Assembly: GCF_049647105.1 (NCBI RefSeq)
Contig: NZ_JBARWZ010000147.1
Span: forward strand, 10,754 to 74,753
Direction: 5' to 3'
Length of the DNA: 64,000 nucleotides
DNA from: Actinophytocola sp.
GTDB lineage: Bacteria; Actinomycetota; Actinomycetes; Mycobacteriales; Pseudonocardiaceae
Shown here: one piece after another, positions 1 through 64,000 of the stretch
Layout of the letters: each line of letters opens with the position of its first letter
Position numbering within the stretch: position 1 is the first letter of the stretch
Position numbers and translations under genes: made by a program
Notes under the pieces: model-generated
What the model saw: only the letters and a program-made list of their open reading frames with translations
The model's database searches: none
What the model was told of the DNA's origin: nothing

Positions 1-609
1 GGCGTGTCCGTGCCCACGATCAAGTACTACCTGCGTGAGGGCCTGTTGCCTGCCGGTGAACTGGTCAGCAAGAACCAGGCCAACTACGACGACGCCCACC
101 TGCGGAGACTTCGGCTCATCCGCGCGCTCGTCGACATCGGCGGCCTGACGATCGCCGCGATCCGTGACGTGCTGGCCGCCGCCGACACGCCGGAGGAGAC
201 GGTACGCAAGATCCTCTACACCGCACAGGAGAACATCAGCGTCCGGCCGGACCTGCCGCGCGACGAGGTGTGGGCGGAAGCGGAGCGCAACGTGGCCGAC
301 CTGGTCGAGCGACGCGGCTGGCAGGTCAACCACGACAGCCGCGCCTGGCAGACCGTGGTCGCGGTGCTCGTCAGCGCACGCGAGCTCGAACACGGCGTGT
401 GGACGCACAAGCTGGACATCTACGCGGAGGCGTGCGAGCGGATCGCCGCCGCGGACCTGGACTACGTGGCGGGCATCGAGGAGGTGGACGCGATGCTGGA
501 GGGCGTGGTGGTGGGCACGGTGCTCGGTGACACGCTGGTCACGGCGTTGCGCAGGCTCGCCCACCAGAGCGAGTCGGTCCGGCGGCTCGGCGACGACAAA
601 CACGAATGA
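1..609 (+). CDS. MerR-family transcriptional regulator (5' end cut by window edge)
   Basis: The frame is open from base 1. The first residues GVSVPTIKYYLREGLLP are the recognition-helix part of a MerR-type HTH, so the true start lies upstream of the window. TGA stop at 607-609. Convergent with the thioesterase gene. Confidence 0.85.
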   Translation, partial: GVSVPTIKYYLREGLLPAGELVSKNQANYDDAHLRRLRLIRALVDIGGLTIAAIRDVLAAADTPEETVRKILYTAQENISVRPDLPRDEVWAEAERNVADLVERRGWQVNHDSRAWQTVVAVLVSARELEHGVWTHKLDIYAEACERIAAADLDYVAGIEEVDAMLEGVVVGTVLGDTLVTALRRLAHQSESVRRLGDDKHE

Positions 610-636
610 TCCCGCTGAGGTGTGCCGCGGCGCCGC

Positions 637-1404
637 CTATCTCGGCGAACCCGCGGCAACCGACTGGGCGTGCGCGCGGAGCCTGGTGAGGATCTCCGGC
701 ACGATGTCGTTGAGGTAGAAGTGCCCGCCGGGGAACACGGACAGCTCGAAATCACTCTCGGTGTGCTCGCGCCACGCATCGGCCTCGGCGACCGTCACCT
801 TGGGATCGTTGTCGCCGGTGAGCGCGTAGATGGGGCAGCGGAGCTTCGGGCCGGGGCGGTGGGTGTAGGTCTCCGCGGCCGTGTAGTCGCCTCGGATCGC
901 CGGCATGACCATGGCCAGGACGTCTTCGTCGTCGAGCAGCTCGGCCTCGGTGCCGCCCAGCTGCTTCATGGCGGCGAGCAGACCGGCGTCGTCACGCAGG
1001 TGGATGCGCTCGACACGGGAGCGGTGTGGCGCGGGCCGGCCGGATGCAAACAGGGCGGTCGGTATGATACCGGACTGCTCCAGACGGCGGGCAACCTCGT
1101 AACCGAGTGTCGCGCCGAGGCTGTGGCCGAAGATCGTGAGCGGGCGGTCGGTCAGCGGCGCGATGGCCGCCGCCAGACCGTCGGCGAGGTCGTCGATCGA
1201 GCGCAGGACCGGCTCACGGCGCCGGTCCTGGCGGCCGGGGTACTGCACGGCCAGCACGTCGACCTCGGGCGCGAGTGCCCTGGAGACACCGAAGAAGTAA
1301 CTGGCCGAGCCGCCAGCGTGCGACAGGCACAGCAACTGGGTCTCGGCGTCATCCGCCGGATGGAACCGCCGCACCCACAGGTCGGTGTCGGTCATCTCGC
1401 TCAC
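637..1404 (-). CDS. Type II (editing) thioesterase, alpha/beta hydrolase
   Basis: 255-aa ORF with a GHSLGA nucleophile elbow and an N-terminal LLCLSHAGGSASYF motif typical of PKS/NRPS-associated TEII. The track start is GTG 1404. The ATG at 1395 lies 7 nt after GAGGTG and may be the real start. Confidence 0.9.
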   Translation of the reverse strand: MSEMTDTDLWVRRFHPADDAETQLLCLSHAGGSASYFFGVSRALAPEVDVLAVQYPGRQDRRREPVLRSIDDLADGLAAAIAPLTDRPLTIFGHSLGATLGYEVARRLEQSGIIPTALFASGRPAPHRSRVERIHLRDDAGLLAAMKQLGGTEAELLDDEDVLAMVMPAIRGDYTAAETYTHRPGPKLRCPIYALTGDNDPKVTVAEADAWREHTESDFELSVFPGGHFYLNDIVPEILTRLRAHAQSVAAGSPR

Positions 1405-1491
1405 CTCGGGATTTTCACAGGAAAAGGTGTCAACAGAGCAAACGGGCTCAACACCGGCCCCCGACCCGGTGTTGAGCCCGCACCTGTCGCC

Positions 1492-1677
1492 TCAGGAAAC
1501 GACGGTGCCGTTGCCCGCGGAGTGGCCGTCCGACCAGCTGATCGTGGTCGGGGCTACCGCGGTCAGACCGGAGTTGGTCCAGCTGTCCAGCACATCGATG
1601 CTGATGCTACCGGCGGCAGGCGCCTCGGCGCCGCTGAAGAAGAAGGAACGGAGAATCTCGCTCGTGGCGGTGGACAT
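1492..1677 (-). CDS. Small 61-aa hypothetical protein (Ser/Thr/Gly-rich C-terminal half, no Cys)
   Basis: ATG at 1677 is preceded by GAGGAGAC about 5 nt upstream; the longer 75-aa track ORF has no RBS. Third codon positions are almost all G/C, like neighbouring genes. Product MSTATSEILRSFFFSGAEAPAAGSISIDVLDSWTNSGLTAVAPTTISWSDGHSAGNGTVVS; no family recognised. It lies 87 bp upstream of, and co-oriented with, the thioesterase gene. Confidence 0.55.
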   Translation of the reverse strand: MSTATSEILRSFFFSGAEAPAAGSISIDVLDSWTNSGLTAVAPTTISWSDGHSAGNGTVVS

Positions 1678-1803
1678 GGGGAGTCTCCTCGGGGTTCGTT
1701 TTGCGAGAGCGGGGAGCAACCGCTGGTCTCAAATCTGCGCCATCAGGGTGGTCCGGGACAAGTTCCGTGCTCATCGTTCGCCTGGGTTTCTCACCCGGAC
1801 AAC

Positions 1804-1886
1804 CCGTGAATCGCTCATATCGACACTGAGCAACCGCCTTGCTACCGTGGGTGTCCGCTGTGGCGTCCCCGACCGTGAATCGCTCA
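1804..1886. promoter_or_regulatory. Two perfect copies of CCGTGAATCGCTCA (1804-1817 and 1873-1886) in the divergent promoter region
   Basis: Exact 14-bp direct repeat, 69 bp start to start, between the small-ORF/TEII operon and the SARP/PKS operon. The binding factor is unknown. Confidence 0.35.
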
Positions 1887-2015
1887 CCGCCACCGTTTCC
1901 GTTGTTCACACCGGAATGCGTGAGGTGGGACCGTTCCTCGAGGGCGTCCCGGGATGGAACCATTGCCGTGCCGACATTGCCGGCTGGGGGCATTTCCAGA
2001 CTCGGAGTAAAGCCC

Positions 2016-2789
2016 ATGAGGTTTTCTGTTCTCGGGAGTATCGAGGTCACGACCGACACCGCCCCACTCGAACTGGGCGGGGTCAAACAGCGTGCGATCC
2101 TCGGCTACCTCGTGCTCCACGCGAACAAGGTGGTGCCGACCAGCCGTCTGCTACAGGCCATGTGGGACGGTGTCCCGCCGCCGACCGCACGCAAGATGAT
2201 CCAGAACGCGGTGTCGGGGATCCGTCGTGTCCTCAATGGACCGCACGCCGAGGGCCCTTCGTCGCTGCGCACCCACCCGCCCGGCTACCAGCTGCACGTG
2301 GACACCGACTCCGTCGACCTGCACCGGTTCCGCGCGCTCGCACGGGACGGCAGGGCGGCCATCGCAGGCGGCGAACCGGAGCGGGGCGGTGAACTGCTGC
2401 GCTCCGCGCTGTCGCTGTGGCGCGGGCGTGCGCTCGCCGACCTGGTCGAGGCCGGCTACCGGTGGTCGGAGCTGACCGCCGTCGAGGACGAGCGTCTGTC
2501 CACTTTGGAGGATCGGCTGGACGCGGAGCTGGTGTGCGGCAGGCACCGGGAGATCACCCCGGAGCTGGAGGTGCTGACCGCGACCGAACCGCTGCGGGAA
2601 CGGCTGTGCCATCAGTTCATGCTGGCGCTCTACCGGTCCGGCAGGCAGGCGGACGCGCTGCGGGTCTACCGGCGCACCAGGGAGGCGCTGGTCGACAGCC
2701 TCGGCCTCGAACCGGGACGCGACCTCCAGGAGCTCCAGCAGCGGATTCTCGACCACGACGCCGCGATCCAGGCCGTCACCAGTAGTTGA
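2016..2789 (+). CDS. SARP-family transcriptional activator (winged-helix + BTAD)
   Basis: ATG 2016 has GGAG 8 nt upstream; the track start at 1839 is an unsupported extension. MRFSVLGSIEV...GGVKQRAILGYL is the OmpR-type DNA-binding domain. It is followed by a BTAD (LWRGRALADL ... LALYRSGRQADALRVYRRTREALVDSLGLEPG). Confidence 0.9.
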   Translation: MRFSVLGSIEVTTDTAPLELGGVKQRAILGYLVLHANKVVPTSRLLQAMWDGVPPPTARKMIQNAVSGIRRVLNGPHAEGPSSLRTHPPGYQLHVDTDSVDLHRFRALARDGRAAIAGGEPERGGELLRSALSLWRGRALADLVEAGYRWSELTAVEDERLSTLEDRLDAELVCGRHREITPELEVLTATEPLRERLCHQFMLALYRSGRQADALRVYRRTREALVDSLGLEPGRDLQELQQRILDHDAAIQAVTSS

Positions 2790-2880
2790 CGAGTGCCGGG
2801 CTCCTCGCCGGTTACCGGTCAATGAGTGGTGAGGGTCAGCATGGGCCCTGGTACCAACGACTTCTAGCGAGGCCTACGAC

Positions 2881-5800
2881 ATGCCGCGTACCGAACTGCT
2901 CCGACCGCTACCCGAGTTGCTCAGCGAGAACGCGAGCCGGTATGGCGAACGGGTCGCGTTCGCCGACTCCCGGCGCACCGTGACGCACGCCGACCTGGCG
3001 ACGCGCACGGCGCGGTTGGCAGGCCACCTCACCGATCTCGGGGTGTGGCCGTCGGACCGCGTCGCCGTCCTCCTCGACGGCGCGGACGGCGTCGCCGCGG
3101 TGGAGAGCATCGTGGCGATCGGCAGGTCGAGCGCCATCGCCGTGCCGCTCGACCCGGCACTCGACGACACCGAGCTGGCCCGGCTCGTCGCGGACAGCGG
3201 CGCCGACACGGTCATCACCGGCGCGGCGCTCGCGCACCGGGTCACCGCGCTGGCACCCGCGCCGCAGAACGTGATCGTCGTGGGCGGCCCGGCCGACGGG
3301 ACCACCGCGTCGTTCGAGGAGCTGGCGACCACCGAACCCGATTCGGCTCCGAACGACGACCTCGCGCTGGACGACCTGGCCTTCCTGGTCTACACGGCGG
3401 GCACGACCGGCCCGCGCAAGGGCGTGCTGTCCACGCAACGCAACGCGCTCTGGTCGATGGCCGCCGCGTACGCGCCGGTCGTCGGACTGTCCGAAGAGGA
3501 CAGTCTGCTGTGGCCGCTGCCGGTGCACGGCGGGCTCGCGCACCACCTGGCCGTACTGGCCCCGATCGTGGTCGGCGCCTCGGTGCGGTTCGCGGACCCG
3601 GTGGACCTGCTGGCAGCACTGGCCGACAGCACCATCGTCGCGGGCACCCCACGAATCCTCGCCACGCTCCTGGACTCCCCCGCGCCCAACCTGCGCGCCG
3701 GGCTCGCGGTCGGCGCGGCGAGCGACGCGGACCTGCGCACGAACTTCGCATCGGCGTTCTCCGCGCCGCTGCTGGACGTCTACACCACCACCGAGACCTG
3801 CGGCCCGGTCGCGCTGACCTGGCCGCGCGGCGAGGACACCCAGGCTTCGCGCTGCCTGCCCGTGCCGGGCCTGAGCGTGCGCATCGTCGACCCGCTGACC
3901 GGCACCGACATGGGTACCGGCCAGGAGGGTGAGCTGTGGGTCAGCGGCCCGAACGTGATGGCCGGCGGCTACCACAACCTCCCCGACGCGACGGCGTCCG
4001 TGCTGCGCACCGGCTGGTACCGCACCGGTGACCTGGCCCGCCGCGACGAGTCCGGCTACCTGACGGTCACCGGCAGGCTCTCCGACGTCATCGTGGTCGG
4101 CGACGAGCGGGTGCGCCCGGAGCGGGCCGAGGCCGTGCTGCGTGCCGTGGCCGGTGTGACCGACGCCGCGGTGGCGGGACGGCCCGATGACGAGCTTGGT
4201 GCCACCGCGGTCGCGTTCGTCGTCGGCGAACCCGACCCGGCTGCCCTGCTCACCGCGTGCCGCGACCAGTTGCCGCCCGCCGCGGCGCCGGTCGAGGTGT
4301 TCGCCGTGCCCGCGATCCCGCGCACGGCGGCCGGTGAGATCAGCAGGCACCGCCTGCTCGACCTCCCCGCCCGCCTGCTCGCGACCACCGCCACCGGCGA
4401 GCTGTTCACGCTGGACTGGGAACCGGTCGCGAACGCGGTCGACAGCGAACCCGGCGACTGGGTCCTGGTCGGCCCCGGCGCCCTCGCGACCGACACCGAG
4501 GTGTTCGCCGACACCTATCCGGACCTGCCCGCGCTGGCCGAGGCCGTCGCCGCCGGGCGGGCCGCCCCTGACGTCGCGTGCGTCGAACTGGACGCCGACG
4601 GCATGCCACCCGGTGAACCGCGTGCGTTCCTCGCCGACGAGCAGGTCGCGGTGACCCGGCTCGTGTTGCTGACCCGGGGTGCCGTGCACGCCGGTGGTTA
4701 CTCCCCCGAGCCGGGGCTGGCCGCCGCGTGGGCGCACGCGCGGGAGATCCAGAAGCGCTACCCGTGCCGCATCGCGCTCGTCGACGCCGACGCCGTTTCC
4801 CCGCACGCGCTGCGTGGCGCCGTGGGGTCCGGGCACGACGAGGTCGCGATTCGGGTGGAAGACCTGCTGCGACCCCGTTTCACCCCCGTCCCCGCCACCA
4901 CGGGCGGTCAAGCGCTCGGCGGCACCGCCGTGCTGGTCGGCAAGGCGGACGAGGTACTGGCCCGGCACCTGACCGAGGCACACGGCACGACCGTCGTCAC
5001 GGCGGAGGACGCCGCCGCGCTGGCCGCGATCCTCGCCGACCGCACCGGGGGCGCCGCGGTCACGGCCGTGGTGTGCACCGACCCCGAGCCGGGCACCGCG
5101 CAGTTCGCGCACGAGCAGACCCTCGCGCTCGACCTGTCCGCGTTCGTGCTGCTGACCACCGGTTACGACACCCCCGCGACCGCGTTCGCCGACGCGCTGG
5201 CCCGCCACCGCGCGGTGCTGGGCCTGCCATCGGTCGCGATCACGTGGTCCCCGACGGGTTTCCTGACACTGCCGGAAGACCGCCGCACGGCCATGTTCGA
5301 CCTGGCGCTGGCCGCCGGCGCGCCGAGCGTGGTCGCGGCACGCAGGAACGAGCTGGCCACCGGGTCGACCGCGATGCTGAACGCACCCGGCGCCGAGGCG
5401 ACGCTCGCCGCGTTGCGGGACCGGCTGCTCACGCAGACGGCGGCCGACCGGACGCGGACCGTGCTGGACCTCGTGCACACCGAGACGATCGCGGTCCTCG
5501 ACAGCCAGGCACCGGCCACGCTGGACGCCGAGACCCCGTTCCGGCAGCTGGGTTTCGACTCGCTGGCCGCCGTGCAGCTGCGTGGCAGACTGTGCGCCGC
5601 CACCGGTCTCGACCTGCCCGCCACCCTGATCTTCGACTACCCGACCCCGGACACGCTGGTCGAGCACCTGCTGGCCGAACTGGGCGTCGGCGACGTGACC
5701 GAGCAGGCCACCACCACCGTCACCGCGCGGTACGACGACCCGATCGCGATCGTCGGCATGGGCTGCCGCTTCCCGGGTGGCGTGCGTACCCCGGACGAGC

Positions 5801-8800
5801 TGTGGCAGCTGGTGGTCGACGGCGTCGACGCGGTGTCCGCGTTCCCGACCGACCGAGGCTGGGACCTGGCCGCGCTGTTCGCAGGCGACGGGCCGGGCAC
5901 GATCAGCGCGCAGGCGGGTGGTTTCCTGCACGACGCCGCCGACTTCGACGCGGAGTTCTTCGGCATCAGCCCCCGCGAGGCGCTCGCCATGGACCCGCAG
6001 CAGCGGCTGCTCCTGGAGACCTCGTGGGAGGCCCTGGAGCGCGCGGGTATCGACCCGACCGGCTTGCGCGGCACCGACACCGGCGTGTTCGCAGGCGTTC
6101 CGGTGCAGCACTACGGCCGGGGCGGGCACGCTGAGGAGGACGGTGTCGAGGGGTTCCTCATCACCGGCATCGCGAGCAGCGTCGCGTCCGGCCGCATCGC
6201 CTACGTGATGGGCCTCGAGGGCCCGGCGATGACCGTCGACACGGCGTGCTCGTCGTCGCTCGTGGCACTGCACCTCGCGGTGCAGGCGCTGCGCTCCGGT
6301 GAGTGCTCCCTCGCGATCGCGGGTGGCGTGACCGTGATGTCCGGGCCCGAGACGTTCACCGAGTTCTCCCGCCAGGGCGGCCTGTCGCCGGACGGCCGGT
6401 GCAAGGCGTTCTCCGAGGATGCCGACGGCACCGGCTGGTCCGAGGGCGCGGGCATGCTGGTCGTGGAACGGCTGTCCGACGCGCAGCGCAACGGGCACCA
6501 GGTGCTGGCCGTGCTGCGCGGCACCGCGATCAACCAGGACGGCGCGTCGAACGGGCTGACCGCGCCGAACGGGCCGTCGCAGCAGCGGGTCATCCGGCAG
6601 GCACTCGCCAACGCCGGGCTCGCCGCGTCCGATGTGGACGCGGTGGAGGCGCACGGCACCGGCACGATGCTCGGTGACCCGATCGAGGCGCAGGCCCTGC
6701 TGGCGACCTACGGGCAGGACCGAGACCGGCCGCTGTGGCTTGGGTCGCTGAAGTCCAACATCGGCCACGCTCAGGCCGCGGCCGGGGTCGGCGGTGTCAT
6801 CAAGATGGTGATGGCGCTGCGCAACGAAGTGCTGCCCAGGACGCTGCACGTCGGGGAACCGACGAAGAAGGTGAACTGGTCGGCTGGTGCGATGAGCCTG
6901 CTGACCGAGCCCGCCGAGTGGCCTGCCGGTGCGCTGGTGCGCCGGGCGGGGGTGTCGTCGTTCGGGATGAGCGGCACCAACGCGCACGTCATCATCGAGG
7001 AGGCGCCGCCGGCCGAGGTGACCGAGCCCGCCACGACACCGCCGGTGGTGCCGTGGGTGCTGACGGCACGGTCCGAGCAGGCACTGCGGGCACAGGCACT
7101 GCGCCTCAAGTCCTTTGTGGAGTCGCGGCCCGCGCTTCTGCCCGCGCAGGTCGGGCGGTCGCTGCTGGACACCCGCGCGCGGTTCGACCACCGGATGGTG
7201 GTGACCGGCGCGGACCGGGACGACCTGCTGGTGGGGCTCGTGTCCGGGACGCCGTTCACCGGTGCGTCCGGCAAGCTGGCGGTGCTGTTCACCGGCCAGG
7301 GCGCACAGCGCGCCGCGATGGGACAGCGGCTGTACGGGGCGTTCCCGGTGTTCGCGGCCGCGTTCGACGAGGTGTGCGCACACTTCGACCCGGGTCTCCG
7401 CGACGTGATCGAGTCAGGAGAAGGGCTCGACGACACCGGCAACACCCAGCCGGCACTGTTCGCGATCGAGGTCGCGCTCTACCGGCTGCTGGAGTCGTGG
7501 GGGGTGCGGCCCGACTACCTGGCCGGGCACTCCATCGGTGAGCTGGCCGCCGCGCACGTCGCGGGCGTGTGGTCCCTCGAGGACGCCTGCACGGTCGTCG
7601 CCGCACGCGGGCGGCTGATGCGGGAACTTCCCCGTGGTGGCGCCATGATCGCCATCCAGGCCACAGAAGCGGAGATCATCCCGCACCTCACCGACACGGT
7701 CGACATCGCCGCGATCAACGGGCCGGACTCGCTCGTGATCTCCGGCGACGAGGGCGCCGCGCAGGCCATTGCCGCCGTGTTCACCACGCAGGGCCGCAAG
7801 ACCAAGCAGCTCACCGTCTCCCACGCGTTCCACTCGCCGCTGATGGACCCGATGCTCGGCGAGTTCCGGGCCGTCGCGGAAAGCGTGACCTACCACGAGC
7901 CCGCGATCCCGATCGTCGGCGCGGAGCCGACCGACCCGGAGTACTGGGTGCGGCACGTCCGCGGCACGGTCCGGTTCGCCGACGCCGTCGCCGCGCTGGA
8001 GGCCGCCGGGGTCCGCACGTTCGTCGAGGCCGGGCCCGACGCGGTGCTGACCGCGCTGACCGGCAGCCCCCAGGCGATCCCGCTGCTGCGGGCGAACCGG
8101 GACGAGCTGCGGACCGTCGCCGACGCGTTCGGCCGCCTCGCCGCGGTGACCACAGTGGACAGTGCGGCGTTCTTCCCCGGCGCGGGCGTGGTCGAGCTGC
8201 CCACCTACGCGTTCCAGCGCCGCTCGTACTGGCTGCGGCCCGCCAACCTCGGTGACCTCGGCGCGGCCGGGCTCACCGCGACCGGCCACCCGCTGCTCGG
8301 CGCGATGCTCGGGGTCGCCGACTCCGACCGGCTCGTGCTGACCTGGCGGCTCTCGCTACAGGCGCAGCCGTGGCTCGCCGACCACGCCGTGCTCGACTCG
8401 ATCCTGTTGCCTGGCACCGCGTTCGTGGAGCTGGCTGGCCGCGCCGCCGAGTACAACGGGCACGCCGCCATCGAGGAGCTGACGCTGCGGGCACCGCTGC
8501 GGCTCACCCACGAGACGCCGATGGACCTGCAGGTGTGGACCGGTCGGCCCGACGAGCACGGCCGCCGCACGGTCGAGGTGTACTCGCGCCCGGCGGACAG
8601 CGGCGGTGGCACTGACGGAGAGTGGACCTGTCACGCGGCGGGTGTCCTCACCGACGACGAGGTCGCCGCACCGGCCACTGTGGACACCGAGTGGCCGCCA
8701 TCGGGTGCGGAACCCGCCACGACAGGCGACTTCTACGACTGGTTGCTGTCCCGCGGCTTCACCTACGGCCCGGCGTTCCAGGGCGTGCAGGACGTGTGGC

Positions 8801-11800
8801 AGCGCGGTGAGGAACTGTACGCGCAGGTGACGCTGCGCGAGGACGAGCAGTCCGGCGCCGCCCGGTTCGGCGTGCATCCGGCACTGCTCGACGCGGCCAT
8901 GCATCCGATGGTGCTGCACCTGGACAAGAGCACGCAGAAGGCGCAAGCATGGCTGCCGTTCTCGTGGCGCGGGGTGCGGCTGCACCGCTCCGGCGCGACG
9001 GCCCTGCGCGTGCGGCTGGTGCCGGACGGCGCCAGCTCGGTGCGCGTGAGTGCGACCGACGACGACGGCAACCCGGTGCTCGACATGGAGTCGGTCGCGC
9101 TGCGGCCGGTGTCGACCGACCAGCTCGGCGGCGCCACGACCCCGGAGGCCGCGCTCTACACCAACGAGTGGGTCACCGTGCCAACCCCCTCGGGCCGCGA
9201 CACGGCGGGCACCGGGATCCACCCGATCGAGGCGGGCACCGCGGTGCGGGAGGCCGTCTTCGGCACCCTCGCCGCCCTGCGTGATTCGCTCACCGGCGAC
9301 GACCGCCTCGCCGTGGTCACGCGGCCGGACGACCTCGCGGGCTCGGCGGTGGCCGGACTGGTCCGGTCGGCCCAGACCGAGCACCCGGACAGGTTCGTGC
9401 TCATCGAGACCGCTGGCGACCTGGTCGACGCGGCGATCGCGTCGGGCGAGCCGCAGGTCGCGGTCCGCGACGGCGCGCTGACCGTCCCCCGGCTCACCCG
9501 CGCCGAGACCGCCACGTCGGACGACCGGCTGTTCGACCCGGCAGGCACCGTCCTGCTCACGGGCGGCACCGGCGCGCTCGGTGGCGCGCTGGCCCGGCAC
9601 CTGATCACCGAACACGGCGCGCGGCACCTCGTGCTGACATCGCGCCGCGGCCTGGACGCTCCCGGCGCGACCGGGCTCCGCGACGAGCTGACCGAGCTCG
9701 GCGCCCGCGTCGAGATCGCCGCCTGCGACGCCGCCGACCGCGACGCGCTCGCCGCGCTGCTGGCGACCATCCCGCACCTGGCGGGTGTGGTCCACGCGGC
9801 CGGTGTGCTCGACGACGGCATCCTCGAGTCGCTCACCGAGGAGCGGGTCGACGCGGTACTGGCGCCGAAGGTCGACGCCGCGCTCAACCTGCACGAGCTG
9901 ACCGGTGACCGGGACACCGTCGAACTCTTCGTGTTGTTCTCGTCGGTCGCGAGCATCCTCGGCACCGCAGGGCAGGCGAACTACGCCGCCGCGAACGCGT
10001 TCCTCGACGGGCTCGCCGTGCACCGGCACGCACAGGGCAAGGCCGCGACCGCGCTGTCGTGGGGCCTGTGGGAGCAGGACAGCGCGATGACGGCGAACCT
10101 CACCGAGGCCGACCGCGCACGGCTCAACCGGGGCGGTGTCCTCCCCCACTCCGTCGCGGACGGGCTCGCCATGTTCGACGCGGCGTGCCGCACCGGCCTC
10201 CCGCACCTCGTCCCCGTGACGCTGGACCTCGCGGCGCTGCGCACCGCGACCACCGCTCCCCCGCCGCTGCAGGGGATGGTGAAGACCCCGCGCAAGCGGA
10301 CCACCGGCAAGCCGACCGCGGCCGCGCTCACCGAGCGGCTCGCCGGGCGGACGGAAGACGAGCGGCGCACGTTCCTGCTGGAGGTCGTGCGCACGCAGGT
10401 GGCGTCGGTGCTGGCGATGCCGGACCCGGACGCACTCACCGCGACGCACGCGTTCAAGCAGCTGGGTTTCGACTCGCTGACCGCGGTCGAGCTGCGCAAC
10501 CGGCTCAACACGGCGACCGGCCTGCGGCTGCCCGCCACGCTCACGTTCGACTACCCCACGCCGGAGTCACTCGTCGAGTTCCTGCTCGCCGAGCTGGGTG
10601 AGGGACAGGAACAGCAGGCGGTCGCCGCGCGGGTGGTGGCGACCGACGAGCCGCTCGCGATCGTCGGCATGGCCTGCCGCTACCCGGGTGGTGTGTCCAC
10701 TCCGGACGAGTTGTGGGAGATGCTGACCGCGGGCGCGGACGGCGTTACCCCGTTCCCCGCCGACCGCGGCTGGGACCTCGCGAACCTGTTCGACCCGGAC
10801 CCCGACACCCCCGGCACCAGCTACGTCGACCAGGGCGGGTTCCTGCTCGACGCGGCCGAGTTCGACGCGGAGTTCTTCGGGATCAGCCCGCGCGAGGCCC
10901 TCGCCATGGACCCGCAGCAGCGCGTGTTCCTGGAAACCTGCTGGGAGGCACTGGAACGCGGTGGCCTCGACCCCGCCACGCTGCGTGGCACGGCCACCGG
11001 CGTGTTCACCGGCCTCATGACGCACGACTACGCGGCCCGCTCCAGCGCGGTGCCCGACGGCGTCGAAGGGTTCTGGGGCACCGGAACCGCGGGCAGTGTC
11101 GCCTCCGGCCGGGTCGCCTACACGCTCGGGTTCGAGGGCCCGGCGGTCACGATCGACACCGCGTGCTCCTCCTCGCTCGTGTCACTGCACCTTGCCGCGC
11201 AGGCGCTGCGCTCCGGCGAGTGCTCGCTCGCGCTCGCCGGCGGCGTGACCGTGATGGCGACCCCCGGGCTGTACGTGGAGTTCTCCCGCCAGCGCGGTCT
11301 CGCGAAAGACGGCCGCTGCAAGGCGTTCTCGTCGGCCGCGGACGGCACCGCGTGGGCGGAGGGTGTCGGTGTGCTGGTCGTGGAACGGCTGTCGGACGCA
11401 CGCCGCAACGGGCACCCGGTGCTGGCGCTGCTGCGTGGCTCCGCGGTGAACCAGGACGGCGCGTCGAACGGGCTGACCGCGCCGAACGGGCCGTCACAGC
11501 AGCGGGTCATCCGCTCCGCGCTGGCGGGCTCCGGCCTCACGCCGTCCGATGTGGACGCGGTGGAGGCACACGGGACCGGCACGTCGCTCGGTGACCCGAT
11601 CGAGGCGCAGGCGCTGATCGCGACCTACGGCCAGGACCGCGACCGGCCGCTGTGGCTGGGTTCGCTGAAGTCCAACATCGGGCACACGCAGGCCGCGGCC
11701 GGTGTCGGCGGCATCATCAAGATGGTCCTCGCCATGCGCAACAACCTGCTGCCGAGGACGCTGCACGTCGAAGAGCCCAGCGACAAGATCGACTGGTCCG

Positions 11801-14800
11801 CCGGCGCGGTGGAGCTGCTGACCGAGCCGGTGCCGTGGGTGCGCAACGGCCACCCCCGCCGGGCGGGCGTCTCGTCGTTCGGTGTCAGCGGCACGAACGC
11901 GCACGTGATCATCGAAGAGGCGCCGACGGCGCCGGTGAGCGAGCCGGAAGACGGGCCACCCGTCGTGCCGTGGGTGCCGTGGGTGCTCTCGGCGCGGACC
12001 GAGCAGGCCCTGCTGGACCAGGCGGCACGACTGAGGTCCTTTGCGGAGTCGAAGCCGGAGCTGGCGCCGGCCGACATCGGCCGGTCGCTCGTGGAGTCCA
12101 GGGTCGGGTTCGACCACCGCGCGGTCGTGTACGGCGCGGACCGGGACGAGTTGCTGCGTGGGCTGGAAGAGCTGACGACCGGCGTGGTGCGGGGCGGCAA
12201 GCTGGCGGTGTTGTTCACCGGCCAGGGCGCGCAGCGGGCCGGGATGGGACAGCGGCTGTACGAGACGTTCCCGGTGTTCGCGGACGCGTTCGACAACGTG
12301 TGTGCGTACTTCGAGACCGACGTCCGCGAGGTGATCCGGTCCGGGGAAGGACTCGACGACACCGGCAACACCCAGCCCGCGTTGTTCGCGTTCGAGGTGG
12401 CGTTGTTCCGGTTGCTGGCGTCGTGGGGTGTCAAACCCGACTACCTGGCCGGGCATTCGATCGGTGAGCTGGCCGCCGCGCATGTGGCCGGGGTGTGGTC
12501 GATCGAGGACGCGTGCACGGTCGTCGCCGCTCGTGGCCGGTTGATGCAGGCGCTGCCGCGTGGTGGCGCGATGATCGCGATCCAGGCGACCGAGGACGAG
12601 ATCGCGCCGCACCTGACCGACACGGTCGGGATCGCGGCGATCAACGGGCCGCGGTCGATCGTGATCTCCGGTGAGGAAACCGCCGCCGAGGCTGTTGCGG
12701 CGCGGTTCGCGGACCGTAAGGCCAAACGGCTCACGGTCTCGCATGCGTTCCACTCGCCGTTGATGGACCCGATGCTCGACGAGTTCCGGGCCGTCGCCCA
12801 AGGCGTGACCTACCACGAGCCGACCATCCCGATCATCGGCGCAGAGCCCACCGACCCCGAGTACTGGGTGCGGCACGTCCGCGGCACCGTCCGGTTCGCC
12901 GACAACATCGCCGCACTCGAGTCGGCCGGGGTCCGCACGTTCGTCGAGGCCGGTCCGGACGCGGTGCTGACCGCGCTGGGCGGCGACGACTTCGTGCCCA
13001 CCGCGCGGCGGGACCGCGACGAGGTCCGCACGGTGGTCGAGGCGCTCGGCGGGCTGCACCAGCGTGGCGTCCGGGTCGACCTGCCCGCGCTGTTCGCTGG
13101 CGCGGGCCGGGTGGACCTGCCGACGTACGCGTTCCAGCACCAGCGGTACTGGCTGATCACGCAGGAGTCGGCGGGCAGCGCGACCGGGCTCGGGCTCGGC
13201 GCGACCGGCCACCCGCTGCTCGGTGCCGCGCTCGGTCTCGCCGACTCGGAGCGGGTCGTGCTCACCGGCAGGCTGTCGCTGCGCGACCACCCGTGGCTCG
13301 CCGACCACGTCGTGCTGGGCACGACGCTGGCACCGGGTGCCGCGCTGGTCGAACTGGCCCGCCGCGCGGCGGAACACACCGGCCTCGACGTCATCGACGA
13401 GCTGACGCTGCACGCACCGCTCGTGCTGAGCGAGACCGACGCGATGCACGTCCAGGTCGAGGTCGGCGAGCCGGACGAGGCCGGACAGCGGCCCGTGCGG
13501 ATCCACTCGCGCCGCGAGGGCGCCGACGACCAGTGGACCCAGCACGCGAGCGGCCTGCTCGCCACCGGCGACCACACTCCCGACCACGTCGGCGAATGGC
13601 CGCCGCCGGGTGCCGACCCGGTGCCGGTGGACGACGTGTACGACCGGATCGCGGACCTCGGCGTCGACTACGGGCCGACGTTCCAGGGCCTCACCGCGGT
13701 GTGGCAGCGCGGGGACGACCTGTTCGCCGAGGTGTCGCTGCCCGACGGGCTCAGCCCGGACAAGTACGGCATCCACCCCGCGCTGCTGGACTCCGCACTG
13801 CACGCGATGTTCGTGCCGGAACGCGAGGACCGGCAGGTGGTGCTCCCGTTCAGCTGGAGCGGCGTGCGGATCGCTGGCACGAGCCCGACGGCGTTGCGTG
13901 TGCGGATCACGAAGACGGGCCAGGACGCGTACGCGCTGACGCTCACCGACCGCACCGGCGCGCCGGTGGCGAGCGTGGAGACCCTCGTCGCGCGGCCGGT
14001 CAGCGCGGACGCGCTGAACTCCGGCCCGGACTCGCTGTACCGGCTGGACTGGGTGCCCGCTGGCCCCGCGTCCGACCCCGTCACCGCGGAAATCCTGCGC
14101 GTCGAGACCGACGATGTCGGCCAGGCCGTGCACGAGACGCTGGCGGCGCTGCGGAACGCACCCGACCGGCTGGCCGTGGTCACCCATGGCGCGACGACCG
14201 GCGAGAACCTGGCCGGTGCCGCGGTGTGGGGCCTGGTCCGCTCCGCGCAGACCGAGCAGCCGGACCGGTTCGTCCTCGTCGACACCGACGGTGACCTCGA
14301 CGCGGCACTCGCGTCCGGTGAGCCGCAGGTCGCGGTCCGCGACGGCAAACTGCTGGTGCCCCGCCTGGCCAAGGCGACGTCCACTTCGGACGGACGACTG
14401 TTCGACCCGGACGGCACGATCCTGATCACCGGCGGCACCGGCGCCCTGAGCGCGGCACTGGCCCGCCACCTGATCACCGAGCACGGCGCGCGGCACCTGG
14501 TGCTGACCTCCCGCCGCGGCCCGGCGGCACCGGGAGCGGCGGAGCTGATCGCGGAGCTCGGCGTCGAGATCGTCGCCTGCGACGCCGCCGACCGGGACGC
14601 GCTCAAGACGTTGCTGGACGGCATCCCGAACCTCGCGGGCGTGATCCACGCGGCGGGCGTCGTCGACGACGGCACGATCGAGTCGCTGACCCCCGACCAG
14701 GTGGACGCGGTGCTGCGCCCGAAGGTCGACGCGGCGATGAACCTGCACGAGCTGGCCGGTGACGTCGAACTGTTCGTACTGTTCTCGTCGGCGACGGGCA

Positions 14801-15681
14801 TCCTCGGTACGGCGGGACAGGCGAACTACGCGGCGGCGAACGCGTTCCTGGACGGGCTCGCCATGCGACGGCACGCGGCGGGCCTGCCAGCGGTGTCGCT
14901 GTCGTGGGGCCTGTGGGCGCAGGACAGCGCGATGACGGCAAACCTCACCGAGGCGGACCTGGCCCGCATCAACCGAGGCGGCGTGCACGCGCACACCGTC
15001 GAGGAGGGCCTCGCGCTGTTCGACGCGGCGTGCCGGTCCGGTGAGCCACACCTGGTGCCGGTGAAGCTGGACCAGCGAACCCTGCGCACGGCGACGAACG
15101 TGGCACCCCCGCTGCGGTCGTTCGTGAAGGCCCGCCGCCAGACCAAGGCAGCGGTGGTCCCGCTGGCACAGCAACTGGCGGGCCGCACAGAGGAAGAGCA
15201 GCGCACACTGCTGCTGGACCTGGTGCGCACGAACGTGGCGACGGTCCTGGCACACGGCACCCCGGACACGATCTCGGCGGACCAGCAGTTCAAGCAGCTG
15301 GGCTTCGACTCGCTGACCGCGGTGGAGCTGAGGAACCGCCTGAACACGGCGACCGGCATGCGCCTGCCCGCCACGCTCACGTTCGACTACCCGACCCCAC
15401 AGGCGCTGGTGGCGCACCTGTTGTCCGAGGTGGGCGGCAGCCAGACGAAACTGCGCCTCCGCACCCTGGTCGACACGATCGCCAAACTGGAGACCGCACT
15501 GGAGGGCATCGAGTCCAAGGACACGGAGGACACCGACATCGCCGCGTCCCTCCAGCGCCTGCTCACCAAGTGGCGAGACAAGTCGCAAGCCGCCCCATCC
15601 CAGGAGAAGGACGACCTGGACGAAATCACGGCCGACGACCTCTTCGACCTACTGGACGACGAACTGGGCGACGTGGCCTAA
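2881..15681 (+). CDS. Modular type I polyketide synthase: loading [acyl-AMP-ligase-like A, degenerate KR, ACP] + 2 x [KS-AT-DH-KR-ACP] + C-terminal docking tail, no TE
   Basis: 4266-aa ORF. Approximate nt ranges: A 2881-4400 ([19 protein letters not shown]); KR-like fossil 4430-5400; ACP 5470-5690 (LGFDSLAAV). Module 1: KS1 5737-7010 ([23 protein letters not shown]); AT1 7270-8130 (GHSIGE, HAFH = malonyl type); DH1 8280-9130 ([21 protein letters not shown]); KR1 9250-10100 ([17 protein letters not shown]); ACP 10370-10600. Module 2: KS2 10649-11930; AT2 12190-13050 (GHSIGE, HAFH); DH2 13200-14000; KR2 14150-14930; ACP 15200-15430. Acidic helical docking tail to 15678. The two extension modules are close paralogues with long identical nt runs. 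Confidence 0.95.
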
Positions 15682-15810
15682 CCCCCGCCCCGCAGGGCGC
15701 GATGCTGATCAGGCGCTTTCAGGACGTCGAACGCCTCAAAGCGCCTAATCAGGGACATCCGCATCGCATCCCGAGAAGGGCGCAAGCCCGCCACCAAGGG
15801 GCTCCCTTCC

Positions 15811-15855
15811 ATCCCGGAGACCTGCCCCTCCGGCGAAGAGCCGCCGGAGGCAAAC
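15811..15855 (+). repeat. 45-bp dispersed intergenic element, copy A (contains hairpin CCTCCGGCG-N6-CGCCGGAGG at 15827-15850)
   Basis: atcccggagacctgcccctccggcgaagagccgccggaggcaaac matches 38082-38126 at 43 of 45 positions. It lies between the convergent PKS and membrane-protein genes, so it probably acts as a bidirectional terminator. ccggaggcaaac recurs at 15870-15881. Confidence 0.6.
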
Positions 15856-15909
15856 CCAGTGAGAAGCCCCCGGAGGCAAACCGGTGAGGCAAAACGCAAG
15901 CAGGCTCGG

Positions 15910-16425
15910 TCAGGTGAACAGCCAGCCGAACGCGGTGTGGGTCGCGAGTACCAGCAGTGCGCTCCACGTGGTCGCGCCGACCACCAGCCACACCAGCAAC
16001 CGCTGACGCGCCAAGCCGAGCGCGGACCCCAGCACCGCGGACACCCACGTCCCGAACAACGCGGGCCCGACCAGCCCGAAACCGGCAGGCCCGAACCGGG
16101 TCAGCACCCGGCGCGCCTTCTCCATCCTGGCCGCCCGCCGCACCGCGGCGCGCTCCGCGCGTTCTTCCGGATCCCCCTGACGACGGCGCCGCAGACGGCG
16201 GATGAGACGAACCAGCAGGAGATGACGGAAGACACGCAGCCGAGGACGTCGGCGCGCACGCAGCCACTCCATCGCGAACAACGCGATCACGAAGCTCGCC
16301 GCCGCGCTCGCCGACACCGCGAGCACCGTCGCCCAGGCAGGCAGCCGCAACGCAAGCCCGACCGGCGCGGCGGTGGACGGGCCCGCGAAGAAGCCGGTCA
16401 GCCACACAGACCAGAAGCGCCCCAC
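15910..16425 (-). CDS. Small integral membrane protein (small multidrug-export / COG2426-like)
   Basis: GTG 16425 lies 7 nt after AGGGAGG; the track start at 16497 would overlap the upstream gene. Several hydrophobic helices and an Arg-rich loop. GPALFGTWVSAVLGSALGL resembles the PxxGTGaWtGa motif of that family. Last gene of the SARP/ScoD/ScoC-like operon. Confidence 0.55.
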   Translation of the reverse strand: MGRFWSVWLTGFFAGPSTAAPVGLALRLPAWATVLAVSASAAASFVIALFAMEWLRARRRPRLRVFRHLLLVRLIRRLRRRRQGDPEERAERAAVRRAARMEKARRVLTRFGPAGFGLVGPALFGTWVSAVLGSALGLARQRLLVWLVVGATTWSALLVLATHTAFGWLFT

Positions 16426-16493
16426 GGCGACCTCCCTGAACAGCGCGGGAGGCGCGCCCGGACAACTCCAGGACGCGCCTCCCGCGGCAGGTC

Positions 16494-18062
16494 TCAACTC
16501 ACTCGGCGCTCTTCGCCTTGCCAGAAGCGCTCGCGCAGCTCGCGGCGCAGGATCTTGCCGCTCGGGTTGCGTGGCACCTTCTCGATGAACTCGTACCGCA
16601 GCGGCTGCTTGAACGTCGCCAGCTTGCCCGTGAGGAACAGGGCCAGCTCGCGCTCCGTCAACGTCTCGCCCTCGACCGGGACGACGAAGGCGTGCACGAT
16701 CTCGCCCCAGCGCTCGTCCGGGACGCCGACGACCGCGGACTCCGCGACCTTCTCGTGCTTGCCGATGACGTTCTCGATCTCGGCGGGGTACACGTTCTCG
16801 CCCGCGACGATGATCATGTCCTTGATGCGGTCGCGGATGAACAGGTAGCCGTCCTCGTCGAGGACGCCAGCGTCACCCGTCACGACCCAGCCGTCGACCA
16901 GCGTCTTCGCGGTGGCCTCCGGCAGGTTCCAGTACTCCAGCATCGCCGCGGGGGTACGCAGCCACACCTCGCCCACCTCACCGGCGGGCAGCGGGTTGCC
17001 ATCGGCGTCCGCGACCTTCACGTCGAAGCTCGGGTAGGCGCGGCCCGCGGCCTGCATCCGCCCGCTGTCCGGCGTGTGGTCGGCAGGCGGCAGGCACATC
17101 GCGGTGTTGCCGGTCTCCGTCAGCCCGTAGATCTGGGCGAACTCGCAACCGAACCCCTCGACGCACCTGGCGAGCAGCGCAGCGGAGATCGGGGCGCCGC
17201 CGTAGATGACCTTGCGCAGCGTGGTGAAGTCGTCCTTCGTCACGCCGGGCTCGGCGAGCAGGAGCCGCATCATCGCGGGCACCAGACATGCCGTCGTGAC
17301 GCCGAGTGTCCTGATCAGCTCCACCGCGCCCGCCGTGGTGAACTCCCGCATCACGACGTTGGTGGCACCCGCCGTGAAACCCTGCGTCGCCCACCAGATG
17401 CCGCCGATGTGGAAGCCCGCCATGCCGATGAGGCTGACATCCTCGGGGTAGAAGTCGATCCACTTCTCCCCGGCCTCGGCGAGTGCGTTGCGTACCGCGA
17501 AGAAGCTGCGGTGCCCGAGCACGACACCCTTCGGCAGTCCGGTGGTGCCGCTCGTGTACATCTGCACGAGCGGCGTGTCCGGCGTGACCCGGCCGAGCAC
17601 GTTCGTGTCCGGCTGCGCCGCCAGCCACGACGTGAACCCGGCGCCCGGCGCGTCCGGCGTGTCCAGCCGTACCACGGTGGTCAGCTGCGGCAGCTCAGGC
17701 GCGAGCCGGTCCGCAGTGGCCTCCGCCGCGGTGTCGGCGAACAGCACCGTGGTGCCCGAGTCGCGCAGGATGTGCTCGACCTCGTCGGCGGCGAGTCGCC
17801 AGTTGATCGGCACCAGCACGGCACCGCACTTCGCGGCGCCGAACAGCAGCTCGTAGTAGTGCTCGGACTCCTTGCCCAGGTAGGCGACGCGGTCACCCGC
17901 GCGGACACCGCCGGCCTGGAGGCCGTGCGCGACCTGGTTGCTCACCCGGTGCAGCCCGGCGTAGTCGGTCCGGCGACCCTCGCAGATCATCGCGACCGCG
18001 TCCGGCTGCTTCGCGGCATGGGCTCGCACCACGTCGACGAGCGTCCGCAACTGGGGTGCCAC
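16494..18062 (-). CDS. Fatty acyl-AMP / acyl-ACP ligase, FadD10/ScoC-like
   Basis: AMP-binding motifs YTSGTTGLPKGVVLGHRSFFAV, FHIGGIWW, YGLTETG, GWVVTGDAG and PSGKILRRELR. The RSFFAV..EAGEKWI and HIGGIWW segments match what I recall of M. tuberculosis FadD10. The best start is GTG 18062, preceded by AGGAGGA; the track start at 18080 is a TTG. Confidence 0.85.
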   Translation of the reverse strand: MAPQLRTLVDVVRAHAAKQPDAVAMICEGRRTDYAGLHRVSNQVAHGLQAGGVRAGDRVAYLGKESEHYYELLFGAAKCGAVLVPINWRLAADEVEHILRDSGTTVLFADTAAEATADRLAPELPQLTTVVRLDTPDAPGAGFTSWLAAQPDTNVLGRVTPDTPLVQMYTSGTTGLPKGVVLGHRSFFAVRNALAEAGEKWIDFYPEDVSLIGMAGFHIGGIWWATQGFTAGATNVVMREFTTAGAVELIRTLGVTTACLVPAMMRLLLAEPGVTKDDFTTLRKVIYGGAPISAALLARCVEGFGCEFAQIYGLTETGNTAMCLPPADHTPDSGRMQAAGRAYPSFDVKVADADGNPLPAGEVGEVWLRTPAAMLEYWNLPEATAKTLVDGWVVTGDAGVLDEDGYLFIRDRIKDMIIVAGENVYPAEIENVIGKHEKVAESAVVGVPDERWGEIVHAFVVPVEGETLTERELALFLTGKLATFKQPLRYEFIEKVPRNPSGKILRRELRERFWQGEERRVS

Positions 18063-18185
18063 GATGTCCTCCTGTGTCAATTTGGTCGCTTCGCTCCTCC
18101 GCTAAGCCACCGTCTTCCCTCCTGCGCGCGGAAGCCCCTGGGCTCGTACCTCGCGCAGGGACTTCCGTACTCCGAAAGGTGCTGG

Positions 18186-18800
18186 TCAGGCCGCGCGCAG
18201 CTTCATGCCAGGCGGGTCGACCAGTGCCATCCGGACCTCACCCTCGGCGTAGCCGCCGTTCTCGTCCCAGAAGCGCCACGGCATGTCGACCTTCAGGACC
18301 GGACGGCTGCGGTTGGTCTCGGCGAACTCGGCGAAGGACACCTCACCACTGAAGTCCGCCGAGTCGATCGGGCGCTTGAAGTTGCTGGAGAACCTCGCGA
18401 TGAGGATGTCCGGCAGCTGCTTGGCCCAGTAGTCCTCCATCGACCACGCGTCGAACGCGCTGAGCGCGCGCTCCTGCACGCACTTGGCGATCAGGTAGTA
18501 CATCAGCTGGTTGAAGCAGATGTTCACCTCGACCGAGTTGAGGTGGCCCGTGTCGTCGATGTAGCAGGGGAACGGGATGGCGAACCGGCCCTCCGCGCTC
18601 GCCAGCCCGTCCGACACCGCCACCGTCGCCGACTTCAGGTACTCGGTCTTCGGGCGCGCATAAGGGCGCAGTACGTCCGAGAGCAGTGCCGGGTCGTTGG
18701 CGAAGTTCGTTTCGCCGGAATTGTTGTTCGGCAATACTGTCATCATTTCCTCCTCGGCGCGCCCACGCGATTCGAATCGACCGTAATCGGTGCTGGTCAT
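18186..18800 (-). CDS. FcoT/ScoD-family hotdog-fold protein (Rv0098-like; glycine Michael-addition enzyme of isonitrile pathways)
   Basis: DTGHLNSVEVNICFNQLMY, SMEDYWAKQLPDILIARFSSNFKRP and FWDENGGYAEGEV correspond to the motifs I recall for Rv0098 (STGHFNAVELILCFNQLAY, FWDENGG). ATG 18800 overlaps the SARP stop (ATGA). The alternative ATGs at 18746/18743, just after GAGGAGGAA, give a 185-186-aa product closer to the family length. Confidence 0.85.
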   Translation of the reverse strand: MTSTDYGRFESRGRAEEEMMTVLPNNNSGETNFANDPALLSDVLRPYARPKTEYLKSATVAVSDGLASAEGRFAIPFPCYIDDTGHLNSVEVNICFNQLMYYLIAKCVQERALSAFDAWSMEDYWAKQLPDILIARFSSNFKRPIDSADFSGEVSFAEFAETNRSRPVLKVDMPWRFWDENGGYAEGEVRMALVDPPGMKLRAA

Positions 18801-19933
18801 CCCCCGGTAACAGCGGACGAATTGTCGCGCCGCCGCGGCTGCTGACCGGACCGCACGAGCCGGTCGAGCAGCATGTCGGAGGTGAGCGACCGGTCGGCCA
18901 GCACCGGGTCGGTCGACAGCAGGGCCATGTGCAGCGCCCGGATCCGGTCGGATGGCTCGATGCCCAGCTCGTGCAGCATCCGCTGCCGGAAGCGCATGAA
19001 GACCTCCAGCGCGGCGGACGCCCGGCCCGCCCGGTACAGCGCGATCATCAGCATCGTGTGGGCCGACTCGTGCAGCGGGTGCTCGACGACGAGCGAGGCC
19101 AGCTCGCTGATCATCTCACGGTGCCTGCCGATGCACAGGTCCGCGTCGATCCTGGTGGTGTGCGCGTAGAACCGGCGCTCCTCCAGTCGTGCGACCTGGG
19201 CCCGCAGAAGGGTTCCCCACTGTCCATGATGGACCACGTTGCCGCGCCACAGGGCCAGCGAGCGCCGCAGGTCGGTGGCGGCCTTGTCGTAGTCGCCTGC
19301 GTGCATCGCGGCCGAGCCCGCCGTGACCAGCTGATCGAACTCGGTGATGTCGAGCTGCTGCGGGTCGACCCGCAGCACGTAACCACCGGAGCAGGTCTGC
19401 AGCACGTCGCTGGTGATGTACTCGACGGACAGGCCGAGCACGGAACGGAATAGCCTGCGCAGCTTGAACATGTAGGTCTGCAGCGTCGAGTGCGCGGTGC
19501 GTGGGGCGCCGTCACTCCACAGCTCCCGCGCCAGCACGGACGCGCCGACCGGCTTGTTGGCGTTGAACAGCAACGTGGACAGGATCAGCCGCAGCTTCGG
19601 CGCGCTCGGCGCCACGTCCAGTTCCCCGTGCCGGATGACCAGCGGTCCGAGCAGTTCGAAGCGCAGGTCGGCGAGCGGGTTCTGCTCGGGGGTGCGGGGT
19701 CGCACCAGCGTGTTGGCCTCGGCGGCCGTGTCCTCGTCGGGTCCGGGGGGTGATGTCGTCTCCAGGAGAGTCGCGAGGAGGGCGAGCTTCTCCTCGTGCG
19801 TCATCATTCCCAGCTCATCTAATTTGGTAACCATTTTCGGGACCTCGCTATCAGCCAGATCCACCGCACTTTCCGCCGCCGACGGGGTGTACCGGCGGGA
19901 TAGTCCCGGCAGGATGCGACGATCGGTGAACAT
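18797..19933 (-). CDS. SARP-family regulator with about 95-aa N-terminal extension
   Basis: LRFELLGPLVIRHGELDV...KLRLILSTLL winged helix plus BTAD (LWRGNVV..., ALYRAGRASAALEVFMRFRQRMLHELGIEPS). The start is uncertain: ATG 19933 has a poor RBS, while ATG 19834 (MVTKLDEL) has GAGG 9 nt upstream. Confidence 0.85.
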   Translation of the reverse strand: MFTDRRILPGLSRRYTPSAAESAVDLADSEVPKMVTKLDELGMMTHEEKLALLATLLETTSPPGPDEDTAAEANTLVRPRTPEQNPLADLRFELLGPLVIRHGELDVAPSAPKLRLILSTLLFNANKPVGASVLARELWSDGAPRTAHSTLQTYMFKLRRLFRSVLGLSVEYITSDVLQTCSGGYVLRVDPQQLDITEFDQLVTAGSAAMHAGDYDKAATDLRRSLALWRGNVVHHGQWGTLLRAQVARLEERRFYAHTTRIDADLCIGRHREMISELASLVVEHPLHESAHTMLMIALYRAGRASAALEVFMRFRQRMLHELGIEPSDRIRALHMALLSTDPVLADRSLTSDMLLDRLVRSGQQPRRRDNSSAVTGG

Positions 19934-20073
19934 GGATATCAGGACATCATCACGGTATTCCGAGGCGGCGCCGTGCCGATAGTGACGCCGTCATAAATGG
20001 GCAGTGAGTAACCGAGATGCAGCACATGAGTGGTGCACTTGTCCAGTAGTACGTGCGCGACGCACGCTTGGGC

Positions 20074-20102
20074 TCAAGCGAGGCTCAAGCGGCGGTCAAG
20101 TG
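20074..20102 (+). promoter_or_regulatory. Three 11-bp-phased heptamers TCAAGCG / TCAAGCG / TCAAGTG
   Basis: Heptamers at 20074, 20085 and 20096, one mismatch from the SARP-box consensus TCGAGCG. They end 1 nt before the RBS GAGGAGA (20104-20110) of the YcaO gene, so their position is atypical for a SARP-activated promoter. Confidence 0.3.
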
Positions 20103-20114
20103 CGAGGAGAAGTC

Positions 20115-22451
20115 ATGACCACCTCAAGCAAGGAGAGCGGGCTACGCATCGGGTTCAAGCGGCACCTGCGGGCACACGTCGTCCGCGGGGAGGCGGTGTA
20201 CCTGCTCTCCGAGCGTGACGCGACCTCCGTGGCGGGTGCGCACGTCGAGGCGCTCGCTCCACTCCTCGACGGCAGCCGTGACCTGGCGGAACTGTGCCGG
20301 GACATCCCCGATGGGCTGACACTGGCGGAGGCGGGCTCGGTCGTGACGAGCCTCGTCGACGCCGGGCTGGTGGCGCTGCGTGAGCCCACCGAGGACGCCG
20401 ACCCGCCGAGCCTCGCCTACTGGGAGGCCGCTGGCCTTGAGCCAGCGGGGGTCGTGCGCACGGTGCGGAACACGTCGGTCTCGACGATCTTCCTCGGCGC
20501 CGACGACGGCGCCGACGACGGCATCGACGCCGTCACCGCGACCGCCGCCCTGCGCGCCGCCGGGCTGACCACCGTCCCCGGCAGTGCCGACCGGCTCACC
20601 GACGACACCGCCCTGTCGGTCGTGCTGTGCGAGGACTACCTCGACCCGGCGCTGCCCCGCATCGACGCACTGCACCGCGCGGCGGGCCGCCCGTGGCTGC
20701 TCGCGAAGCCGGGTGGCACACAGGTGTGGATCGGGCCGTTCTTCGGACGGCGGGAAGACGACCAGGAACACGAGCCCGCCGCCTGCTGGCACTGTCTCGC
20801 GCACCGGCTGCGCGGCCACCGCCAGGCCGAGACGCACCTGCGGACCAGGCTCGACCACCAGGTCCCGCTCATCCCGCCCTCGGTGTCGCTGCCGCCGCTC
20901 GGCGCGGCCGCGATGCACCTCGTCGCGCTGGAGGCGGTCAAGTGGGTCGCCGGCATGCGCACCGAGAGCCAGCGCGCGGTGTGGACGCTCGACAGCCTCG
21001 ACCTGAGCGGTCGCCGCCACGAGCTGCCGGCGCGCCCCCAGTGCCCGTCGTGCGGGGATTCCGGCCTCATGAGCGAGCAGGCGCGCCGCCCGGTCACCAT
21101 CGAGCACCGGAACAAGACCAGCCGCTCCGGCGGCGGGCACCGGTCGAGCCCGCCGGAGGACGTGCTCGCCGCCCACGAGCACCTGATCAGCCCGGTCACC
21201 GGCATCCTCAAGGAGATCACGAAGGACTCGCGCGGCCCGTCGTTCTTCAACTCCTTCCGCGCAGGGCCCAACCTCGCGCTGAACGCGCGCAGGCACTTCG
21301 ACCACCTGCGCTCGGCCCGCGCGGAGAACGGCGGCAAGGGCATCACCCCGCTGCACGGCAAGGTGAGCGCGCTGTGCGAGGCGATCGAGCGGCACAGCGG
21401 CTACTTCCACGGCGACGAGGAACGTGTCGTCGCGAGCTATGCGCAGCTCGGCGACGACGCCGTGCACCCGCGCGAATGCCTGCTGTTCGACGAGCGCCAG
21501 TACGCAGGCCGCGCGGAGTGGAACTCGACGCACTCTTCGTTCCAGTACGTGTGCGAGCCGTTCGACGAGCACGCGGTGACCAGCTGGACGCCGGTGTGGT
21601 CGCTCACGCAACAGCGGCATCGCCTCCTGCCGACCGGGATGCTGTACTTCGACGTCCCCGCCGAGCACGGCGGCGGCGGCTCGCTTTCTGCCGACTCGAA
21701 CGGCAACGCGGCGGGCAGCAGCCTGGAGGACGCGTTGCTCCAGGGCCTTTTCGAGGTGGTCGAGCGCGACGCGGTCGCGCTGTGGTGGTACAACCAGACC
21801 AGAGCGCCTGGGGTCGACCTCGACAGTTTCGGGGTGCGCTGGATCGATGAGTTGCGTGCGGTGTACGCGGCTCTCCATCGCGACGTCTGGGTGCTGGACG
21901 TGTCCTCGGACGTTGGGATTCCAACCATGGCCGCGCTGTCTCGTCGCACCGACGGGTCGCCAGAGGACGTCATGTTCGGATTCGGGGCACACCTCGATCC
22001 GCAGGTGGCGCTGATCCGCGCGCTCACCGAGATGAACCAGTTGATGCCGGCGGTCGTGTCAGCTCGCGACGGTGAAGACTACGACTGGTCCGACCCCGAC
22101 GCCGTGCACTGGTGGCGCACCGCCACCTGGGACGGCATGCCGTACCTGCGGCCAGATCCCGCGGTGCGGCCACGCACACCCGCCGACTACGCGCACGTCC
22201 CCACCACGGACCTCCACCAGGACATCACCGATGTCCAGCGGCGGCTGGAACGACTGGGTCTCGACGTCATGGTCCTCGACCAGACCCGCCCCGACGTCGG
22301 GCTCCCCGTGGTGAAGGCGATAGTGCCGGGTATGCGGGGCTTCTGGGCGCGCTTCGCGCCCGGCAGGATGTTCGACGTGCCCGTCCGGCTCGGCCGTCTC
22401 GACGCGCCGACGCCGTACGAGCAGTTGAATCCGATCCCACTATTCGTGTGA
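20115..22451 (+). CDS. Fused E1/ThiF-like leader-binding domain + YcaO cyclodehydratase (TOMM/LAP azoline-forming type)
   Basis: ATG 20115 lies 4 nt after GAGGAGA; the track start at 20004 is an extension. The N-terminal half has two CxxC pairs (CWHCL, CPSCG) as in E1-like docking domains. The C-terminal YcaO half has GKG.T...A...ALCEAIERHSG, NGNAAGSSLEDALLQGLFEVVERDA and a proline-rich C-terminal tail NPIPLFV. Confidence 0.9.
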   Translation: MTTSSKESGLRIGFKRHLRAHVVRGEAVYLLSERDATSVAGAHVEALAPLLDGSRDLAELCRDIPDGLTLAEAGSVVTSLVDAGLVALREPTEDADPPSLAYWEAAGLEPAGVVRTVRNTSVSTIFLGADDGADDGIDAVTATAALRAAGLTTVPGSADRLTDDTALSVVLCEDYLDPALPRIDALHRAAGRPWLLAKPGGTQVWIGPFFGRREDDQEHEPAACWHCLAHRLRGHRQAETHLRTRLDHQVPLIPPSVSLPPLGAAAMHLVALEAVKWVAGMRTESQRAVWTLDSLDLSGRRHELPARPQCPSCGDSGLMSEQARRPVTIEHRNKTSRSGGGHRSSPPEDVLAAHEHLISPVTGILKEITKDSRGPSFFNSFRAGPNLALNARRHFDHLRSARAENGGKGITPLHGKVSALCEAIERHSGYFHGDEERVVASYAQLGDDAVHPRECLLFDERQYAGRAEWNSTHSSFQYVCEPFDEHAVTSWTPVWSLTQQRHRLLPTGMLYFDVPAEHGGGGSLSADSNGNAAGSSLEDALLQGLFEVVERDAVALWWYNQTRAPGVDLDSFGVRWIDELRAVYAALHRDVWVLDVSSDVGIPTMAALSRRTDGSPEDVMFGFGAHLDPQVALIRALTEMNQLMPAVVSARDGEDYDWSDPDAVHWWRTATWDGMPYLRPDPAVRPRTPADYAHVPTTDLHQDITDVQRRLERLGLDVMVLDQTRPDVGLPVVKAIVPGMRGFWARFAPGRMFDVPVRLGRLDAPTPYEQLNPIPLFV

Positions 22452-22456
22452 ACGTG

Positions 22457-23950
22457 ATGTATTACGCGGGCGGCGTGTGCATGCACACCGAGGAGCGACA
22501 AGTGCCATCCGAAACCGGCACTCCACCCGACGTGAGCCTTCCCCTGTGGTCCTTCAGGGACGACGTGGTCATCGAGCCTGCTGCGGGCGGCAGCCTGATC
22601 GTGCTGACCCGATGGGGAGATGTCCTGGTGGACTCGCCCGCGCCGGCGATCGTGGACAGCCTGTACCGGATGACGCTGGGACCGGTCGAGCTCACGAACG
22701 TCGACGGCCTTGACCGCGACGACCTGCTCACCGTGCTCGCACGGTTGCCGGGCTGCGTCGTGCGGTCGCTCGGCCTGAAGGAGACGGCGACACCGCTGCT
22801 GTCGGCGGTGCCCCTCTCGCCAGGCGATGTCCTCGAACTGCCCGGCATCGACGACAAACAGCCGGTCCGGCTGTCCCGGTTCGCGATCGTCCGGGAGACC
22901 GGCGGGGAGCTGGTGGTCGAGTCGCCGCTGTCGCACCACCGGGTCGTCCTGCACCGGCCGCTGACCACGTGGGTGGTCGGCGCGCTCGGACGGCCGACCA
23001 CCGCGAGTGCCATCGCGCAGGGCATCAACGTGACCAGGGGCCTGATGACCGAGATGCTCGCCTACCTCGTGGCCACCGGGATGGTCGTGACCGGCGAGAC
23101 CGGCCGCGCTAGACCCGTCTTCGCCGAGGACACCGACCCCGATCTGCGCACCTGGTCCCCGCACGATCTCCTGTTCCACTCCCGCAGCAGGCTCGGCAGG
23201 CACGACGACGCCGCGGGGGCGGCGTTTCGCAACGTGTCCGACCTGCCGCCACTGCCCGTCGTGCGGCCGGTGCCCGCAGGCACCCGGTTCCCGCTGCACC
23301 AACCGGATCTGTCCGTGCCCGCGCCGGGCGAGCTGTCGCTGACCGAGGCCGTCGAACAGCGGCACTCGGTGCGCGAGTTCGCCGACGACGGCCCCTCCGT
23401 GCATCAGCTCGGCGAATTGCTGTTCCGGACCGCGCGGGTCCGCTCGCAGACCGAGGCGGTCGGCGCGGGCGGGGTGCGCTACCGCGTCTCGGAGCGCCCG
23501 TACCCGAGTGCCGGGTCGCTGTACGAGCTGGACCTGTACCTCACCGTGGACCGCTGCGACGGCCTGCCGCGCGGGATCTACCACTACGACCCGGAAGGCC
23601 ACGCGCTCACGCTCGTCAACGAGAACGCCGCGCACGCGGACGAGTTGCTCGACAGCGCGATGGTGCAGCTGGGGACGAGCGGGCGACCGCCGACGCTCAT
23701 CACGATGACCGCCAGGATGGGCAGGCTGTCGTGGGTGTACGACGGCATCGCCTACGCGACGACGCTCAAGCACGTCGGCGTACTGCAGCAGACGATGTAC
23801 CTGGTCGCGACGATGCTGGGGCTCGCACCGTGTGCGGTCGCGACCGGCGACAGCGAGATGGCGACGGCCGCGTTCGGGCTCGACTGGCCCGCCGAGGTCA
23901 GCGTCGGCGAATTCGTCGTGGGGCTGCCGCTTACCCAGGTTCCGTCATGA
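22457..23950 (+). CDS. SagB-type FMN-dependent (nitroreductase-fold) dehydrogenase with N-terminal extension
   Basis: RPYPSAGSLYELDLYL, GIYHYDP.GH.L and ATTLKHVGVLQQTMYLVATMLGLAPCAV are typical of SagB/ThcOx-type azoline oxidases. The start is ambiguous: GTG 22448 (GTGA overlap with the YcaO stop), ATG 22457, ATG 22481, or GTG 22502 (6 nt after GAGGAG). The stop at 23950 is firm. Confidence 0.85.
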   Translation: MYYAGGVCMHTEERQVPSETGTPPDVSLPLWSFRDDVVIEPAAGGSLIVLTRWGDVLVDSPAPAIVDSLYRMTLGPVELTNVDGLDRDDLLTVLARLPGCVVRSLGLKETATPLLSAVPLSPGDVLELPGIDDKQPVRLSRFAIVRETGGELVVESPLSHHRVVLHRPLTTWVVGALGRPTTASAIAQGINVTRGLMTEMLAYLVATGMVVTGETGRARPVFAEDTDPDLRTWSPHDLLFHSRSRLGRHDDAAGAAFRNVSDLPPLPVVRPVPAGTRFPLHQPDLSVPAPGELSLTEAVEQRHSVREFADDGPSVHQLGELLFRTARVRSQTEAVGAGGVRYRVSERPYPSAGSLYELDLYLTVDRCDGLPRGIYHYDPEGHALTLVNENAAHADELLDSAMVQLGTSGRPPTLITMTARMGRLSWVYDGIAYATTLKHVGVLQQTMYLVATMLGLAPCAVATGDSEMATAAFGLDWPAEVSVGEFVVGLPLTQVPS

Positions 23951-24108
23951 CGGAACGCGCCTGGTCAGATGCGGTCCGTGGTGTGCATTCCGGGTTGCGC
24001 CGAACGGCCCCGACCGACCGCTGGGAAGCGGATAATGATTACTGCGTAGCCACCCGCCCGCGTGGTAGAACACATGGCGAATCGGGCAGCTCGGAGGTAC
24101 ATCCGCGA

Positions 24109-24714
24109 ATGATCAAGGTCATGCTGGCCGAGGACATGCACATGGTCCGCGGAGCCCTCGTCGCGCTGCTCAACCTCGAGCCCGACATCGAGGTGGTGGC
24201 CGAGGTCTCCAACGGCACCGACATCCTGGCCACCGCACAGAAGTTCAGACCGGACGTCGCCGTGGTCGACATCGACCTGCCCGGCAAGGACGGACTGACC
24301 GCGGTCGGCGAGGTCCACGAGCACCTGCCGGAGATCCGGACACTGATCCTCACCGGGCTCGGCAGGCCGGGGAACCTGCGCCGCGCGTTGTCGGCGAAAG
24401 TGGCGGGCTTCCTGCTCAAGGACGCGCCACCGGCCCAGCTGGCCGACGCCATCCGCAGTGTGGCGGCGGGACAACGGGTCGTCGACAGCCAGCTCGCGAT
24501 GGCGGCGTGGGACAGCGCGGAATGCCCGCTGACCGCACGGGAGACCGAGGTGCTCCGCCTCACCGCGGAAGGGTTGCAGGCAGTCGACATCGCGTCACGC
24601 CTGTTCCTGTCGGTCGGCACCGTCCGCAACTACCTGACGACGGTCATCGGCAAGCTCGCCGCCCGCAACCGCGTCGACGCGATCCGCATCGCCCGCGAAG
24701 CGGGCTGGCTCTGA
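24109..24714 (+). CDS. NarL/LuxR-family response regulator
   Basis: MIKVMLAEDMHMVRGAL...VVDIDLPGKDGL receiver domain plus a C-terminal LuxR HTH (LTARETEVLRL...VGTVRNYLTTVIGKL). GGAGG lies upstream of ATG 24109. The in-frame upstream extension has poor GC3. Confidence 0.9.
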   Translation: MIKVMLAEDMHMVRGALVALLNLEPDIEVVAEVSNGTDILATAQKFRPDVAVVDIDLPGKDGLTAVGEVHEHLPEIRTLILTGLGRPGNLRRALSAKVAGFLLKDAPPAQLADAIRSVAAGQRVVDSQLAMAAWDSAECPLTARETEVLRLTAEGLQAVDIASRLFLSVGTVRNYLTTVIGKLAARNRVDAIRIAREAGWL

Positions 24715-24737
24715 GCGTTCCCCGGGTGGCAAGCCAA

Positions 24738-24780
24738 GAAGGCGCTTCCGGGACACAGTCCGTGTCCTGAAAGCGCCTTC
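24738..24780. terminator. Imperfect 19-nt-arm inverted repeat between the convergent response regulator and kinase genes
   Basis: gaaggcgcttccgggacac-agtcc-gtgtcctgaaagcgccttc, with 2 mismatches. It belongs to the AAAGCGCC-type hairpin family also seen near 15705-15745, 37840-37880 and 50020-50070. Confidence 0.55.
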
Positions 24781-24797
24781 GAGACAACCGGCCCGCG

Positions 24798-25958
24798 TCA
24801 GCGGTCCATGCGCAGCGGGACATCCACCTTGAGCCGGAACATGTTCGGCTCGTGTTCCACCGTCACCGAACCGCCGATCTCCCCTGCCCGCACCGACAGG
24901 TTGTGAAGCCCGCTACGACCACGATCCTCAGGCACCTTCGGATTCGGCTGCACATCGTCGTTGACGATCTCCAACATCGCCCGATCGTGAGACTGAAGAA
25001 TCGTTATCTCACAGTGCTTCGCCTTGCTGTGCCGTAACAGGTTCGTCACGCCTTCCCGCAACACCGTCGCGAGCACCGTGCTCACCCGAACCGGCAGATC
25101 AGTGTGGTCACTGTCCAGCTTCACACTGATGTCAGCCGCCTCCAGCACCGACACCGCCGACCGGCACTCGTCCTCCAGCGACAACTCCCGGTAGCCGGTC
25201 GCCACCGTCCGCGCGTCGGACAACGCCAGCCGGGAGATATCCAGGATCTCCAGTAACTGGTCACTCGCCTCCTGCGGCGACTTCTCCAGCAACCGATGCG
25301 TCAACTCGATCTTCAGGGTTATCGCCGAAAGGCTGTAACCAAGCAGATCATGCAGGTCACGCGCGAACCGCAGCCGCTCACGCAACACCGCCATCCTCGC
25401 GATCTCCGCACGCGTCGACTGCACCTCGACAACCAACGCCGTCAACCTCGACAACCCGTAGACCACCAACCCCGTGGTCACCGTCGAGATCGACGTGTAC
25501 AAGATGTCCACCGGCGTACCAGTGAACATCAACTGCGCAAACCCCATACTTGCGACGATCAGCGAAAACGCCGCCCACGCCGCGACCGGCCGCAGCACCA
25601 ACAGCACGCTCCCGGCCAGGAACCCCGGCATACCCACCCACGCCTGACCGAAGACCAGAATGGGGAGGTAGACCAGACATGCCTGTGCCGCGAGGATCCC
25701 GTAGCCGAGCCGCGACCGCAGCGGCGCGTTCGACCGGCCATACCACAACAGTTGCATCACCAGTAGCGCGACGATACAGCCGAACGACAGCACGATCTCG
25801 CCCACACCGATGGGCAGGAACAGCACGTGCAGGAACCCGATCAGGCTGATGCTGACGAAAACCGCGGTGACCACGCCGACCGCGAGACGCGGGGCGGGGA
25901 ACGAGACGGTTCTGTCTCCTTCGGACGTCAGGTGTCCTGGTGTGGTGGAGGAGTCCAT
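24798..25958 (-). CDS. Membrane sensor histidine kinase, HisKA_3 (DesK/NarX-like)
   Basis: The N-terminal half is multi-spanning hydrophobic. It has the phospho-acceptor box RFARDLHDLLGYSLSAI and an HATPase region (LREGVTNLLRHSKA, GSGLHNL). Visibly lower GC than its neighbours. Confidence 0.9.
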   Translation of the reverse strand: MDSSTTPGHLTSEGDRTVSFPAPRLAVGVVTAVFVSISLIGFLHVLFLPIGVGEIVLSFGCIVALLVMQLLWYGRSNAPLRSRLGYGILAAQACLVYLPILVFGQAWVGMPGFLAGSVLLVLRPVAAWAAFSLIVASMGFAQLMFTGTPVDILYTSISTVTTGLVVYGLSRLTALVVEVQSTRAEIARMAVLRERLRFARDLHDLLGYSLSAITLKIELTHRLLEKSPQEASDQLLEILDISRLALSDARTVATGYRELSLEDECRSAVSVLEAADISVKLDSDHTDLPVRVSTVLATVLREGVTNLLRHSKAKHCEITILQSHDRAMLEIVNDDVQPNPKVPEDRGRSGLHNLSVRAGEIGGSVTVEHEPNMFRLKVDVPLRMDR

Positions 25959-26545
25959 GGTGGGCCCCTGTCCCGCTACCGTAATCGGGGCGCGTCCGAG
26001 GGGCGGACAACAGCTTGTATGCCCTCGTCCGCGATGGGGTGATACTGCGGTGAACGCGAAACGTACACGAGCCTAACTCCTTGCACCCGAAGGAATCCCC
26101 GTCGCACTTGTGCCATGCGACCTGTTCGCCATGCCGTTGCGACACGACGGGCGAGGTTCCCCAAGGATACGACCGGCAGATCGACGACAGCAGCGCATGC
26201 CGGGTCGCGTGCGGTGCGTCGAACCGTCATCCGGCCCACCGCCCACCGTCCCGGCACCGGTACCGATCGTCATGCCGCCCACACCCGATCCTCACCGTTC
26301 TGCCACAGAAACGCGTAGAAATGACATGCCACTGGAGAGAATAGACGATATAGGCGACCGTTGGGTAAATTGATTGCGGCGTCAACCTGGAATCGCTACC
26401 ACATTTGACCAGCTCAAATAAAGCCCGAAGACGCGCGCCGTACGTTCCCACAGGGTTTTGACACTTGTCAAGGAGTTCGGAGACAGTTCCTCCGGGTTGC
26501 TGTCGCCGGGCGCGTTGACAGATGCAAAGGACTACGCCGGACGCC

Positions 26546-27121
26546 CTATCGCCTCGCCGCGGGGGTGCTCCGCAGGCCGAGTCCGAGCGCCTCGACCAGC
26601 TCCCGGCGGGCCCGCGCGACGCGGGACCTGATGGTCCCGACCGGACACCCGCAGACCTGGGCCGCCTCCGCGTACCCCATCCCGAGCACCTGCGTCAGCA
26701 CGAAGGCGTCGCGCCGGTCTCCCGCCAGCGTCCTGACCGCGAGGTTGATCGATACCGTGTCGTCGATCCCCGGCAGGCCGGACATGACGCGCTCGTCGGC
26801 GGCCGCCTGCCAGTCCGCGTCGGCGGCGATCTTCGGCCGGGTCGCGGCGGCGCGGAAGTGGTCGGCGGCCACCCGGCGCGCGATGGAGAGCAGCCAGGTG
26901 CGCGCGTGGCTGCGTGCGGTGAACCGGTGTGCGCTCCCCAGCGCCCGCACGAACGTCTCCTGCGTGAGGTCCTCGGCCTCCGACGCGCCCGCCAGATAGA
27001 CGAGAAACCGCCAGACGTCACGCTGCGTGCTCCGGATAAAAGCGTTCGCCGCGTCGCGGTCACCGCGCCCGGCGGCAAGTGCCAATTCGGTGATCGTCTC
27101 GTCCGCAGCTAAGTCCGCCAT
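26546..27121 (-). CDS. ECF (group IV) sigma-70 factor, SigC-like by recollection
   Basis: ATG 27121; the track start at 27343 is an extension. Region 2 (DLTQETFVRALGS..RF.ARS.ARTWLLSIARR) and region 4 (AQVCGCPVGTIRSRVARARREL) are present. The VWRF..YL and VCGCPVGTIRSRVARAR blocks match what I remember of mycobacterial SigC. This needs BLASTP confirmation. Confidence 0.85.
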   Translation of the reverse strand: MADLAADETITELALAAGRGDRDAANAFIRSTQRDVWRFLVYLAGASEAEDLTQETFVRALGSAHRFTARSHARTWLLSIARRVAADHFRAAATRPKIAADADWQAAADERVMSGLPGIDDTVSINLAVRTLAGDRRDAFVLTQVLGMGYAEAAQVCGCPVGTIRSRVARARRELVEALGLGLRSTPAARR

Positions 27122-27209
27122 GAATAGGACGGTACGCACCGAAATGCCGTGGCAGAACTGGTGAGAGCGCGATTCCAGCGAACCTCGTGCCGATAATTGA
27201 AGACCTGCT

Positions 27210-27238
27210 GGAACCGGGCACCGGATGTGCCCGACTAC
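27210..27238 (+). promoter_or_regulatory. Candidate ECF-type promoter GGAACC-N16-CGACTAC(T) for the anti-sigma gene (leaderless)
   Basis: -35 GGAACC at 27210-27215, a 16-nt spacer, and CGACTAC at 27232-27238. The GTG start is at 27245, only 6 nt after the -10 block. The same motif with the same spacing occurs at 37690-37718 on the minus strand. Confidence 0.6.
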
Positions 27239-27244
27239 TAGTAC

Positions 27245-27916
27245 GTGGACTGCGAAGAATACCGAGAAGCCCTGTCGGCCCGCCTCGACGACGAGGAGGG
27301 GCCCGGCGACACGCGACAGCCGACCGACCGCCACCTCGAGCACTGCACCGACTGCGCCCGCTGGTATGACAACGCGGCGCTGATCACCCGGCGCACCAGG
27401 ACCTCGGCCGCGGTCTCATGGCCGGACGTGTCCGACGCCGTGCTGGCGCAGGTGCCCACCGGAGCCTCCGTGACGGCCACCCGGCTGCGGGTGGCACTGG
27501 GTGTCGTCGGCACCGCACAGGGTACGACAGCCCTGGTCTCCCTCACCGGCGGCGGCGACTACCCGACGGCGGCGTGGCATTTCGCGCTGGCGGTCGCGTT
27601 CTGCGCGGTCGCCGCCCGCCGCACGCAGCCCGCCGGGCTGGTACCGCTGCTCGGCACGTTCGTCGGCGTGCTGTCGTGGGGGTACGTGACCGGCCTCGCG
27701 ACCGGCGCGACGGGGATGCTGTCGTTCCTGCTGTCCGCCGCGGGCCTCGTGCTCGTGGTGCTGCTCGGCCGCATACCGCCGTCACGACGCGGCCCGGTCC
27801 CGCCCGCGGGCGGGACGGCGCGAGTTCGCCGGGCGAGCGGCACAGACGACGAGGACGGTCCGGAAAACCGTACCCACACGGCAATTCGCCGGATCACGCC
27901 CACAAAGGCGGCATGA
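27245..27916 (+). CDS. zf-HC2-type membrane anti-sigma factor
   Basis: N-terminal C..Y...LSARLD.....HLEHCTDC zinc-finger motif, followed by several hydrophobic helices and an Arg/Pro-rich tail. Divergent from the ECF sigma gene. Confidence 0.75.
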   Translation: MDCEEYREALSARLDDEEGPGDTRQPTDRHLEHCTDCARWYDNAALITRRTRTSAAVSWPDVSDAVLAQVPTGASVTATRLRVALGVVGTAQGTTALVSLTGGGDYPTAAWHFALAVAFCAVAARRTQPAGLVPLLGTFVGVLSWGYVTGLATGATGMLSFLLSAAGLVLVVLLGRIPPSRRGPVPPAGGTARVRRASGTDDEDGPENRTHTAIRRITPTKAA

Positions 27917-27926
27917 TCCGGCGAAT
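27884..27926. terminator. 13-bp-stem hairpin (attcgccggatca ... tgatccggcgaat) overlapping the anti-sigma stop codon
   Basis: Perfect 13-nt inverted repeat with a 17-nt loop. A second GC hairpin, gggccgg...ccggccc, follows at 27928-27949. Confidence 0.5.
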
Positions 27927-28069
27927 TGGGCCGGGAGGTCACCCGGCCCGCATTCGTCCGGATGATGATCAGAATTCCCCCGCGATTACCCCTAGGAGGG
28001 CGCGCGAATAGGGTCGGTGGATGCCCGTCGTGATGCGGCGGGCGCCGCCATGCCCTGTTCGCGCGCCCT

Positions 28070-28861
28070 CTAACTTGCCTTGGCGAGCGGCCGCGCGCCA
28101 TAGGTGACCCGGACGACCCCGTCATCGTGACGCTCCGTCGCCGCGGTCACCCCGAACACCTCCGACAGCACCGACGGTGACAAGGCGTCGAGCACCGGGC
28201 CGCACGCCACGACCCGGCCGTGATCCAGCACGACGAGCCGGTCACAGCTGCGGACGGCGAGGTCGAGATCGTGCAGCACGGCCAGCGTGGTGACCCCGAC
28301 CGAGTGCACCAGCTCCAGCAGCTCGAACCGGGCCCGGATGTCCAGGTGGTTGGTCGGCTCGTCGAGCACGAGCAGCTTCGGCTCCTGCGCGAGCGCGCGG
28401 GCGAGCAGCACCCGTTGGCGTTCGCCACCGGACAGCGACCCGTAGATCCGTTCCGCGTGGTCGGTCATCCCGGTCCGCGCGAGCGCGGAGTCCACGATCC
28501 CCCGGTCGGCACCACCCGTCCGGCCGAACATGCCGTGGTGCGGGGTGCGGCCCAGCTCGGCCACCTCCCGCACGGTCAGTCCTGGCGGGGTCGGGCTGTT
28601 CTGCAGCACCGCCGCGGTGTACCGGGCGGCCGTCCGCGCCGACATGTTCCACACATCCGTCATCGTGTCGCCGTCGCCGAGCATGACCGACCCGGTGGCC
28701 GGCCGCATCGAGCGGTAGATCGTCCGCAGCAGCGTCGACTTGCCGCTGCCGTTCGGCCCGATCAGCCCGACGAACTCCCCTGGGAGCACCTCGAGGTCGA
28801 CGTCGTGCAGGATCGGCGTGCCGCCGATGTGCACGCTCACCTGCTGCACCTGGAGTTTCAT
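28070..28861 (-). CDS. ABC transporter ATP-binding protein (FepC/FecE iron-siderophore type)
   Basis: Walker A GPNGSGKST, signature LSGGERQR and Walker B LLVLDEPTNHLD. ATGA overlap with the permease stop. Confidence 0.9.
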   Translation of the reverse strand: MKLQVQQVSVHIGGTPILHDVDLEVLPGEFVGLIGPNGSGKSTLLRTIYRSMRPATGSVMLGDGDTMTDVWNMSARTAARYTAAVLQNSPTPPGLTVREVAELGRTPHHGMFGRTGGADRGIVDSALARTGMTDHAERIYGSLSGGERQRVLLARALAQEPKLLVLDEPTNHLDIRARFELLELVHSVGVTTLAVLHDLDLAVRSCDRLVVLDHGRVVACGPVLDALSPSVLSEVFGVTAATERHDDGVVRVTYGARPLAKAS

Positions 28862-29958
28862 GTGTGTGCGAGGCTCCGATCCCGGCGCATGAGCCAGATG
28901 AAGAACGGCGCGCCGAAGAGTGCGGTCAGGATGTTCAGCGGTAGTTCGTTCGGCGGGTCGACGGTCCGCGACAGCAGGTCGACGACCACCAGGTAGATCG
29001 CCCCGACCAGAGCGGCCAATGGCAGCAGCCTGCGGTGGTCGACGCCGAAGGTGAGCCGGACCAGGTGGGGCACCATCAGGCCGACGAAGCCGATGCCGCC
29101 CGCGACGGCGATCAGCACGCCCGCGATCAGTGAGCTGAGCAGGATCAGGAGCAGCCGCAGCCGTTTGACGTCGATGCCCAGCGCGGTCGCCGACTCGTCG
29201 CCGGTGACCAGCGCGTTGAGCTGGCGGCCGTACAGCGTGAGCAGCAGCGTCGATGCGATGACCACGACCCCCGCCACGTGCAGATGCTCCCAGTGCGCAC
29301 CGGAGACGCTGCCCAGCAGCCAGAACATGATCTGGCGCATGTTGTTCGGCTCGGTCTGCAACTGCAGGAAGTTCGTGGCCGAGGTGAACACGTAGCTCAC
29401 CACGACCCCGGCGAGCACCAGCCGCACCGGGTTGAGCTTGCCGCCCTGCTGGCCGAGCATGAACACCAGGCCGACGGCGAGCATGGCGCCGAGGAACGCG
29501 GCCCCGGACACACCGAGACCGCCGAGCGCACCAGCGCCGAGCGACATGACCGTCACGGCGCCGACCGACCCGCCCGCCGACACCCCGAGGATGAAGGGGT
29601 CGGCGAGCGGGTTGTTCACGAGCGCCTGCAGCACCACCCCGGTCACCGCGAGCCCCGCGCCCGCGAGGGCGGCGAGCAGCACCCTCGGGATCCTGAACTC
29701 CCAGATGATCTGGTCGTGGGCCGGGTTGACCTCACCGCCGAAGATGTGCGCGCTCACGATCCGCCAGCTGTCGCCGAGCGAGAACGTGACCGAGCCGATC
29801 GCGGCGGCCGCCAGGATCACGACGACCAGGAGCGCGCCGAGGACGACAAGCGACACCGGCAGCGGCACCGCGTGCAGTGGCGCGGGCCGCGCCCCCGACC
29901 GGCTCGCCTTGGCGAGCGATCGGGAGGCGGTGCGCCTGGTGATCGGGGTGGCGGTCAT
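28858..29958 (-). CDS. FecCD-family ABC permease (siderophore/metallophore import)
   Basis: ATG 29958 shares one base with the upstream stop (TGATG). The protein is polytopic, with a typical FecCD C-terminus (NILTALFGAPFFIWLM). Confidence 0.9.
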   Translation of the reverse strand: MTATPITRRTASRSLAKASRSGARPAPLHAVPLPVSLVVLGALLVVVILAAAAIGSVTFSLGDSWRIVSAHIFGGEVNPAHDQIIWEFRIPRVLLAALAGAGLAVTGVVLQALVNNPLADPFILGVSAGGSVGAVTVMSLGAGALGGLGVSGAAFLGAMLAVGLVFMLGQQGGKLNPVRLVLAGVVVSYVFTSATNFLQLQTEPNNMRQIMFWLLGSVSGAHWEHLHVAGVVVIASTLLLTLYGRQLNALVTGDESATALGIDVKRLRLLLILLSSLIAGVLIAVAGGIGFVGLMVPHLVRLTFGVDHRRLLPLAALVGAIYLVVVDLLSRTVDPPNELPLNILTALFGAPFFIWLMRRDRSLAHT

Positions 29959-30989
29959 CAGAACGCTTCCGGGTGGAACGCCTTCGCGATCTCCTCGACG
30001 GCAATGGCGTTGCTGGGACCGAGGTAGATCGAGTCGGACAGGACGACGTAGCGCTTGTTCTTCGCGGCGTCCCACTGCGGGAACTGGCCGAACAGCGCCT
30101 TGGCGTCGGCGTCGGAGTCGGGCGACTGGAAGTTCACCACGATCAGCGCGTCGATGTCGGCCTTCGCGACCTGCTCCTTGCTGGGGTTGGCGAACATGTT
30201 CTCCGACGCGCCCGCGAACGCGTTGGTGACGCCCGCCTTCGCCATGATGTCGTTCCAGATGCCGTTGTCGCCGACGGAGCTGAACGGGTCACCCATCGCC
30301 ATGCCAGGGATGATCATCATCGCCTTCAGCTCGGGCTGGCCCTCGACCTTCTTCTCCACGGCCGCGATCCGGTCCTTCGAGTCGGCGACGATCTCCTCCG
30401 CCTTCTCCGAGACGCCGAAGATCTTGCCGAGGTCGCGCAGCATGTTGTAGCTGTCCTCGATGGTCGGCTTGTGGCTGACGGTGCCGACGTCACCACACGC
30501 GCTCTCCGGCGCGTAGGTGTTCGCGTTGATCTTCGCGAGGTCGTCGCGGGTGGCGAACCCGGCCTCGGCGCGGAACCCGCCGTCGTAGGTGGAGATCACG
30601 AAGTCCGGCGTGAGGCCGATCATCGCCTCACGCGGGATGTCCATCATCTCGTTCAGCTCGATGTCACCGGTCGGCAGCTTCTTGATCTCGTCGACGCGGC
30701 CGGGCACCTCCGAGTCGCCATAGGACTGCGCGTTGGCGACGATCTTGTCACCGAGCCCCAGCTCCAGCAGCGCGGACACCTCGGCGACCGAACCGCCGTT
30801 CATGACCACGACCCGGCTCGGCGCCTTGTCGTAGGTGTACTCCTTGCCGCAGTTGGTGATCGTCACCGGGTACGCGCTGTCCGTGGCCTGGTCCCCGGAC
30901 TCCTCGGCGGTGGTGGTCGTGGCGCACGCCGCCGTCGTGGCGAGACACAGTGCGCCGACTGCCACCAGGACAGTCCGCTTGATGCTCAT
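29958..30989 (-). CDS. ABC substrate-binding lipoprotein (FecB/TroA-like metallophore binding)
   Basis: Signal peptide with a lipobox-like LATTAAC. It has the periplasmic-binding-protein fold pattern of siderophore binders (VVVMNGGSVAE, PDFVISTY, LIVVNF). ATGA overlap with the MFS stop. Confidence 0.85.
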   Translation of the reverse strand: MSIKRTVLVAVGALCLATTAACATTTTAEESGDQATDSAYPVTITNCGKEYTYDKAPSRVVVMNGGSVAEVSALLELGLGDKIVANAQSYGDSEVPGRVDEIKKLPTGDIELNEMMDIPREAMIGLTPDFVISTYDGGFRAEAGFATRDDLAKINANTYAPESACGDVGTVSHKPTIEDSYNMLRDLGKIFGVSEKAEEIVADSKDRIAAVEKKVEGQPELKAMMIIPGMAMGDPFSSVGDNGIWNDIMAKAGVTNAFAGASENMFANPSKEQVAKADIDALIVVNFQSPDSDADAKALFGQFPQWDAAKNKRYVVLSDSIYLGPSNAIAVEEIAKAFHPEAF

Positions 30990-32476
30990 CGTGAGCTCCT
31001 CTGGGTGGTCGGGGCGGCAACCGGTGCCGGCGCCGCCGTGGATGGGTCTTCCGTTGGAGGTGTCTCTGCCGGGGTCGCGGGCAGCCGGTGCAGCCGCGCG
31101 TTCAGGAGGCTGGTTACGGTGGCGAGCACCGCGAGCAGCACCGCGGCGGCCGCGAACGCCGCCGCGCTGTCGTCGAACGGCACGCCGGGGTCGCCCGGGG
31201 TGGCGCCGAGCACGGTCCGGTACCAGGCCCCCGCCACGGCCACGCCGAGCGCGAGGCCGAGCTGGGTGACGGTCGTTGCCATGCCGGACGCGGCGCCAGC
31301 GTCAGCGGGCTCGACCCGGCTGAGGATCCCGGCGACGAGCGGGGTGACGACCATGCCCTGTCCTAGGCCCGCGAGTCCGATCATCACCGCGAGCAGCGCG
31401 GGCTGCGCGGACTGGGGCGCCTGCGTGATCGCCGCGCCCGCGAGCAGCACGGCGGCGACGGTGGCGCAGCCGAGGATCGGGATGGGTGCGCGCACCCGGC
31501 TGGTCAACCACCGGTTGGCCGCCGACGCGAGCGAGAACCCGACACCGAGCGGCACGAACATCAGCCCGGCGACGAACGGTTCCAGCCCGAGCCCGGTCTG
31601 CAGGTAGTAGGTGAACACCAGGAACAGCCCGGAGTTCGTGGCGAACAACGCGGCGACGGTCAGCAGGCTCAGCCGCATGCCCCGTGCGCGGAACACCCTC
31701 GGCGGGAACAGCGGGGCGCCGCCCCTGGCGAGCAGTCCGCGCTGCTGGATCGCGAGCACCGCGAACACCGCGACCGCGAGCGGCAGCCCGAGCCACAGCC
31801 ACGACGGGCCGCCAGGCCCGAAGATCAGCGGCACCAGCAGCGCGGGCAGCGCGACCGTGGTCAGCGCGGCACCCGCGAGGTCGAGGCGGCTCTCCCGGTT
31901 CGCGACGCCGGACGGCAGCAGCCTGCCCAGCGCGAGGATCGCGAGCCCGATCGGCACGTTCACGAGCAGCACCGGCCGCCAGCCGAGCCCGGCGATGTCC
32001 AGGTCGACGAGGATGCCGCCGCCCGCGATGCCACTGATCACGCCGAGCCCGATCACGACGCCGTACACGCTGACGGCCTTCGCGCGCTGCTCGGTGTCGG
32101 TCACGGTCGCCCGGATGATCGACAGGACCTGCGGCGCCATGAACGCGGCCGCGGCGCCCTGGGCGAACCTGGCCGCGATGAGCAGCTCCGCGTTCGGCGC
32201 GAGCCCGCACAGCAGCGAGGTCAGCGTGAACCCGGCGACGCCCAACAGGAACACGGTCCGGTGCCCGGCGCGGTCGCCGAGCCGCGCGCCGGTGATCAGC
32301 AGCGCGCCGAACGCGACCACGTAGGCGGCGCCGACGAACTGGATCTGGTCGAACCCGGCGTCGAGGTCGAGCTGGATCGACGGGCTCGCCACGTTCACGA
32401 TGAACCCGTCGACCTGGGTCATGAAGGTGGCGGCCAGGACGGTACCGAGGCCGAGCCATTCGCGGCGGCCGATCAT
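30986..32476 (-). CDS. MFS transporter, 14-TMS DHA2 (EmrB/QacA) type, probable exporter
   Basis: ATG 32476 follows GGAAAGGAAGG and overlaps the NRPS stop (ATGA). GARLGDRAGHRTVFL is the MFS motif A. Confidence 0.9.
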   Translation of the reverse strand: MIGRREWLGLGTVLAATFMTQVDGFIVNVASPSIQLDLDAGFDQIQFVGAAYVVAFGALLITGARLGDRAGHRTVFLLGVAGFTLTSLLCGLAPNAELLIAARFAQGAAAAFMAPQVLSIIRATVTDTEQRAKAVSVYGVVIGLGVISGIAGGGILVDLDIAGLGWRPVLLVNVPIGLAILALGRLLPSGVANRESRLDLAGAALTTVALPALLVPLIFGPGGPSWLWLGLPLAVAVFAVLAIQQRGLLARGGAPLFPPRVFRARGMRLSLLTVAALFATNSGLFLVFTYYLQTGLGLEPFVAGLMFVPLGVGFSLASAANRWLTSRVRAPIPILGCATVAAVLLAGAAITQAPQSAQPALLAVMIGLAGLGQGMVVTPLVAGILSRVEPADAGAASGMATTVTQLGLALGVAVAGAWYRTVLGATPGDPGVPFDDSAAAFAAAAVLLAVLATVTSLLNARLHRLPATPAETPPTEDPSTAAPAPVAAPTTQRSSR

Positions 32477-35400
32477 GACGCCTTCCTTTCCACACCGTGC
32501 GCACCGGCCAGCACCGCGCCGACCACCTCGAGCGCGTCCGCCTCGGTCATCCCGTGGTGCGTCGCGGCGACGTGGTACACGTCCATTCGTCCGTCCACAT
32601 GCGACTCCCAGGTCTCGGGGCCCGGCCACTCCGGGGGTTTGTCCCGCGTCGCCGCGAACAGGTGCACGTCGCAGGCGACGCGGCGGGGCGTCCACGAGGC
32701 ACCGATCCGGGCGCTGTGCGTGTATGCGCGGTACAGCCGGTCGAAGGCGCCGATCCCGTCGGCGTCGGGCACCATGGCGGCGAACTCGTCCTCGGTCGGC
32801 GGCGGCCGGTCCCGCATCGCGGCCGGGAACGGGAACGAGTCGAGCAACGCGAGCAGCGCGACCTCGTGGCCCTGTTCCTCAAGCTGTGCCGCGACCTCGT
32901 GTGCGACGAGCCCGCCGAACGACGCGCCGAGCAGGTGGTACGGACCGCTGGGCCGCACGGTCCTGATGTGGCGCACGAGTTCCTCGGCCACCTCCGCGAC
33001 ACCGGCGTGCCGGTCGGCACCGACGAGCTGCAACCCGTACAGCGGCCGGTCCGGCAGGCGGGCGAGCAGCCCGGCGTAGGACCACGCGAGCCCGGTGGCC
33101 GGGCTGACGCAGAACAGCGGCGGCCTGCTCCCGTTGGTGCGCAGAGGAAGCAACGTGTCGAACGCGCCTTCGTCGACGTGCGCGGTCAGCCGGGGGGCGA
33201 GCGTGGCGACCGTGGGCGCCTCGAACACCGCGCGGATGCCGAGGCGCACGCCGAACTCGGCACGGATCCGCCCGATGAGCCTGCCGACCAGCAGCGAGTG
33301 CCCGCCGAGGGAGAAGAAGTCGTCGTCGATCCCGATCGTCTCGATGCCGAGCAGCTCGGCGAACATCCCGCACAGCACGGCCTCGCGCCGGTCACGGGGT
33401 GGCCGCCCGGTGGTCAGCGCGGCCGGGTCGGGCGCGGGCAGCGCGGCGCGGTCGAGCTTGCCGTTGGTGTTGCGCGGCAACCGGTCCACCACGACGTACG
33501 CGGGCGGCACCAGGTAGTCCGGCATCCGCTGCGCGGCGTACTGCCGCAGGGTGGCCGGTTCCGGCGCGCTCTCACCGGGCACGACGTAGGCGACGAGCCT
33601 GCCGTCGCGGACGACGACCGCGCACTGCGCGACCGAATCGTGGCCGGACAGCACTTGCTCGACCTCGCCGGGTTCGATGCGGAAACCACGTACCTTGACC
33701 TGGTCGTCGGCCCGGCCGAGGAACTCCAGCGTGCCGTCCGGCCGCCACCGCGCGAGGTCGCCGGTGCGGTACATCCGCTCCCCCGGCAGGCCGAAGGGGT
33801 CCTCGACGAACCGTTCCGCCGTGATGCCGGGCCGCTCGTGGTAGCCGCGGGCGACCGGCGCGCCGGCGAAGTACAGCTCGCCGACCACGCCGGGTGGCAC
33901 CAGGTGCTGCGCCTCGTCCAGCACGTAGGCCCTGGTGTTGGCGATCGGGCGGCCCACGACCGGATCGGGGCTGTCGGCGACCCGGCAGTGCAGCGTGTCC
34001 ACCGTGCACTCGGTTGGGCCGTACAGGTTGTAGGTGGCGATGTCGGGCACCGCGCGCAGTGCCGTCCACAGCGCAGGGCCCGCCGCCTCGCCGCCGAGCG
34101 CGACCACCGAGGGGCGGTGCCTGCCCTCCGCCAGCAGCCCGGCCGTGACGAGTTCCTCGGCGTAGGTCGGGGTGATGTCGAGGAAGTCGATACGCCACTC
34201 GTCGATGTAGTCGAGCATCGCGGCGGGTTCGCGGCGCACGTCCTCGCCGACGAAGTGCAGCTCGTGGCCGTCGAGGAGCCACAGCAGGCCTTCCCACGAC
34301 GTGTCGAACGACAGCGAAGCGGACAGCGCGGCCCGGATGGTCCTGCCCTCGCTGTTCGGCCGGATCAGCGTGTCGCGGTGATGGTGGAACAGGTTGACGA
34401 GCCCACTGTGCTCGATCACGACACCCTTGGGGACCCCGGTAGAGCCGGACGTGTGGATCAGGCAGGCCGGGTTGCCGGGAATGAGCGGTGCGTGCCGTTC
34501 GCCGTCGGTGACGTTCCGGTCCGACAGCCCGTCGAGCCGGGTGGCGGTGGCCGGATCGTCGAGCACGACCACGCGCACCACGCCATCGGCGGCGGCCTCG
34601 GCGGCCTCCCGGAGCGCTTCGGTGGTGAGCAGTACCTCTGGCGCGCTGTCGGCGACGGTGAGCGCGATGCGCCGCGCCGGGTGGTCGGGGTCGATCGGCA
34701 CGTATCCCGCACCCGCCTTGAGCACCGCGAACAACGCGACGATCGCGTCCGCCGTGCGGGGCAGCAGAAGTCCCGCGTAGCACTCCGGCGCGGCGCCCTC
34801 CTCGACGAGCAGCCTGGCAAGCCGGTTCGCCCGCCGGTTCAGCTCGTCGAAGGTGAACGTGTCGTCGTCGGCGACCAGCGCGGTCCGGTCCGGCGTCGCC
34901 GCGGCCCGCTCCTCGAGCAGGTCGGGCACCGTCACCGGCGGCACGTAGCGCGTGGTGTCGTTCCACTCGGTCAGCAGGGTGCGCAGCTCGCCGTCCAGCA
35001 GCAGGTCGACGTCGATGACCGGGCCCGATGACGCGGCGGTGACGCGACGAAGGAAGGTCAGGAACCGGCGCAGGTGGGTGGCGACCTCGTCGGCGGTGTA
35101 GCAGTTCGGGTTGGCGTCCACGACGATCCGCAGCCCGCTGCCGTCCGCGCGGTCGTACACGTGCAGCACCAGGTCCTCCACCAGGCCCGCGCTGACGTTG
35201 TGCACCACACCGCGGTGCCCGGAGAAACGCAGGTCGTAGTCGAACGGCATGATGTTGACCGACGGGCCGAACAGTTTCCGTTCGCTGGCAACGAGTTTGA
35301 GGTCTCGGCGTAACTGCTCGTACCGGTAGCGCAGGTGCGGCCGCCCGGCTCGCAGCTCCCCGGTGACCTGCCTCGTGAGGTCGACGAGGCTCGCGCCGGG

Positions 35401-36312
35401 AGCCACCCGCAGCCACAGGGGGACCACGTTGGTCACCATGCACGGCACCCGCAGCGACACCGACCCGATGCGGGCCATCACCGGCACCGCGAACACCAGG
35501 TCGGTCGCGCCGGTCATCCGGTGCAGGTAGGCGGCGAACGTGGCGGTGAGCACCTCGCTCCACGTGGCGTCCGCGCCGGACGCGGTGTGCTTCAGCGCCG
35601 CGAGGTCCGCGTCGTCGAGATCGGCGCTCTCCCGCACGACGGTGTGTGCCAGCTTGCCGGACCGGGGCGCGAGCACCACCGGCACGGGTTTGCCCTCCGC
35701 CTTGCCCACCCAGAAGTCACGGTCCTCGGCGAAGCGCGGCGAGTCCAGGTACGCCAGGTCCTCGGCCACCACGTCGGCCAGCTCGCCGAAGCCGCTCGGT
35801 CCCGGCTCGGTGCCCGCCGCGAGCGCGGTGTAGACCTCCGCGACCCGCCGTGCGACGAGCGCAAGGCCGTAGCCGTCGAGTGCGATGTGGTGGACTCGCT
35901 GGTACCACAGGAAAAGTTCCGGTCCCGCCCGGAACAGGGTCTGCGCGAACACCGGGCCACGGCGCAGGTCCACCGGCACCGCGAGGTCCGCACGCATCCA
36001 CGCCAGCGCCGCGGCGACGGGATCGGTCTCCCCGGCCACGTCGACCACCGCCATCGTCCATTCCGGACAGCGGCCGGTCTCCTGCCATGCCTTACCGTCG
36101 GCGTCGGTGCCGAAACACAGCGACAGCGCGTCGGTCTCGCCGACGGCCGTGCGCACGGCCCGTTCGAACAGCGGAACGTCCACCGGGCCGCGGATCTCCA
36201 CGTACTCGGCGGTGTTGAAGGCGGGACTGTCCGGATCGAACTCCTGGCCGGTCCAGATGCCCTCCTGTGCGGTGGTCAGCGCGAGCCGCCGCACATCCTG
36301 GCGCTCACGCAT
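32473..36312 (-). CDS. Single-module NRPS, C-A-T-TE
   Basis: ATG 36312 overlaps the carrier-protein stop by 8 nt. C domain VHHIALDGYG. A domain [30 protein letters not shown] and NGKLDR. T domain FFSLGGHSLLVGRL. The C-terminal thioesterase has LLGASFGGLVAHE and a distal HHG. Confidence 0.93.
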   Translation of the reverse strand: MRERQDVRRLALTTAQEGIWTGQEFDPDSPAFNTAEYVEIRGPVDVPLFERAVRTAVGETDALSLCFGTDADGKAWQETGRCPEWTMAVVDVAGETDPVAAALAWMRADLAVPVDLRRGPVFAQTLFRAGPELFLWYQRVHHIALDGYGLALVARRVAEVYTALAAGTEPGPSGFGELADVVAEDLAYLDSPRFAEDRDFWVGKAEGKPVPVVLAPRSGKLAHTVVRESADLDDADLAALKHTASGADATWSEVLTATFAAYLHRMTGATDLVFAVPVMARIGSVSLRVPCMVTNVVPLWLRVAPGASLVDLTRQVTGELRAGRPHLRYRYEQLRRDLKLVASERKLFGPSVNIMPFDYDLRFSGHRGVVHNVSAGLVEDLVLHVYDRADGSGLRIVVDANPNCYTADEVATHLRRFLTFLRRVTAASSGPVIDVDLLLDGELRTLLTEWNDTTRYVPPVTVPDLLEERAAATPDRTALVADDDTFTFDELNRRANRLARLLVEEGAAPECYAGLLLPRTADAIVALFAVLKAGAGYVPIDPDHPARRIALTVADSAPEVLLTTEALREAAEAAADGVVRVVVLDDPATATRLDGLSDRNVTDGERHAPLIPGNPACLIHTSGSTGVPKGVVIEHSGLVNLFHHHRDTLIRPNSEGRTIRAALSASLSFDTSWEGLLWLLDGHELHFVGEDVRREPAAMLDYIDEWRIDFLDITPTYAEELVTAGLLAEGRHRPSVVALGGEAAGPALWTALRAVPDIATYNLYGPTECTVDTLHCRVADSPDPVVGRPIANTRAYVLDEAQHLVPPGVVGELYFAGAPVARGYHERPGITAERFVEDPFGLPGERMYRTGDLARWRPDGTLEFLGRADDQVKVRGFRIEPGEVEQVLSGHDSVAQCAVVVRDGRLVAYVVPGESAPEPATLRQYAAQRMPDYLVPPAYVVVDRLPRNTNGKLDRAALPAPDPAALTTGRPPRDRREAVLCGMFAELLGIETIGIDDDFFSLGGHSLLVGRLIGRIRAEFGVRLGIRAVFEAPTVATLAPRLTAHVDEGAFDTLLPLRTNGSRPPLFCVSPATGLAWSYAGLLARLPDRPLYGLQLVGADRHAGVAEVAEELVRHIRTVRPSGPYHLLGASFGGLVAHEVAAQLEEQGHEVALLALLDSFPFPAAMRDRPPPTEDEFAAMVPDADGIGAFDRLYRAYTHSARIGASWTPRRVACDVHLFAATRDKPPEWPGPETWESHVDGRMDVYHVAATHHGMTEADALEVVGAVLAGAHGVERKAS

Positions 36313-36556
36313 CCAGGGCCGCCGGCTGCCGCGATGCCAAGAGGGTCGACCAGTGCTCCAGCGTCGGCTTCTCGGCCAGTTCCACGAAACTGACCGACAC
36401 CCCGGCTTCACGCCACCGCTCGAGAAGCGTCAGCAAGCGGACCGAGTCCATCCCACACTCGAAGAGGTTGTCCTGCTCGAAGGCCTCGTCCGGATTCCGG
36501 TGCAGCAATTCCGCGACATGTGCGCGAATCACCTCCGGCGTCAACCGCTCTGCCAT
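36305..36556 (-). CDS. Free-standing acyl carrier protein (Rv0100/ScoB-like)
   Basis: 83 aa. The phosphopantetheine site is CGMDSVRLLTLL. The RBS GAGGGTGAGG precedes ATG 36556. Confidence 0.8.
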   Translation of the reverse strand: MAERLTPEVIRAHVAELLHRNPDEAFEQDNLFECGMDSVRLLTLLERWREAGVSVSFVELAEKPTLEHWSTLLASRQPAALDA

Positions 36557-36596
36557 CCCTGCCTCACCCTCAGTGCGGAGAATTCACGGGCGCGGC

Positions 36597-36618
36597 GGGC
36601 GCGACCGAAGTCGCGCCC
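36597..36618. other. 9-bp-stem GC hairpin (gggcgcgac-cgaa-gtcgcgccc) in the dioxygenase/ACP spacer
   Basis: Perfect stem with a 4-nt loop. No U-tract follows in the direction of transcription, so it is not a canonical intrinsic terminator. Confidence 0.5.
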
Positions 36619-36649
36619 ACCGAACTCGATCCCTGGCCCGAGGTTTCCA

Positions 36650-36693
36650 TAGTGGACTGGAATTCCATCGGCAGTGAACTGGAATTCCGTCGG
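36650..36693. repeat. Two tandem 22-bp units each containing GGAATTCC (tagtggactggaattccatcgg / cagtgaactggaattccgtcgg)
   Basis: Direct repeat read in the 153-bp, lower-GC gap between the ScoE-like and ACP genes. A candidate operator or internal promoter element. Confidence 0.6.
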
Positions 36694-36709
36694 TGCCCCG
36701 CTTGAGCCG

Positions 36710-37582
36710 TCAGGCGGCCGCGTCGTTGTCGTACACGGTCACCCGGTAGGAAACAGCGGGCTCCGGCGTGGCGGTGTGCAGAGCACGGTGGACGAGGGTG
36801 CGGTTGTCCCACACCAGCATGTCGCCCTTCTCGAAGGTCTGCAGGTGAATGTTCTCGTGCTCGTAGGTCCGGTCCAGCTGCCCGGAGGAGGCCAGCAGCT
36901 CCTTCAGCAGGTCCGCACGGTCGTTGCCCTTGGCGTCCTGGACGGAGAGGGTGAAGCCCTCGCTGACGTACAGGATGGTCTCGTCCGTGAACGGGTGCTT
37001 GACCGCGGTCGCGTCCGTCACCGGCGGCGTCTTGGCGTTGACCTCCTCGATGATCTCCGAGATCGGCCGGTAGACGTCGGTCGGGCGGATCTTGAAGTAC
37101 CGCAGCACGCTGTGCGTCGCCGTGGTGTCCTTCACGATCTCCTTCAGCTCCGCCGACAGCTGCTCGTAGGCCGCTGCCATGTTGATGAAGTACGTGCCGC
37201 GGTTCTTCGTCGGCACCACCTGCGGGTAGATCAGCGTGAGGTCGAACGGACGGGGCATGAACTGGTAGTCGGAGTGCCAGAACTTGCCGGTCTTCGGCAC
37301 GCCGACCTGGCGGCCGTCCTCCTCCTTCACGTTGGAGGAGACGAAGACCTCCTTGACCTCCGGGTGGTGGTAGACCGGCTCGTAGTACTCGGCAACCTCG
37401 CCCATGCTCTTGCCCAGCGCCAGGAACTGCTCCGGGTCCAGGTCCTGGTTCTTCAGCACGGCGATCTTGTTGGTGTAGACGGCTTTCTTCAGCTCAGCGA
37501 TGTCCTCGGCCGAGGCCGTCGCCGCGTTGAAGCCCTCGACGACGACGCCGAACTTCTTGCCGACCTGCGGGGTAATTTTCAT
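36710..37582 (-). CDS. TauD/TfdA-family Fe(II)/2-oxoglutarate dioxygenase, Rv0097/ScoE-like isonitrile synthase
   Basis: ATG 37582 lies 7 nt after AAGAGGA, giving 290 aa; the track start at 37663 is an extension. [66 protein letters not shown] and [15 protein letters not shown] line up block for block with my recollection of Rv0097. Confidence 0.88.
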
Positions 37583-37689
37583 GAGTAGTCCTCTTGGATA
37601 TGACAGTGGAGAGCAGTGACGTCCAGTACGCGGACCACATGAGAAGCGAACGCCGTTGTCCATGATTTCTTCATAGCGGTCTCGTGTAA

Positions 37690-37718
37690 GTAGTCGTACC
37701 GGAAGATCCAGTGGTTCC
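37690..37718 (-). promoter_or_regulatory. Candidate ECF-type promoter GGAACC-N16-CGACTAC(T) for the isonitrile/NRPS/transport operon
   Basis: The minus strand reads gggGGAACCactggatcttccggtaCGACTACTtacacgag. The -35 is at 37718-37713 and the -10 at 37696-37690. It lies about 100 nt upstream of ATG 37582. The -35, spacing and 8-nt -10 block are identical to 27210-27239. Confidence 0.6.
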
Positions 37719-37932
37719 CCCGATTCAGCGAATTATGGCGAACCAATTCAAAATTCACCGCTCCACCACCAGAGACTTACCACCCGATTACCACACAATG
37801 CCCCGAAGGTGCCTCACACGGCGCCGGACAGGCACAATGCCCCGAAAGCGCCTTTCAGGACGTTGAACGTCCCAAAAGCGGCTTTCGCAACACCAACCAT
37901 GCCCCGCCATCCCATCGACCTGGCAACGCCCG

Positions 37933-38009
37933 ATCACACCGTGTCAAGGGGGCACCAACCACCCAAACCCGCGCCACACGCTGGAACCGCCCCCTTGACA
38001 CGGTGTGAT
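37933..38009. repeat. Perfect 20-bp inverted repeat (atcacaccgtgtcaaggggg / cccccttgacacggtgtgat) with a 37-nt spacer
   Basis: Read directly: arms at 37933-37952 and 37990-38009. It lies in the 600-bp gap upstream of the isonitrile operon promoter. Confidence 0.7.
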
Positions 38010-38081
38010 AGCACGAAGTGAGGTCGACGGGATGGCAGGCAGACCCGAACCCAACGCAAGAAAACCTCGAAACCCCAGACC

Positions 38082-38126
38082 ATCCTGGAGACCTGCCCCT
38101 CCGGCGAGGAGCCGCCGGAGGCAAAC
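38082..38126 (+). repeat. 45-bp dispersed intergenic element, copy B (hairpin at 38098-38121)
   Basis: atcctggagacctgcccctccggcgaggagccgccggaggcaaac matches 15811-15855 at 43 of 45 positions. ccggaggcaaac recurs at 38132-38143. It lies just downstream of the hydrolase gene stop. Confidence 0.6.
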
Positions 38127-38181
38127 AACCGCCGGAGGCAAACCCAGCGAAGAGCCGCCAACGACCCGAAAGTCCGCCGGT

Positions 38182-38982
38182 TCAGCGGCTGGCGCGGCGC
38201 TGCGCCTCGCGCATCAGATGTGAGTGACACGCGTGGACGACGGCGGCCGCGCCGTACGGGTCGTCCCGCATGACGAGGTGGCCGCTGCCGAGGATGGTCG
38301 TGTGGCGGGCGTGTGGCACCAGCCGCGCGGCGTGCCGGGCGTCGCACCTCGGGACGACGCGGTCCTGGTCGGCCCACACCAGGTTCACTGGCGTGCCCGC
38401 CAGCCGCTCCGGCGCGGCGAACACGTAGTGGCAGGCGAAGTCCGTGAGCACGGCGAGGTCGTTGCCGACCATCGCGTGGACGTCGGCGGCCGCGATGTCC
38501 GCCTCGATGGCGGCGGGCCGGGCCGACAGCCCCGACATGATCACCCGGTGGAACACCGGGCTGTCGAGCAGCCGCCCGCGCACGACCGGGCCGACCGCGC
38601 GCATCACCCGCATGAGCGCCCCCACCTTGGCACGGCACATGGCGGTGCGGGTCGTCGCGTGGAAGCCGATGGCGCAGAAGGCGGTCACGGCCGCCACCGG
38701 CACCCGGCACGCCAGCTCGAGCGCGACGGCGGCGCCGAGCGAGTGGCCGACGACGTGCGGCCGGTGCAGGCCGAGCGCGGCGATCCTCGCCGCCACGTGT
38801 GCCGCCAGCGCGGGCACCGCGTCGCGGTCGTGGGTGCCAGGGCCGGGCACCTCGATCGAGACCGTGCGCGCGAACCCCGGGATGCGGGCGGCGACCTCGT
38901 CCCAGCTCGTCCGGTCCAGCCCGGCACCGTGCAACAGCAACAACGTCGGGTTGCCGTCCGTGCTCCGCAGAGGCGCGGCCAT
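38182..38982 (-). CDS. Alpha/beta-fold hydrolase
   Basis: ATG 38982 follows GAGGGGGGA. LLLLHGAGLD and the nucleophile elbow VVGHSLGAAVA are present, with a distal GSGHLVM His motif. Confidence 0.85.
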   Translation of the reverse strand: MAAPLRSTDGNPTLLLLHGAGLDRTSWDEVAARIPGFARTVSIEVPGPGTHDRDAVPALAAHVAARIAALGLHRPHVVGHSLGAAVALELACRVPVAAVTAFCAIGFHATTRTAMCRAKVGALMRVMRAVGPVVRGRLLDSPVFHRVIMSGLSARPAAIEADIAAADVHAMVGNDLAVLTDFACHYVFAAPERLAGTPVNLVWADQDRVVPRCDARHAARLVPHARHTTILGSGHLVMRDDPYGAAAVVHACHSHLMREAQRRASR

Positions 38983-39075
38983 GGCAGTCCCCCCTCGTGA
39001 TCCCCTGATCGACATGGATACATGCGTGGGTGGTGTGGCCGGCGTCGCGGTCACACCACCCACGGGGTTGGACGA

Positions 39076-41643
39076 TCAGGACGCGGTCGCCATGGCCCTC
39101 TTCTCCACAGTGGACGGACGAGCCGGCTGCTCCGGCACGGCGCCGCCCGCCTTCGGGGTGAACGTGCGAAGGCGCAGGCTGTTGGACACCACGAACACCG
39201 AGCTGCCCGCCATGATCAAACCGGCCAGCATGGGGTTGAGCAGCCCACCCGCCGCGAGCGGGATCGCCGCGACGTTGTAGGCGAACGCCCAGAACAGGTT
39301 GGACTTGATCGTGCCGAGCGTGCGGCGGGACAGGCGGATCGCGTCCGCGACCACCCGCAGGTCACCGCGCACCAGCGTCAGGTCGGCCGCCTCGATGGCG
39401 ACGTCGGTGCCGGTGCCCATCGCCATGCCAAGGTCGGCCTGCGCGAGCGCGGCGGCGTCGTTGACCCCGTCGCCGACCATCGCGACCACGCGGCCTTCCG
39501 CCTGCAGTCGCTTGATCTCGTCCACCTTGCCGGCAGGCAGCACCTCGGCGATCACCTCGGTGATGCCGACCTCGGCGGCGACCGTCTTCGCGACGGCCTC
39601 GTTGTCGCCGGTCAGCAGGACCGGGGTGAGCCCGAGCGCACGCAGTTCCCGGATCGCCGCCACACTGGTCGACTTGACGGTGTCGGACACGACGAGCAGT
39701 CCGCGCACCGCGCCGTCCCAGCCGACCACGACGGACGTCCGGCCCTCGGCGGCGGCCGTGTCCCGCGCCGCGACGAGTTCGGCTGGCAGATCACCGGCGA
39801 GCGCGGCCCTGCCGACGACCACCTGGTGGCCGTCCACCGTGCCCCGCACGCCGAGCCCGGCCTCGTTGCCGAAGTCCTCGGCCCCGGGCAGGTCACCGAC
39901 CTTCTCGCGGGCACCGGCCGCGATGGCGCGGGCGATCGGGTGCTCGGAAGCGTTCTCCAGCCCACCAGCGAGCCGCAGCAGGTCATCGGCGTCGACACCG
40001 TCGGCCGGCACGACGTCCACGAGGGCCATCTCGCCGGTGGTGACGGTGCCGGTCTTGTCCAGCACCACGGTGTCCACCTTGCGCGTGGACTCCAGCACCT
40101 GCGGCCCCTTGATGAGGATGCCGAGCTGCGCGCCGCGGCCGGTGCCGACGAGCAGAGCCGTCGGCGTGGCGAGGCCGAGTGCGCACGGACACGCGATGAT
40201 GAGCACGGCGACCGCGGCGGTGAACGCCGCCGTCGAGGTCTCACCGGCGCCGAACCAGTAGCCGAGTGTGGCGAGCGCGAGCCCGATGACGCCGGGCACG
40301 AACACCGCGGACACCTGGTCGGCGAGCCGCTGGACCTTCGCCTTCCCGTTCTGCGCGTCCTCGACCAGCCGCGCCATCTGGGCGAGCTGGGTGTCCGTGC
40401 CGACCCGGGTCGCGCGGACGACGAGCCGCCCGCCGACGTTGACCGTCGCGCCGACGACCTCGTCGCCGTTACCCACCTCGACGGGTACCGACTCGCCGGT
40501 GAGCATGCTCGCGTCGACCGCGGAGGAGCCCTCCTCGACCACACCGTCGGTCGCGACCTTCTCACCGGGCCGCACCACGAACCGGTCGCCGACGGTGAGG
40601 TCGGTGACCGGGATGGTCACCTCGCCACCGTCACGCAACACCGCGACGTCCTTGGCGCCCAGGGAGAGCAGCGCCCGCAGCGCGGCGCCGGAGCGCCGCT
40701 TGGCCCGTGCCTCGAAGTACCGTCCACAGAGGATGAACAACGTCACCCCGGCGGCCACCTCGAGGTACATGTTGGATTCGCCCGCGGTTCGCTCGATGGC
40801 GATGCGGAACGGGTGCTTCATGCCCGGCATGCCCGCCTCGCCGCGGAACAACGTCCACAGCGACCACAGGAACGCGGAGATGGTACCGACCGAGATCAAC
40901 GTGTCCATCGTGGCGGCGCCGTGGCGCAGGTTGGCGAACGCGGCCTTGTGGAACGGGAAGGCACCCCACACGACCACGGGCCCGGTCAGCGCGAGACAGG
41001 CCCACTGCCAGTAGTTGAACTGGAAGAGCGGGAACATCGACATCGCGACGACCGGCACGGTCAGGATCGCGACGATGATCACCCGGTTGCGTGCTGACCG
41101 CAGCGCGATGTCGTGCTCGTCCACCTCGGGCGTGAGGTCCACCGCCTCGGACGCGGCCGGTGCCGGCCGTGCTGGCGGCGTCGCCGTGTAGCCGATCTCC
41201 TCGATGGCCGCCACGATGTCGGCCACCTGCACCGACGGCGAGTGCGAGACCTTCGCCTTCTCGGTGGCGTAGTTGACCGTCGCCTCGACCCCGTCGATCT
41301 CGTTAAGGTGGTTCTCCACCCGCGCCGCACACGACGCGCACGTCATCCCGCCGATGACCAGCTCGACCTGCCCGGAAGAGACGGGTGCCTGCGCCGGCTT
41401 CGGCGCCGCCTTCGGTACGGGCCTGGCGACGGGCTTCGCGGTGTAGCCGATCTCCTCGATCGCCGCGACCACGTCGGCCACCCGCACCGACGGCGAGTGC
41501 GTCACCTTCGCCTTCTCGGTGGCGTAGTTGACCGTCGCCTCGACCCCGTCGATCTCGTTCAGGTGGTTCTCCACGCGCGCCGCACACGACGCGCAGGTCA
41601 TCCCGCCGATGACCAGCTCGAACTGGTCAGCCTCCGTGGCCAT
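39076..41643 (-). CDS. Cu(I)-translocating P1B-type ATPase with two N-terminal HMA domains
   Basis: Two [12 protein letters not shown] metal-binding domains, the CPC transmembrane motif ([13 protein letters not shown]), [17 protein letters not shown] and a TGES-type actuator (LTGESVPV). ATG 41643 follows GGAGGGG and overlaps the upstream gene by 17 nt. Confidence 0.93.
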
Positions 41644-42631
41644 GAGTAGCCCCTCCCGTGCTTCCGCCGCCGCTGCTCGGGCCACCCGGCGCCGCGCTGT
41701 TGCCACCCGACAGGTTGATGGCCTTGGCCTGCTCGAACACCTCGGGCGTCAAGCCGTGCGGGGGCGGGTTCGGGCCCTCGACGTTGACCGTGAACTCGGC
41801 GGTGCGGACCTTGCCCTGGTGCTGGAAGTCCAGGAACAGTCGGTAGGGGCCGTACGACGGCGCGGTGGCGTAGAAGTCGACCGTCGGGCCCGGTGCCGTC
41901 TTCCCGTCGCCGGGCGAGCCGTCCGGGTGGACGTGGATGTAGGCCATGTCGCCACCACGCAGCATCACCAGGTGGCCGTACGCGGCCAGGTACGGCTCGA
42001 GGTCGGTGACGGGCTTGCCGTTCTTCGACACGTGCATCGTCAGCTTGGCGTCCGCGCCCGGCTTGAGCTTGCCGCTCAGCGTCACCGTGTAGCCGTCGAC
42101 CGTCGCGGTGTTCGACGGCGCGGGCAGCGCCTTGGGTGCGTAGTTGCCCGCCACGTTGATGTCCATGCCGAGCGTGGTGTTGTGGATACCCCAGCCGGGG
42201 AAGAAGTCCGCGAAGATCCGGTATGTCCCGGCCTCGGGGAAGGTCACCGGGATCCGCCAGGTGCCGTCCGCGCCCATGTTCGGGTGGATGTGCTGGAACC
42301 CGGAGAGGTCGCTCCGCGCGATGACCAGGTGCAGCAGCTTGTCGTGCTGCGCCTTGTACTGCATCAGCGGCGTGCCCTCACGTTCCTGGATCTGGAAGGC
42401 GAGGATCTGCTCCTCGCCTGCCTTCCAGTTCTCGTTGAGCACCTGAATCGTCAGGCTCTCCTCGGAGACCATGAGGCCACCAGGGCCATGCTCCTCCGCG
42501 GCGGGAGCTGCGACGGGCGCGGCGGCCGCCTCGGTGGGCGGCGGACCCACGATGCGACCGACCACGTAGGCGCTCGTGAACACCAGTATCAGGGCAACGA
42601 CAAAGGCCCCGAGCTTGGTCAGCGTTTTCAT
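41627..42631 (-). CDS. Membrane-anchored extracytoplasmic protein with conserved His motifs and a Gly/His tail (putative metal-binding partner of the ATPase)
   Basis: ATG 42631 begins [18 protein letters not shown], a signal anchor. HIHPNMG and YIHVHPDG motifs are present, and the C-terminus is [13 protein letters not shown]. Translationally coupled to the Cu-ATPase. The family is not recognised with certainty. Confidence 0.6.
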
Positions 42632-42812
42632 CAGAACCGTCCTATGTGGACAACAGGCAACCGGAATTGACCAGAACGGTACGCAGGGGAGGTATACGAG
42701 GTCCACGCCGAACGGGGCCGCTACAGACCGATTCGAGAAAAGGAAGACCGCTCTCCAGCAGTGAATTACCGGACACTGCGCATCCACTGGGTGTGCGGTT
42801 ACCATCGGCCTC

Positions 42813-43652
42813 ATGGCAGAGGCTCGCGGACGCAGGAACCCCAGACCGAAGCTCGCACAGGTGTCCCGTGTGGAGCGGCTCACACCGCACATGACCCGGG
42901 TGGTGCTGGGCGGCGACGGTCTCGCCGAGTTCACCGTGGGCGGGTTCACCGACCACTACGTCAAGCTACTGTTCCCGCCGGAGGGTGTCACCTACCCCGA
43001 GCCGTTCGACATGCGGTGGATCCGGGAGGAGCTGCCGAGGGAGCAGTGGCCGAGGATGCGCACCTACACCGTGCGCCGGTGGGACGCCGAGACCCGCGAG
43101 CTGGCCATCGACGTGGTCCACCATGGCGACGAGGGCATCGCGGGCCCGTGGGCGGCCCGGGTCCGGCCGGGTGACGAGATCCGGTTCAACGGCCCGGGCG
43201 GCGGCTACGCACCGTCCGCAGCCGCCGACTGGCACCTGCTGGCCGGCGACGAGAGCGCACTCCCCGCGATCGCCGCGACACTGGAGAACCTGCCCCCGGA
43301 GGCCCGCGCGCACGCGTTCATCGAGGTCAGCGCCCCCGACGAGGAGCAGAAGCTCGCACCGTCGTCGGGTGAGGCCACGATCACCTGGCTGCACCGCGGC
43401 GGCGCCCCCGTCGGCGAGGCACTGGTCCGCGCGATCACCGACCTGGACTTCCCACCCGGCGAGGTCCAGGCCTTCGTCCACGGCGAGGCGACCTTCGTCA
43501 AGGAGCTGCGCAGGCTCCTCCTGGTCGAGCGCGCCATCCCCCGCGACCGCGTGTCGATCTCCGGCTACTGGCGCATCGGCCACGACGAGGACCGCTGGCA
43601 GGCAACCAAGCAGGACTGGAACCGCCAGGTAGAAGCAGAACAAACCCCCTGA
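42813..43652 (+). CDS. Siderophore-interacting protein (ViuB/SIP-type FAD-binding reductase)
   Basis: AQVSRVERLTPHMTRVVLGG...FTDHYVKLLFPP...RTYTVRRWD is the FAD-binding_9 domain. A SIP C-terminal domain follows (LLAGDESALPAIAATLE, FVHGEATFVKELRRLL). Confidence 0.85.
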   Translation: MAEARGRRNPRPKLAQVSRVERLTPHMTRVVLGGDGLAEFTVGGFTDHYVKLLFPPEGVTYPEPFDMRWIREELPREQWPRMRTYTVRRWDAETRELAIDVVHHGDEGIAGPWAARVRPGDEIRFNGPGGGYAPSAAADWHLLAGDESALPAIAATLENLPPEARAHAFIEVSAPDEEQKLAPSSGEATITWLHRGGAPVGEALVRAITDLDFPPGEVQAFVHGEATFVKELRRLLLVERAIPRDRVSISGYWRIGHDEDRWQATKQDWNRQVEAEQTP

Positions 43653-43753
43653 GAACCCGCGACACCACAAACGGCCGCGCTCATGCGCGACACCACCAGA
43701 CCGCGAAGGCGCGCCCCTATCGTCCGGAAGGAGCCAGCGCGAGGAGGATTCCG

Positions 43754-44680
43754 GTGCGTGAACGTGTCGTGTGGTGTGTGTCGGTCCTGATCTGCCTCGG
43801 TGCACTGGTCGCGAACCCGGCCACGCGTGCCTTCGCCCTCTGGAACGTGCTCGTCCAGGTGGCGATCTTCGTACCGTCGGCGTGCATCCCGGCATGGCGG
43901 ACGAACCGGATGTCCTATGTGGACTTCGCATGGCCTGCCGGCATACTGGCGCTGGGCGTACAGGGTTTCATCTTCGCCGAGGAGCTGACCCCGCTGACGA
44001 TCGCGGCGGCAAGCATGTTCACGGTGGCCGGGCTGCGCCTGATGTACTGGGGCTACCTGGTCATGAAGCCGGGCTGGCTCAAGGAGGAGTTCCCCCGCTA
44101 CCAGTACCAGCGCCTGGTCTGGGAAAAGGCAGGCCTGAAGAGCGACCGCCTCTCACTGCAGTACGAAATCAGCGTCCAGGCCACCGCCAACATGTCCTAC
44201 TTCGCGCTCCCGTCGATCGTCATCGCCACCAACCCGCGCGGCGGGCTGCACCCGGTGGAGATCGCGGCGATCGCGGTGTGGCTGGCGGCCTACCTCTACG
44301 AGTCGGTCGCGGACCTGCAGAAGAGCCGGTTCCTTGGCGGCTACGCGAGTGACAGCAAGGACGTGTGCGACACCGGCCTGTGGCGGTACAGCAGGCACCC
44401 CAACTACTTCGGCCAGTGGGTGCAGTGGTGCGCCGCCGTGCTCCTCGCGGTGCCGTCGGTGATCGCCCTCTGGGACCGGTCGCCAGTGGTCTCCTGGGTG
44501 CTGATCGCGGTCGGGCTGCTGTTCCTGGTGAAGGCCATCTACACGGTGATGGTGGACTACTCCGGCGCCGTCCCCGCCGAGCACTACAGCGTGCTCAAGC
44601 GGCCCGGCTACCGGCAGTACCAGGCCGAGGTGAACCGGTTCTTCCCCGGCCCGCGCAAGAAGCAGCCCGCCGTCGCCTGA
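43754..44680 (+). CDS. DUF1295-family polytopic membrane protein (steroid-reductase / ICMT-like fold)
   Basis: GTG 43754 lies 5 nt after GAGGAGGA. GLWRYSRHPNYFGQW is the family signature. Confidence 0.75.
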   Translation: MRERVVWCVSVLICLGALVANPATRAFALWNVLVQVAIFVPSACIPAWRTNRMSYVDFAWPAGILALGVQGFIFAEELTPLTIAAASMFTVAGLRLMYWGYLVMKPGWLKEEFPRYQYQRLVWEKAGLKSDRLSLQYEISVQATANMSYFALPSIVIATNPRGGLHPVEIAAIAVWLAAYLYESVADLQKSRFLGGYASDSKDVCDTGLWRYSRHPNYFGQWVQWCAAVLLAVPSVIALWDRSPVVSWVLIAVGLLFLVKAIYTVMVDYSGAVPAEHYSVLKRPGYRQYQAEVNRFFPGPRKKQPAVA

Positions 44681-44684
44681 CCGG

Positions 44685-45326
44685 TCAGATCTCCTGGAGG
44701 AAGAACCGGCTGTTCTCCCTCATCGAGGTGACCATCGGCTGTGGCGCCTTGCCGGGCGAACCGGTGTCGTGCGGCGGCTGGGGGTCGTACTCGAGCCCGA
44801 GCTGGATCGCCTGCGCCGCCGTGTTCCCGGCGACGCGGTCGATCAGCGCGAGCGCCATGTCGATACCGGCGGAGACCCCGGCGGCGGTGACGTACTTGCC
44901 GTCGAACACCACCCGCTCCTCGACCGCATCGACACCGAACGCGGCCAGCTGGTCCTGGGCGAGCCAGTGCGTGGTGGCCCTGCGGCCCTTGAGCAACCCG
45001 GCGGCGGCGAGCACGAGCGAGCCGGTGCACACCGACGTGGTCCACGTGCTGGTCTCGTCGACCGCACGCAGCCACGACAGGACCTCGTCGTCGGTCATCA
45101 GCTCGACCTGCCCCGGCCCGCCGGGGACGAGCAGGATGTCGGTCTCCCGCACGTCGTCCAGCGCGGCGTCGGCGACCAGCCCGAGGGTGCCCTGCCCGGC
45201 CCGCACCTCACCCTTCCGCTTGCCGACGAACACCACCTCGGCGTTCTCCGAGTACCGCAGGACCTCGTACGGTCCGATGGCGTCCAACGCGGCCATCCGG
45301 TCGAAGAGCAGGATCGCGATGCGCAT
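44685..45326 (-). CDS. DJ-1/PfpI-family protein
   Basis: ATG 45326 follows GGAGAA. MRIAILLFDRMAALDAIGPYEVL, the nucleophile elbow SVCTGSLVLAAAG and TTHW are present. Confidence 0.88.
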   Translation of the reverse strand: MRIAILLFDRMAALDAIGPYEVLRYSENAEVVFVGKRKGEVRAGQGTLGLVADAALDDVRETDILLVPGGPGQVELMTDDEVLSWLRAVDETSTWTTSVCTGSLVLAAAGLLKGRRATTHWLAQDQLAAFGVDAVEERVVFDGKYVTAAGVSAGIDMALALIDRVAGNTAAQAIQLGLEYDPQPPHDTGSPGKAPQPMVTSMRENSRFFLQEI

Positions 45327-45363
45327 GCGGTTTCTCCACTGATCGTCGGAACGCGCCCTCACT

Positions 45364-45996
45364 TCACATTAGTCGGCGCGATGGCGAGGACAAGGCCGCG
45401 AACCAGGGGTTCCGCTGCTCGTCCAGCTCTTCGGCCACCAGCCGCCGGTACCGCAGGGCGGTGACTCCGGCGGCACGCGCGGCGGCGAGGTCGGGGCCGG
45501 TGCTACCGACGAACACGCACTCCTCGTCCCGGACGGCCGCCGCCACGAGGTCCGGGGCGGGCGGCAACTCGGCGCCGGGCCCGGTGCGGGCGGCGAGATG
45601 GCGGATGTGCTGGTCCAGCCCGTGCATCACCAGGAAGGAGCGGACGGCGTCCACGTGCAGGCCGCTGACCACCGTCAACCTGGCGCCCGCGGCGGCCAAG
45701 GTTGCCAGCGCGGCGTGGAGACCGTCCGCGACCCGGGCACCACCGGTCAGCTCGAACTCCACGCGGCGCAGGTGTGCGTACAGCGCGCGTTCGGTCGCCG
45801 GACCAACCGTCGCGGCGTAGGCGATCACGGCGAACGGGTCACCGGTTCTCGCTACCCGCCTCGGTAGCTCCGCCTCCGCGAGCAGCGTGCGGAGCCGGTC
45901 CGCGACCGCAACCGACGGCAGCTCGGCCACCGGCCCGTCGAAGGCGAGTAGCACGTGGTCGCATTCGGTCAGTTGTTCCTCGGCCGTCAATGGCAC
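45364..45996 (-). CDS. HAD-superfamily hydrolase-like protein (degenerate motif I)
   Basis: VLLAFDGPV stands in place of DxDGT, with later VVSG and FVGSTGPDLAAA motifs. GTG start at 45996. Assigned from pattern only. Confidence 0.55.
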   Translation of the reverse strand: MPLTAEEQLTECDHVLLAFDGPVAELPSVAVADRLRTLLAEAELPRRVARTGDPFAVIAYAATVGPATERALYAHLRRVEFELTGGARVADGLHAALATLAAAGARLTVVSGLHVDAVRSFLVMHGLDQHIRHLAARTGPGAELPPAPDLVAAAVRDEECVFVGSTGPDLAAARAAGVTALRYRRLVAEELDEQRNPWFAALSSPSRRLM

Positions 45997-46005
45997 CCCC
46001 CAGGC

Positions 46006-47088
46006 TCAGCGCACGTGGATCACCGCGTGCGCACCGTTGCTCCGCCACTGCTCACCGGACGCGTCCAGCCGGATCACCATGTCGGCCGGTAGGCCGACCG
46101 CGACGTCGCACTTCATCGTGCGCAGCGCCGCGACCCGGCCCGGGAAGTACGCCGTGGTCACCTCGAACGGAGTCGTCGGCGCCCACTGCCGGTCACCGAC
46201 GAGGCGGCGGTAGTTCAGGTCGCCCTTCATGATCGTGACGGTCGCCGAAGCGAAGTCCTCGGCCAGGTCGGCCGGCATGTGGTGGTAGGACCACGGCGCG
46301 CACGAGAACGGGTGCGCACGTACGTCGAGGCGCCCGTCGCGCATGGCCCGGGTGAGGCGGTGTCCCGCGACCGCGACCGGGCCGTCGGTGAGCTTGCGCA
46401 GCGCGGCGACCACGTCATGGAGCAGCGCGTCGGAGACGTAGTACGGGTACGGCTTGACGTGCAGCACGACGCGCGCCGCCCGGCCCGTGGCGAGGAGGCG
46501 GTCGATGAGCAGCAGGTCCGGCACCAGCTCGCGGGCCGAGTTGTCGGCCACGACGCACACCGTGCCCGCGTTTGCCAGCAGTGACCACAGCAGCGGGCTC
46601 TGGTCCACCAGCAGTGCCCCGGCCCCGTCCGCCTGCCCGGCCGACAGGCGGAACCCGAGGTCGGCGCGGTTGCCCCACAGGGACGCGGTCAGCAGCGCGT
46701 CGTCGTCGGTCCGCGTGGCGAACGCGGCCAGATCCTCGGCGAACTCCGGCGTGCGCAGTTCCGCCGACTTGACCGGCTCGAAGGGGTCGACGCCATGCCA
46801 CGGTCCGGGCGCGAAGTAGCCGACCGCGTCGAGGAGCTTGCGGTAGAAGCAGCTTTCGGCCCACAGGAACGGCACGTCGTACCAGGAGCGGCCCGCGTGC
46901 TCCTCCCAGCCGGGCAGCGGGCGGATCTCGCCGGTGATCTCCTCCGCCAGCTCGTCCAGCGCCCAGCCGGTCTTCCTCGGGTAGGGCAGCCCGTCCCGCA
47001 CCTGCGCGATCAGCTTGGGATGCCGGTCGTGCAGCACTCCCCACGCGAACGAGCCGGGCGGGTTGCCGGTGATCTCGGCCGCGGTCAC
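46006..47088 (-). CDS. DUF89 / ARMT1-like damage-control phosphatase
   Basis: GTG 47088 lies 6 nt after GAGGAG and forms a GTGA overlap with the stop of the kinase remnant. PGSFAWGVLHDRHPKLI, VVADNSARELVPDLLLID and IMKGDLNYRRL are typical DUF89 blocks. Confidence 0.75.
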   Translation of the reverse strand: MTAAEITGNPPGSFAWGVLHDRHPKLIAQVRDGLPYPRKTGWALDELAEEITGEIRPLPGWEEHAGRSWYDVPFLWAESCFYRKLLDAVGYFAPGPWHGVDPFEPVKSAELRTPEFAEDLAAFATRTDDDALLTASLWGNRADLGFRLSAGQADGAGALLVDQSPLLWSLLANAGTVCVVADNSARELVPDLLLIDRLLATGRAARVVLHVKPYPYYVSDALLHDVVAALRKLTDGPVAVAGHRLTRAMRDGRLDVRAHPFSCAPWSYHHMPADLAEDFASATVTIMKGDLNYRRLVGDRQWAPTTPFEVTTAYFPGRVAALRTMKCDVAVGLPADMVIRLDASGEQWRSNGAHAVIHVR

Positions 47089-47199
47089 AGCACGCTCCTC
47101 ACGTAGTCCCGGTACGCGTCCTTCATCGGCCAGCCGCTGCGCGAAGAACGTCGACTTCCCCGACGCCTGCAGACCGACCAGCACCACCACCTCACGCAC
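47085..47199 (-). pseudogene. Internally deleted remnant of a P-loop (AAA/kinase-like) gene
   Basis: The N-terminal VREVVVLVGLQASGKSTFFAQRLADE (Walker A) is in one frame. After a frame change there is only a 13-codon tail, MKDAYRDYVRSVL-stop. The remnant is far too short for a functional NTPase. Confidence 0.45.
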
Positions 47200-47305
47200 G
47201 TCACCACCGTAGGTCGCGGAGTTCGTTGGCACGACGTGGTTTCGAGTGATCTTCGAACGGTGACAACGTGGTGACAACTGGTGATCATCGGCATAGGGTG
47301 GAGAG

Positions 47306-48553
47306 GTGTCGAGCACAGAGCCGTGGCCCATCGAAAGTCTGCCGCTCGTCGGCGGTCCCGACTTCCCCATCGGCATCTTCTGGCCGCCGCACCCATATGA
47401 GGTGACGCTGGCGCGCTACCAGGAGATCGCCGCCGCGGGGATGACGTTCCTCATCACCGGCAACTACATGTTCGACCAGCACATCAACCGGCGCGCGCTC
47501 GACCTCGCCGGGCAGACCGGGTTGAAGGTGCTGGTGAACTCGCCCGAGCCGAGGCTGTCGGCCATCACGTCGACCCTTTCGGTCACCGACGACCTGCAGG
47601 CGCCGCTGCGGATCAGCACCTCCGACGCGCGCAGGCTGGTGCAGATCATGCTCGACGAGTACCGGCGGTTCCCCGCGTTCGCCGGTTTCGACGTGTACGA
47701 CGAGCCACCCGCCACCAAGTTCCCGACCGTGGCCGCGGTGACGAAGCTGGTGCGTGAGCTGGGGCCGACGGTGCTGCCGTACTCGAACCTGTGGCCCGGC
47801 ACCGGCGCGGGCTACGCGGCGTTCGTGAAGAGCTTCGTCGACACCGTGCACCCGCCGGTGCTGTCGTTCGACCGGTACCCGTTCCTCAACACCGGCCTGG
47901 ACATCAACTACTTCGACAACTGGGCCATCATCCGCAAGGCGGCACTGGCCGAGGGAATCCCGACGTGGACCTACATCCAGTCGGTCAAGTTCCAGAACCG
48001 GGTGGTGCCGACCGAGGCGCAGCTGCGGTGGCAGATCAACATGAGCCTCGCGTACGGCGCGAAGGGCATCCAGTACTTCACCTACTGGACCCCGGAGATC
48101 GCGCGGGGCGAGGCGTTCGAGTCGGCCATCATCAACGCCGACGGCACCCGCACCCCCCTGTACGACATCGCGTCGCGGATCAACCGCGAATGGCTCGCGC
48201 CGATCGGCCGTGAGCTGAAGCCGCTGGTGTCGGTGTCCGCGACGCACGCCAACGACAACCCGCTGCCACCCGGCACGGAGGCGTTCGCCCCCGACGACCA
48301 CGTGCTGGCCGTCGAGGGCGGTGCGGTGGTGGTCGGCCAGTTCCGCGCCGCGGCCGAGGACGGCAGGCGGTGGGTGCTGGTGGTCAACCGCTCCGACACC
48401 AAGGACACGACCGTCACGCTGACGTTCGGTCCAGCCGCCGCCCGCAGCGAGGAGTTCCGGATCGAGGCCGCCGACTTCGCCTCGGCGTCCGCCGACAAGG
48501 TGACGGTGCAGCTCTCCGCAGGCGGCGCCGCACTGTTCCGCCTCGGCGACTGA
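47306..48553 (+). CDS. TIM-barrel glycoside-hydrolase-like protein (GH42/clan GH-A-like), function unknown
   Basis: 415-aa ORF with good GC3. Patterns such as FDVYDEP, SNLWP, LSFDRYPF and IQYFTYWTP resemble clan GH-A barrels. The assignment is tentative. Confidence 0.5.
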   Translation: MSSTEPWPIESLPLVGGPDFPIGIFWPPHPYEVTLARYQEIAAAGMTFLITGNYMFDQHINRRALDLAGQTGLKVLVNSPEPRLSAITSTLSVTDDLQAPLRISTSDARRLVQIMLDEYRRFPAFAGFDVYDEPPATKFPTVAAVTKLVRELGPTVLPYSNLWPGTGAGYAAFVKSFVDTVHPPVLSFDRYPFLNTGLDINYFDNWAIIRKAALAEGIPTWTYIQSVKFQNRVVPTEAQLRWQINMSLAYGAKGIQYFTYWTPEIARGEAFESAIINADGTRTPLYDIASRINREWLAPIGRELKPLVSVSATHANDNPLPPGTEAFAPDDHVLAVEGGAVVVGQFRAAAEDGRRWVLVVNRSDTKDTTVTLTFGPAAARSEEFRIEAADFASASADKVTVQLSAGGAALFRLGD

Positions 48554-48569
48554 CCCGTCACGCGCCGAG

Positions 48570-48897
48570 CGCGAGCGACGCTGCCGAGCCCGATCGCAAC
48601 GTCGCACGATGACACGTCGTGGCCAACCTGGCGGTAGTCCCAGATGGTTCGGGCATCCCGCCGGTTCCGCTCGGTGATATCGCCGCGCGAATTGCTCACT
48701 GTCGAATCGCTCCTTAACGTCCGCGGCCTGGCGGTACCAAGCCACGGCCACCACGAACGCGGCATCCCGTAGTCCGCGAGCGGTTCGACGACCCACCTCG
48801 TGCGCAGATAGATCGACAACGCCGAGAACCCGACCACGGCGGCGGCGACCAGCATGACGATGACGTACTCCTCACCGCCACCCCCGATGACCCCCAT
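48570..48897 (-). pseudogene. Truncated DUF218 (YdcF/SanA-like) gene with an N-terminal TM segment
   Basis: EYVIVMLVAAAVVGFSALSIYL (TM) is followed by RRDARTIWDYRQVGHDVSSCDVAIGLGS, the N-terminal DUF218 block. After that the ORF runs antisense into the glycosidase-like gene without further family motifs. Confidence 0.35.
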
Positions 48898-49137
48898 TTG
48901 TGTTTAATCGAAACCACGTGTCAATACTCTTTCGGGTGTCGGTGTCTCCGGCGTTGCGGCCGTAGCGTATGTTGGCAGTTGTCACGCATCTAGCGATGAT
49001 CGCAAACGTGGCACGCGAGCCGGAGTTTTGTTTGGCAGGATTCGGACGCGGTCCGCTCCGAACCCCTCCCGATGACGTACTCGCGCCATTCGGTAATTCG
49101 GCAATCCCGATTATGTTCGAGGAAATGAAGGCGCGTC

Positions 49138-50007
49138 ATGCGACGCATCCGCACTGTTGTCCAAGCCCTGTTCGGCATCACCGCCGCCACCGCGAGTCTG
49201 ATCGCGCTGGCCCCGACGGCGCAGGCCATCACCATCCCGGTGGCCTGTGGTGAGAACGCGTTGGTCGCGGCGGTGAACCTGGCCAACTCCACCCCCACCT
49301 CGGACACCCTCGTACTGGCGGGAGGCTGCACCTACCGTATGACCACCAGTCATGGTGGCGCCGCGAACGCGCTGCCGGTGATCACCACCCCGATCGAGAT
49401 GATCGGTCCTGCCACCGTCACCAACGCCTCACTGCTGGGCCTCGGACTGTTCCGGATCGCCGAGGTCGGTCCGACCGGCAATCTCACGCTCACCACCGGA
49501 GTCGCGTTCACCCGGGGCAACGTGCTCGGTGACGGCGGTGGCATCCTCAACCGCGGCGCGGTGACCCTCACCGGCAGCACCCTGACCGGCAACACCGCAT
49601 CGGGCAACGGCGGCGGTCTCGCCAACGCGGACACCCCGACCGGCACCGCGCCTGCCGCGACGTTCACCAACAGCCCACTGTCGGGCAACACGACCCTGCT
49701 CGGCAACGGCGGCGCCATCTACAACGGGCTTCGCGGCACGCTGACCGTCACCGGTGTGTCCGGCAGCCCACTGTTCGTCACCGGCAACTACGCGGGCCGT
49801 GGCGGCGGAATCTCGGCGGTCAACGCCACCGCGACGACCCTCACCCAGACCGCCGTGACCAACAACCACTCGCTGCTGCTCCTCGGCACCGCGGGCGGCG
49901 TGGACCGGCAGGGCGGCACCATGACCACGACCAACGCGCCCATCACCGCGAACACCCCGAACAACTGTGTCGGCGCCACCCCCGCGGTCCCCAACTGCAC
50001 GGGCTGA
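49138..50007 (+). CDS. Secreted right-handed beta-helix repeat protein
   Basis: Signal peptide ...APTAQA. Repeated G-G-G-(I/L)-x-N and T-L-T-G/N-T motifs are typical of parallel beta-helix (Pmp-like) repeats. The RBS GAGGAAATGAAGG precedes the ATG. Confidence 0.7.
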   Translation: MRRIRTVVQALFGITAATASLIALAPTAQAITIPVACGENALVAAVNLANSTPTSDTLVLAGGCTYRMTTSHGGAANALPVITTPIEMIGPATVTNASLLGLGLFRIAEVGPTGNLTLTTGVAFTRGNVLGDGGGILNRGAVTLTGSTLTGNTASGNGGGLANADTPTGTAPAATFTNSPLSGNTTLLGNGGAIYNGLRGTLTVTGVSGSPLFVTGNYAGRGGGISAVNATATTLTQTAVTNNHSLLLLGTAGGVDRQGGTMTTTNAPITANTPNNCVGATPAVPNCTG

Positions 50008-50043
50008 CAGCGATTCGATGCCCTGAGGACGCTTTCGGGACGC

Positions 50044-50883
50044 TCACCGACTCGAAGGCGTCCTCAGCGCACCCAGCAAGGTGGCCGCCGCGGCTTGTGC
50101 GGGCTCGAACTGAGGTCCGGCATAGTCCGCGCCCGCCTCGATGATGACCGCGCAGGCGTAGAGCTGGGAGAGCCGCCCCGAGCGGGTACCGAGGTCGGCC
50201 TGGCGTTCGCGTCGCACCCGCTCGGCGAGCGCCGGGACGGCCAGGGACTCACGCCAGAGGATGGCCGCGTCGTAGCCGCGCGGCGCCAGGCCCCAGTCCT
50301 CCCAATCCAGGAAACAGCAGTTCGGAGCGGTGACGTTGGCCCAGGCCAGGTCCGCGTGGGCAGTGGTCCACTCGGTGATCGTGGTGTCGACGTCCGGGAA
50401 CACCTGGTGGATGGTCGTGCCGATCCGCTCCCGCGTGATCCGGCTGCCCGCCGAGGTGGCGACGCGAGTGGTGGGATGCTTGGCCAGCGCGTCGAGCGAA
50501 CTGTTCAGCGTCGCCCACCAGGACTCGGACAGCTCCGGTTCGATGGTCAGGGTGCCGCCTGGCTTGATGGGCGGGTCGGCGACGAGCTCGATCTCGTCGG
50601 CTCGCCACATCACCCCGAGGTCGTGGTCGAGCCAGGACAGGCCCTGGTACCAGGCCGGCATTGCCACGCCATTCAGTACCGCGGCGTCTTCGTTACCCCA
50701 GCCTTGGCCATCCAGGCGGGACAGGTCACGAATCTCGATGCGAACCCAGGTGTCGCGATCGGTTCGGAAACCGAGGGAGCGGCGTTTGCGGACTTCGGTC
50801 GTGAGGTCGAATTGAAGACCGAGCCGGCGATGGACGTGATCGACTATGACGTCGGTCGAGTGTTTGCGAAGATCTGGCAGCAC
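50044..50883 (-). CDS. Aminoglycoside/antibiotic phosphotransferase (APH)-family kinase-like protein
   Basis: HADLAWANVT...FLDWEDWGLAPRGYDAA corresponds to the catalytic-loop and DFG-like motifs of APH enzymes. GTG start at 50883. Confidence 0.75.
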   Translation of the reverse strand: MLPDLRKHSTDVIVDHVHRRLGLQFDLTTEVRKRRSLGFRTDRDTWVRIEIRDLSRLDGQGWGNEDAAVLNGVAMPAWYQGLSWLDHDLGVMWRADEIELVADPPIKPGGTLTIEPELSESWWATLNSSLDALAKHPTTRVATSAGSRITRERIGTTIHQVFPDVDTTITEWTTAHADLAWANVTAPNCCFLDWEDWGLAPRGYDAAILWRESLAVPALAERVRRERQADLGTRSGRLSQLYACAVIIEAGADYAGPQFEPAQAAAATLLGALRTPSSR

Positions 50884-50955
50884 GGGGAAATTCTAGTCGA
50901 ATTCGCACCGAGTGGGATTCCGGCGCCGGCGTATGAATAGGTTTACATTAGGGCG

Positions 50956-51990
50956 ATGCGTGCTGTTGTGTACTCCGCGTACGGGGAGCCGCCGGTGGTG
51001 ACGACCGTGCCCGAGCCGGTCGCGCCGGACGGGGGTGCGGTGCTCGAGGTACGGGCAACCGGGGTGTGCCGGTCGGACTGGCATGCCTGGCGCGGCCACG
51101 AGCCGGTGCCGCTGCCGCACACACCGGGCCACGAGCTGTCCGGGGTGGTCGCCGAGATCGGCGCCGGGGTCACCCGGTGGCGGCCGGGCGACCGGGTGAC
51201 CGTGCCGTTCGTGTGCGGGTGCGGGGCCTGCGGGTACTGCCGGGCGGGCGACGCGCAGGTCTGTCCACATCAGACACAGCCGGGGTTCACCGGGCCGGGG
51301 TCGTTCGCCGAGCGGGTCGTCGTCCACGCCGCGGACACGAACCTGGTGGCGCTGCCCGGCTCCGTCGACTTCGTGACCGCCGCGTCACTCGGTTGCCGGT
51401 TCGCCACCGCCTACCGCGCACTCACCGCCCACGGCCGCCTCGCCGAGGGTGACTGGCTGGCCGTCCACGGCTGCGGCGGGCTGGGGCTCTCGGCCGTGCA
51501 GATCGGGGTGGCGCTTGGCGCGCGGGTGATCGCCGTCGACATCGCGCCATCGGCGCTGACGCTGGCCGCCGAACTCGGTGCGGCACACACGATCGACGCC
51601 ACGTCCGAGCCCGACCCGGCCGCCGAGGTGCTGGCGCTCTCCGGCGGCGGCGCGACCGTGTCGATCGACGCGCTCGGCTCGCCGGGTACCGCGGCCGCGT
51701 CGGTGCGCGGCCTGCGCCGCCGGGGCAGGCACGTGCAGGCCGGGCTGCTGCTGGACGGCCCGACCCCGCTGCCGATGGACGTGGTGATCGCCAAGGAGCT
51801 GTCGATCCACGGCACCCACGGCATGGCGGCCGTCGACTACCCACCGCTGCTGGCGCTGGTCGCCGACGGCACGCTACGGCCCGATCTACTGGTCGGCTCG
51901 GTCGTCGGGCTCGACGAGGCGCCCGCCGCCCTCACCGCGATGGACCACCCGCCGACCGGGCCGGGCATGACGGTCGTCGCCATCGGGTAG
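50956..51990 (+). CDS. Zinc-dependent alcohol dehydrogenase (MDR superfamily)
   Basis: GVCRSDWHAWRG, PGHELSGVV, the structural-Zn Cys cluster CGCGACGYCRAGDAQVC, and the Rossmann motif VHGCGGLGLSAVQ. Confidence 0.92.
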   Translation: MRAVVYSAYGEPPVVTTVPEPVAPDGGAVLEVRATGVCRSDWHAWRGHEPVPLPHTPGHELSGVVAEIGAGVTRWRPGDRVTVPFVCGCGACGYCRAGDAQVCPHQTQPGFTGPGSFAERVVVHAADTNLVALPGSVDFVTAASLGCRFATAYRALTAHGRLAEGDWLAVHGCGGLGLSAVQIGVALGARVIAVDIAPSALTLAAELGAAHTIDATSEPDPAAEVLALSGGGATVSIDALGSPGTAAASVRGLRRRGRHVQAGLLLDGPTPLPMDVVIAKELSIHGTHGMAAVDYPPLLALVADGTLRPDLLVGSVVGLDEAPAALTAMDHPPTGPGMTVVAIG

Positions 51991-52743
51991 CGGGACCGAG
52001 GCGATCATCGCGAACACCCGGTGCGGCACCATGAGCGGCTCCTCGCCGAACCGGTCCCGCAGCAACCGTGCCAGGTCGGCGTCGAACGCCGCGACGGTGT
52101 CCTCCGGCAGGCTCGCGCCGACGCCGTTCGAGCTGCGCACCCGGCCGCGCCACGCGGCGTGCGGGTACGGGACGTCGACGTCGAAGGTGAAGGTCTCCAG
52201 GCCGGCGAACCCCGCGAGGTCCGCCATCCGCGAGTCTGGAGTTCAGAACCCGCGAGTCCTCGGTTCAGAACCCCCGAGTCCTCGGTTCAGAACCCCCGAG
52301 TCCTCGGTTCAGAACCCGCGAGTCCTCGGTTCAGAACCCGCGAGTCCTCGGTTCGGGACCCGCGAGTCTAGGGTTCAGAACCCGCGAGTCCTCGGTTCGG
52401 GACCCGCGAGTCTAGGGTTCAGAACCCGCGAGTCCTCGGTTCGGGACCCGCGAGTCTGGGGTTCGGGACCCGCGAGTCTGGGGTTCAGAACCACGTCCCA
52501 CCCCCCGCCCGGCAGACCGGTGTCCTCCGCCCGCGCCACCCGGTAGGTCACCTCGACCCCGGTCACCACGCACCCGGCGGCGGCGAGCTCCCGTGCGAGC
52601 GCACCGGTGCCGGTGCCGAGATCCGCGACGCGCTGCCCTGGCACGCCGATCCCGAGCGCGGCGAGGCGGGTGAAGAACTCCGGCGGGAAGCCGGTCCGGT
52701 ACTTCGCGTAGTCCGTCGCTGTAGGACCGAAATCGACGCTCAT
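51886..52743 (-). pseudogene. Class I SAM-dependent methyltransferase whose central part is replaced by the 22-bp repeat array
   Basis: The N-terminal piece (52743-52493) carries motif I, VADLGTGTGALAREL. The C-terminal piece (from 52227) reads ADLAGFAGLETFTFDVDVPY...HRVFAMI. The two pieces are in the same frame, but the array between them contains an in-frame TGA (52375-52377). The 3' end overlaps the ADH gene by about 100 nt. Confidence 0.7.
52229..52492 (+). repeat. Tandem array, 12 x 22 bp, consensus CGCGAGTCCTCGGTTCAGAACC
   Basis: Counted unit by unit; GAGTC recurs at 52254, 52276, 52298, 52320 and so on. Variants alternate in the middle tetramer (CTCG, TGGA, TAGG, TGGG) and in the core (GGTTCAGAACC versus GGTTCGGGACC). 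No spacers. Confidence 0.95.
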
Positions 52744-53078
52744 GACACGCCATCCTGGGCCGCGAGCAGGTCGTCCCCGTGCCGGTCGGCCCAGTCGCCG
52801 AGTGCCTCGAGCGGGCCGAGCAGCGACTCACCCAGCGGGGTGCGTGCGTACTCGACGCGGGGCGGCGCCTCCCGGTACCGCTGCCGCGTGACGAGCCCGT
52901 TGTGCTCGAGGCGGCGCAGCGTCTCGGCGAGCGCCTTGTCGCTGATGCCGCCGATCCGCCCGCGCAACGTGACCGGCCGCACCGGCCCGTTGCGCAGCGC
53001 CCACAGCACGACGCCGTGCCACGTGTTGGCGAGCAGGTCCAACGCCATGCGCGCACGGCAGTCAGGCAGGTATTCCAT
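52740..53078 (-). CDS. HxlR-family transcriptional regulator
   Basis: 112 aa. C..R.ALDLLANTWHGVVLWAL..GP.R...L...I.GIS.K.L...LR.LE..GLV.R......PPRVEY..T.LG is the canonical HxlR winged helix. Confidence 0.9.
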   Translation of the reverse strand: MEYLPDCRARMALDLLANTWHGVVLWALRNGPVRPVTLRGRIGGISDKALAETLRRLEHNGLVTRQRYREAPPRVEYARTPLGESLLGPLEALGDWADRHGDDLLAAQDGVS

Positions 53079-53165
53079 CGCGTGCTCCCATTGTCACCAC
53101 GCCGACGCACACCGATCGGTAGGCATCGGCGCACCTACCGTCCCTTCCTAACAGAAGGAGGACGG

Positions 53166-53347
53166 ATGCGAATCGGGATCCTGGGCACGGGCAACATCGG
53201 CACGGCGCTCGGCGCGGGCCGGAGCGCGCGGCGCTGCTGGAGGCCACGGCCGCGTTCGCGATCGGACTGTGGTTCGGCGGCCCGGACGCGCAGGCGATCC
53301 TGCAACCGACCCGAACGGAGGATGGAGTGAGTCTCATGGCCGGGTAA
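53166..53347 (+). pseudogene. Internally deleted remnant of a Rossmann-fold NAD(P)-binding reductase (usual HxlR divergent partner)
   Basis: A strong RBS AAGGAGGA precedes ATG 53166, and MRIGILGTGNIGTALGAG is a dinucleotide-binding start. The frame then degenerates. A different frame carries a plausible C-terminal tail (ERAALLEATAAFAIGLWFGG...) ending at TAA 53345-53347. Confidence 0.5.
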
Positions 53348-53357
53348 CGTCCTTGCG

Positions 53358-54221
53358 ATGGGGCGCAAGGCAATCCTGCTGACCGCGGTACTCGCGCTGG
53401 TGTGGGCCGGGCTCGGGGTCGCCACCCCGGCCGCCGCCCAGAAGACCTGCCTCGTGGTGGACACCGACGTCGGTGTGGACGACTACCGGGCGCTCGCGGT
53501 GGTGGCACCAGCCCGGGACCTCCGCGCGGTCGTCGTCACGGAGGGCATATCCGGGGTGCCAAACGGCGCGACCGCCGTCTCCATGTTCCTGGCGGGGCGC
53601 GGGGTGAGTCCCCCGGTGCTGCCCGGCCTGGCGTCGCCAAGCCCGCCCGTCTACGACTGGCTGCCGCCGGTCCGGGCCGCCGCGGAACGGATGAACAACT
53701 TCCTGGGCGCGGCCGTCCCCGCACGCGGCACCCCGGACCGGCTCGCCAAGGGCGTGCGGGCGGCGGTCCTCGGCTGCGGCCGGGTCGAGGTGCTGGTGCT
53801 CGGCCCGTGGACGTCCTACCCGAGGTACGCGGCGGCGCTCGGCGGGCACCCGGGAATCGTCGCGTCGGGCCGGTCGTTCGCGGAGAACAACCCGGACAAC
53901 TTCAACTGCGAGTACGACCTCGCGGCCTGCCGCACCGCGCCACGCAGGGCGGTGTACGTCGACCTGCCCGCCTCACCGGCCTACGACCCGACCGAGGAGA
54001 TGGTCGCCCGACTCGGGCATACCGGACGGCCTGGGCTGCTGAAGGCCGCGCTGCTGGCGGACCCGTCGCAGTGGCTCGGCACCCGTCTGTGGGACGACAC
54101 GGCCGCGCTGTCCTTGGTCGAGCCGGGTGTGTTCGCGCCGAGGGGCGGGCACCTGGAGCCGACCGTGGGCGAGGCGGCGTTCCGGGAGCTGGTCGTCGCG
54201 GCGATTAACCGGTCGGGCTAA
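53358..54221 (+). CDS. Secreted nucleoside-hydrolase-like protein (IUNH fold)
   Basis: Signal peptide ...ATPAAAQ, followed by the VVDTDVGVDDYRAL aspartate cluster (DxDxxxDD), the N-terminal signature of inosine-uridine nucleoside hydrolases. Confidence 0.6.
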   Translation: MGRKAILLTAVLALVWAGLGVATPAAAQKTCLVVDTDVGVDDYRALAVVAPARDLRAVVVTEGISGVPNGATAVSMFLAGRGVSPPVLPGLASPSPPVYDWLPPVRAAAERMNNFLGAAVPARGTPDRLAKGVRAAVLGCGRVEVLVLGPWTSYPRYAAALGGHPGIVASGRSFAENNPDNFNCEYDLAACRTAPRRAVYVDLPASPAYDPTEEMVARLGHTGRPGLLKAALLADPSQWLGTRLWDDTAALSLVEPGVFAPRGGHLEPTVGEAAFRELVVAAINRSG

Positions 54222-54633
54222 TAGCCAGTAAAGTTCGAGTGAATCACTGGTGGATCTCGTGCGACGCTCCCTACGATCCGGAAACACCTTGTGTGAGCCC
54301 CAACACACGAGCGAGGAGAGCGATCGTGCGAAGAAACCAGTTCCGGGCGGCGTGCCCCGGCATCGGATGGGAACGCGAACAGCGCAAACCAAGCACCATT
54401 GGCGGCCGGTCGGCGCGTTGGCGTCCCATCGCCACCGGCACCCGCCAGACCACACCCGAGCTTCCGGACGAAGACGCCGTGATCGTCCGGGGCATCGACT
54501 GACAAGGCGGACGCCCGGGACCTGATCGGTGTCCCTGAGCCCGGAAAAGAAAATCCGCGTGCGATGTCGAGATGCGTGGACCTGATCCGACGTGGTGGTG
54601 AGAACAGACCACCGACGACACGGAGCAGGGATC

Positions 54634-56181
54634 ATGAACGAGACCACCGCACTGGCCGGGCGACGGGAGTGGATCGGGCTGGCGGTGCTCGCGCTGCCGA
54701 CACTGCTGCTCTCGCTGGACATGAGCGTTCTGCACCTCGCGGTGCCGCATCTTGCCGCTGACCTCCAGCCGAGCAGCACGGAACTGCTGTGGATCATCGA
54801 CATCTACGGGTTCATGGTCGCCGGGTTCCTGGTCACCATGGGCACACTCGGTGACCGGATCGGGCGCAGAAAACTACTCATGTTCGGCGGGGCCGCCTTC
54901 GGGGTGGCCTCGGTCGTGGCGGCGTTCGCCACCAGCCCGGAGATGTTGATCGTGGCCAGGGCCGCGCTCGGGATCGCCGGGGCGACCCTGATGCCGTCGA
55001 CGCTGGCGCTGATCAGCAACATGTTCGCGGACCCCCGCCAGCGCGGAGTGGCGATCTCGGTGTGGATGAGCTGTTTCATGGGCGGCATGGTGGTCGGGCC
55101 CCTGGTCGGTGGACTCCTGCTCGAGGTCGCCTGGTGGGGTGCCGTGTTCCTGCTGGCCGTCCCGGTCATGGTGCTGCTGATGGTCACCGCGCCCACACTG
55201 CTGCCGGAGTACCGCGACGAGCAGGCCGGGCGGCTCGACCTGGCCAGCGTCGTGCTCTCGCTGGGGACCGTGTTGCCCGTGGTGTTCGCGCTGAAGGAGT
55301 TCGCGAAGGACGGGATGTCGGTGGGCACCTCGCTGGTGCTGGTGTGCGGGCTGGCCGTTGGCGTGGCGTTCGTGCGGCGGCAGCGGCGGCTCGCCCACCC
55401 GATGCTGGACCTGAGCCTGTTCCGCAACCGCGAGTTCAGTGCGGCGCTGGGCATCATGTCGGTCGGCGCGCTGATCATGGGTGGCGTGTTCCTGCTGGTC
55501 AGCCAGTACATGCAGCTGGTGGCGGGGCTGTCGGCGGTGCAGGCGGGCGCCATGCTGGTGCCGCAGGCGCTGGCCGTGGTGGCCGGGTCGCTGATCGCGC
55601 CGCGGCTGGCCCACCGGTTCCGGCCCGAGTTCGTGCTGGGCTTCGGGATGCTCGTCGGTGCGGGCGGGATCCTGCTGTTCACCCAGGTCGGCACGGACGG
55701 GGCGGTGCTGGTGATGCTCGGCATGTCGATCGCGGGGTTCGGCATGGGGCCGCAGGGCGTGCTGTGCACCGAGATGGTCATCGGCTCGGTGCCTGCCCGC
55801 AAGGCCGGTGCGGCGTCGGCTATGTCGGAGATGACCGGTGAGTTCGGCATCGCCATGGGGATCGCGTTGTTCGGCAGTGTTGGTACTGCCGTGTACCGCG
55901 ACGAGCTGACCATGCCCGCTGGCCTGCCGGGCGGTGCCGCCGCCGAGGCGACCGAGAGCCTCGCCGGTGCCACCAACGTGGCCTCGGGGCTCGACCAGCA
56001 ACTGGCCGCCGGGCTGCTCGGCCCGGCCCGCGACGCGTTCACCAGTGGTCTGCACACGGTCGCCGCGATCGGCGCGGTCACCGTGGTGGTGTTCGCGGTG
56101 GTCGGCATGCTGGCCCTGCGCAAGTCCCGCCCGGCGACGACCGAGCAGGAGGTCATCGAGGAGCCCGCGCTGGTGGCGTGA
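54634..56181 (+). CDS. MFS transporter, 14-TMS DHA2 (EmrB/QacA) type
   Basis: ATG 54634 follows GGAGCAGGG. GTLGDRIGRRKLLMFG is motif A, and the hydrophobic profile is 14-helix-like. Confidence 0.9.
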   Translation: MNETTALAGRREWIGLAVLALPTLLLSLDMSVLHLAVPHLAADLQPSSTELLWIIDIYGFMVAGFLVTMGTLGDRIGRRKLLMFGGAAFGVASVVAAFATSPEMLIVARAALGIAGATLMPSTLALISNMFADPRQRGVAISVWMSCFMGGMVVGPLVGGLLLEVAWWGAVFLLAVPVMVLLMVTAPTLLPEYRDEQAGRLDLASVVLSLGTVLPVVFALKEFAKDGMSVGTSLVLVCGLAVGVAFVRRQRRLAHPMLDLSLFRNREFSAALGIMSVGALIMGGVFLLVSQYMQLVAGLSAVQAGAMLVPQALAVVAGSLIAPRLAHRFRPEFVLGFGMLVGAGGILLFTQVGTDGAVLVMLGMSIAGFGMGPQGVLCTEMVIGSVPARKAGAASAMSEMTGEFGIAMGIALFGSVGTAVYRDELTMPAGLPGGAAAEATESLAGATNVASGLDQQLAAGLLGPARDAFTSGLHTVAAIGAVTVVVFAVVGMLALRKSRPATTEQEVIEEPALVA

Positions 56182-56212
56182 CCGACCGAAACACCGACAG
56201 CGAACCGCGGCC

Positions 56213-56410
56213 GGTTCCGAACCCCAAACTCGCAGGTCCCGAACCGAAGACTCGCGAGTCCCGAACCCCAGACTCGCGGTTTCCGAACCGTGGACTCGCC
56301 GGTCCCGAACCCCAAACTCGCCAGTCCCGAACCGTGGACTCGCCGGTCCCGAACCGAAGACTCGCGGGTTCTGAACCGTGGACTCGCGGGTTCTGAACGC
56401 CGGACTCGGG
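56213..56410 (-). repeat. Tandem array, 9 x 22 bp, same family in inverted orientation (GGTTCTGAACCGTGGACTCGCG)
   Basis: Units counted from ggttccgaaccccaaactcgca to ggttctgaacgccggactcggg. The reverse complement of the best units equals the units of the third array. It lies between the convergent MFS (stop 56181) and LuxR-type (stop 56423) genes. Confidence 0.95.
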
Positions 56411-56422
56411 GGGGACTGTGGG

Positions 56423-57379
56423 TTAGAGCCAGCCTCGGTTTGCTGCTTGTACGCCTGCCTGGAAGCGGGTTGTGGCGCCTAGGCGGTCCAGTAGTGCGGT
56501 GATGCGGCGGACGACCGTCCTGCGGGACAACTGCAGGCGCCTGGCGATGGCCTCGTCGGTCAGGCCCGCCGCCATGAGCGTGATGATCGTGCGGTCGCGT
56601 TCGGACAGTCGCACGCTCGGCTCCGCCGCGGTGACCGGCACCCCGAGTGTCCACAGTGTCTCGAACAGGCCGCAGAAGGCGTTCAGCAGACCGGAAGCGT
56701 GCACCACGAGCGAGCCGGCCACCCCCGACCGCGCCGGTTCCGGGATCAGCAGCGCGATGTGGTCGTCGCCGATGATGAGCTTCACCGGGAGGTCGGCGAG
56801 CACGCGGGCGTCCTCGCCCGCCTCGATCATCCTGGTCATGCTCGCGAACAGGTCGGCGTCGCCGTACACCGCCTGCTGGTACAGCGTCCGATAGGCGACA
56901 CCGTCCGCCATGCGCCTGGCCTGTAACGACTCCTGCGCCGCGAACCGCTCCGGTGTACTGCGGTAGGGCGGGCGGTCCAGCCAGCGGATCCGTACCCGCG
57001 CCCGCTCCTGCACCCGCTCGGTCAGCGTGAACAGCTCGGTCAGGTCCGCGACCGGCTCGACGTCGGAGGGCCTGCCAACGTCCTGGCGCGCGATGCGGTA
57101 CAGCTCGTCCAGTTCGGCGCCCGCGCGCCACAACGCGGCCCTCCTGGCTTCCTCCGCGCGCAGCACCTCCGACATCACGCGAACAGGCGGCCGCGCCACC
57201 CACCCTTCTCCTGTGCGGGTGACCGCGCCGAGGTCGGCCAGCTCCACCAGCACCCGCAGAGTGTCCGATATGGACAGTCCGGCCGCGGCCGCCAGTCTGT
57301 CCACATCGGACGGACCGATGCCGGTGAGCGCGCGGTACACGCGGCCCTGGTCGTGGCCTGGATCGAGCACGTCGTACAC
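56423..57379 (-). CDS. LuxR-family transcriptional regulator with N-terminal TrmB-like wHTH
   Basis: The C-terminal LSERDRTIITLMAAGLTDEAIARRLQLSRRTVVRRI is a LuxR HTH. GTG 57379 lies 5 nt after GGAGG. Confidence 0.85.
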   Translation of the reverse strand: MYDVLDPGHDQGRVYRALTGIGPSDVDRLAAAAGLSISDTLRVLVELADLGAVTRTGEGWVARPPVRVMSEVLRAEEARRAALWRAGAELDELYRIARQDVGRPSDVEPVADLTELFTLTERVQERARVRIRWLDRPPYRSTPERFAAQESLQARRMADGVAYRTLYQQAVYGDADLFASMTRMIEAGEDARVLADLPVKLIIGDDHIALLIPEPARSGVAGSLVVHASGLLNAFCGLFETLWTLGVPVTAAEPSVRLSERDRTIITLMAAGLTDEAIARRLQLSRRTVVRRITALLDRLGATTRFQAGVQAANRGWL

Positions 57380-57538
57380 GAGGACCTCCGGGTGGCTCAG
57401 TTGCGCTATGTCGCAGGTGAGCCAGGGGACAGGTCTGGCAATGATCGCATCACACTGTCACGATCCGAGTAACGGAAATCCCAGACAGTTGGTTGAAGCT
57501 TCACAAATCGACTGACCCTGCCTGTCGAAGGAGATCCC

Positions 57539-58162
57539 ATGCGCAGGATCACCGTCAGCGTGGTGGCCGTCGCGGCCGCCGCGACCACCATGTTCGCCGC
57601 GCCACTCGCGGCCGCCGCCCCACCGGACGCACGGCCGGCCGACGTCCATGTCGCCGGCGAGCACGTGCTGCAGGTGGACTACCAGGTCCAGGAGACCGGC
57701 TACTGGTGCGGCCCGGCCGCCACCAGAATCGCGCTCTCGGCCCGCGGTGTGTACCGCAGCCAGGGCGACCTCGCCGCCGAGCTGGGCACCCACACCGGCG
57801 GCACCGACCACATCGGCCAGGTCACGAACGTCCTTGGCGGCTACGTCGGCTGGTACGAGACGAAGGAGATGCCCAACGACCCGCCAACGCAGGCGCAACG
57901 CGACCTGCTGTGGCGCGACATCGTGCTGGACATCGACAACGGCTACGCGATCGTGGCCAACATCGTCGCACCGCCCGGCAACCAGCCGCCCGGCTACCCG
58001 CCCGGCCAGACGATCTACCACTACTTCACGGTCATCGGCTACAACGACGCCAACATGACCGTGCTGATCGCCGACCCGGCCTCGTTCAGCGGCAACCAGA
58101 TCTACTGGCTCACGTTCAACCAGCTGGCGACGCTCATCCCGCCGAAGGGCTACAGCGCCTGA
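57539..58162 (+). CDS. Secreted papain-like (C39-like) peptidase-domain protein
   Basis: Signal peptide ...PLAAAAP. Q.TGYWCGPAATRIAL provides the catalytic Cys context, and HYFTVIGYN the His context. The RBS GAAGGAGA is present. Confidence 0.7.
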   Translation: MRRITVSVVAVAAAATTMFAAPLAAAAPPDARPADVHVAGEHVLQVDYQVQETGYWCGPAATRIALSARGVYRSQGDLAAELGTHTGGTDHIGQVTNVLGGYVGWYETKEMPNDPPTQAQRDLLWRDIVLDIDNGYAIVANIVAPPGNQPPGYPPGQTIYHYFTVIGYNDANMTVLIADPASFSGNQIYWLTFNQLATLIPPKGYSA

Positions 58163-58177
58163 CCGTCCCACTGTCCT

Positions 58178-58222
58178 ACCGCGAAGTCCCCGCATGGCGG
58201 CGCCATGCGGGGACTTCGCGGT
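58178..58222. terminator. 45-nt perfect palindrome (accgcgaagtccccgcatggcg-g-cgccatgcggggacttcgcggt)
   Basis: 22-nt arms read directly, 16 nt after the peptidase stop and before the antiporter start. Confidence 0.7.
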
Positions 58223-58250
58223 AGTGCGCCGGACGGCGGATGATGGTCAT

Positions 58251-60125
58251 GTGCACATCGCGGCGGAGATAGTGGCGCTGGTCGTGGCGGTACTCGTCGT
58301 CACGGCGGTCGCGCGCAGGCTGGACTGGTCGGCACCCCTGTGCCTGATCGGGGTGGGCGTGGTCGCGTCCTACATACCAGGCGTCCCGGAATACCACCTG
58401 TCCGCCGAGTTCGTGCTGGTCGGCCTGCTGCCACCGCTCCTGTACTCGGCCGCCATCCAGACCTCGCTGCTGGACTACCGCAAGATGCGCGGCCCGATCG
58501 TGCTGCTGTCGGTGGGGCTCGTGGTGTTCACCGCGTTCGGGGTTGGGCTGGTCGCGTGGGCCGTGGTGCCGGGGCTGCCGCTGGCAGCGGGCATCGCGCT
58601 CGGCGCGGTCGTCGCACCGCCGGACGCGGTGGCGGCGAGCGCGGTCGCGCGGCGGGTCGGCATGCCGCGCAAGCTGGTCCGGCTGCTGGAGGGCGAGAGC
58701 CTGTTCAACGACGCCGCGGCACTGGTCGCGCTGCGCACGGCCATCGCCGCCATCGCCGGGTCGGTGACGTTGTGGCAGGTCGGCCTCGACTTCGTGCTCG
58801 CCGCGGTCGGCGGCGGGGTCGCCGGCGTGGTGGTCGGGCTCGCGGCCTCGTACGTGCGCAACCGCCTCGATGACCTGGTGACCGACACCGCGCTGTCGTT
58901 CGTGGTGCCGTTCGTCGCCTACCTGCTGGCCGAGGTCGTGCACGGGTCGGGGGTGCTCGCGGTGGTGGCGAGCGGGATCATCATCGGCCACAAGTCGCCG
59001 ACCATCCTGTCCGGGCAGGCCCGCCTCGCGAGCAGGCACAACTGGCAGACCATCCAGTTCCTGCTGGAGAACATGGTGTTCCTGCTGATCGGCCTGCAGC
59101 TGCGGCAGATCGGCGAGGAGGTCGCCGACAGCGACCTGTCCGGCGTCGCGATCGCGGGCATCTGCGCCGCCGTGCTCGGCGCGACCATCCTCACCCGCGT
59201 GCTGTGGATGCTCGGCATCGGCACGATGAAACGGGTCAGGAGGAAGCTCACCGGCACGCGCGGGCACGTGTGGCCATGGACGTACTCCGCGGTGCTCGCG
59301 TGGGCGGGCATGCGTGGCGTGGTGACCCTGGCCGCCGCGTTCATCCTGCCCGCCGACACCCCGGAACGGGCGGTGCTGGTGCTCGCCGCGTTCGTCGTGG
59401 TGGCAGGCACGCTCGTCATCCAGGGCACGACGCTGCCCGCCCTGGTCCGCTGGCTGCGGCTGCCGCCACCCGACCCGGCCGAGGACGCGCTGCAGGAGGC
59501 GGCGGTGCTCAACGACATGGGCAAGGTCGCGCTCGAACGGCTGGCGGAGATCAGCACGCCGGAGGACTCGCCGGAGGTCATCGACCGGCTGCGGGCCCGG
59601 CTGCGGGACCGCACCGACGCCGCGTGGGAGCAGCTCGGCAGGCAGAGCACGCTCGCCGAGACCCCCAGCGACGCCTACCGCAGGCTGCGCACCGAGCTGC
59701 TGGTCACGGAACGCGAGCAGGCCCTGAAGGCCCGCGACAGCGGTCAAGCCGACGATGTGGTGCTGCGCAGGATCCTGGAGCGGCTCGACATCGAGGAGTC
59801 GATGCTCGACCGCGAGGACGATCAGTCCGACACCGACCGTGAGCTGCACACCCCGGTGGCGACGGCCGGGTCGTGCAAGCACCTCGACCACCCGTGGAAG
59901 GACGTGCGGCCAAGCGCGACCGACAGCTGCGCGGCCTGCGTCGAGGAGGGCACCACGTGGGTGCATCTGCGGATGTGCCTCAAATGCGGCAATGTTGCGT
60001 GCTGTGACTCATCCCCGCGCAAGCACTCCGCCCGGCACTTCTACGACACCCGGCACCCGGTGATGCGCAGCTTCGAGCCGGGCGAGACATGGCGCTGGTG
60101 CTACGTAGACAGTCAGCTGGGCTGA
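58251..60125 (+). CDS. CPA1-family Na+/H+ antiporter fused to a C-terminal UBP-type zinc finger
   Basis: The probable start is GTG 58251 (VHIAAEIVALV), downstream of the palindrome; the track start at 58194 lies inside the hairpin. The polytopic exchanger core contains LFNDAAALV. The last 80 or so residues, CKHLDH...C.AC...WVHLRMCLKCGNVACCDSSPRKHSARHFYDTRHPVMRSFEPGETWRWCYVD, form a zf-UBP module. Confidence 0.85.
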   Translation: MHIAAEIVALVVAVLVVTAVARRLDWSAPLCLIGVGVVASYIPGVPEYHLSAEFVLVGLLPPLLYSAAIQTSLLDYRKMRGPIVLLSVGLVVFTAFGVGLVAWAVVPGLPLAAGIALGAVVAPPDAVAASAVARRVGMPRKLVRLLEGESLFNDAAALVALRTAIAAIAGSVTLWQVGLDFVLAAVGGGVAGVVVGLAASYVRNRLDDLVTDTALSFVVPFVAYLLAEVVHGSGVLAVVASGIIIGHKSPTILSGQARLASRHNWQTIQFLLENMVFLLIGLQLRQIGEEVADSDLSGVAIAGICAAVLGATILTRVLWMLGIGTMKRVRRKLTGTRGHVWPWTYSAVLAWAGMRGVVTLAAAFILPADTPERAVLVLAAFVVVAGTLVIQGTTLPALVRWLRLPPPDPAEDALQEAAVLNDMGKVALERLAEISTPEDSPEVIDRLRARLRDRTDAAWEQLGRQSTLAETPSDAYRRLRTELLVTEREQALKARDSGQADDVVLRRILERLDIEESMLDREDDQSDTDRELHTPVATAGSCKHLDHPWKDVRPSATDSCAACVEEGTTWVHLRMCLKCGNVACCDSSPRKHSARHFYDTRHPVMRSFEPGETWRWCYVDSQLG

Positions 60126-60141
60126 CCACGAGGAGGACGAG

Positions 60142-60546
60142 GTGCGAGACGACATCGACAGCGAATCCAACCTGCTGGAACCGGAGGACACCCTCATCGA
60201 CCGTGGCGTGCCCGACGTGCTCGACGAGGGTTACTCCCCCGCCGAGCGGCCGTCGGACTTCACCACCGAGCACGAGGCCCTCGACACCCGCCTGTCCCGC
60301 GAGCTGCCGGAGACCGAGGGCGACGACACCGACGGCATCGGCGACACCACGGACACCGACGGCGAACCGTACGACGACGAGGTCGGCGTGAGCAGGTCAG
60401 GCCGCCTCGTGGCCGACGACGAGGGCACCGACACCCGCACCGACGGCGACACCGACGCCTACCTGTACGCCAGGGACGTGGGCATCAACGGCGCGGCGGC
60501 CTCAGCGGAAGAAGCCGCAATCCACGTCGTCCAAGACGAGGACTAA
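60142..60546 (+). CDS. Acidic DUF5709-like protein
   Basis: GTG 60142 follows AGGAGGA. Very Asp/Glu-rich, with the blocks LLEPEDTLIDRGV.DVLDEGYSP.E and AEEAAIHVV. Confidence 0.65.
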   Translation: MRDDIDSESNLLEPEDTLIDRGVPDVLDEGYSPAERPSDFTTEHEALDTRLSRELPETEGDDTDGIGDTTDTDGEPYDDEVGVSRSGRLVADDEGTDTRTDGDTDAYLYARDVGINGAAASAEEAAIHVVQDED

Positions 60547-60573
60547 CCCGCAGCGCGAACCGCAAGCTAACCC

Positions 60574-60702
60574 CGCGAGTCCACCGTCCAGAACCCGCGA
60601 GTCCACCGTTCAGAACCCGCGAGTCCACCGTTCAGAACCCGCGAGTCCACGGTTCAGAACCCGCGAGTCCACGGTTCAGGACCCGCGAGTTGGCGGTTCG
60701 GG
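60574..60702 (+). repeat. Tandem array, about 6 x 22 bp, same family (CGCGAGTCCACCGTTCAGAACC)
   Basis: Units start at 60574, 60596, 60618, 60640 and 60662, with a decayed partial unit at 60684. The array begins 28 nt after the DUF5709 stop. Confidence 0.9.
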
Positions 60703-60707
60703 AAAAA

Positions 60708-60782
60708 GCAGCGCCCGGCAGCGCGAAGCGCGGCAGCGCCCGGCAGCGCGAAGCGCGGCAGCGCCCGGCAGCGCAGCGCGGG
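60708..60782 (+). repeat. Second tandem repeat, about 3 x 25 bp (GCAGCGCCCGGCAGCGCGAAGCGCG)
   Basis: Unit starts at 60708, 60733 and 60758; the third unit is shortened. It directly abuts the 22-bp array. Confidence 0.85.
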
Positions 60783-61039
60783 GGCAACGGAGCGGAGCCC
60801 TTCTTAACGCTCAGCCTGTTCCGCTGGTGGTCATGTTGGGTGGTCGCGCGGTGGGTGTGGCCTGGTCACGCCCGCTTCGCGGGTGCCGGGCGCTGCGTGC
60901 CCGGCCCGCGCGGCGGGCTTCGTCCGCCGCGCCGCGCGAGGCGCGGCGAAGTCCGGCATGGCGATTGGCTCGATTTCCGGGACAGCGCCGGGGGTTGCCG
61001 GCCGACCGCCGTGCGAACCCGGAGCGAGTGAAGGCGCGA

Positions 61040-61318
61040 TCAGCCGGTGACGCCGCCCACGGTCACCTTCCACGCACGCAGGTAGCGGTCCTTCGTCACG
61101 TCCAGTTGCGTGAACGGGTCGCCCGCGACGAGGTTCTCCGCCGCCGCATGGTCTTCCGCGTCGAGCAGGATCGCGCCGCCAGAGCCGTCCTCGTACGGGC
61201 CCGCCGCCACGAGCGAACCACCATCACGGAGTGTGTTCAGGTACGCGACGTGGTCGTCGCGGCGCTGGGCGCGCAGGTCGGTCTCGTGGTAGCCGTACGT
61301 CAGCAAAAACAGTGCCAC
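61040..61318 (-). CDS. YciI-family protein
   Basis: 92 aa. LFLLTYGY...R...R..H..YL......G.L...GP......G..ILL.A.....E.L...DPF is the YciI pattern. GTG 61318 follows AAGGAGA. Confidence 0.85.
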   Translation of the reverse strand: MALFLLTYGYHETDLRAQRRDDHVAYLNTLRDGGSLVAAGPYEDGSGGAILLDAEDHAAAENLVAGDPFTQLDVTKDRYLRAWKVTVGGVTG

Positions 61319-61330
61319 GGGGTTCTCCTT

Positions 61331-62212
61331 CTACAGTGCGTAAACCCGCCGGGCGGTCCCGGCGAGGATCGCGGCCTGGCCGGCCTCGGGTAGGTGGGCC
61401 ACCGCGTCGCGCCACGCGGCGACGAGCGGCGGCATCGACGTCCACAGCTTCTCGACGGGGAAGTTGGTGCCGAACATGGCGCGGTCCGGGCCGAACCAGC
61501 CGAGCGTCTCGGCCGCGACGAACGCGATGAACTCGCGATCGACGCGGTGGACGAAGGTGCCCTGCCCGGTCAGCTTCACCACCACGTTCGGCAGCTGCGC
61601 GAGCCGCGCCATGCCGTCGCGCCACTCTCGCACGGTCGCGGGTGCCAGATCGGTCAGCATGCCCGCGTGCACGAGCACGAACGTCACGTCCGGGACGGCC
61701 GCCACCAGCTCCGCCGCGTCGGCCATCTGCCCGGGGAACACCTGCAGCTCGAACACCCAGCCCAGTTCCTCCAGCGACGCGATGTTCCTGCGCAGGACCG
61801 GGTCGTTCATGCGGTTCGGCGCGGACGCGAACCGGAACTCCTCCCGCTCGTGCCAGTGCAGCTGCAGCCGGGTGCCCCGCACGACCGGCAGCGTCGACTG
61901 CTGCTTCAGCACGTCGACGGCGTCGGGGCTGAACAGGTCCGCGCTGCCGACCACCGCGGTCGGCCAGCCGGTCCGCTCGTTCAGCTCGGCGAGCCACCGC
62001 ACCTCGGCGAGCACCCGGTCGAGCGGCCAGTTGGCCTGCACGTACACCGACTGCGTGATGCCGCCCGAGGTGGCGTCGGCGATGTACTCGTCGACCAGGT
62101 AGTCGCGCTTGATCGGCTCGTACGGGCCGAAGATCCGCGGCACCATCGGCCCGGACAGCCACGGCATGTCCCTGGTGCGCCACACGTGGTGGTGCGCGTC
62201 GACTATCTCCAT
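61331..62212 (-). CDS. Amidohydrolase-2 family (TIM-barrel metal-dependent hydrolase)
   Basis: ATG 62212 (MEIVDAHHHVW) follows GGGAGAG; the track start at 62635 is an extension. The DAHHH metal motif, VLVHAG and FGTNFP are present. Confidence 0.85.
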   Translation of the reverse strand: MEIVDAHHHVWRTRDMPWLSGPMVPRIFGPYEPIKRDYLVDEYIADATSGGITQSVYVQANWPLDRVLAEVRWLAELNERTGWPTAVVGSADLFSPDAVDVLKQQSTLPVVRGTRLQLHWHEREEFRFASAPNRMNDPVLRRNIASLEELGWVFELQVFPGQMADAAELVAAVPDVTFVLVHAGMLTDLAPATVREWRDGMARLAQLPNVVVKLTGQGTFVHRVDREFIAFVAAETLGWFGPDRAMFGTNFPVEKLWTSMPPLVAAWRDAVAHLPEAGQAAILAGTARRVYAL

Positions 62213-63288
62213 GCGTTCTCTCCCTTGAGAAGCTGTTCGCACGCCGACGCGAGGTCGTCGACCCCCGCGAGCACGTCGATGTCCCCGGCGACCGCGGCCA
62301 TGCCCCTGGTCAGCGGCCGGTACGCCGGGTCGCTGGCCAGCGGCGACCACCACACGAGCCGGTGACCGAGCAGCGCGAGCCGCCGGACCGCCCGCGTGAA
62401 CGGCACGCAGTCGCCGCGTTCCAGGCCGTCGGAGGCAACGAGCACCAGCGCACCGCGTGCCATCCGCAGATGCCTCGGGTTGGCGAGGAACGCCTGCAGC
62501 GACGGGCCGATGCGGGTGCCGCCGTCCGCGTCGCGCACCAGGTCGGCCAGCGCGGCGCCCGCGTCCCTGGCACGCAGCGCGGGGGTGACGTGGGTGAGCC
62601 GGGTACCGAACGTGAACACCTCGGCGCGGTCGCACGTGGCCACGACCGCGTGCGCGAACCGCAGGTACGCGGCGCTATACCGCTTCATCGACCCGGACAC
62701 GTCGATCAGCACCAGCACGGGCCGCTGGCGTCTCGGGTGTGTGCGCCACCGCAGCCGCACGACCTCGCCGCCGGTGCGCCACGCCTCGCGGTGCACGCGT
62801 CGCACGTCGAGGCGGTCGCCGCGGCGGGCGGGCCTGCGGCGGCGCGACCGGATCGTCGGCACGGCCGGGGGCAGCAGCCTCACCACCCTGGCCAGGTCGT
62901 CGTCGGCGACCCGTGCCTGCCGGTCCGCACTGGACCAGCTCGCCGTCGTGCCGTCACCCTCGCGGGTGACCTCGTCGGGTGGCGGGCCGTCGTCCGCACC
63001 GCCGCCGCGGTCCTCCTCGCCGGGTGCCTCGACCGCCGGGACCGTCGCGGCGCCGGTGCCGAACCAGCGTGCGAACACCGGGTCGAACACCTCGGTGTCG
63101 GCGACCGAGCCGGTCAGGGTGGCGTGTGCGATCCAGTACAGATGACCTGGATCGCGCGGCGGCACCACGGTGAGCGCGTGCAGGAAGTCGCGCTGCTTGG
63201 GCACGGGCACGGCCAGGCCCTGTTCGCGCAGCTCCCGCAGGAAGCCACGCACGTGGTCGCGAGCGTGCGATGCCGCAAGCTCGTTCAC
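62203..63288 (-). CDS. VWA-domain protein, CoxE-like (MoxR partner)
   Basis: GTG 63288 forms a GTGA overlap with the MoxR stop. VLVLIDVSGSM is the MIDAS motif, with later FTFGTRLT and VLVASDGLERGD. Confidence 0.85.
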   Translation of the reverse strand: MNELAASHARDHVRGFLRELREQGLAVPVPKQRDFLHALTVVPPRDPGHLYWIAHATLTGSVADTEVFDPVFARWFGTGAATVPAVEAPGEEDRGGGADDGPPPDEVTREGDGTTASWSSADRQARVADDDLARVVRLLPPAVPTIRSRRRRPARRGDRLDVRRVHREAWRTGGEVVRLRWRTHPRRQRPVLVLIDVSGSMKRYSAAYLRFAHAVVATCDRAEVFTFGTRLTHVTPALRARDAGAALADLVRDADGGTRIGPSLQAFLANPRHLRMARGALVLVASDGLERGDCVPFTRAVRRLALLGHRLVWWSPLASDPAYRPLTRGMAAVAGDIDVLAGVDDLASACEQLLKGENAWR

Positions 63289-64000
63289 GGCGCGATCAGC
63301 TCGTCGAAGTGCTCGTGGACGGCCGCGACGTCCGCCTCGTCCTTCACCAGCAGCCCGAGCGCCCTGCGCAGCGCCACCGGCCACGGGTCGCCGTCCCCGA
63401 GGAGGGTCACCGCACCGCGCGCCCACTCGACGGACTCCGCGATCCCGGGCCGCTTCAGCAGGTCGAGGCGTCGGACACCCGACACCGCACGCACCAGCGA
63501 CCCGGCCGCGTCGTCCTCGATGGCCGGGACGTGGGCACGTACGATCGCCCGCTCGCGGGCCGGGTCGGGGAACGGGATCCAGTGGTACAGGCAGCGCCGC
63601 TTGAGCGCGTCGTGCAGCTCGCGGGTGCGGTTGGAGGTCAGCACGACGACCGGCGGCACCACGGCCTCGACCGAGCCCAGCTCGGGGATCGTGATCCGGA
63701 AGTCGGCAAGGAACTCCAGCAGGAACGCCTCGAACTCGCTGTCCGCGCGGTCGACCTCGTCGACGAGCAGCACCGAGGAGCTCCGCAGTGACCGCAGCAG
63801 CGGCCGGGCAAGCAGGAACTCCTCCGCGTACACGTCACCGATCTCGCCGCCCCGCAAGGCAAGCAGCTGCCGGGGATAGTTCCACTCGTACAGTGCCTGC
63901 CCGGCGTCGAGCCCCTCGTAGCACTGGAGCCGCACCAGTTCGCGGTCCAGCACGCGGGAGAGCACGGCCGCGATCTCGGTCTTGCCGACGCCCGGCTCAC
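63285..64000 (-). CDS. MoxR-like AAA+ ATPase (5' end beyond the window)
   Basis: The frame is open to base 64000, where EPGVGKT (Walker A) is read. Walker B is VLLVDEVDRA, and sensor motifs VVVLTSNR and RRC are present. Confidence 0.9.
   Translation of the reverse strand, partial: EPGVGKTEIAAVLSRVLDRELVRLQCYEGLDAGQALYEWNYPRQLLALRGGEIGDVYAEEFLLARPLLRSLRSSSVLLVDEVDRADSEFEAFLLEFLADFRITIPELGSVEAVVPPVVVLTSNRTRELHDALKRRCLYHWIPFPDPARERAIVRAHVPAIEDDAAGSLVRAVSGVRRLDLLKRPGIAESVEWARGAVTLLGDGDPWPVALRRALGLLVKDEADVAAVHEHFDELIAP

Follow-up and report, generated by a model that had tools for sequence, protein, structure and literature searches.

The 64-kb stretch of DNA analysed here (the window) contains a biosynthetic locus of ~43–45 kb that we read, at about even chances and jointly with the mechanism proposed below, as one inherited locus derived from the canonical ScoA-E/SF2768-type isonitrile chalkophore cluster. 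All five isonitrile-lipopeptide (INLP) functions are located in it and are orthologous to those of the canonical Streptomyces avermitilis locus (L040). An earlier note on this DNA had named them as counterparts of ScoA-E and Rv0097-0101, and family and PDB matches together with 42–63% identity to the S. avermitilis proteins bear this out. Every gene that it listed was located, to within a few codons, at the coordinates it gave, including the PKS, the YcaO protein (20004 or 20115 to 22451), SagB, the importer, the Cu-ATPase and the SIP reductase (Table 1). Everything past the identity of the genes, with the product and the biosynthetic order, is inferred, and it is reasonable to infer that the product would be a new isonitrile-bearing metallophore.

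Table 1. Features of the window, with positions, strand and the main supporting match or remark.
Feature	Position	Strand	Match or remark
MerR-family regulator	4-609	+	Pfam MerR_1, E 6.5e-16
Type II thioesterase (TEII)	637-1404	-	Pfam Thioesterase, E 2e-54
Candidate RiPP precursor, 61 aa	1495-1677	-	MSTATSEILRSFFFSGAEAPAAGSISIDVLDSWTNSGLTAVAPTTISWSDGHSAGNGTVVS; missed in the earlier note
SARP regulator 1	1839-2789	+	Pfam BTAD, E 3e-46, and Trans_reg_C; directly upstream of PKS
Type I PKS, 4266 aa	2881-15681	+	
Small membrane protein	15910-16497	-	two hydrophobic segments
ScoC-like acyl-ACP/CoA ligase	16494-18080	-	AMP-binding, E 8e-84
ScoD/FcoT-type (2E)-enoyl-ACP glycyltransferase-thioesterase (hotdog)	18186-18800	-	Pfam FcoT, 193 bits
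SARP regulator 2	18797-19933	-	Pfam BTAD, E 1e-40; stop overlaps FcoT start
Fused E1-like/leader-binding and YcaO cyclodehydratase	20115-22451	+	open from 20004; Pfam YcaO, E 6e-104
SagB/ThcOx-type FMN dehydrogenase (azoline oxidase)	22481-23950	+	TIGR03605, 159 bits (cut-off 78); Pfam ThcOx, Nitroreductase
LuxR/NarL-type response regulator	24109-24714	+	Pfam Response_reg and GerE
HisKA_3 histidine kinase	24798-25958	-	Pfam HisKA_3; sensor region almost wholly membrane-embedded
ECF sigma factor, SigC-like	26546-27121	-	Pfam Sigma70_r2 and r4_2
ECF-type promoter motif GGAAC-N17-CGACTA	27210-27237	+	upstream of anti-sigma gene
zf-HC2 membrane anti-sigma factor	27245-27916	+	Pfam zf-HC2; one TM segment
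Siderophore-type ABC importer	28070-30989	-	Pfam ABC_tran, FecCD, Peripla_BP_2
Importer ATPase	28070-28861	-	
Importer FecCD permease	28858-30075	-	
Importer binding protein	29958-30989	-	
MFS transporter	30986-32479	-	Pfam MFS_1, E 5e-42
Single-module NRPS, C-A-T-TE	32473-36312	-	Pfam Condensation, AMP-binding, PP-binding, Thioesterase
Free-standing ScoB-like carrier protein	36305-36556	-	Pfam PP-binding; stop overlaps NRPS start
ScoE-type Fe(II)/2OG isonitrile synthase	36710-37582	-	NCBIfam NF049937, 461 bits (cut-off 400)
ECF-type promoter motif GGAAC-N17-CGACTA	37691-37718	-	upstream of ScoE-ACP-NRPS-MFS-ABC operon
Alpha/beta hydrolase	38182-39063	-	Pfam Abhydrolase_6 and Abhydrolase_1
Copper P1B-type ATPase, two HMA domains	39076-41643	-	TIGR01511, 536 bits (cut-off 397); TIGR01525, 593 bits (346)
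YtkA-like protein, secreted or membrane-anchored, paired with ATPase	41627-42631	-	weak Pfam YtkA; N-terminal TM segment
Siderophore-interacting (SIP) FAD reductase	42813-43652	+	Pfam FAD_binding_9 and SIP
Predicted isonitrile (isocyanide) hydratase	44685-45362	-	beyond 637-43652

The core enzymes are divided between a ScoC/ScoD block and a ScoE-ACP-NRPS block separated by 13.7 kb, close to the ~14 kb proposed earlier. The homology check that the earlier note suggested was carried out against the canonical S. avermitilis set and gave 62% identity for the ligase (over its full length of 528 aa), 52% for the hotdog protein, 47.5% for the carrier protein (against the ACP that precedes the NRPS) and 63% for the dioxygenase, which matches PDB ScoE with an E of 4e-122. 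The ligase scores 264 bits against the FadD10 equivalog and does not reach the cut-off of 726, and the hotdog protein scores 213.5 bits against the NCBIfam ScoD equivalog, under the cut-off of 250. The hotdog protein contains both peptide strings quoted in the earlier note, and its PDB matches are 5wsx/5wsy (E 5e-49) and Rv0098 (E 8e-29); 5wsx/5wsy, deposited under the label 'Uncharacterized protein', we take to be SAV606. It belongs to a distinct clade with 66–94% identity inside the clade versus ~50% to Streptomyces ScoD. Translational coupling of the free-standing ACP to the NRPS is retained from the canonical pathway. The C-A-T part of the NRPS has MxcG as its best match and shares 42% identity with the C-A-T-R enzyme of S. 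avermitilis, and the protein carries HHxxxDG and GxSxG motifs. The NRPS ends in a TE, as the earlier note had it, whereas the canonical enzyme ends in a reductase (R). Reading the A-domain code by hand gives DTEDAGLVDK versus DTEDVGTVAK in S. avermitilis; the two differ at 3 of 10 positions, and the code of the window's NRPS is of the cationic type.

The gene order of the locus is conserved. Of 24 species genomes, 20 (in Actinophytocola, Saccharothrix, Actinosynnema and Micromonospora) share a core of ~20 kb that surrounds the hotdog gene and has the order ABC-(anti-sigma)-sigma-HK-RR-SagB-YcaO-SARP-FcoT-ligase-PKS; four of these 20 species are without a sigma match. The continuation on the ScoE side was examined in two genomes, one of them a complete chromosome, and in both, Micromonospora (L032) and Actinophytocola (L033), the genes YtkA-CuATPase-hydrolase-ScoE-ACP-NRPS(TE)-MFS-ABC are contiguous with the core order. 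Because the core order recurs in this way and extends through the ScoE side in both genomes checked, the ~43-kb arrangement is, on gene order, a single inherited unit and not chance. At the left edge, the MerR gene probably marks the end of the cluster; its product is 81% identical to that of a gene adjoining TEII in metagenome contig L039, and none of the metal-sensor equivalogs scored over cut-off with it. The TEII gene lies downstream of that for the small peptide and shares its strand, a pairing repeated in loci L036-L039 and L006.

The two INLP blocks differ in their regulatory signals, in agreement with what had been proposed: FcoT and the ligase lie behind a SARP, and the ScoE operon lies behind an ECF-type promoter motif. 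The motif GGAAC-N17-CGACTA has exactly two matches in the 64-kb window, where 0.01 are expected. For the copy by the anti-sigma gene, 14 related loci have a counterpart in the same place; the ScoE-side copy is conserved in L001, L032 and L033, and the motif as such is shared by 16 related loci and the canonical locus. No copy precedes the FcoT/ligase, PKS or Cu-ATPase genes, and this counts against taking co-regulation of both blocks as established. The ECF sigma factor has SigC as its best NCBIfam match (196 bits, slightly under the cut-off of 219) and is 51% identical to the sigma factor of the S. avermitilis locus; its placement at 26522-27112 on the plus strand was rejected, as the ORF there has no family match. 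SARP2 is immediately upstream of FcoT in 23 of 24 species loci, L031 being the exception. The window holds two SARPs, which corrects the earlier note, and the reading of 637-1404 as a regulator or SARP was rejected in favour of a type II thioesterase.

The importer, MFS transporter, Cu-ATPase and ECF sigma factor had been described as unusual interleaved additions. This description does not hold, because all four have homologues in the canonical S. avermitilis locus (51–66% identity for importer, Cu-ATPase and ECF sigma, 31% for the MFS), which also uses the same promoter motif. The three importer proteins, in the order of Table 1, are 66%, 54% and 56% identical to their canonical counterparts, and the Cu-ATPase is 58% identical. 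The same transport and regulator associations are reported for SF2768, where Cu-SF2768 is reportedly taken up by the importer (PMC13500777), and likewise for M. tuberculosis SigC/ctpB/nrp, where SigC drives nrp and ctpB (PMC7924339). The MFS transporter, presumed to be the exporter, holds the same place after the NRPS in L032 and L033, and the alpha/beta hydrolase is kept between the Cu-ATPase and ScoE in both. The YtkA-like protein is 66% identical to that encoded before the ATPase in L032. The SIP reductase is found in L033 and is absent from L032, the one Micromonospora locus examined on that side. The product of 44685-45362 is probably an isonitrile hydratase: its ten best PDB matches are isonitrile hydratase InhA/ICH or other ThiJ/PfpI-labelled proteins, with an E of 7e-46 for ICH versus 4e-24 for the next non-ICH entry (3mgk), and it keeps the catalytic Cys motif SVCTGS. 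A DJ-1/PfpI gene is present in L033 too.

The PKS consists of a CoA-ligase-type loader that matches acyl-CoA ligases in the PDB, a degenerate KR (KR0), an ACP, two KS-AT-DH-KR-ACP modules, each with its DH domain, and an acidic docking-like tail for which no partner is evident. The linker at residues 500–870 aligns to KR2 (E 1e-11) and is without the NADPH-binding motif. Direct reading of the sequence shows HAFH in each AT and the (L/V)DD motif in each KR. No TE domain is present in the PKS domain map. The small membrane protein encoded between PKS and ligase has 75–81% conserved counterparts behind the ligase in L008-L010, and the one in L006 has a faint Sm_multidrug_ex match; an overlapping out-of-frame ORF (15749-16465) has no Pfam or NCBIfam match. 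The PKS had been presented as a novelty; however, amycomicin/aerocyanidin is a precedent for a PKS with ScoB-E (bioRxiv 10.1101/317362), and in cremimycin the FcoT-type CmiS1 off-loads an enoyl chain bound to the TE-less PKS CmiP2-4 (PMC11284099). The view that no characterised pathway has such a combination stands, in that no characterised cluster with matching architecture was found in the literature searched.

In the mechanism that we favour, the ligase, the ACP and the ScoD-like enzyme would add glycine to a short 2-enoyl thioester, and ScoE would turn the adduct into a short beta-isocyano acid, e.g. 3-isocyanobutanoate. The free acid would be accepted by the PKS loader, and two malonyl extensions with full KR/DH processing would give an isocyano-2,4-dienoyl chain, which the MxcG-like C domain may pass to a Lys/Orn-type amino acid before the NRPS TE releases a free acid or lactam. 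The product would leave through the MFS transporter, bind copper and return through the ABC system, and the ICH-like hydratase encoded close by could serve to detoxify the isonitrile or to recycle it. The five placeable positions of the ScoE pocket (P1-P3 EGF, P4 S, P6 Y) match short-chain ScoE exactly and are invariant in clade members from Actinophytocola, Saccharothrix and Micromonospora, genera that differ in PKS size. According to a published predictor this pocket type goes with methyl/propyl substrates, and it is also found in the PKS-associated isonitrilases AecA and AmcA (PMC11811631).

On biosynthetic order, gene context points the opposite way, toward the cremimycin logic (PMC11284099), since FcoT, ligase and PKS stay next to one another across loci and the last PKS domains are DH-KR-ACP, with no TE behind them. 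Additionally, crotonate-supply genes were not found in the 64-kb window, which counts against the favoured order. In the reverse order, which is possible but clearly less probable, the PKS would make a 2,4-dienoyl-ACP and the FcoT-type enzyme would add glycine and hydrolyse the chain off the PKS, exactly as CmiS1 does with CmiP2-4; ScoE would then act on the longer acid, the ligase would load it onto the free ACP and the NRPS would couple the amino acid. The adjacency is seen in ~21 of 24 genomes, the ACP-NRPS overlap is kept as in the canonical pathway, and in this clade FcoT is longer at its N-terminus by ~20–30 aa, an extension that could serve for docking to the PKS tail. KASIII and 3-hydroxyacyl-CoA dehydrogenase genes near FcoT/ligase in A. 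oryzae L023 (after SARP1) and in L006 (upstream of SARP2-FcoT) also fit this order; no PKS was seen in the analysed sequence of either, that of L006 stopping just past the ligase. However, Micromonospora has an orthologous KASIII as well as the PKS, so the PKS is not simply the enoyl supplier. The short-chain ScoE pocket shows no co-variation with PKS size across genera (PMC11811631), and a loader of the CoA-ligase type implies that the starter is bigger than acetate, which would place at least a C4-alkenyl group in a pocket accepting only up to propyl. Published PKS-associated isonitrilases, moreover, act ahead of chain extension.

It is unlikely that the blocks are independent neighbours, i.e., clusters for a plain diisonitrile chalkophore of the SF2768 kind that starts from crotonate, for a polyketide and for a RiPP, unrelated to one another and moving together only as a genomic island. 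Each block does have its own regulator, with the ECF promoter only at the ScoE operon within the blocks, SARPs at PKS/FcoT and a two-component system by YcaO, and, judged by its pocket, ScoE is predicted to act on the C4 unit of the canonical clusters. The YcaO cassette also occurs without any INLP genes in outgroups L034, L035 and L041, and the FcoT-ligase pair is found in three loci that lack the YcaO block (L014, L019 and L023), the last of which lacks the PKS too. Against independence, the order is kept at protein identities of 59–98% across two families that belong to different actinomycete orders, and in nearly all members ScoC and ScoD have left the ECF operon for a place between SARP and PKS. 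The PKS, furthermore, is without a release domain of its own, and the RiPP precursor and YcaO bracket the PKS-FcoT block. The possibility of independent clusters had been raised in the earlier note.

YcaO/SagB had been counted as part of the metallophore supercluster. The YcaO protein, which ends in NPIPLFV, scores 134 bits against TIGR03882 (cut-off 37) and 262 bits against TIGR03604 (cut-off 219). The 61-aa peptide gene has a GC3 of 0.87 and a GAGGAG RBS before its start. Compared with four metagenome orthologues, which occupy the same SARP1-peptide-TEII position, its substitutions by codon position number 63/59/154, and the peptide is judged to be under purifying selection. It has an IDxLDxW leader and a PTT[IV]SW core in common with a YcaO-abutting peptide of Actinopolyspora (41% identity over 54 aa, pairwise E 1e-9), and the leader motif is common to YcaO-adjacent peptides of Kibdelosporangium and Actinokineospora. 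The precursor core is without Cys, and the gene lies 18 kb from YcaO. In L034, L035 and L041 the order small ORF-YcaO-SagB-HK-RR stands beside unrelated clusters, with the HisKA_3-type kinase adjoining YcaO-SagB. The precursor, YcaO, SagB, kinase and regulator are thus most simply read as a separate, portable and self-contained RiPP and two-component cassette, which would make an oxazole-type modified peptide. The response regulator is 81–98% conserved in related loci, and the kinase, with hydrophobic segments spanning residues 21–145, probably senses the modified peptide or controls its production. YcaO/SagB probably does not tailor the metallophore: that it would instead install e.g. an azole or amidine on the acyl-amino acid, giving one heavily modified product, is very improbable, for although YcaO/SagB lies between both INLP blocks in 20 genomes and a precursor gene beside YcaO is absent in this family of loci, the cyclodehydratase has a TOMM leader-peptide-binding domain and the dehydrogenase a ThcOx RRE-type domain, close homologues always adjoin a 62–72-aa ORF of which the window has a conserved homologue, and the A-domain code is not for Cys/Ser/Thr.

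Compared with canonical INLP clusters, the locus is new in that ScoC and ScoD are relocated into a SARP-linked block with a TE-less PKS, the NRPS terminus is a TE instead of an R domain, YcaO/SagB is carried in a portable cassette with its precursor, kinase and regulator, and an isonitrile hydratase likely lies just beyond 637-43652. It is an uncharacterised variant of the copper-scavenging INLP clusters that is present in at least 20 rare-actinomycete species.

Judged by sequence, four of the five core proteins of the locus belong with those of isonitrile lipopeptide (INLP) pathways. The ScoE-type Fe(II)/2OG dioxygenase, assigned as a (3R)-3-[(carboxymethyl)amino]fatty acid oxygenase/decarboxylase, scores 461 bits against the NCBIfam equivalog NF049937 (cut-off 400) and is 63% identical to its counterpart in L040, the canonical Streptomyces avermitilis INLP locus, in agreement with the earlier note's assignment to the ScoE/Rv0097 type. 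It matches the ScoE crystal sequences in the PDB with an E-value of 4e-122 and the mycobacterial long-chain enzymes at about 1e-75, and its HxD...H iron ligands and substrate-binding residues align with those of PDB ScoE. A position outside the ScoE clade, which had been named as speaking against the assignment, was not found. The hotdog protein scores 193 bits against Pfam FcoT (cut-off 27) and 213.5 bits against the NCBIfam ScoD equivalog, which is under the cut-off of 250. It matches PDB 5wsx/5wsy, deposited as 'Uncharacterized protein' and presumably SAV606, with an E-value of 5e-49, and it is 52% identical to the L040 counterpart. The hotdog proteins of this type form a separate subclade with 66–94% identity inside it and about 50% to Streptomyces ScoD. 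With respect to the ScoD clade, on which the earlier reading depended, the window protein is a member of the ScoD/FcoT family but sits in a subclade of its own, and the dual-function activity of ScoD, a thioesterase that performs a glycine Michael addition to a 2-enoyl-ACP, is putative for it. The ligase is 62% identical over its full 528 aa to the L040 ligase, which comes after FcoT there, and this bears out the ScoC/FadD10-like assignment; it is not a FadD10 equivalog (264 bits vs 726) and FadD10 is just its fifth-best PDB match. The carrier protein is free-standing, as had been claimed. It is a PP-binding protein of 83 aa, is 47.5% identical to that of S. avermitilis, and its gene ends in an overlap with the start of the NRPS gene. 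The NRPS is 42% identical to the L040 enzyme, across C-A-T only.

The genes of the window, the DNA of which is about 70% G+C, were called on a GC3 basis and their families were assigned by Pfam and NCBIfam scans (table). The coordinates and motifs quoted in the earlier note all agree with this re-check, and four of its descriptions are corrected: the gene at 637–1404 encodes a thioesterase, the window contains two SARPs, the ECF sigma gene is on the minus strand, and both PKS modules feature a DH domain.

Features of the locus, in window positions unless stated otherwise
Feature	Position	Strand
MerR regulator	4-609	+
Type II thioesterase	637-1404	-
61-aa peptide, newly located	1495-1677	-
SARP 1	1839-2789	+
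Type I PKS, 4266 aa	2881-15681	+
Small membrane protein	15910-16497	-
Acyl ligase	16494-18080	-
FcoT-type hotdog protein	18186-18800	-
SARP 2	18797-19933	-
Direct repeats upstream of YcaO	20060-20100	+
Fused E1-like/YcaO cyclodehydratase	20115-22451	+
SagB/ThcOx dehydrogenase	22481-23950	+
LuxR-type response regulator	24109-24714	+
HisKA_3 kinase	24798-25958	-
Palindrome TTGACACTTGTCAA	26458-26471	
ECF sigma factor	26546-27121	-
GGAAC-N17-CGACTA site before anti-sigma gene	27210-27237	+
zf-HC2 anti-sigma factor	27245-27916	+
ABC ATPase, FecCD permease, binding protein	28070-30989	-
MFS transporter	30986-32479	-
NRPS, C-A-T-TE	32473-36312	-
ACP	36305-36556	-
ScoE-type dioxygenase	36710-37582	-
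GGAAC-N17-CGACTA site before ScoE	37691-37718	-
Alpha/beta hydrolase	38182-39063	-
Cu P1B-ATPase, two HMA domains	39076-41643	-
YtkA-like protein	41627-42631	-
Block GTGGACCTCGTATACCTCCCC(T/C)GCGTA, window	42680-42720	-
Block GTGGACCTCGTATACCTCCCC(T/C)GCGTA, L033 (Actinophytocola sp. KF-1)	about 5100-5140	
SIP reductase	42813-43652	+
DJ-1/PfpI gene, isonitrile hydratase-like	44685-45362	-

The locus lacks two defining INLP features, a reductase-terminated NRPS and a contiguous five-gene operon, and it adds a PKS and a RiPP cassette. The claim that the NRPS ends in a TE and not a reductase is confirmed by a Pfam Thioesterase match (E 4e-24), giving the order C-A-T-TE. The TE is also found in L032 (Micromonospora sp. 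KLBMP9576) and L033, and the canonical L040 enzyme ends in NAD_binding_4; with a TE in place of R, reductive release to an alcohol or lactol is not expected. The NRPS carries HHxxxDG and GxSxG motifs, and the best NCBIfam match of its C-A-T part is MxcG, with 902 bits over model positions 4–1043, a score far short of the equivalog cut-off of 2300. The hand-read A-domain code DTEDAGLVDK is identical at 7 of 10 positions to DTEDVGTVAK of the S. avermitilis enzyme and features acidic residues at positions 239 and 278, which suggests a Lys/Orn-type substrate. The core set is split into two blocks, as the earlier note held: the ligase and FcoT genes lie at 16.5–18.8 kb and the NRPS, ACP and ScoE genes at 32.5–37.6 kb, separated by 13.7 kb and ten genes.

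Independent support for a locus that deals with isonitriles comes from the DJ-1/PfpI gene located 1 kb past the end of the studied region. Its product matches the isonitrile hydratase InhA/ICH with an E-value of 7e-46, compared to 4e-24 for the next non-ICH entry of the DJ-1 family (3mgk), and the catalytic Cys motif SVCTGS is conserved. Actinophytocola KF-1 also has a DJ-1/PfpI gene. In L040, a 73-aa fragment at 5092–5313 resembles the C-terminal half of the window protein and lies just downstream of two ECF motifs.

The transport and ECF genes had been regarded as exotic additions; however, L040 carries homologues and the literature ties these genes to SF2768 and nrp. The L040 order starts with the Cu-ATPase, a PCuAC/LpqE-like gene and the ECF sigma gene, features further on an Asp/Arg-hydroxylase, MFS, KASIII, ACP, ScoE, FcoT and the ligase, and after the ligase an ACP, the NRPS (C-A-T-R), the binding protein, FecCD and the ATPase. 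The window proteins are 51% (sigma), 54–66% (importer) and 58% (Cu-ATPase) identical to those of L040. An MFS transporter and a siderophore-type importer were already linked to SF2768 (PMC13500777), and SigC and ctpB to the M. tuberculosis nrp operon (PMC7924339); the best family match of the window sigma factor is SigC (196 bits vs a cut-off of 219). Since such genes are standard for INLP clusters, the locus is less exotic than was proposed, and the 'metal-transport supercluster' is, by homology, largely canonical. The homologous importer, MFS transporter, Cu-ATPase and SigC-like regulon are contextual evidence for a product that would chelate copper (or zinc) and serve in its uptake.

An alignment of ScoE upstream regions from three genomes brought out the motif GGAAC-N17-CGACTA, which has exactly two sites in the 64-kb window (0.01 expected) and is found at matching positions in 16 related loci. 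L040 has sites before its biosynthetic operon and before its importer. In the window, the run of genes that starts with ScoE and ends with the ABC ATPase (37582 down to 28070) has overlaps or very short gaps throughout, and it looks like one ECF-driven operon. When one mismatch was allowed, no extra site was found in the cluster, including before FcoT/ligase, the PKS and the Cu-ATPase. This lends no support to an ECF regulon common to the two blocks, and the FcoT/ligase/PKS half is not visibly in the ECF regulon; that the two blocks have different regulators, as proposed earlier, agrees with an ECF promoter motif that precedes only the ScoE/NRPS block. Four Micromonospora loci (L027, L028, L030 and L032) have lost the adjacent sigma/anti-sigma pair. 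In KLBMP9576, the one of these examined on the ScoE side, the motif is kept upstream of ScoE, which indicates that the gene for the cognate ECF sigma factor is located elsewhere in this genome. No ECF motif precedes the YtkA-like/Cu-ATPase pair, so another repressor, perhaps one that senses copper, may control these genes. Upstream of the pair, two Actinophytocola genomes share the conserved pseudo-palindromic block GTGGACCTCGTATACCTCCCC(T/C)GCGTA.

A scan with one genome per species located the hotdog clade in 24 species, the loci of which were annotated using the window proteins. The order ABC-(anti-sigma)-sigma-HK-RR-SagB-YcaO-SARP2-FcoT-ligase-PKS is present in 20 of the 24, belonging to Actinophytocola, Saccharothrix, Actinosynnema and Micromonospora, and four Micromonospora loci among these 20 have no sigma match. 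The proteins of these loci are 59–98% identical to those of the window, which is closest to Actinophytocola, with FcoT 94% identical to that of A. glycyrrhizae and ScoE 92% identical to that of strain KF-1. On the ScoE side, KLBMP9576 and KF-1 both feature the YtkA-like protein, Cu-ATPase, hydrolase, ScoE, ACP, NRPS (TE), MFS transporter and importer, and these genes run on into the same kinase or sigma gene. As the KLBMP9576 sequence (CP194567.1, around 1.32–1.37 Mb) comes from a complete chromosome, an assembly artefact is excluded, and the arrangement is evidently inherited as a unit. Actinosynnema sp. CA-248983 (CP191863.1) is another relative with a complete sequence. The exceptions indicate that modules can be shuffled: the YcaO block is missing from the related loci L014 and L019, and in L023 (A. 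oryzae) and L006 (a metagenome-assembled relative) KASIII and a 3-hydroxyacyl-CoA dehydrogenase are found close to FcoT/ligase (in L023, after SARP1), with no PKS seen in the available sequence of either locus. Isonitrilase mining that identified 365 clusters required PF10862 (FcoT) in the Fe/2OG genome neighbourhood (PMC11811631). FcoT is about 17 genes from ScoE here, and the window family was probably left out of the 365. Additionally, a second, mechanistically unrelated isonitrile pathway, as predicted from its genes, adjoins the ScoE-type one in KLBMP9576: L032 497–3904 encodes a PvcA/DIT1-type isocyanide synthase, a second TauD-family dioxygenase and a UbiA prenyltransferase. These genes immediately precede the orthologous cluster at its NUDIX-KASIII/YtkA-like/Cu-ATPase end.

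The PKS consists of a CoA-ligase-type AMP-binding domain (aa 15–485), a degenerate KR, an ACP and two KS-AT-DH-KR-ACP modules, and its C-terminus is DH-KR-ACP followed by an acidic docking-like tail, without a TE. The loader linker has no sequence match in the PDB, and an internal BLAST comparison with the module KRs determined that it is the degenerate KR, which aligns to KR2 (E 1e-11) and has lost the NADPH-binding motif. Cys-His-His is kept in both KSs, HAFH in both ATs and (L/V)DD in both KRs. By established motif rules, HAFH indicates a malonyl extender and (L/V)DD indicates B-type reduction, and on this basis the PKS is predicted to use malonyl extenders with B-type reduction and to yield a (2E,4E)-dienoyl-ACP. 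Two Rfam ASpks ('TB sRNA') matches within the gene (6685–6753 and 11602–11670, minus strand), the sole Rfam result over the whole window, are above the gathering threshold and were rejected because they coincide exactly with the two KS active-site coding regions; they mirror conserved KS sequence and are no evidence for antisense RNA.

The favoured order of biosynthesis, held tentatively, is that the isonitrile would be made first and the PKS would extend it second. In the amycomicin and aerocyanidin pathways a short isonitrile acid is made by ScoB-E homologues and later extended by a PKS (bioRxiv 10.1101/317362), and their isonitrilases retain the ScoE short-chain pocket (PMC11811631). The pocket of the window ScoE is identical to that of ScoE at P1–P3 (EGF), P4 (S) and P6 (Y), and these residues are invariant in 18 aligned sequences, including those from Actinophytocola, Saccharothrix, Micromonospora and Actinoplanes. 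PKS size varies between these genera, from one 4266-aa protein in the window to 1735 + 3454 aa or more in Micromonospora. The reverse order, in which the FcoT-type enzyme off-loads a PKS-made enoyl chain, is a strong competitor, though judged less probable. It has its precedent in cremimycin, where the enoyl-ACP comes from a PKS without a TE and is released through glycine addition by CmiS1, an enzyme of the FcoT type (PMC11284099), and it fits the conserved FcoT-ligase-PKS adjacency and the PKS without a TE. A further argument for it, that the PKS replaces KASIII/3HCDH, was down-weighted: in Micromonospora an orthologous KASIII, 74–75% identical to the KASIII of L023 and L006, is alongside the PKS, so the PKS does not simply replace the enoyl-supply module. 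The probability left by these two orders falls to independent products or other schemes. With the isonitrile made first and extended by the PKS second, we infer that the final product would be an isocyano-dienoyl-Lys/Orn, as an acid or lactam.

The YcaO/SagB pair features leader-binding domains in both proteins. YcaO scores 262 bits against TIGR03604 (cut-off 219) and its E1-like leader-binding part scores 134 bits against TIGR03882 (cut-off 37), and SagB scores 159 bits against TIGR03605 (cut-off 78) and also matches Pfam ThcOx and Nitroreductase. A precursor was searched for near YcaO by looking for small ORFs with conservation, by inspecting all six frames and by aligning 17 loci with MAFFT, and no conserved ORF was found beside YcaO, in the SagB-RR gap or in the 590-bp kinase-sigma gap; the DNA of the gaps around YcaO, SagB and the kinase is conserved at the genus level only. 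The precursor was located solely after study of outgroup YcaO loci. Homologues of YcaO and SagB with 55–62% identity occur in other Pseudonocardiales, in the order small ORF (62–69 aa)-YcaO-SagB-HisKA_3 kinase-LuxR regulator in Kibdelosporangium and Actinokineospora. In Actinopolyspora the small ORF has 72 aa and stands between the kinase and a SARP-like gene on its upstream side and YcaO-SagB-regulator on its downstream side. These outgroup cassettes each adjoin different, non-isonitrile clusters, and their small ORFs have the leader motif IDxLDxW in common. A regex based on this motif matched just five small ORFs in all the sequence analysed, one of which is the 61-aa window ORF between SARP1 and the thioesterase. 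This ORF reads as a real gene, with a GC3 of 0.87, a GAGGAG RBS before the start codon, four metagenome orthologues in the same position (74–82% identity) and 63/59/154 substitutions by codon position. The peptide is similar to the Actinopolyspora peptide in both leader and core (SPTTVSW vs APTTISW; 41% over 54 aa, pairwise E 1e-9), and the stop of the Actinopolyspora peptide overlaps its YcaO start. The core is Thr/Ser-based (PTTISW) without Cys, and the invariant core motif is PTT[IV]SW. In L006 there are two different precursor-type peptides, at 1732–1920 and 3383–3583, one like the window peptide and the other Cys-containing (…AAPAICSCIF…) and Kibdelosporangium-like; a thioesterase and a NUDIX gene lie between them, a HisKA_3 kinase of 814 aa follows, and YcaO is on the same contig.

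The cassette is invariably accompanied by a HisKA_3 kinase, the sensor region of which is almost wholly transmembrane in the window, and a LuxR-type regulator, and it comes without its own protease or transporter. In the window the precursor is 18 kb from YcaO/SagB, and precursor and enzymes bracket the PKS/FcoT block. Our reading is that a portable RiPP-plus-two-component cassette is embedded in the cluster. No described family with an IDxLDxW-type leader was found in the open literature, and the YcaO cassette with its precursor appears to be an undescribed RiPP family. Its role may be that of a signal, an autoregulated antibiotic or something else. One specific proposal, which is speculative and judged improbable, is that it is an undescribed portable peptide-signalling unit in which the kinase senses the oxazole-modified peptide, and the regulator and the adjacent SARPs switch on the neighbouring cluster; here the cassette would gate the ScoC/ScoD/PKS half and the SigC-like ECF sigma factor the ScoE/NRPS/uptake half.

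Several conserved elements were found in the intergenic DNA of the cassette. In every genus, three direct repeats with 11-nt spacing precede the YcaO start by 15–55 nt, at equivalent sites in the related loci L002, L004, L008–L013, L020 and L027. The heptad differs by genus: Actinophytocola has CTCAAGC, whereas Saccharothrix and Micromonospora have GCTGGAG. The repeats resemble a binding array for a SARP or response regulator, one that co-evolves with its regulator. The 10-mer ATGAGTGGTG occurs both in this intergenic DNA and upstream of the PKS. The 590-bp gap that separates the ECF sigma stop from the kinase start contains the perfect palindrome TTGACACTTGTCAA, a possible operator for a regulator; TGACA-N3-GTCAA has an expected count of 0.04 in the window and is present at the same place in L008, L009, L010 and L017.

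The locus is predicted to work like the INLP/SF2768 chalkophore systems of S. coeruleorubidus (scoA-E), S. thioluteus (sfa), S. avermitilis (SAV606 locus) and M. tuberculosis (Rv0096-Rv0101). It resembles these in ScoE, a ScoD/FcoT-family thioesterase, ScoC, the free ACP, the MxcG-like C-A-T, the MFS transporter, the siderophore-type ABC importer, the Cu P-type ATPase, the SigC-like ECF sigma factor and GGAAC-N17-CGACTA. It differs in that ScoC/ScoD are set 13.7 kb apart from the other core genes, next to a PKS and following a SARP, that the NRPS has a TE for R, and that a 12.8-kb PKS, the RiPP/two-component cassette, an alpha/beta hydrolase and a second SARP are added. Unlike in the canonical systems, no lysine-hydroxylase (Asp_Arg_Hydrox-type) homologue was found in the cluster. 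The amycomicin (amc) and aerocyanidin (aec) clusters likewise combine ScoB-E homologues with PKSs (in the window, the PKS is beside ligase/FcoT), and their isonitrilases have a ScoE-like short-chain pocket (EGF/S/Y in the window), from which their isonitrile unit is viewed as a starter that is later extended (bioRxiv 10.1101/317362; PMC11811631). However, they lack an NRPS and use P450s to form epoxy-isonitrile, FabH-targeting antibiotics, whereas the window features an NRPS and the full copper-uptake and regulation set, and no P450 domain was found among the ORFs scanned across it. Cremimycin (CmiP2-4, CmiS1) shares the TE-less type I PKS with a dehydratase-processed enoyl-ACP and the FcoT/SAV606-type thioesterase (PMC11284099). 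There the FAD glycine-oxidase homologue CmiS2 takes off the carboxymethyl group and yields the beta-amino acid for the macrolactam, while the window has ScoE at that step and lacks the macrolactam PKS; no CmiS2-like DAO/FAD-oxidase match was found among the genes scanned at 1–48 kb. Myxochelin MxcG, the best match of the NRPS C-A-T, acylates both lysine amines with a carrier-protein-bound acid and has been used as a model for SfaD (PMC13500777); the window enzyme differs in having a TE for the terminal reductase and an acyl donor other than dihydroxybenzoate. The cassette shares with the TOMM/cyanobactin systems (SagCD/SagB, PatD/ThcOx) the fused E1-like/YcaO and SagB/ThcOx proteins, both above their cut-offs, and a candidate leader-core precursor, but its core has no cysteine, it includes a HisKA_3 kinase and a LuxR regulator, and the precursor is 18 kb away. 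In the open literature, no ScoE-type cluster was found with a YcaO cassette, with a TE-ending NRPS and a PKS, or from the genera that carry this locus.

Isonitrile chalkophores are a copper acquisition route of mycobacteria and streptomycetes, and to our knowledge very few of their structures have been described. The locus is a well-supported discovery target that belongs to a family in at least 20 species of rare actinomycetes, with a predicted chemically new member, in which a polyketide-elaborated isonitrile acyl chain would be carried by a Lys/Orn-type residue and released as an acid or lactam. The core pathway is split and rewired under two regulatory systems, and current mining may miss this family. 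GGAAC-N17-CGACTA offers a testable handle on the SigC-type copper-starvation regulon beyond mycobacteria. The peptide cassette is the most original element of the locus. If the signalling reading is true, production would need both a copper-related and a peptide (population) signal, and the cassette would represent a novel mode of controlling cluster expression in actinomycetes.

What the first reader, a model, noticed from the sequence alone, without database searches (positions are those of the whole stretch)
5737..15681. Two identical KS-AT(malonyl)-DH-KR-ACP modules with no TE predict a 2,4-dienoyl thioester, a ready Michael acceptor for the ScoD-like enzyme
Seen: both extension modules carry HAFH-type (malonyl) ATs, intact DH motifs (HxxxGxxxxP) and LDD-type KRs. 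There is no ER and no terminal TE or R domain. The protein ends in an acidic helical docking tail ([23 protein letters not shown]).
Established: ScoD/Rv0098-type enzymes add glycine to the beta-carbon of an alpha,beta-unsaturated acyl-ACP, and ScoE/Rv0097 then converts the adduct to an isonitrile.
Inference, two alternative logics:
(a) The PKS manufactures the enoyl-ACP that is then converted to the isonitrile.
(b) A short isonitrile acyl unit made on the free ACP is the PKS starter and is extended to an isocyano-dienoyl chain handed to the NRPS C domain.
Either would differ from the fatty-acid-derived INLP pathways.
Basis: inference. Interest (0 to 1): 0.6.

Follow-up and report, generated by a model that had tools for sequence, protein, structure and literature searches.

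The report
First subunit of longer polyene PKS
The two polyketide modules are real, but they are only the start of a nine-module assembly line that continues in a gene just outside the window, and that line sits inside a gene neighbourhood, conserved in five actinomycete genera, that also makes a copper-binding isonitrile compound.

Summary
The domain reading is correct. Window 2881-15681 (+) encodes one 4266-aa type I PKS: a loading module (outside the finding's coordinates) plus two KS-AT(HAFH)-DH-KR-ACP modules and an acidic tail, with no ER, TE or R.

The tail is a DEBS/lasalocid-type C-terminal docking domain. Its partner is a PKS gene 6 kb upstream of the window. That gene begins with the matching N-terminal docking coiled coil and continues on contig C274, adding seven more modules. 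The 2,4-dienoyl-ACP is a transient intermediate, not the product and not handed to the NRPS.

The broader idea of PKS/ScoD cooperation gains support. In Actinophytocola, Saccharothrix, Actinosynnema, Micromonospora and Actinoplanes the ScoE-ACP-NRPS-copper operon is nested between this PKS and its partners. There, SARP-ScoD-ScoC sits directly upstream of the second PKS subunit.

Two further features point the same way:
- The ScoE-like enzyme has a short-chain pocket.
- The PKS loader has lost the catalytic A10 lysine only in ScoD-linked clusters.

Both favour an isonitrile acid loaded in trans as the PKS starter (amycomicin-like logic). This is inference. No earlier scan note on other DNA described this.

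The parts
2881..15681 (+). PKS-A, 4266 aa: loader, two extension modules and a C-terminal docking domain. It is the first subunit of the assembly line.
   Evidence: ORF; Pfam domains; orthologues of 4080-4456 aa in four genera
2881..4380 (+). Loader adenylation-type domain (A*). Motifs A3, A7 and A8 are kept. The A10 catalytic Lys is replaced by Glu (PRTAAGE).
   Evidence: Pfam AMP-binding 15-362 and AMP-binding_C 417-485; alignments
4381..5490 (+). Degenerate KR-like linker between A* and the loading ACP
   Evidence: Only a faint KR match, E 1.9e-4. It is the least conserved part among orthologues, 34-86%.
5491..5736 (+). Loading ACP (GFDS at aa 891)
   Evidence: Third PP-binding stretch; motif; 60% identical to ACP1 and ACP2, not ScoB-like
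5737..10650 (+). Extension module 1: KS-AT(HAFH)-DH(HxxxDxxxxP)-KR(LDD)-ACP
10651..15420 (+). Extension module 2: KS-AT(HAFH)-DH(HxxxGxxxxP)-KR(VDD)-ACP
15421..15678 (+). C-terminal docking domain, class 1 (DEBS/Lsd14 type), here called type X, ending ...[13 protein letters not shown]
   Evidence: ACP2 plus tail aligns over residues 2-127 with 7S6B_E (E 1e-21) and with the EryA2/EryAI C-termini. Conserved in orthologues.
637..1404 (-). Type II thioesterase, always next to SARP1 and PKS-A
   Evidence: Pfam Thioesterase, E 2e-54; synteny
1839..2789 (+). SARP regulator directly upstream of PKS-A
   Evidence: Pfam BTAD and Trans_reg_C
16494..18080 (-). ScoC-like acyl-ACP ligase (A10 Lys kept). It is the candidate trans-loader.
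   Evidence: Pfam AMP-binding; 82-95% identical across genera; A10 SGK
18186..18800 (-). ScoD/CmiS1/SAV606-type enzyme (glycine Michael addition plus thioester hydrolysis)
   Evidence: Pfam FcoT, E 2e-57; SAV606 5WSY E 5e-49 and Rv0098 2PFC E 8e-29; only copy in the genome
18797..19933 (-). Second SARP. Its stop codon overlaps the ScoD-like start.
   Evidence: Pfam BTAD; coordinates
36710..37663 (-). ScoE-like Fe/2OG isonitrile synthase with a short-chain pocket type
   Evidence: 6DCH ScoE E 3.6e-122 against Rv0097 8KHT E 1.3e-75; P1-P3 are EGF, P4 is S, P6 is Y
36305..36583 (-). Free ACP (ScoB-like), with no docking tail
   Evidence: Pfam PP-binding; sequence
32473..36411 (-). NRPS C-A-T-TE, with no N-terminal docking coiled coil
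   Evidence: Pfam; N-terminus

Best explanation
**Core reading.** PKS-A (2881-15681) is the initiating subunit of a cis-AT, all-malonyl type I PKS with nine extension modules. It is not a self-contained two-module synthase.

**How the chain is built.**
- Its loading ACP is primed with a carboxylic acid.
- Modules 1 and 2 each add malonate. The B-type KR reduces and the DH dehydrates, giving an (E,E)-2,4-dienoyl chain on ACP2.
- The acidic C-terminal docking domain then binds the N-terminal coiled coil of PKS-B. That gene starts 6.2 kb upstream of the window on the minus strand and continues on contig C274. KS3 takes the chain.
- PKS-B (three DH-KR modules), PKS-C (KR only), PKS-D (DH-KR), PKS-E (DH-ER-KR) and PKS-F (KS-carrier) follow.
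- The dienoyl-ACP is therefore a passing intermediate of a polyene chain.
- Status of these steps: the domains, the docking homology and the extra genes are shown. The pairing itself is inferred from docking classes and their stoichiometry.

**Link to the isonitrile genes (inference, about 0.6 that the pathways are biochemically coupled).** The PKS belongs to a conserved supercluster in which the ScoE/ACP/NRPS/copper-uptake operon is nested between PKS-A and its partner subunits.

The most likely coupling (about 0.4) runs as follows:
- ScoC, ScoD, ScoE and the free ACP make a short beta-isocyano acid.
- That acid is loaded in trans, probably by ScoC, onto the loading ACP of PKS-A, whose own adenylation domain has lost its catalytic lysine.
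- The PKS then extends it, as in amycomicin and aerocyanidin biosynthesis.
For: **The line continues.**
- The window is C147:10754-74753, and a KS lies at C147:3748-4500 on the minus strand.
- That gene starts at L001:4599 with PF08990 Docking (E 1e-7), then KS-AT-DH-KR, and runs off the contig.
- C274 abuts it with a 9-nt overlap and an open frame.
- C274 carries the rest of PKS-B, an MMPL gene, and PKS-C, D, E and F, 81-87% identical to Actinophytocola algeriensis. All ATs read HAFH.
- In A. algeriensis all five downstream PKS proteins begin with a docking domain and none has a loader.

**Docking.**
- ACP2 plus tail aligns end to end with Lsd14 ACP-dock 7S6B_E (1e-21) and with the DEBS C-docks.
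- The PKS-B N-terminus aligns with the Lsd14 and EryA2 N-docks.
- The C- and N-termini fall into two classes. These pair consistently at the colinear junctions 2-3, 3-4 and 4-5 in Micromonospora.
- This leaves exactly one free partner for PKS-A, in Micromonospora, in G017 and in G000/G015.
- No N-dock motif occurs in any frame of the window.

**Coupling to the isonitrile genes.**
- SARP-ScoD-ScoC is followed co-directionally by a PKS in 14 of 24 close loci. In 7 more it faces the PKS-A tail. Of the remaining three, two are cut by contig ends and one (A. oryzae) has no PKS there.
- The ScoC open frame overlaps that of the PKS gene by a few bases in G017 and abuts it in Micromonospora.
- In the complete Micromonospora and Actinosynnema genomes the isonitrile, NRPS and copper genes lie between PKS-A and PKS2-5.
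- PKS-linked ScoD proteins form a clade (92/81), with a 100/100 subclade spanning five genera.

**Starter model.**
- The ScoE-like enzyme keeps the ScoE short-chain positions in every PKS-linked type.
- The A10 Lys is lost in 11 of 11 loaders of ScoD-linked PKSs and kept in 13 of 13 paralogous loaders elsewhere. Of the 11 genomes with Lys-keeping loaders that were checked for ScoD, 10 have none.
- amc/aec provide a precedent.
Against: - Docking partners are assigned from sequence classes, not from a binding test.
- One junction (PKS-D to PKS-E) is unexplained, because PKS-D has no recognisable C-dock.
- Three type-X/type-x pairs coexist in one line, so the finer specificity is assumed.

Against the coupling:
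- A. oryzae keeps SARP-ScoD-ScoC, ScoE and the NRPS but lacks PKS-A at the syntenic site.
- One Actinophytocola genome (G022) has a canonical PKS-free ScoE-ScoC-NRPS cluster.
- An earlier scan note reports a SigC-type promoter for the ScoE operon, whereas ScoD/ScoC and the PKS sit behind SARP genes.
- The loading ACP looks like an ordinary PKS ACP, not like ScoB.
- The related genomes are kin, so the counts are not independent.
- The eight-position pocket rule for ScoE rests on one paper.
Confidence: 0.8

Rival explanations
1. The clusters are nested but biochemically independent. The nine-module PKS makes a polyene of its own. ScoB-E plus the NRPS make an ordinary isonitrile lipopeptide chalkophore. 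The genes are interleaved only through shared history or co-regulation. PKS-A is still the first subunit of the long line.
For: - The ScoA-E-like set is complete without the PKS.
- A. oryzae and G022 keep it without PKS-A.
- An earlier scan note reports a separate SigC-type promoter for the ScoE operon.
- A RiPP YcaO cassette is also interleaved, which shows that unrelated pathways can sit there.
Against: - The interleaving is kept across five genera and two families, despite rearrangements.
- The ScoC frame overlaps or abuts that of a PKS gene.
- Lys loss in the loader correlates with ScoD linkage.
- The line has no TE, and the only copy of ScoD/ScoC sits in the PKS-side operon.
Confidence: 0.3
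2. The dienoyl chain on ACP2 of PKS-A is the Michael acceptor. ScoD adds glycine at C3 and hydrolyses the thioester. ScoE makes the isonitrile on the free acid. ScoC reloads it onto the emptied ACP2 or the free ACP, and the chain then passes by docking to PKS-B.
For: - In cremimycin, the TE-less PKS CmiP4/3/2 feeds the ScoD homologue CmiS1.
- ScoD here is 55%-class similar to SAV606.
- ScoD and ScoC genes flank the junction between the first PKS protein and the next one in both cluster types.
- A propenyl side chain would still fit a short-chain ScoE pocket.
Against: - In the G011-type clusters five modules precede the same junction, yet ScoE keeps the short-chain residues.
- Reloading onto a docked PKS ACP has no precedent.
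- The loader would still need priming despite the missing Lys.
- No CmiS2-like oxidase lies on C147 or C274, although ScoE would replace it.
Confidence: 0.12
3. PKS-A is the whole PKS and passes an isocyano-dienoyl chain from ACP2 directly to the C domain of the C-A-T-TE NRPS.
For: PKS-A has no TE, and the NRPS starts with a C domain.
Against: - The tail is a PKS-to-PKS class 1 docking domain.
- The NRPS and the free ACP have no coiled-coil partner.
- A cognate partner and seven more modules exist in the same genome.
- Every orthologous cluster has four to eight further modules.
Confidence: 0.03

Closest known systems
Amycomicin (amc) and aerocyanidin (aec) clusters: ScoB-E homologues plus type I PKS plus P450s
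   Same: - ScoE, ScoD and ScoC homologues and an ACP are clustered with modular PKS genes and P450s.
- Their isonitrilases AecA and AmcA also carry ScoE-like short-chain pocket residues.
- The favoured model, a short isonitrile acid extended by the PKS, is their logic.
   Different: - Here the PKS has nine to ten modules, mostly DH-KR (polyene), not a fatty-acid-like chain.
- It has its own loader of A-type domain, KR remnant and ACP, with the catalytic Lys lost.
- A complete NRPS, uptake and copper-ATPase operon is nested in the cluster.
- I could not read the 2024 JACS paper, so details of amc/aec priming are from memory.
Cremimycin starter-unit pathway (CmiP4/P3/P2, CmiS1, CmiS2)
   Same: A TE-less PKS whose last module contains a DH, clustered with a CmiS1/SAV606/ScoD-type glycine-adding thioesterase.
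   Different: - PKS-A carries a docking domain whose partner is another PKS.
- No CmiS2-type FAD oxidase is on these contigs.
- No VinN/M/K/J-type beta-amino-acid carrier enzymes turned up in the Pfam scans of the window ORFs.
- A ScoE-type oxygenase is present instead.
Canonical isonitrile lipopeptide clusters (ScoA-E, Rv0096-Rv0101, SF2768)
   Same: ScoE, ScoD and ScoC, a free ACP, an NRPS, a copper ATPase and an ECF sigma factor are all present. ScoE is close to the crystallised ScoE.
   Different: - ScoD and ScoC are split from ScoE/ACP/NRPS and placed with a SARP and the PKS genes.
- The NRPS ends in a TE, not an R domain.
- Its A domain is only about 35% identical to those of Streptomyces clusters.
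- ScoD belongs to a separate PKS-linked clade.
DEBS / lasalocid Lsd14 class 1 docking domains
   Same: The C-terminal ACP-dock and the N-terminal coiled coil of the partner both align with the solved examples. Pfam PF08990 matches the partner.
   Different: Only sequence homology was shown. Binding and specificity were not tested.

Membership tests
cis-AT modular type I PKS | KS with Cys-His-His, an in-line AT, and an ACP with a phosphopantetheine Ser in each module | tested here: met
   Pfam; TACSSS, HGTGT, NIGH, GHSIGE and GFDS in both modules
cis-AT modular type I PKS | Malonyl-specific AT (HAFH) and a reducing loop of DH plus B-type KR | tested here: met
   HAFH twice. DH His and Asp are present; DH1 has D in place of the motif G. 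KR reads LDD and VDD, with the catalytic Tyr.
Terminal (chain-releasing) PKS subunit | C-terminal TE, R or other off-loading domain | tested here: not met
   No such Pfam domain. The C-terminus is a docking domain.
Class 1 (DEBS-type) docking pair | A C-terminal helical tail after the ACP that is homologous to the DEBS/Lsd14 docking domains | tested here: met
   7S6B_E E 1e-21 and EryA2 E 1.5e-20 over residues 2-127; 1PZQ E 0.021
Class 1 (DEBS-type) docking pair | A partner protein with an N-terminal coiled coil directly before a KS | tested here: met
   PKS-B at L001:4599(-) has PF08990 at residues 2-30 and aligns with the Lsd14 and EryA2 N-termini
Class 1 (DEBS-type) docking pair | Physical, specific binding of the two domains | not testable with these tools
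   Only class matching and stoichiometry are available
Isonitrile lipopeptide (ScoA-E) pathway | ScoE-type Fe/2OG oxygenase, ScoD-type thioesterase, ScoC-type ligase and a free ACP | tested here: met
Isonitrile lipopeptide (ScoA-E) pathway | NRPS with a terminal reductase (reductive release) | tested here: not met
   The NRPS is C-A-T-TE
Cremimycin-type starter PKS with CmiS1/CmiS2 | A TE-less PKS ending in a DH-containing module, plus a CmiS1 homologue | tested here: met
Cremimycin-type starter PKS with CmiS1/CmiS2 | A CmiS2-type FAD glycine-oxidase homologue in the cluster | tested here: not met
   39 DAO-family matches in the genome, none on C147 or C274
Amycomicin/aerocyanidin-type PKS-isonitrile hybrid | ScoB-E homologues clustered with PKS and P450 genes | tested here: met
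   compared with the description
Amycomicin/aerocyanidin-type PKS-isonitrile hybrid | The isonitrile acyl unit is the PKS starter | not testable with these tools
   Indirect support only: the short-chain ScoE pocket and the Lys-less loader

The most novel reading that the evidence does not exclude
A supercluster conserved in at least five actinomycete genera makes a polyene polyketide capped with an isonitrile, possibly joined to an amino acid by the nested C-A-T-TE NRPS. The product would serve copper acquisition. Its PKS loader has become a pseudo-adenylation domain and is primed in trans by the ScoC-type acyl-ACP ligase with a short beta-isocyano acid.
Probability: 0.3. Interest if true: 0.75.

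Novelty: new variant of a known kind. Interest (0 to 1): 0.5.

Why it matters
If the coupling is real, this would be a third way of using the ScoC/D/E isonitrile enzymes, after lipopeptides and the amycomicin-type fatty acids. It would be a long polyene line nested with copper-uptake genes, and it is spread across Pseudonocardiaceae and Micromonosporaceae.

It would also give a natural example of a PKS loading domain that has lost its adenylation lysine yet stays conserved. That is directly testable in cultivable strains: A. algeriensis CECT 8960, A. glycyrrhizae CGMCC 4.7433 and Micromonospora sp. KLBMP9576.

For the scan, it shows that 'no TE' in a window-limited view should be read against docking domains and neighbouring contigs before a product is predicted.

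Tried and rejected
- **Literature.** The key paper on aerocyanidin/amycomicin biosynthesis (JACS 2024, PMC11334264) and Harris et al. 2017 (PMC5502637) are not held. Searches for the strain names, 'isonitrile polyketide' and 'isocyanide polyketide' found nothing. The SF2768 review does not discuss PKS-linked variants.
- **Expression.** No RNA holder is listed for the stretch, only soil-metagenome DNA.
- **Wider co-occurrence.** An evenly drawn sample of 400 genomes of the order held no close PKS-A orthologue, only paralogous loaders at 41-52% identity. It could not test whether PKS-A occurs without ScoD. It did supply the Lys-retaining controls.
- **NRPS substrate.** I could not map the full Stachelhaus code without a reference alignment. 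The partial residues (D, T, E ... V, D) hint at a basic amino acid, but this is not firm.
- **Loading ACP.** I tested whether it resembles ScoB, which would favour ScoC loading. It does not.
- **Rejected ORF.** The ORF at 15749-16465(-) has a wrong-frame-like composition and was rejected as a gene. The small membrane protein downstream of ScoC is 15910-16497(-).
- **Unpublished genomes.** G008, G027 and G043 were only counted in the tallies.
Full report
**1. What is at the coordinates**

Window 2881-15681 (+) is one open frame of 4266 aa. Pfam gives an N-terminal AMP-binding domain and three PP-binding domains. It also gives two each of ketoacyl-synt, Acyl_transf_1, PKS_DH_N/PS-DH and KR. No ER, thioesterase or reductase domain is found.

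The finding starts at 5737, which is exactly residue 953, the first residue of KS1. It therefore describes the two extension modules and leaves out the loading module (aa 1-952). That module consists of an adenylation-type domain, a degenerate KR-like linker (faint KR match, E 1.9e-4) and an ACP.

The motif claims hold with small corrections.
- Both ATs read GHSIGE and HAFH.
- Both KSs have the Cys-His-His set.
- Both DHs have the catalytic His and the HPALLD..H aspartate.
- DH1 reads [10 protein letters not shown] (D where the textbook motif has G). This variant is conserved in orthologues from four genera.
- KR1 reads LDD and KR2 reads VDD. Both have the YAAAN tyrosine.
- The two modules are 65.7% identical in protein and about 78% in DNA, so they are alike in architecture only.

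**2. The neighbourhood**

The window comes from a soil-metagenome Actinophytocola genome. The gene map rests:

| Window position | Strand | Gene |
|---|---|---|
| 1-609 | + | MerR (partial) |
| 637-1404 | - | type II TE |
| 1839-2789 | + | SARP |
| 2881-15681 | + | PKS-A |
| 15910-16497 | - | small membrane protein |
| 16494-18080 | - | ScoC-like ligase |
| 18186-18800 | - | FcoT/ScoD-like |
| 18797-19933 | - | second SARP |
| 20004-23950 | + | YcaO and ThcOx pair |
| 24798-27916 | mixed | histidine kinase, ECF sigma and anti-sigma |
| 28070-32695 | - | ABC/FecCD/binding protein/MFS |
| 32473-36411 | - | NRPS C-A-T-TE |
| 36305-36583 | - | free ACP |
| 36710-37663 | - | TauD/ScoE-like |
| to about 43650 | mixed | hydrolase, HMA P-type ATPase, YtkA-like protein and SIP reductase |

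- The ScoE-like protein matches crystallised ScoE at E 3.6e-122, against 1.3e-75 for Rv0097.
- The ScoD-like protein matches SAV606, the CmiS1 homologue shown to add glycine to an enoyl thioester, at 5e-49. It matches Rv0098 at 8e-29.
- It is the only such gene in the genome.

**3. The line does not stop at PKS-A**

The window is contig C147:10754-74753. The whole-genome KS search showed another KS at C147:3748-4500 on the minus strand.
- That gene begins at C147:4599, which is 6,155 bp before window position 1. It has a Pfam 'Erythronolide synthase docking' domain at residues 2-30, followed by KS-AT-DH-KR. It runs off the contig end.
- Contig C274 abuts it with a 9-nt overlap and an open frame across the join.
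- C274 carries the remainder of this protein (PKS-B, three DH-KR modules), an MMPL gene, PKS-C (KR only), PKS-D (DH-KR), PKS-E (DH-ER-KR), PKS-F (KS plus a PCP-like carrier, no AT) and an aldehyde dehydrogenase. These are 81-92% identical to the same genes of A. algeriensis CECT 8960.
- Every AT in the line reads HAFH.
- All five downstream proteins begin with a docking domain and none has a loader. PKS-A is thus the only possible starting subunit.

**4. Docking**

The last 129 residues of PKS-A (ACP2 plus tail) align over positions 2-127 with three solved regions: the lasalocid Lsd14 ACP-docking region (7S6B_E, E 1e-21), the C-terminus of DEBS EryA2 (1.5e-20) and that of EryAI. The alignment includes the final ...[13 protein letters not shown] helix. 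The N-terminus of PKS-B aligns with the N-terminal coiled coils of Lsd14 and EryA2.

Across G000, A. algeriensis, the Actinophytocola MAG G017, Micromonospora sp. KLBMP9576 and Actinosynnema sp. CA-248983, the termini fall into two classes.
- C-type X ends ...[13 protein letters not shown]. N-type x reads EEKLLDYLKRxTxEL...RL.
- C-type Y reads IDDMDADALIxMALAD. N-type y reads EKLVEALRxSLKENxRLR.

In Micromonospora the PKS2-5 genes are adjacent and co-directional. Their junctions 2-3 (Y-y), 3-4 (X-x) and 4-5 (X-x) obey this rule. The one type-x N-dock left without a partner is PKS2, and the one type-X C-dock left is PKS-A. The same bookkeeping works in G017 (A-2, 2-3, 3-4). It also works in G000/G015 (A-B, B-C, C-D, E-F), with one unexplained junction because PKS-D has no recognisable C-dock.

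The PKS-A tail and its partner's AELRExRRRL segment are both conserved across genera. No N-dock-like motif occurs in any frame of the window. The NRPS, the free ACP, ScoC and ScoD have no such N-terminus.

The (E,E)-2,4-dienoyl-ACP2 is an intermediate of a chain that gains seven more C2 units.

**5. The PKS and the isonitrile genes are nevertheless linked**

An alignment of ScoD-like proteins (A1) recovered 80 loci with 10-kb flanks. I annotated them by blastp against the window's own proteins.
- Of the 24 loci whose ScoD is at least 69% identical, 14 have SARP-ScoD-ScoC followed co-directionally by KS-AT-DH-KR-ACP. These come from Actinophytocola, Saccharothrix, Actinosynnema, Micromonospora and Actinoplanes.
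- Seven more (the G000-type Actinophytocola) have the convergent PKS-A tail instead.
- Two are cut by contig ends.
- Only A. oryzae lacks a PKS there.
- Streptomyces and Kutzneria loci (ScoD about 50% identical) show the canonical MFS-ScoE-ScoD-ScoC-ACP-NRPS order with no PKS.

On a maximum-likelihood tree the PKS-linked proteins form a clade (92/81). One 100/100 subclade spans the five genera. Kin are not independent, so this is one or a few evolutionary events, not 30.

In the complete Micromonospora and Actinosynnema genomes the order is as follows: PKS-A, P450, SARP, TEII, then YtkA, Cu-ATPase, ScoE, ACP, NRPS, uptake genes, kinase, YcaO pair, SARP, ScoD, ScoC, PKS2, PKS3, PKS4, PKS5. The isonitrile, NRPS and copper genes thus lie between the first PKS subunit and its docking partner. 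The ScoC open frame overlaps the first bases of the PKS frame in G017 and abuts it in Micromonospora.

In G000/G015 a rearrangement has moved PKS-B to PKS-F to the other side of PKS-A.

**6. Which logic?**

- Cremimycin uses a TE-less PKS (CmiP4/3/2) to make the enoyl thioester for CmiS1.
- The amycomicin and aerocyanidin clusters combine ScoB-E homologues with PKSs and P450s.

Two observations favour the second logic.

*ScoE pocket.* A published eight-position rule separates short-chain ScoE from long-chain Rv0097.
- The enzyme here has E-G-F at P1-P3, S at P4 and Y at P6, the same as ScoE.
- The same residues are kept in every PKS-linked variant examined.
- That includes the G011-type clusters, where five modules precede the equivalent junction.
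- A pocket tuned to methyl or propyl side chains fits a small isonitrile acid better than a long PKS-made enoyl chain.

*Loader lysine.* The loader's A10 motif has lost the catalytic lysine.
- It reads E in G000 and A, A, S, A, A, V, S, T, S, A in the other ten loaders of ScoD-linked PKSs, while A3, A7 and A8 stay conserved.
- Thirteen paralogous loaders of the same A-KR-remnant-ACP type from other PKSs all keep PRTxSGK.
- Of the 11 such genomes checked for ScoD, 10 have no ScoD-like gene. The eleventh has one on another contig.
- ScoC, the NRPS A domain and a stand-alone paralogue upstream (L001:4650-6332) all keep the lysine.

The simplest reading is that the loader no longer adenylates, and that the conserved ScoC-type acyl-ACP ligase primes the loading ACP. 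This is inference. The loading ACP itself looks like a normal PKS ACP.

Against any coupling:
- A. oryzae and G022 keep the isonitrile/NRPS set without this PKS.
- An earlier scan note reports a SigC-type promoter for the ScoE operon, whereas ScoD/ScoC sit behind a SARP.

My estimates are:

| Reading | Estimate |
|---|---|
| Line continues into PKS-B | 0.85-0.9 |
| Some biochemical coupling | about 0.6 |
| Isonitrile starter | about 0.4 |
| Cremimycin-like interception at ACP2 with reloading | about 0.12 |
| Independent nested clusters | about 0.3 |
| Direct PKS-A to NRPS transfer | about 0.03 |

**7. Comparison and novelty**

The PKS itself is an ordinary cis-AT polyene-type line. The docking domains are ordinary class 1. 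The isonitrile enzymes are clear members of the ScoC/D/E families.

What I did not find described in the held literature has two parts. One is the conserved supercluster, in which a nine- to ten-module PKS flanks a complete NRPS, uptake and copper operon. The other is the family-specific loss of the loader lysine.

I class this as a new variant of a known kind. As written, the finding is half right: the anatomy is correct, the predicted product is wrong, and the suspected partnership is plausible.

**8. Limits**

No binding, activity or expression data could be obtained, and no RNA runs are listed. The genome is a fragmented MAG, although the C274-C147 join is supported by frame continuity and by the isolate genome of A. 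algeriensis. Domain annotation of related loci used blastp against this window's proteins (scripts). Domains absent from the window could therefore be missed there.

Noticed in passing
window 4318-4350 (A10 region of the loader, Glu codon at 4336-4338); also L003-L008, L011, L034: The catalytic A10 lysine of the loader adenylation domain is replaced by E/A/S/V/T in all 11 loaders of ScoD-linked PKSs. All 13 paralogous loaders from unlinked PKSs keep PRTxSGK. The site looks released from constraint while the rest of the domain stays conserved.
   Followed up: yes
L001:4650-6332 (-), i.e. G000:C147, upstream of the window: A stand-alone AMP-binding protein, 51% identical to the PKS-A loader domain, keeps the A10 lysine. 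It sits directly before PKS-B. It was seen in the G000-type Actinophytocola genomes examined (G000, G015, G009, G003, G004, G018) but not in the Micromonospora or Actinosynnema clusters.
   Followed up: partly
G000:C274:3557-6037 (-); L012:10891-13971 (-): The last PKS protein (PKS-F) is docking-KS-linker-carrier, with no AT and no TE. Its carrier has a PCP-like GGTSM motif and is closer to the NRPS T domain (38%) than to the PKS ACPs. In Micromonospora the last module is KS-AT-ACP instead.
   Followed up: partly
L026-L030 (Actinophytocola oryzae DSM 45499, contigs C4 and C9): A. oryzae keeps SARP-ScoD-ScoC next to SARP1 and TEII, but PKS-A is missing from between them. Elsewhere it has a 1275-aa loader-ACP-AT remnant and two ScoE copies, one of them a fragment. 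It is a natural 'PKS-less' variant.
   Followed up: partly
window 32473-36411 (-): The A domain of the NRPS is only about 35% identical to those of canonical Streptomyces isonitrile lipopeptide NRPSs and has different specificity residues (FDTSWE, ...VD). It is therefore not a simple ScoA orthologue, even though ScoE is close to ScoE.
   Followed up: partly
L119:9984-17881 (Micromonospora sp. KLBMP9576): The Micromonospora version of the supercluster carries extra genes between TEII and the copper genes: a LAL-type regulator (933 aa), a UbiA-family prenyltransferase, a NUDIX hydrolase and a KASIII/FabH-like gene.
   Followed up: no
L031-L035 (MAG contig CAWIYK010000001, G011): A second type of PKS-isonitrile cluster. 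A loader-PKS plus a 6138-aa PKS ends in a type-Y dock and is followed by ScoE and a second ScoD. About 60 kb away, SARP-ScoD-ScoC precede a PKS with the matching type-y N-dock.
   Followed up: partly
window 8383-8412 (DH1 motif): DH1 reads HxxxDxxxxP rather than HxxxGxxxxP. The Asp is conserved in the module 1 DH of orthologues in Actinophytocola, Micromonospora and Actinosynnema.
   Followed up: yes
tree; L050-L061 against L043-L048: Micromonosporaceae copies of the supercluster nest inside Pseudonocardiaceae copies on the ScoD tree. This suggests transfer of the whole supercluster between families.
   Followed up: no

What the first reader, a model, noticed from the sequence alone, without database searches (positions are those of the whole stretch)
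20115..23950. RiPP-type azole machinery (fused E1-YcaO + SagB dehydrogenase) with no precursor gene, embedded in a PKS/NRPS/isonitrile cluster
Seen: a 778-aa protein whose E1/ThiF-like docking half (CWHCL and CPSCG pairs) is fused to a YcaO domain ending in the proline-rich tail NPIPLFV. The next gene abuts or overlaps its stop and encodes a SagB-type nitroreductase-fold dehydrogenase (RPYPSAGSLYELDLYL).
Established: such pairs cyclodehydrate and oxidise Cys/Ser/Thr of ribosomal precursor peptides (LAP/TOMM).
Unusual: the 182-bp upstream gap and the 158-bp downstream gap hold no short Cys/Ser/Thr-rich ORF, and I found none within many kb. Instead the pair is flanked by a SARP gene and a response-regulator gene and sits between the two halves of the isonitrile pathway.
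Possible explanations: a remote precursor (1492-1677 or outside the window), an unrelated RiPP cluster nested here, or action on a carrier-bound or non-ribosomal substrate. The last would be new biochemistry as far as I know.
Basis: partly seen in the sequence, partly recalled or inferred. Interest (0 to 1): 0.75.

Follow-up and report, generated by a model that had tools for sequence, protein, structure and literature searches.

The report
Azole RiPP pair with displaced precursor
The azole-forming enzyme pair is real, but it is not an orphan: its small precursor-peptide gene sits 18 kb away behind the same promoter signature, so this is an ordinary ribosomal-peptide pathway, in an uncharacterised regulator-linked cassette nested in an isonitrile/polyketide cluster.

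Summary
20115-22451 encodes an intact fused RRE/E1-like-YcaO cyclodehydratase, a full-length homologue of the cyanobactin heterocyclases LynD, MusD and TruD. 22457-23950 encodes a SagB/ThcOx-type oxidase. The pair sits between ScoC/ScoD and ScoB/ScoE.

The claim of "no precursor" does not hold. It has an IxIDxLD-type leader motif. Its Thr45 and Ser47 align with the Cys-x-Cys of the relatives. It also has a ribosome-binding site and a strong hairpin after its stop codon.

A three-box promoter element, including the palindrome RTGA-N5-TCAY, occurs only twice in the 64-kb window: before YcaO and before this small gene. The palindrome is about 100-fold enriched in such promoters across genera.

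The conserved unit is precursor + YcaO (± SagB) + HisKA_3 kinase + LuxR-type regulator, usually with a SARP. It recurs inside different biosynthetic clusters. Action on carrier-bound substrates is therefore unlikely. A cluster-situated peptide-signal role is plausible but untested. No paper in the held library describes this family.

The parts
1492..1677 (-). Precursor peptide gene (61 aa): MSTATSEILRSFFFSGAEAPAAGSISIDVLDSWTNSGLTAVAPTTISWSDGHSAGNGTVVS. It has a leader with an ISIDVLD motif, a conserved core AVAPTTISW(S/C)DG and a variable C-terminal tail.
   Evidence: It is the only six-frame hit in the window to an HMM of the precursor family (E 1e-17). It aligns with the precursors next to YcaO in L007 and L016, with T45 and S47 opposite Cys-x-Cys. 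Among 33 distinct homologues, AVAPTTISW is invariant or nearly so (at least 90% identical in every column), while the tail varies. Codon comparison gives 13-17 synonymous against 15-22 non-synonymous codon differences between orthologues. A GAGGAG ribosome-binding site lies 9 nt before the ATG.
1437..1489 (-). Strong hairpin directly after the precursor stop codon, before the thioesterase gene. It looks like an attenuator or terminator.
   Evidence: Minimum free energy is -43.2 kcal/mol against -25.0 +/- 2.8 for shuffles (z = -6.4); 0 of 200 shuffles fold as well.
637..1395 (-). Type II thioesterase (252 aa), downstream of the precursor in the same orientation. Its role in the peptide pathway is unknown.
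   Evidence: PF00975, E 3e-54. The sORF-TEII pair is conserved in L043, L044, L045 and L055. The ATG is at 1395-1393.
1756..1887 (-). Promoter/operator region shared by the precursor gene and the divergent SARP1 gene. It holds three RTGAS boxes followed by ACTTGTCC (1756-1818), and palindromes GTGAATCGCTCAT (1806-1818) and GTGAATCGCTCAC (1875-1887).
1830..2789 (+). SARP1 regulator, divergent from the precursor gene and followed by the PKS. By comparison with L043, the true start is probably near 2025.
   Evidence: PF03704 BTAD, E 3e-46. The L043 orthologue was called as 254 aa.
18797..19933 (-). SARP2 regulator, divergent from the YcaO gene.
   Evidence: PF03704 BTAD, E 1e-40. A SARP gene lies beside the precursor/YcaO unit in most related loci.
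19982..20044 (+). Promoter/operator region before YcaO: GTGACGCCGTCAT palindrome, then GTGAG, then ATGAG-N6-ACTTGTCC.
   Evidence: These blocks are invariant in 8 orthologous intergenic regions that are otherwise variable and not coding. The three-box pattern is found only here and at 1770-1818 in the window; simulated mean is 0.13.
20115..22451 (+). Fused RRE/E1-like-YcaO cyclodehydratase (778 aa).
   Evidence: It aligns end to end with LynD (4v1t, E 1e-151), MusD and TruD. The N-terminal winged-helix match PF21084 is sub-threshold (20 bits, cut-off 24).
22457..23950 (+). SagB/ThcOx-type FMN-dependent azoline oxidase.
   Evidence: TIGR03605 and PF22767. It matches CyaGox 5lq4 at E 5e-61 over nearly the full length.
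24109..24714 (+). NarL/LuxR-type response regulator of the cassette.
   Evidence: PF00072 and PF00196. It is 63-74% identical to the regulators beside the YcaO genes of Streptomyces and Actinokineospora, higher than any other cassette protein.
24798..25958 (-). HisKA_3 sensor kinase with a multi-pass membrane N-terminus and no large loop.
   Evidence: PF07730. The nearest NCBIfam families are LiaS/MctS/NarQ/MadS-type kinases, all far below cut-off. The hydropathy profile supports the membrane topology. A kinase is adjacent to YcaO in every actinomycete locus long enough to show it.

Best explanation
The pair is the modifying machinery of a ribosomal peptide whose precursor gene has been moved 18.4 kb away, to 1492-1677(-).

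Shown:
- Both enzymes are intact.
- The 61-aa gene belongs to the peptide family encoded immediately upstream of this YcaO clade in other actinomycetes.
- The YcaO operon and the precursor gene carry the same conserved promoter element.
- The conserved unit is precursor + RRE/E1-YcaO (± SagB) + HisKA_3 kinase + LuxR-type regulator, usually with a SARP. It is found inside unrelated biosynthetic clusters.

Inferred:
- The N-terminal winged-helix/E1-like half binds the leader around ISIDVLD.
- The YcaO domain uses ATP to cyclodehydrate Thr45 and Ser47, and perhaps Thr44 and Ser49, to (methyl)oxazolines.
- The oxidase converts these to oxazoles. An unidentified peptidase trims the leader and the variable tail.

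My estimate that this precursor-enzyme pairing is right is about 0.8.

More speculative, about 0.3: the small azole peptide is a cluster-situated signal. It would be sensed in the membrane by the kinase. The phosphorylated regulator, or the SARP, would bind the RTGA-N5-TCAY / RTGAS boxes in the two divergent promoter regions. That would switch on the peptide genes and both SARP genes together, and through the SARPs the PKS/isonitrile genes.
For: Enzymes:
- Searches show full-length matches to LynD/MusD/TruD and to CyaGox, with the EAxER and ERD motifs and the Pro-rich C-terminus conserved.
- MusD, which processes the Ser/Thr-derived oxazoles of muscoride (from memory, not tested here), is among the top structural-database hits. 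This fits a core without Cys.

Precursor family:
- Ten Streptomyces loci have a small ORF ending a few nt to a few tens of nt before the YcaO start. It carries an LVIEDLD-type motif followed 9-13 residues later by Cys.
- L007 and L016 have EI(T/A)IDRFDHW...C(S/T)C precursors.
- A profile of these peptides finds the window ORF and 90 database proteins, and 109 representatives in the larger library.
- The window has exactly one family member.

Intermediate layouts:
- L055 (YcaO 67% identical) has sORF-TEII about 2 kb from YcaO.
- L052 (71% identical) has a precursor beside SARP2-YcaO-SagB-RR and a ScoB gene.

Gene quality:
- Ribosome-binding site, hairpin and a purifying-selection pattern.

Co-regulation:
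- The three-box element occurs only at 19982-20030 and 1770-1818.
- The same architecture lies upstream of sORFs or precursors in L043, L044, L055, L007, L052, L016 and the Streptomyces loci.
- The palindrome is present in 28 of 30 promoter windows, at 5.2 per kb against 0.048 per kb background.

Cassette:
- Kinase and regulator lie beside YcaO in all sampled actinomycete loci long enough to show them. Hosts range from a type II PKS cluster (L049), an AfsA/KSIII/P450 cluster (L047) and a TPP-decarboxylase/PEP-utiliser neighbourhood (L092, L093) to the isonitrile cluster here.
- The regulator is the best conserved cassette protein.
Against: - No modified peptide has been observed. The pairing rests on homology, synteny in relatives and shared cis-elements.
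- Direct similarity between the window peptide and the Cys-type precursors is weak pairwise (E 0.02-0.09 in a small database). It becomes convincing only through the profile and the intermediate loci.
- The core has no Cys, and Ser49 is Ala in one homologue, so the modified residues are uncertain.
- No leader peptidase or dedicated exporter was identified.
- The promoter motif was defined after looking at the two sites, so its within-window statistics are inflated. Many of the 30 promoters are orthologous and not independent.
- Nothing shows whether the response regulator or a SARP binds the boxes.
- The precursor always travels with a type II thioesterase and the PKS, which the signalling model does not explain.
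Confidence: 0.65

Rival explanations
1. The cassette is an independent, self-contained RiPP cluster, for example for an antibiotic or metal-binding azole peptide. It happens to be inserted in the isonitrile/PKS cluster. The kinase and regulator would serve only its own autoinduction or immunity, with no cross-talk to the host cluster.
For: - The same cassette occurs in unrelated genomic settings, two of them without a PKS or NRPS within 10 kb.
- The three-box element is absent from all other promoters of the window.
- HisKA_3/LuxR pairs next to peptide antibiotic genes commonly act in autoinduction or immunity. This is established for lantibiotics such as nisin, and I state it from memory.
Against: - In every Actinophytocola genome sampled, the cassette keeps the same place between ScoC/D and ScoB/E.
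- The precursor lies on the far side of the PKS.
- Both operator regions are shared with divergent SARP genes, one of which heads the PKS operon.
- A SARP gene lies beside the precursor/YcaO unit in most loci.
Confidence: 0.3
2. One reading: the YcaO/SagB pair acts on a carrier-bound or otherwise non-ribosomal intermediate of the PKS/NRPS/isonitrile line.
For: - The pair is embedded in the cluster, and no precursor lies in the adjacent gaps.
- The PKS has an unusual A-linker-T loading module.
Against: - The leader-binding half is complete and conserved.
- A cognate, co-regulated precursor exists.
- Relatives 45-60% identical have precursors directly upstream and no Sco genes.
- Streptomyces cassettes sit in quite different pathways.
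Confidence: 0.04
3. A ribosomal-peptide/polyketide hybrid: the processed azole peptide is joined to the polyketide or isonitrile acyl chain, in the manner of lipolanthines, goadvionins or lipoavitides.
For: - The precursor gene is always next to the type II thioesterase and the A-PKS gene (window, L043, L044, L045).
- Hybrid RiPP lipopeptides are documented (bioRxiv 10.1101/2023.10.25.564083, listed).
Against: - No GNAT-type or other candidate peptide acyltransferase was found in the window.
- The cassette occurs without any PKS in L092 and L093.
- In the Streptomyces loci the precursor is not next to a thioesterase, except in L008.
Confidence: 0.06
4. The small ORF is not a substrate, and the enzyme pair is a decaying remnant.
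For: In Actinokineospora soli, both the YcaO and SagB genes are split into two called genes.
Against: - In the window and in the related Actinophytocola-type loci long enough to show them (L001-L007, L051-L053), both genes are full length at 61-88% identity (YcaO 56% and SagB 46% in the most divergent, L007).
- The peptide shows a purifying-selection pattern.
- The A. soli splits may be errors of a long-read assembly.
Confidence: 0.03

Closest known systems
Cyanobactin heterocyclase/oxidase pairs (PatD, TruD, LynD, MusD with ThcOx/CyaGox)
   Same: The three-domain architecture is the same: winged-helix leader-binding domain, E1-like domain with a Zn-type Cys pair, and YcaO domain with a Pro-rich C-terminus. 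The match runs the full length, with tblastn identities of 35-44% to cyanobacterial homologues and E about 1e-150 to the PDB structures. The oxidase has the ThcOx N-terminal domain plus a nitroreductase fold. Leader recognition by a short acidic motif upstream of the core is analogous.
   Different: There are no PatA/PatG-type proteases and no sign of macrocyclisation. The precursor is unrelated to PatE and has a single core. The host is an actinomycete. The unit is coupled to a two-component system and a SARP. In the window the precursor is 18 kb away and has no Cys.
Linear azol(in)e-containing peptides / TOMM systems, including the TIGR04351 'TOMM_nitrile_2' putative precursors
   Same: The components are a fused cyclodehydratase, a SagB dehydrogenase and a leader-core precursor. 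The long Streptomyces precursors of this family have a nitrile-hydratase-like N-terminal leader that matches TIGR04351 below threshold (39 bits, cut-off 65).
   Different: The window precursor lacks that N-terminal part and matches no curated family. There are only one to four modifiable residues, not an azole-rich core. The Streptomyces members have no dehydrogenase.
Peptide autoinduction circuits of lantibiotics (e.g. nisin NisRK; from memory)
   Same: A modified ribosomal peptide is encoded beside a membrane kinase and a response regulator. A conserved operator lies in the precursor promoter.
   Different: The peptide class and kinase family differ. Sensing is not shown. Here the operators are shared with SARP genes that head a polyketide/isonitrile pathway.
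Isonitrile lipopeptide pathway ScoA-E / Rv0096-0101 (the host cluster)
   Same: ScoE passes its equivalog cut-off. There are ScoD-like, ScoC-like and ScoB-like genes, and metal-transport genes lie alongside.
   Different: The NRPS ends in a thioesterase domain, whereas ScoA ends in a reductase domain (the ScoA architecture is from memory). A two-module PKS is present. The Sco genes are split into two blocks by the peptide cassette and regulators.

Membership tests
Azol(in)e-forming RiPP machinery (TOMM/LAP type) | YcaO cyclodehydratase domain with nucleotide-binding motifs and a Pro-rich C-terminus | tested here: met
   PF02624 at 348 bits and TIGR03604 at 262 bits (cut-off 219). The CEAIERHSG and VERD motifs and NPIPLFV align with LynD.
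Azol(in)e-forming RiPP machinery (TOMM/LAP type) | E1-like/RRE partner that binds the leader peptide | tested here: met
   It is fused at the N-terminus. TIGR03882 gives 134 bits (cut-off 37). The alignment to LynD starts at residue 14. The PF21084 winged-helix match is sub-threshold but is listed for many homologues.
Azol(in)e-forming RiPP machinery (TOMM/LAP type) | FMN-dependent SagB dehydrogenase | tested here: met
   TIGR03605 at 160 bits (cut-off 78), plus PF22767 and PF00881. CyaGox matches at E 5e-61.
Azol(in)e-forming RiPP machinery (TOMM/LAP type) | Genetically encoded precursor with a leader and a Cys/Ser/Thr core | tested here: met
   1492-1677(-) is homologous to precursors adjacent to YcaO in relatives. 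It shares the promoter element, and its core is PTTISWS. It is 18.4 kb away rather than adjacent.
Azol(in)e-forming RiPP machinery (TOMM/LAP type) | Azol(in)e rings actually installed in the peptide | not testable with these tools
   This needs mass spectrometry of the co-expressed peptide.
Cyanobactins | PatD/LynD-type fused heterocyclase | tested here: met
   4v1t, 7u58 and 4bs9 match at E 1e-149 to 1e-151.
Cyanobactins | PatA and PatG subtilisin-like proteases (N-terminal cleavage and macrocyclisation) | tested here: not met
   No subtilisin-type peptidase appears among the Pfam-annotated genes of the window or in the called genes of L047, L049 and L092-L094.
Cyanobactins | PatE-like precursor with recognition sequences RSI-RSIII | tested here: not met
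   The window peptide matches no Pfam or NCBIfam family. Its leader motif ISIDVLD is only analogous to RSI.
TIGR04351 TOMM_nitrile_2 precursor family | Score above the curated cut-off (65 bits) | tested here: not met
   The window peptide has no hit. The Streptomyces relative P0138 scores 39 bits.
Isonitrile lipopeptide pathway (context only) | ScoE-type Fe/2OG oxygenase-decarboxylase and ScoD-type glycyltransferase | tested here: met
   ScoE matches NF049937 at 461 bits (cut-off 400). ScoD matches NF049938 at 213 bits, below its cut-off of 250, and PF10862 at E 2e-57.
Peptide-pheromone / autoinduction circuit | Two-component system genetically linked to the peptide genes | tested here: met
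   Kinase and regulator lie beside YcaO in all sampled actinomycete loci long enough to show them.
Peptide-pheromone / autoinduction circuit | The mature peptide is exported and activates the kinase, and the regulator binds the precursor promoter | not testable with these tools
   Only a conserved operator-like element is shown. No exporter or peptidase was identified.

The most novel reading that the evidence does not exclude
The cassette (precursor, YcaO ± SagB, membrane kinase, LuxR-type regulator, SARP) is a portable peptide-signal switch for secondary metabolism in actinomycetes. The azol(in)e peptide would be sensed by the kinase. The regulator would act on the RTGA-N5-TCAY boxes in divergent SARP/peptide promoters, and so turn on whichever host cluster the cassette sits in. 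Here that is an isonitrile-polyketide metallophore-type pathway.
Probability: 0.25. Interest if true: 0.75.

Novelty: new variant of a known kind. Interest (0 to 1): 0.42.

Why it matters
The suggested new biochemistry, a YcaO acting on carrier-bound intermediates, can be set aside. This saves a misdirected experimental effort.

What remains is a sizeable, uncharacterised actinomycete family, with at least about 100 precursor representatives. It consists of cyanobactin-type heterocyclase cassettes hard-wired to a two-component system and usually a SARP, with a conserved operator, and it recurs inside different biosynthetic clusters.

If the peptide is a signal, this would be a peptide-based, cluster-situated control layer beside the known butyrolactone signals. 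It would also give a practical handle for waking silent clusters.

The finding is also a concrete example of why RiPP mining that looks only next to the enzyme misses precursors. Here the shared promoter element finds the precursor.

Tried and rejected
- The in-frame extension upstream of YcaO (20004-20114, containing 'WCTCP') is not a fused or adjacent precursor. The stretch is conserved as DNA but carries stops and frame changes in L001, L004 and L006. It is promoter and 5' leader sequence.
- I looked for other small ORFs in all intergenic regions of the window, using GC3 and Cys/Ser/Thr content. Nothing convincing turned up besides 1492-1719. HMM and regex scans for a second, Cys-type precursor like those of L052 and L055 found none.
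- No PatA/PatG-type protease or other RiPP enzyme is in the window. The C39-like peptidase at 57497-58162 is 34 kb away and was not pursued.
- The DUF6059 small protein that accompanies the Streptomyces cassettes is absent from the window.
- The two small genes upstream of the L092/L093 cassettes look like halves of a TPP-dependent decarboxylase. They are absent from the window.
- L005 (YcaO 70% identical) shows no precursor within the 10 kb available, and its contig ends just after SagB. This is unresolved.
- Six full-text literature searches found no description of this cassette or its peptides. They covered YcaO with isonitrile, hybrid lipopeptides, kinase/SARP, cyanobactin heterocyclase in Streptomyces, TOMM with SARP, and the leader motifs as strings.
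- Rfam found only the ASpks matches inside the KS-coding DNA.
- I could not model a leader-enzyme complex, because chimeric sequences are not accepted by the structure tool.

Full report
**Setting.** The window has about 70% G+C. Its genes are 70-98% identical to Actinophytocola genomes. The gene map below comes from a GC3-filtered ORF scan and from Pfam and NCBIfam.

| Coordinates | Gene |
|---|---|
| 1-609+ | MerR |
| 637-1395- | type II thioesterase (TEII) |
| 1492-1677- | small ORF (sORF) |
| 1830-2789+ | SARP1 |
| 2833-15681+ | 4283-codon PKS: A-linker-T, KS-AT-DH-KR-T, KS-AT-DH-KR-T |
| 16494-18080- | ScoC-like acyl ligase |
| 18186-18800- | ScoD/FcoT-like |
| 18797-19933- | SARP2 |
| 20115-22451+ | YcaO fusion |
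| 22457-23950+ | SagB |
| 24109-24714+ | LuxR-type response regulator |
| 24798-25958- | HisKA_3 kinase |
| about 26.5-32.6 kb | ECF sigma/anti-sigma pair; ABC, FecCD, binding-protein and MFS transport genes |
| 32473-36429- | C-A-T-TE NRPS |
| 36305-36583- | ScoB-like carrier protein |
| 36710-37732- | ScoE (461 bits, equivalog cut-off 400) |
| from 38182 | hydrolase, Cu P-type ATPase with two HMA domains, YtkA-like gene, siderophore-interacting protein |

**The two enzymes.** The 778-aa protein has the leader-binding/E1-like half (TIGR03882, residues 192-365) and the YcaO half (PF02624 and TIGR03604, both above cut-off).
- It aligns end to end with the cyanobactin heterocyclases LynD, MusD and TruD (E 1e-149 to 1e-151). 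The alignment includes the N-terminal winged-helix region and the Pro-rich C-terminus.
- The next gene starts 5 or 29 nt after the YcaO stop. It is a ThcOx/CyaGox-type oxidase (TIGR03605, PF22767; 5lq4 at E 5e-61).
- Both genes look functional.

**Is there a precursor?** The adjacent gaps are indeed empty. The in-frame stretch upstream of the YcaO start, which contains WCTCP, is conserved as DNA. It is interrupted by stops and frame changes in orthologues, so it is not coding.

The answer came from relatives.
- In ten Streptomyces loci (YcaO 44-50% identical), a small ORF ends a few nt to a few tens of nt before the YcaO start. It carries an LVIEDLD-type motif followed 9-13 residues later by Cys, for example ...SLVIEDLDGAGQCDVALFSICIVSV....
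- An Actinophytocola MAG (L007, 56% identical) and Actinokineospora soli (L016, 60% identical) have ...EITIDRFDHWTNSDTPAAVAMCSCNV... and ...EIAIDRFDHWDGSALIGQAMVCTCTG... in the same place.
- The window ORF at 1492-1677(-) reads MSTATSEILRSFFFSGAEAPAAGSISIDVLDSWTNSGLTAVAPTTISWSDGHSAGNGTVVS. It aligns with these peptides, with ISIDVLDSWTNS against ITIDRFDHWTNS. Thr45 and Ser47 fall on the two Cys columns.
- Pairwise the similarity is weak (E 0.02-0.09 in a roughly 1-Mb database). A profile of the family retrieves the window ORF with 90 database proteins and 109 representatives in the larger library.
- An HMM scan of all six frames finds exactly one member in the window, this ORF (E 1e-17).

**Is the ORF a real gene?** Several lines say yes.
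- Thirty-three distinct homologues keep AVAPTTISW invariant or nearly so (at least 90% identical in every column). The last roughly ten residues vary freely, and Ser49 is S, C or, once, A.
- Orthologues differ by 13-17 synonymous codons.
- A GAGGAG ribosome-binding site precedes the ATG.
- A -43 kcal/mol hairpin (z = -6.4) follows the stop codon, before the thioesterase gene. Hairpins of this kind are common after RiPP precursor genes (from memory).

**Intermediate layouts link the ORF to the enzyme.**
- In metagenome locus L055 (YcaO 67% identical) the order is TEII, sORF (...RIDVLDSWKLSELAPVTPTTVTMNN...), SARP2, YcaO, all within about 3 kb. A second, Cys-type precursor lies further on.
- In L052 (71% identical) a precursor (...ELAIDRFEQWTNPRGTVLTCTSSYWPG...) lies beside SARP2-YcaO-SagB-RR, with a ScoB gene nearby.
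- In A. glycyrrhizae, the sORF-TEII pair and the YcaO gene are on one contig about 23 kb apart, arranged as in the window.

**Shared promoter.** The SARP2-YcaO intergenic region has invariant non-coding blocks in eight orthologues.
- The element ATGAG-N6-ACTTGTCC occurs twice in the window, 70-80 nt upstream of the YcaO ATG and of the sORF ATG. Chance expectation is 0.03.
- Three RTGAS boxes about 22 nt apart also occur only at these two places; simulated mean is 0.13.
- I defined the pattern after seeing the two sites, so independent support matters. The same architecture precedes the sORF in L043, L044 and L055. It also precedes the precursor in L007, L052, L016 and all ten Streptomyces loci.
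- The boxes include a 13-nt palindrome, RTGA-N5-TCAY. It is present in 28 of 30 promoter windows of 220 nt, at 5.2 per kb against 0.048 per kb elsewhere in the same loci.
- In the window, three of its six occurrences lie in the two divergent SARP/peptide promoter regions.

**The conserved unit.** Every sampled actinomycete locus long enough to show it has a HisKA_3 kinase and a LuxR-type regulator beside the YcaO gene. Most also have a SARP.
- SagB is present in the Pseudonocardiaceae members and absent from the Streptomyces ones.
- The regulator is the best conserved protein: 63-74% identical, against 44-50% for YcaO, 39-45% for the kinase and 38-42% for the SARP. This fits a conserved operator.
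- The kinase has about five hydrophobic segments and no large loop. It falls nearest the LiaS/MctS/NarQ/MadS-type kinases, well below their cut-offs.
- The host context differs between loci: type II PKS genes (L049), an AfsA/KSIII/P450 set (L047), acyl-carrier/ligase genes (L094), TPP-decarboxylase-like and PEP-utiliser genes (L092, L093), and the isonitrile cluster here. This argues against a catalytic role on one particular carrier-bound intermediate.

**Interpretation.** The pair is the modifying machinery of a ribosomal peptide whose gene has been displaced.
- I infer leader binding around ISIDVLD. ATP-dependent cyclodehydration of Thr45 and Ser47 (perhaps also Thr44 and Ser49) would follow, and then oxidation to oxazoles.
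- MusD is a precedent for a Ser/Thr-only substrate in this enzyme lineage (its chemistry is from memory).
- Trimming and export are unexplained.
- It is not a cyanobactin. No PatA/PatG proteases are present, and the precursor is unrelated to PatE.
- Only the long Streptomyces precursors touch a curated family (TIGR04351), and then below threshold.

The function of the product is open.
- The linkage to a membrane kinase, a regulator, a conserved operator and SARP genes fits a cluster-situated peptide signal with positive feedback. So does the placement of both operators in promoters shared with SARP genes. I rate this at about 0.3.
- A self-contained nested RiPP cluster is about equally likely.
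- A peptide-polyketide hybrid is possible but weakly supported, because no acyltransferase candidate was found.

**Literature.** Six full-text searches found nothing on this cassette, its peptides, or any YcaO-isonitrile link. As far as the held library shows, the family is uncharacterised. NCBI names the enzyme 'TOMM precursor leader peptide-binding protein' and one relative's peptide 'putative TOMM peptide'.

**Verdict.** The enzymes are real and the biochemistry is most likely conventional. The absence of a precursor was apparent only. The residual interest lies in the regulator-coupled cassette and its possible signalling role.

Noticed in passing
window 6685-6753(-) and 11602-11670(-): Two Rfam ASpks matches (72 and 68 bits) lie antisense to the two KS-coding regions of the PKS. 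This probably reflects conserved KS-coding sequence rather than an sRNA gene.
   Followed up: no
window 2833-15681(+), residues about 500-890 of the PKS: The loading module is A, then a roughly 390-aa linker, then T. The linker gives only a sub-threshold KR fragment (E 2e-4) here. The orthologue in L043 is listed with a SpnB_Rossmann hit. It may be a degenerate ketoreductase and so an alpha-keto/hydroxy-acid starter. The PKS has no terminal thioesterase.
   Followed up: partly
window 32473-43652: The isonitrile genes (ScoE, ScoB, C-A-T-TE NRPS) are followed by a Cu P-type ATPase with two HMA domains, a YtkA-like gene and a siderophore-interacting protein. They are preceded by FecCD/binding-protein/ABC/MFS transport genes. 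This looks like a chalkophore/metallophore-type cluster. The NRPS ends in TE, whereas ScoA ends in a reductase domain (from memory).
   Followed up: partly
L047 9569-9781(-), L049 1657-1884(-), and L009-L013, L035, L041: A 70-75-aa DUF6059 gene accompanies the Streptomyces versions of the cassette. In several loci it is directly divergent from the precursor. It is absent from the window.
   Followed up: partly
L093 (= L016), Actinokineospora soli, 10186-13980 and 14047-18646: The YcaO and SagB genes are each called as two pieces, which may be frameshifts or long-read assembly errors. Three HisKA_3 kinase genes follow in a row.
   Followed up: no
L055 831-1049(-) and 2510-2695(-): One short metagenome contig carries two precursor types beside one YcaO gene: a Thr-only type (TPTTVT) next to the thioesterase, and a Cys type (ATSCCLNS).
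   Followed up: partly
L092 7734-8827(-), L093 8464-9527(-): Two adjacent small genes are conserved upstream of the cassette in L007 and L016. They resemble the two halves of a TPP-dependent (sulfo/phosphono)pyruvate decarboxylase, and in L092 they lie next to a PEP-utilising enzyme. CMD/AhpD-like genes follow the regulator.
   Followed up: no
window 26546-27916: An ECF sigma factor and a zf-HC2 anti-sigma gene overlap by about 100 nt. They are conserved next to the kinase in all Actinophytocola loci of this type. Their relation to the cassette or to the isonitrile genes is unknown.
   Followed up: no
window 57497-58162(+): A Peptidase_C39_2 family gene lies 34 kb from the YcaO gene, next to a Na/H exchanger gene with a zf-UBP tail. 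It is probably unrelated to the peptide pathway.
   Followed up: no
window 15910-16497(-): A 195-aa membrane protein has a weak 'small multidrug export' match. It overlaps the ScoC stop and is conserved in L001-L003 at 75-81% identity. It could be an exporter candidate.
   Followed up: no
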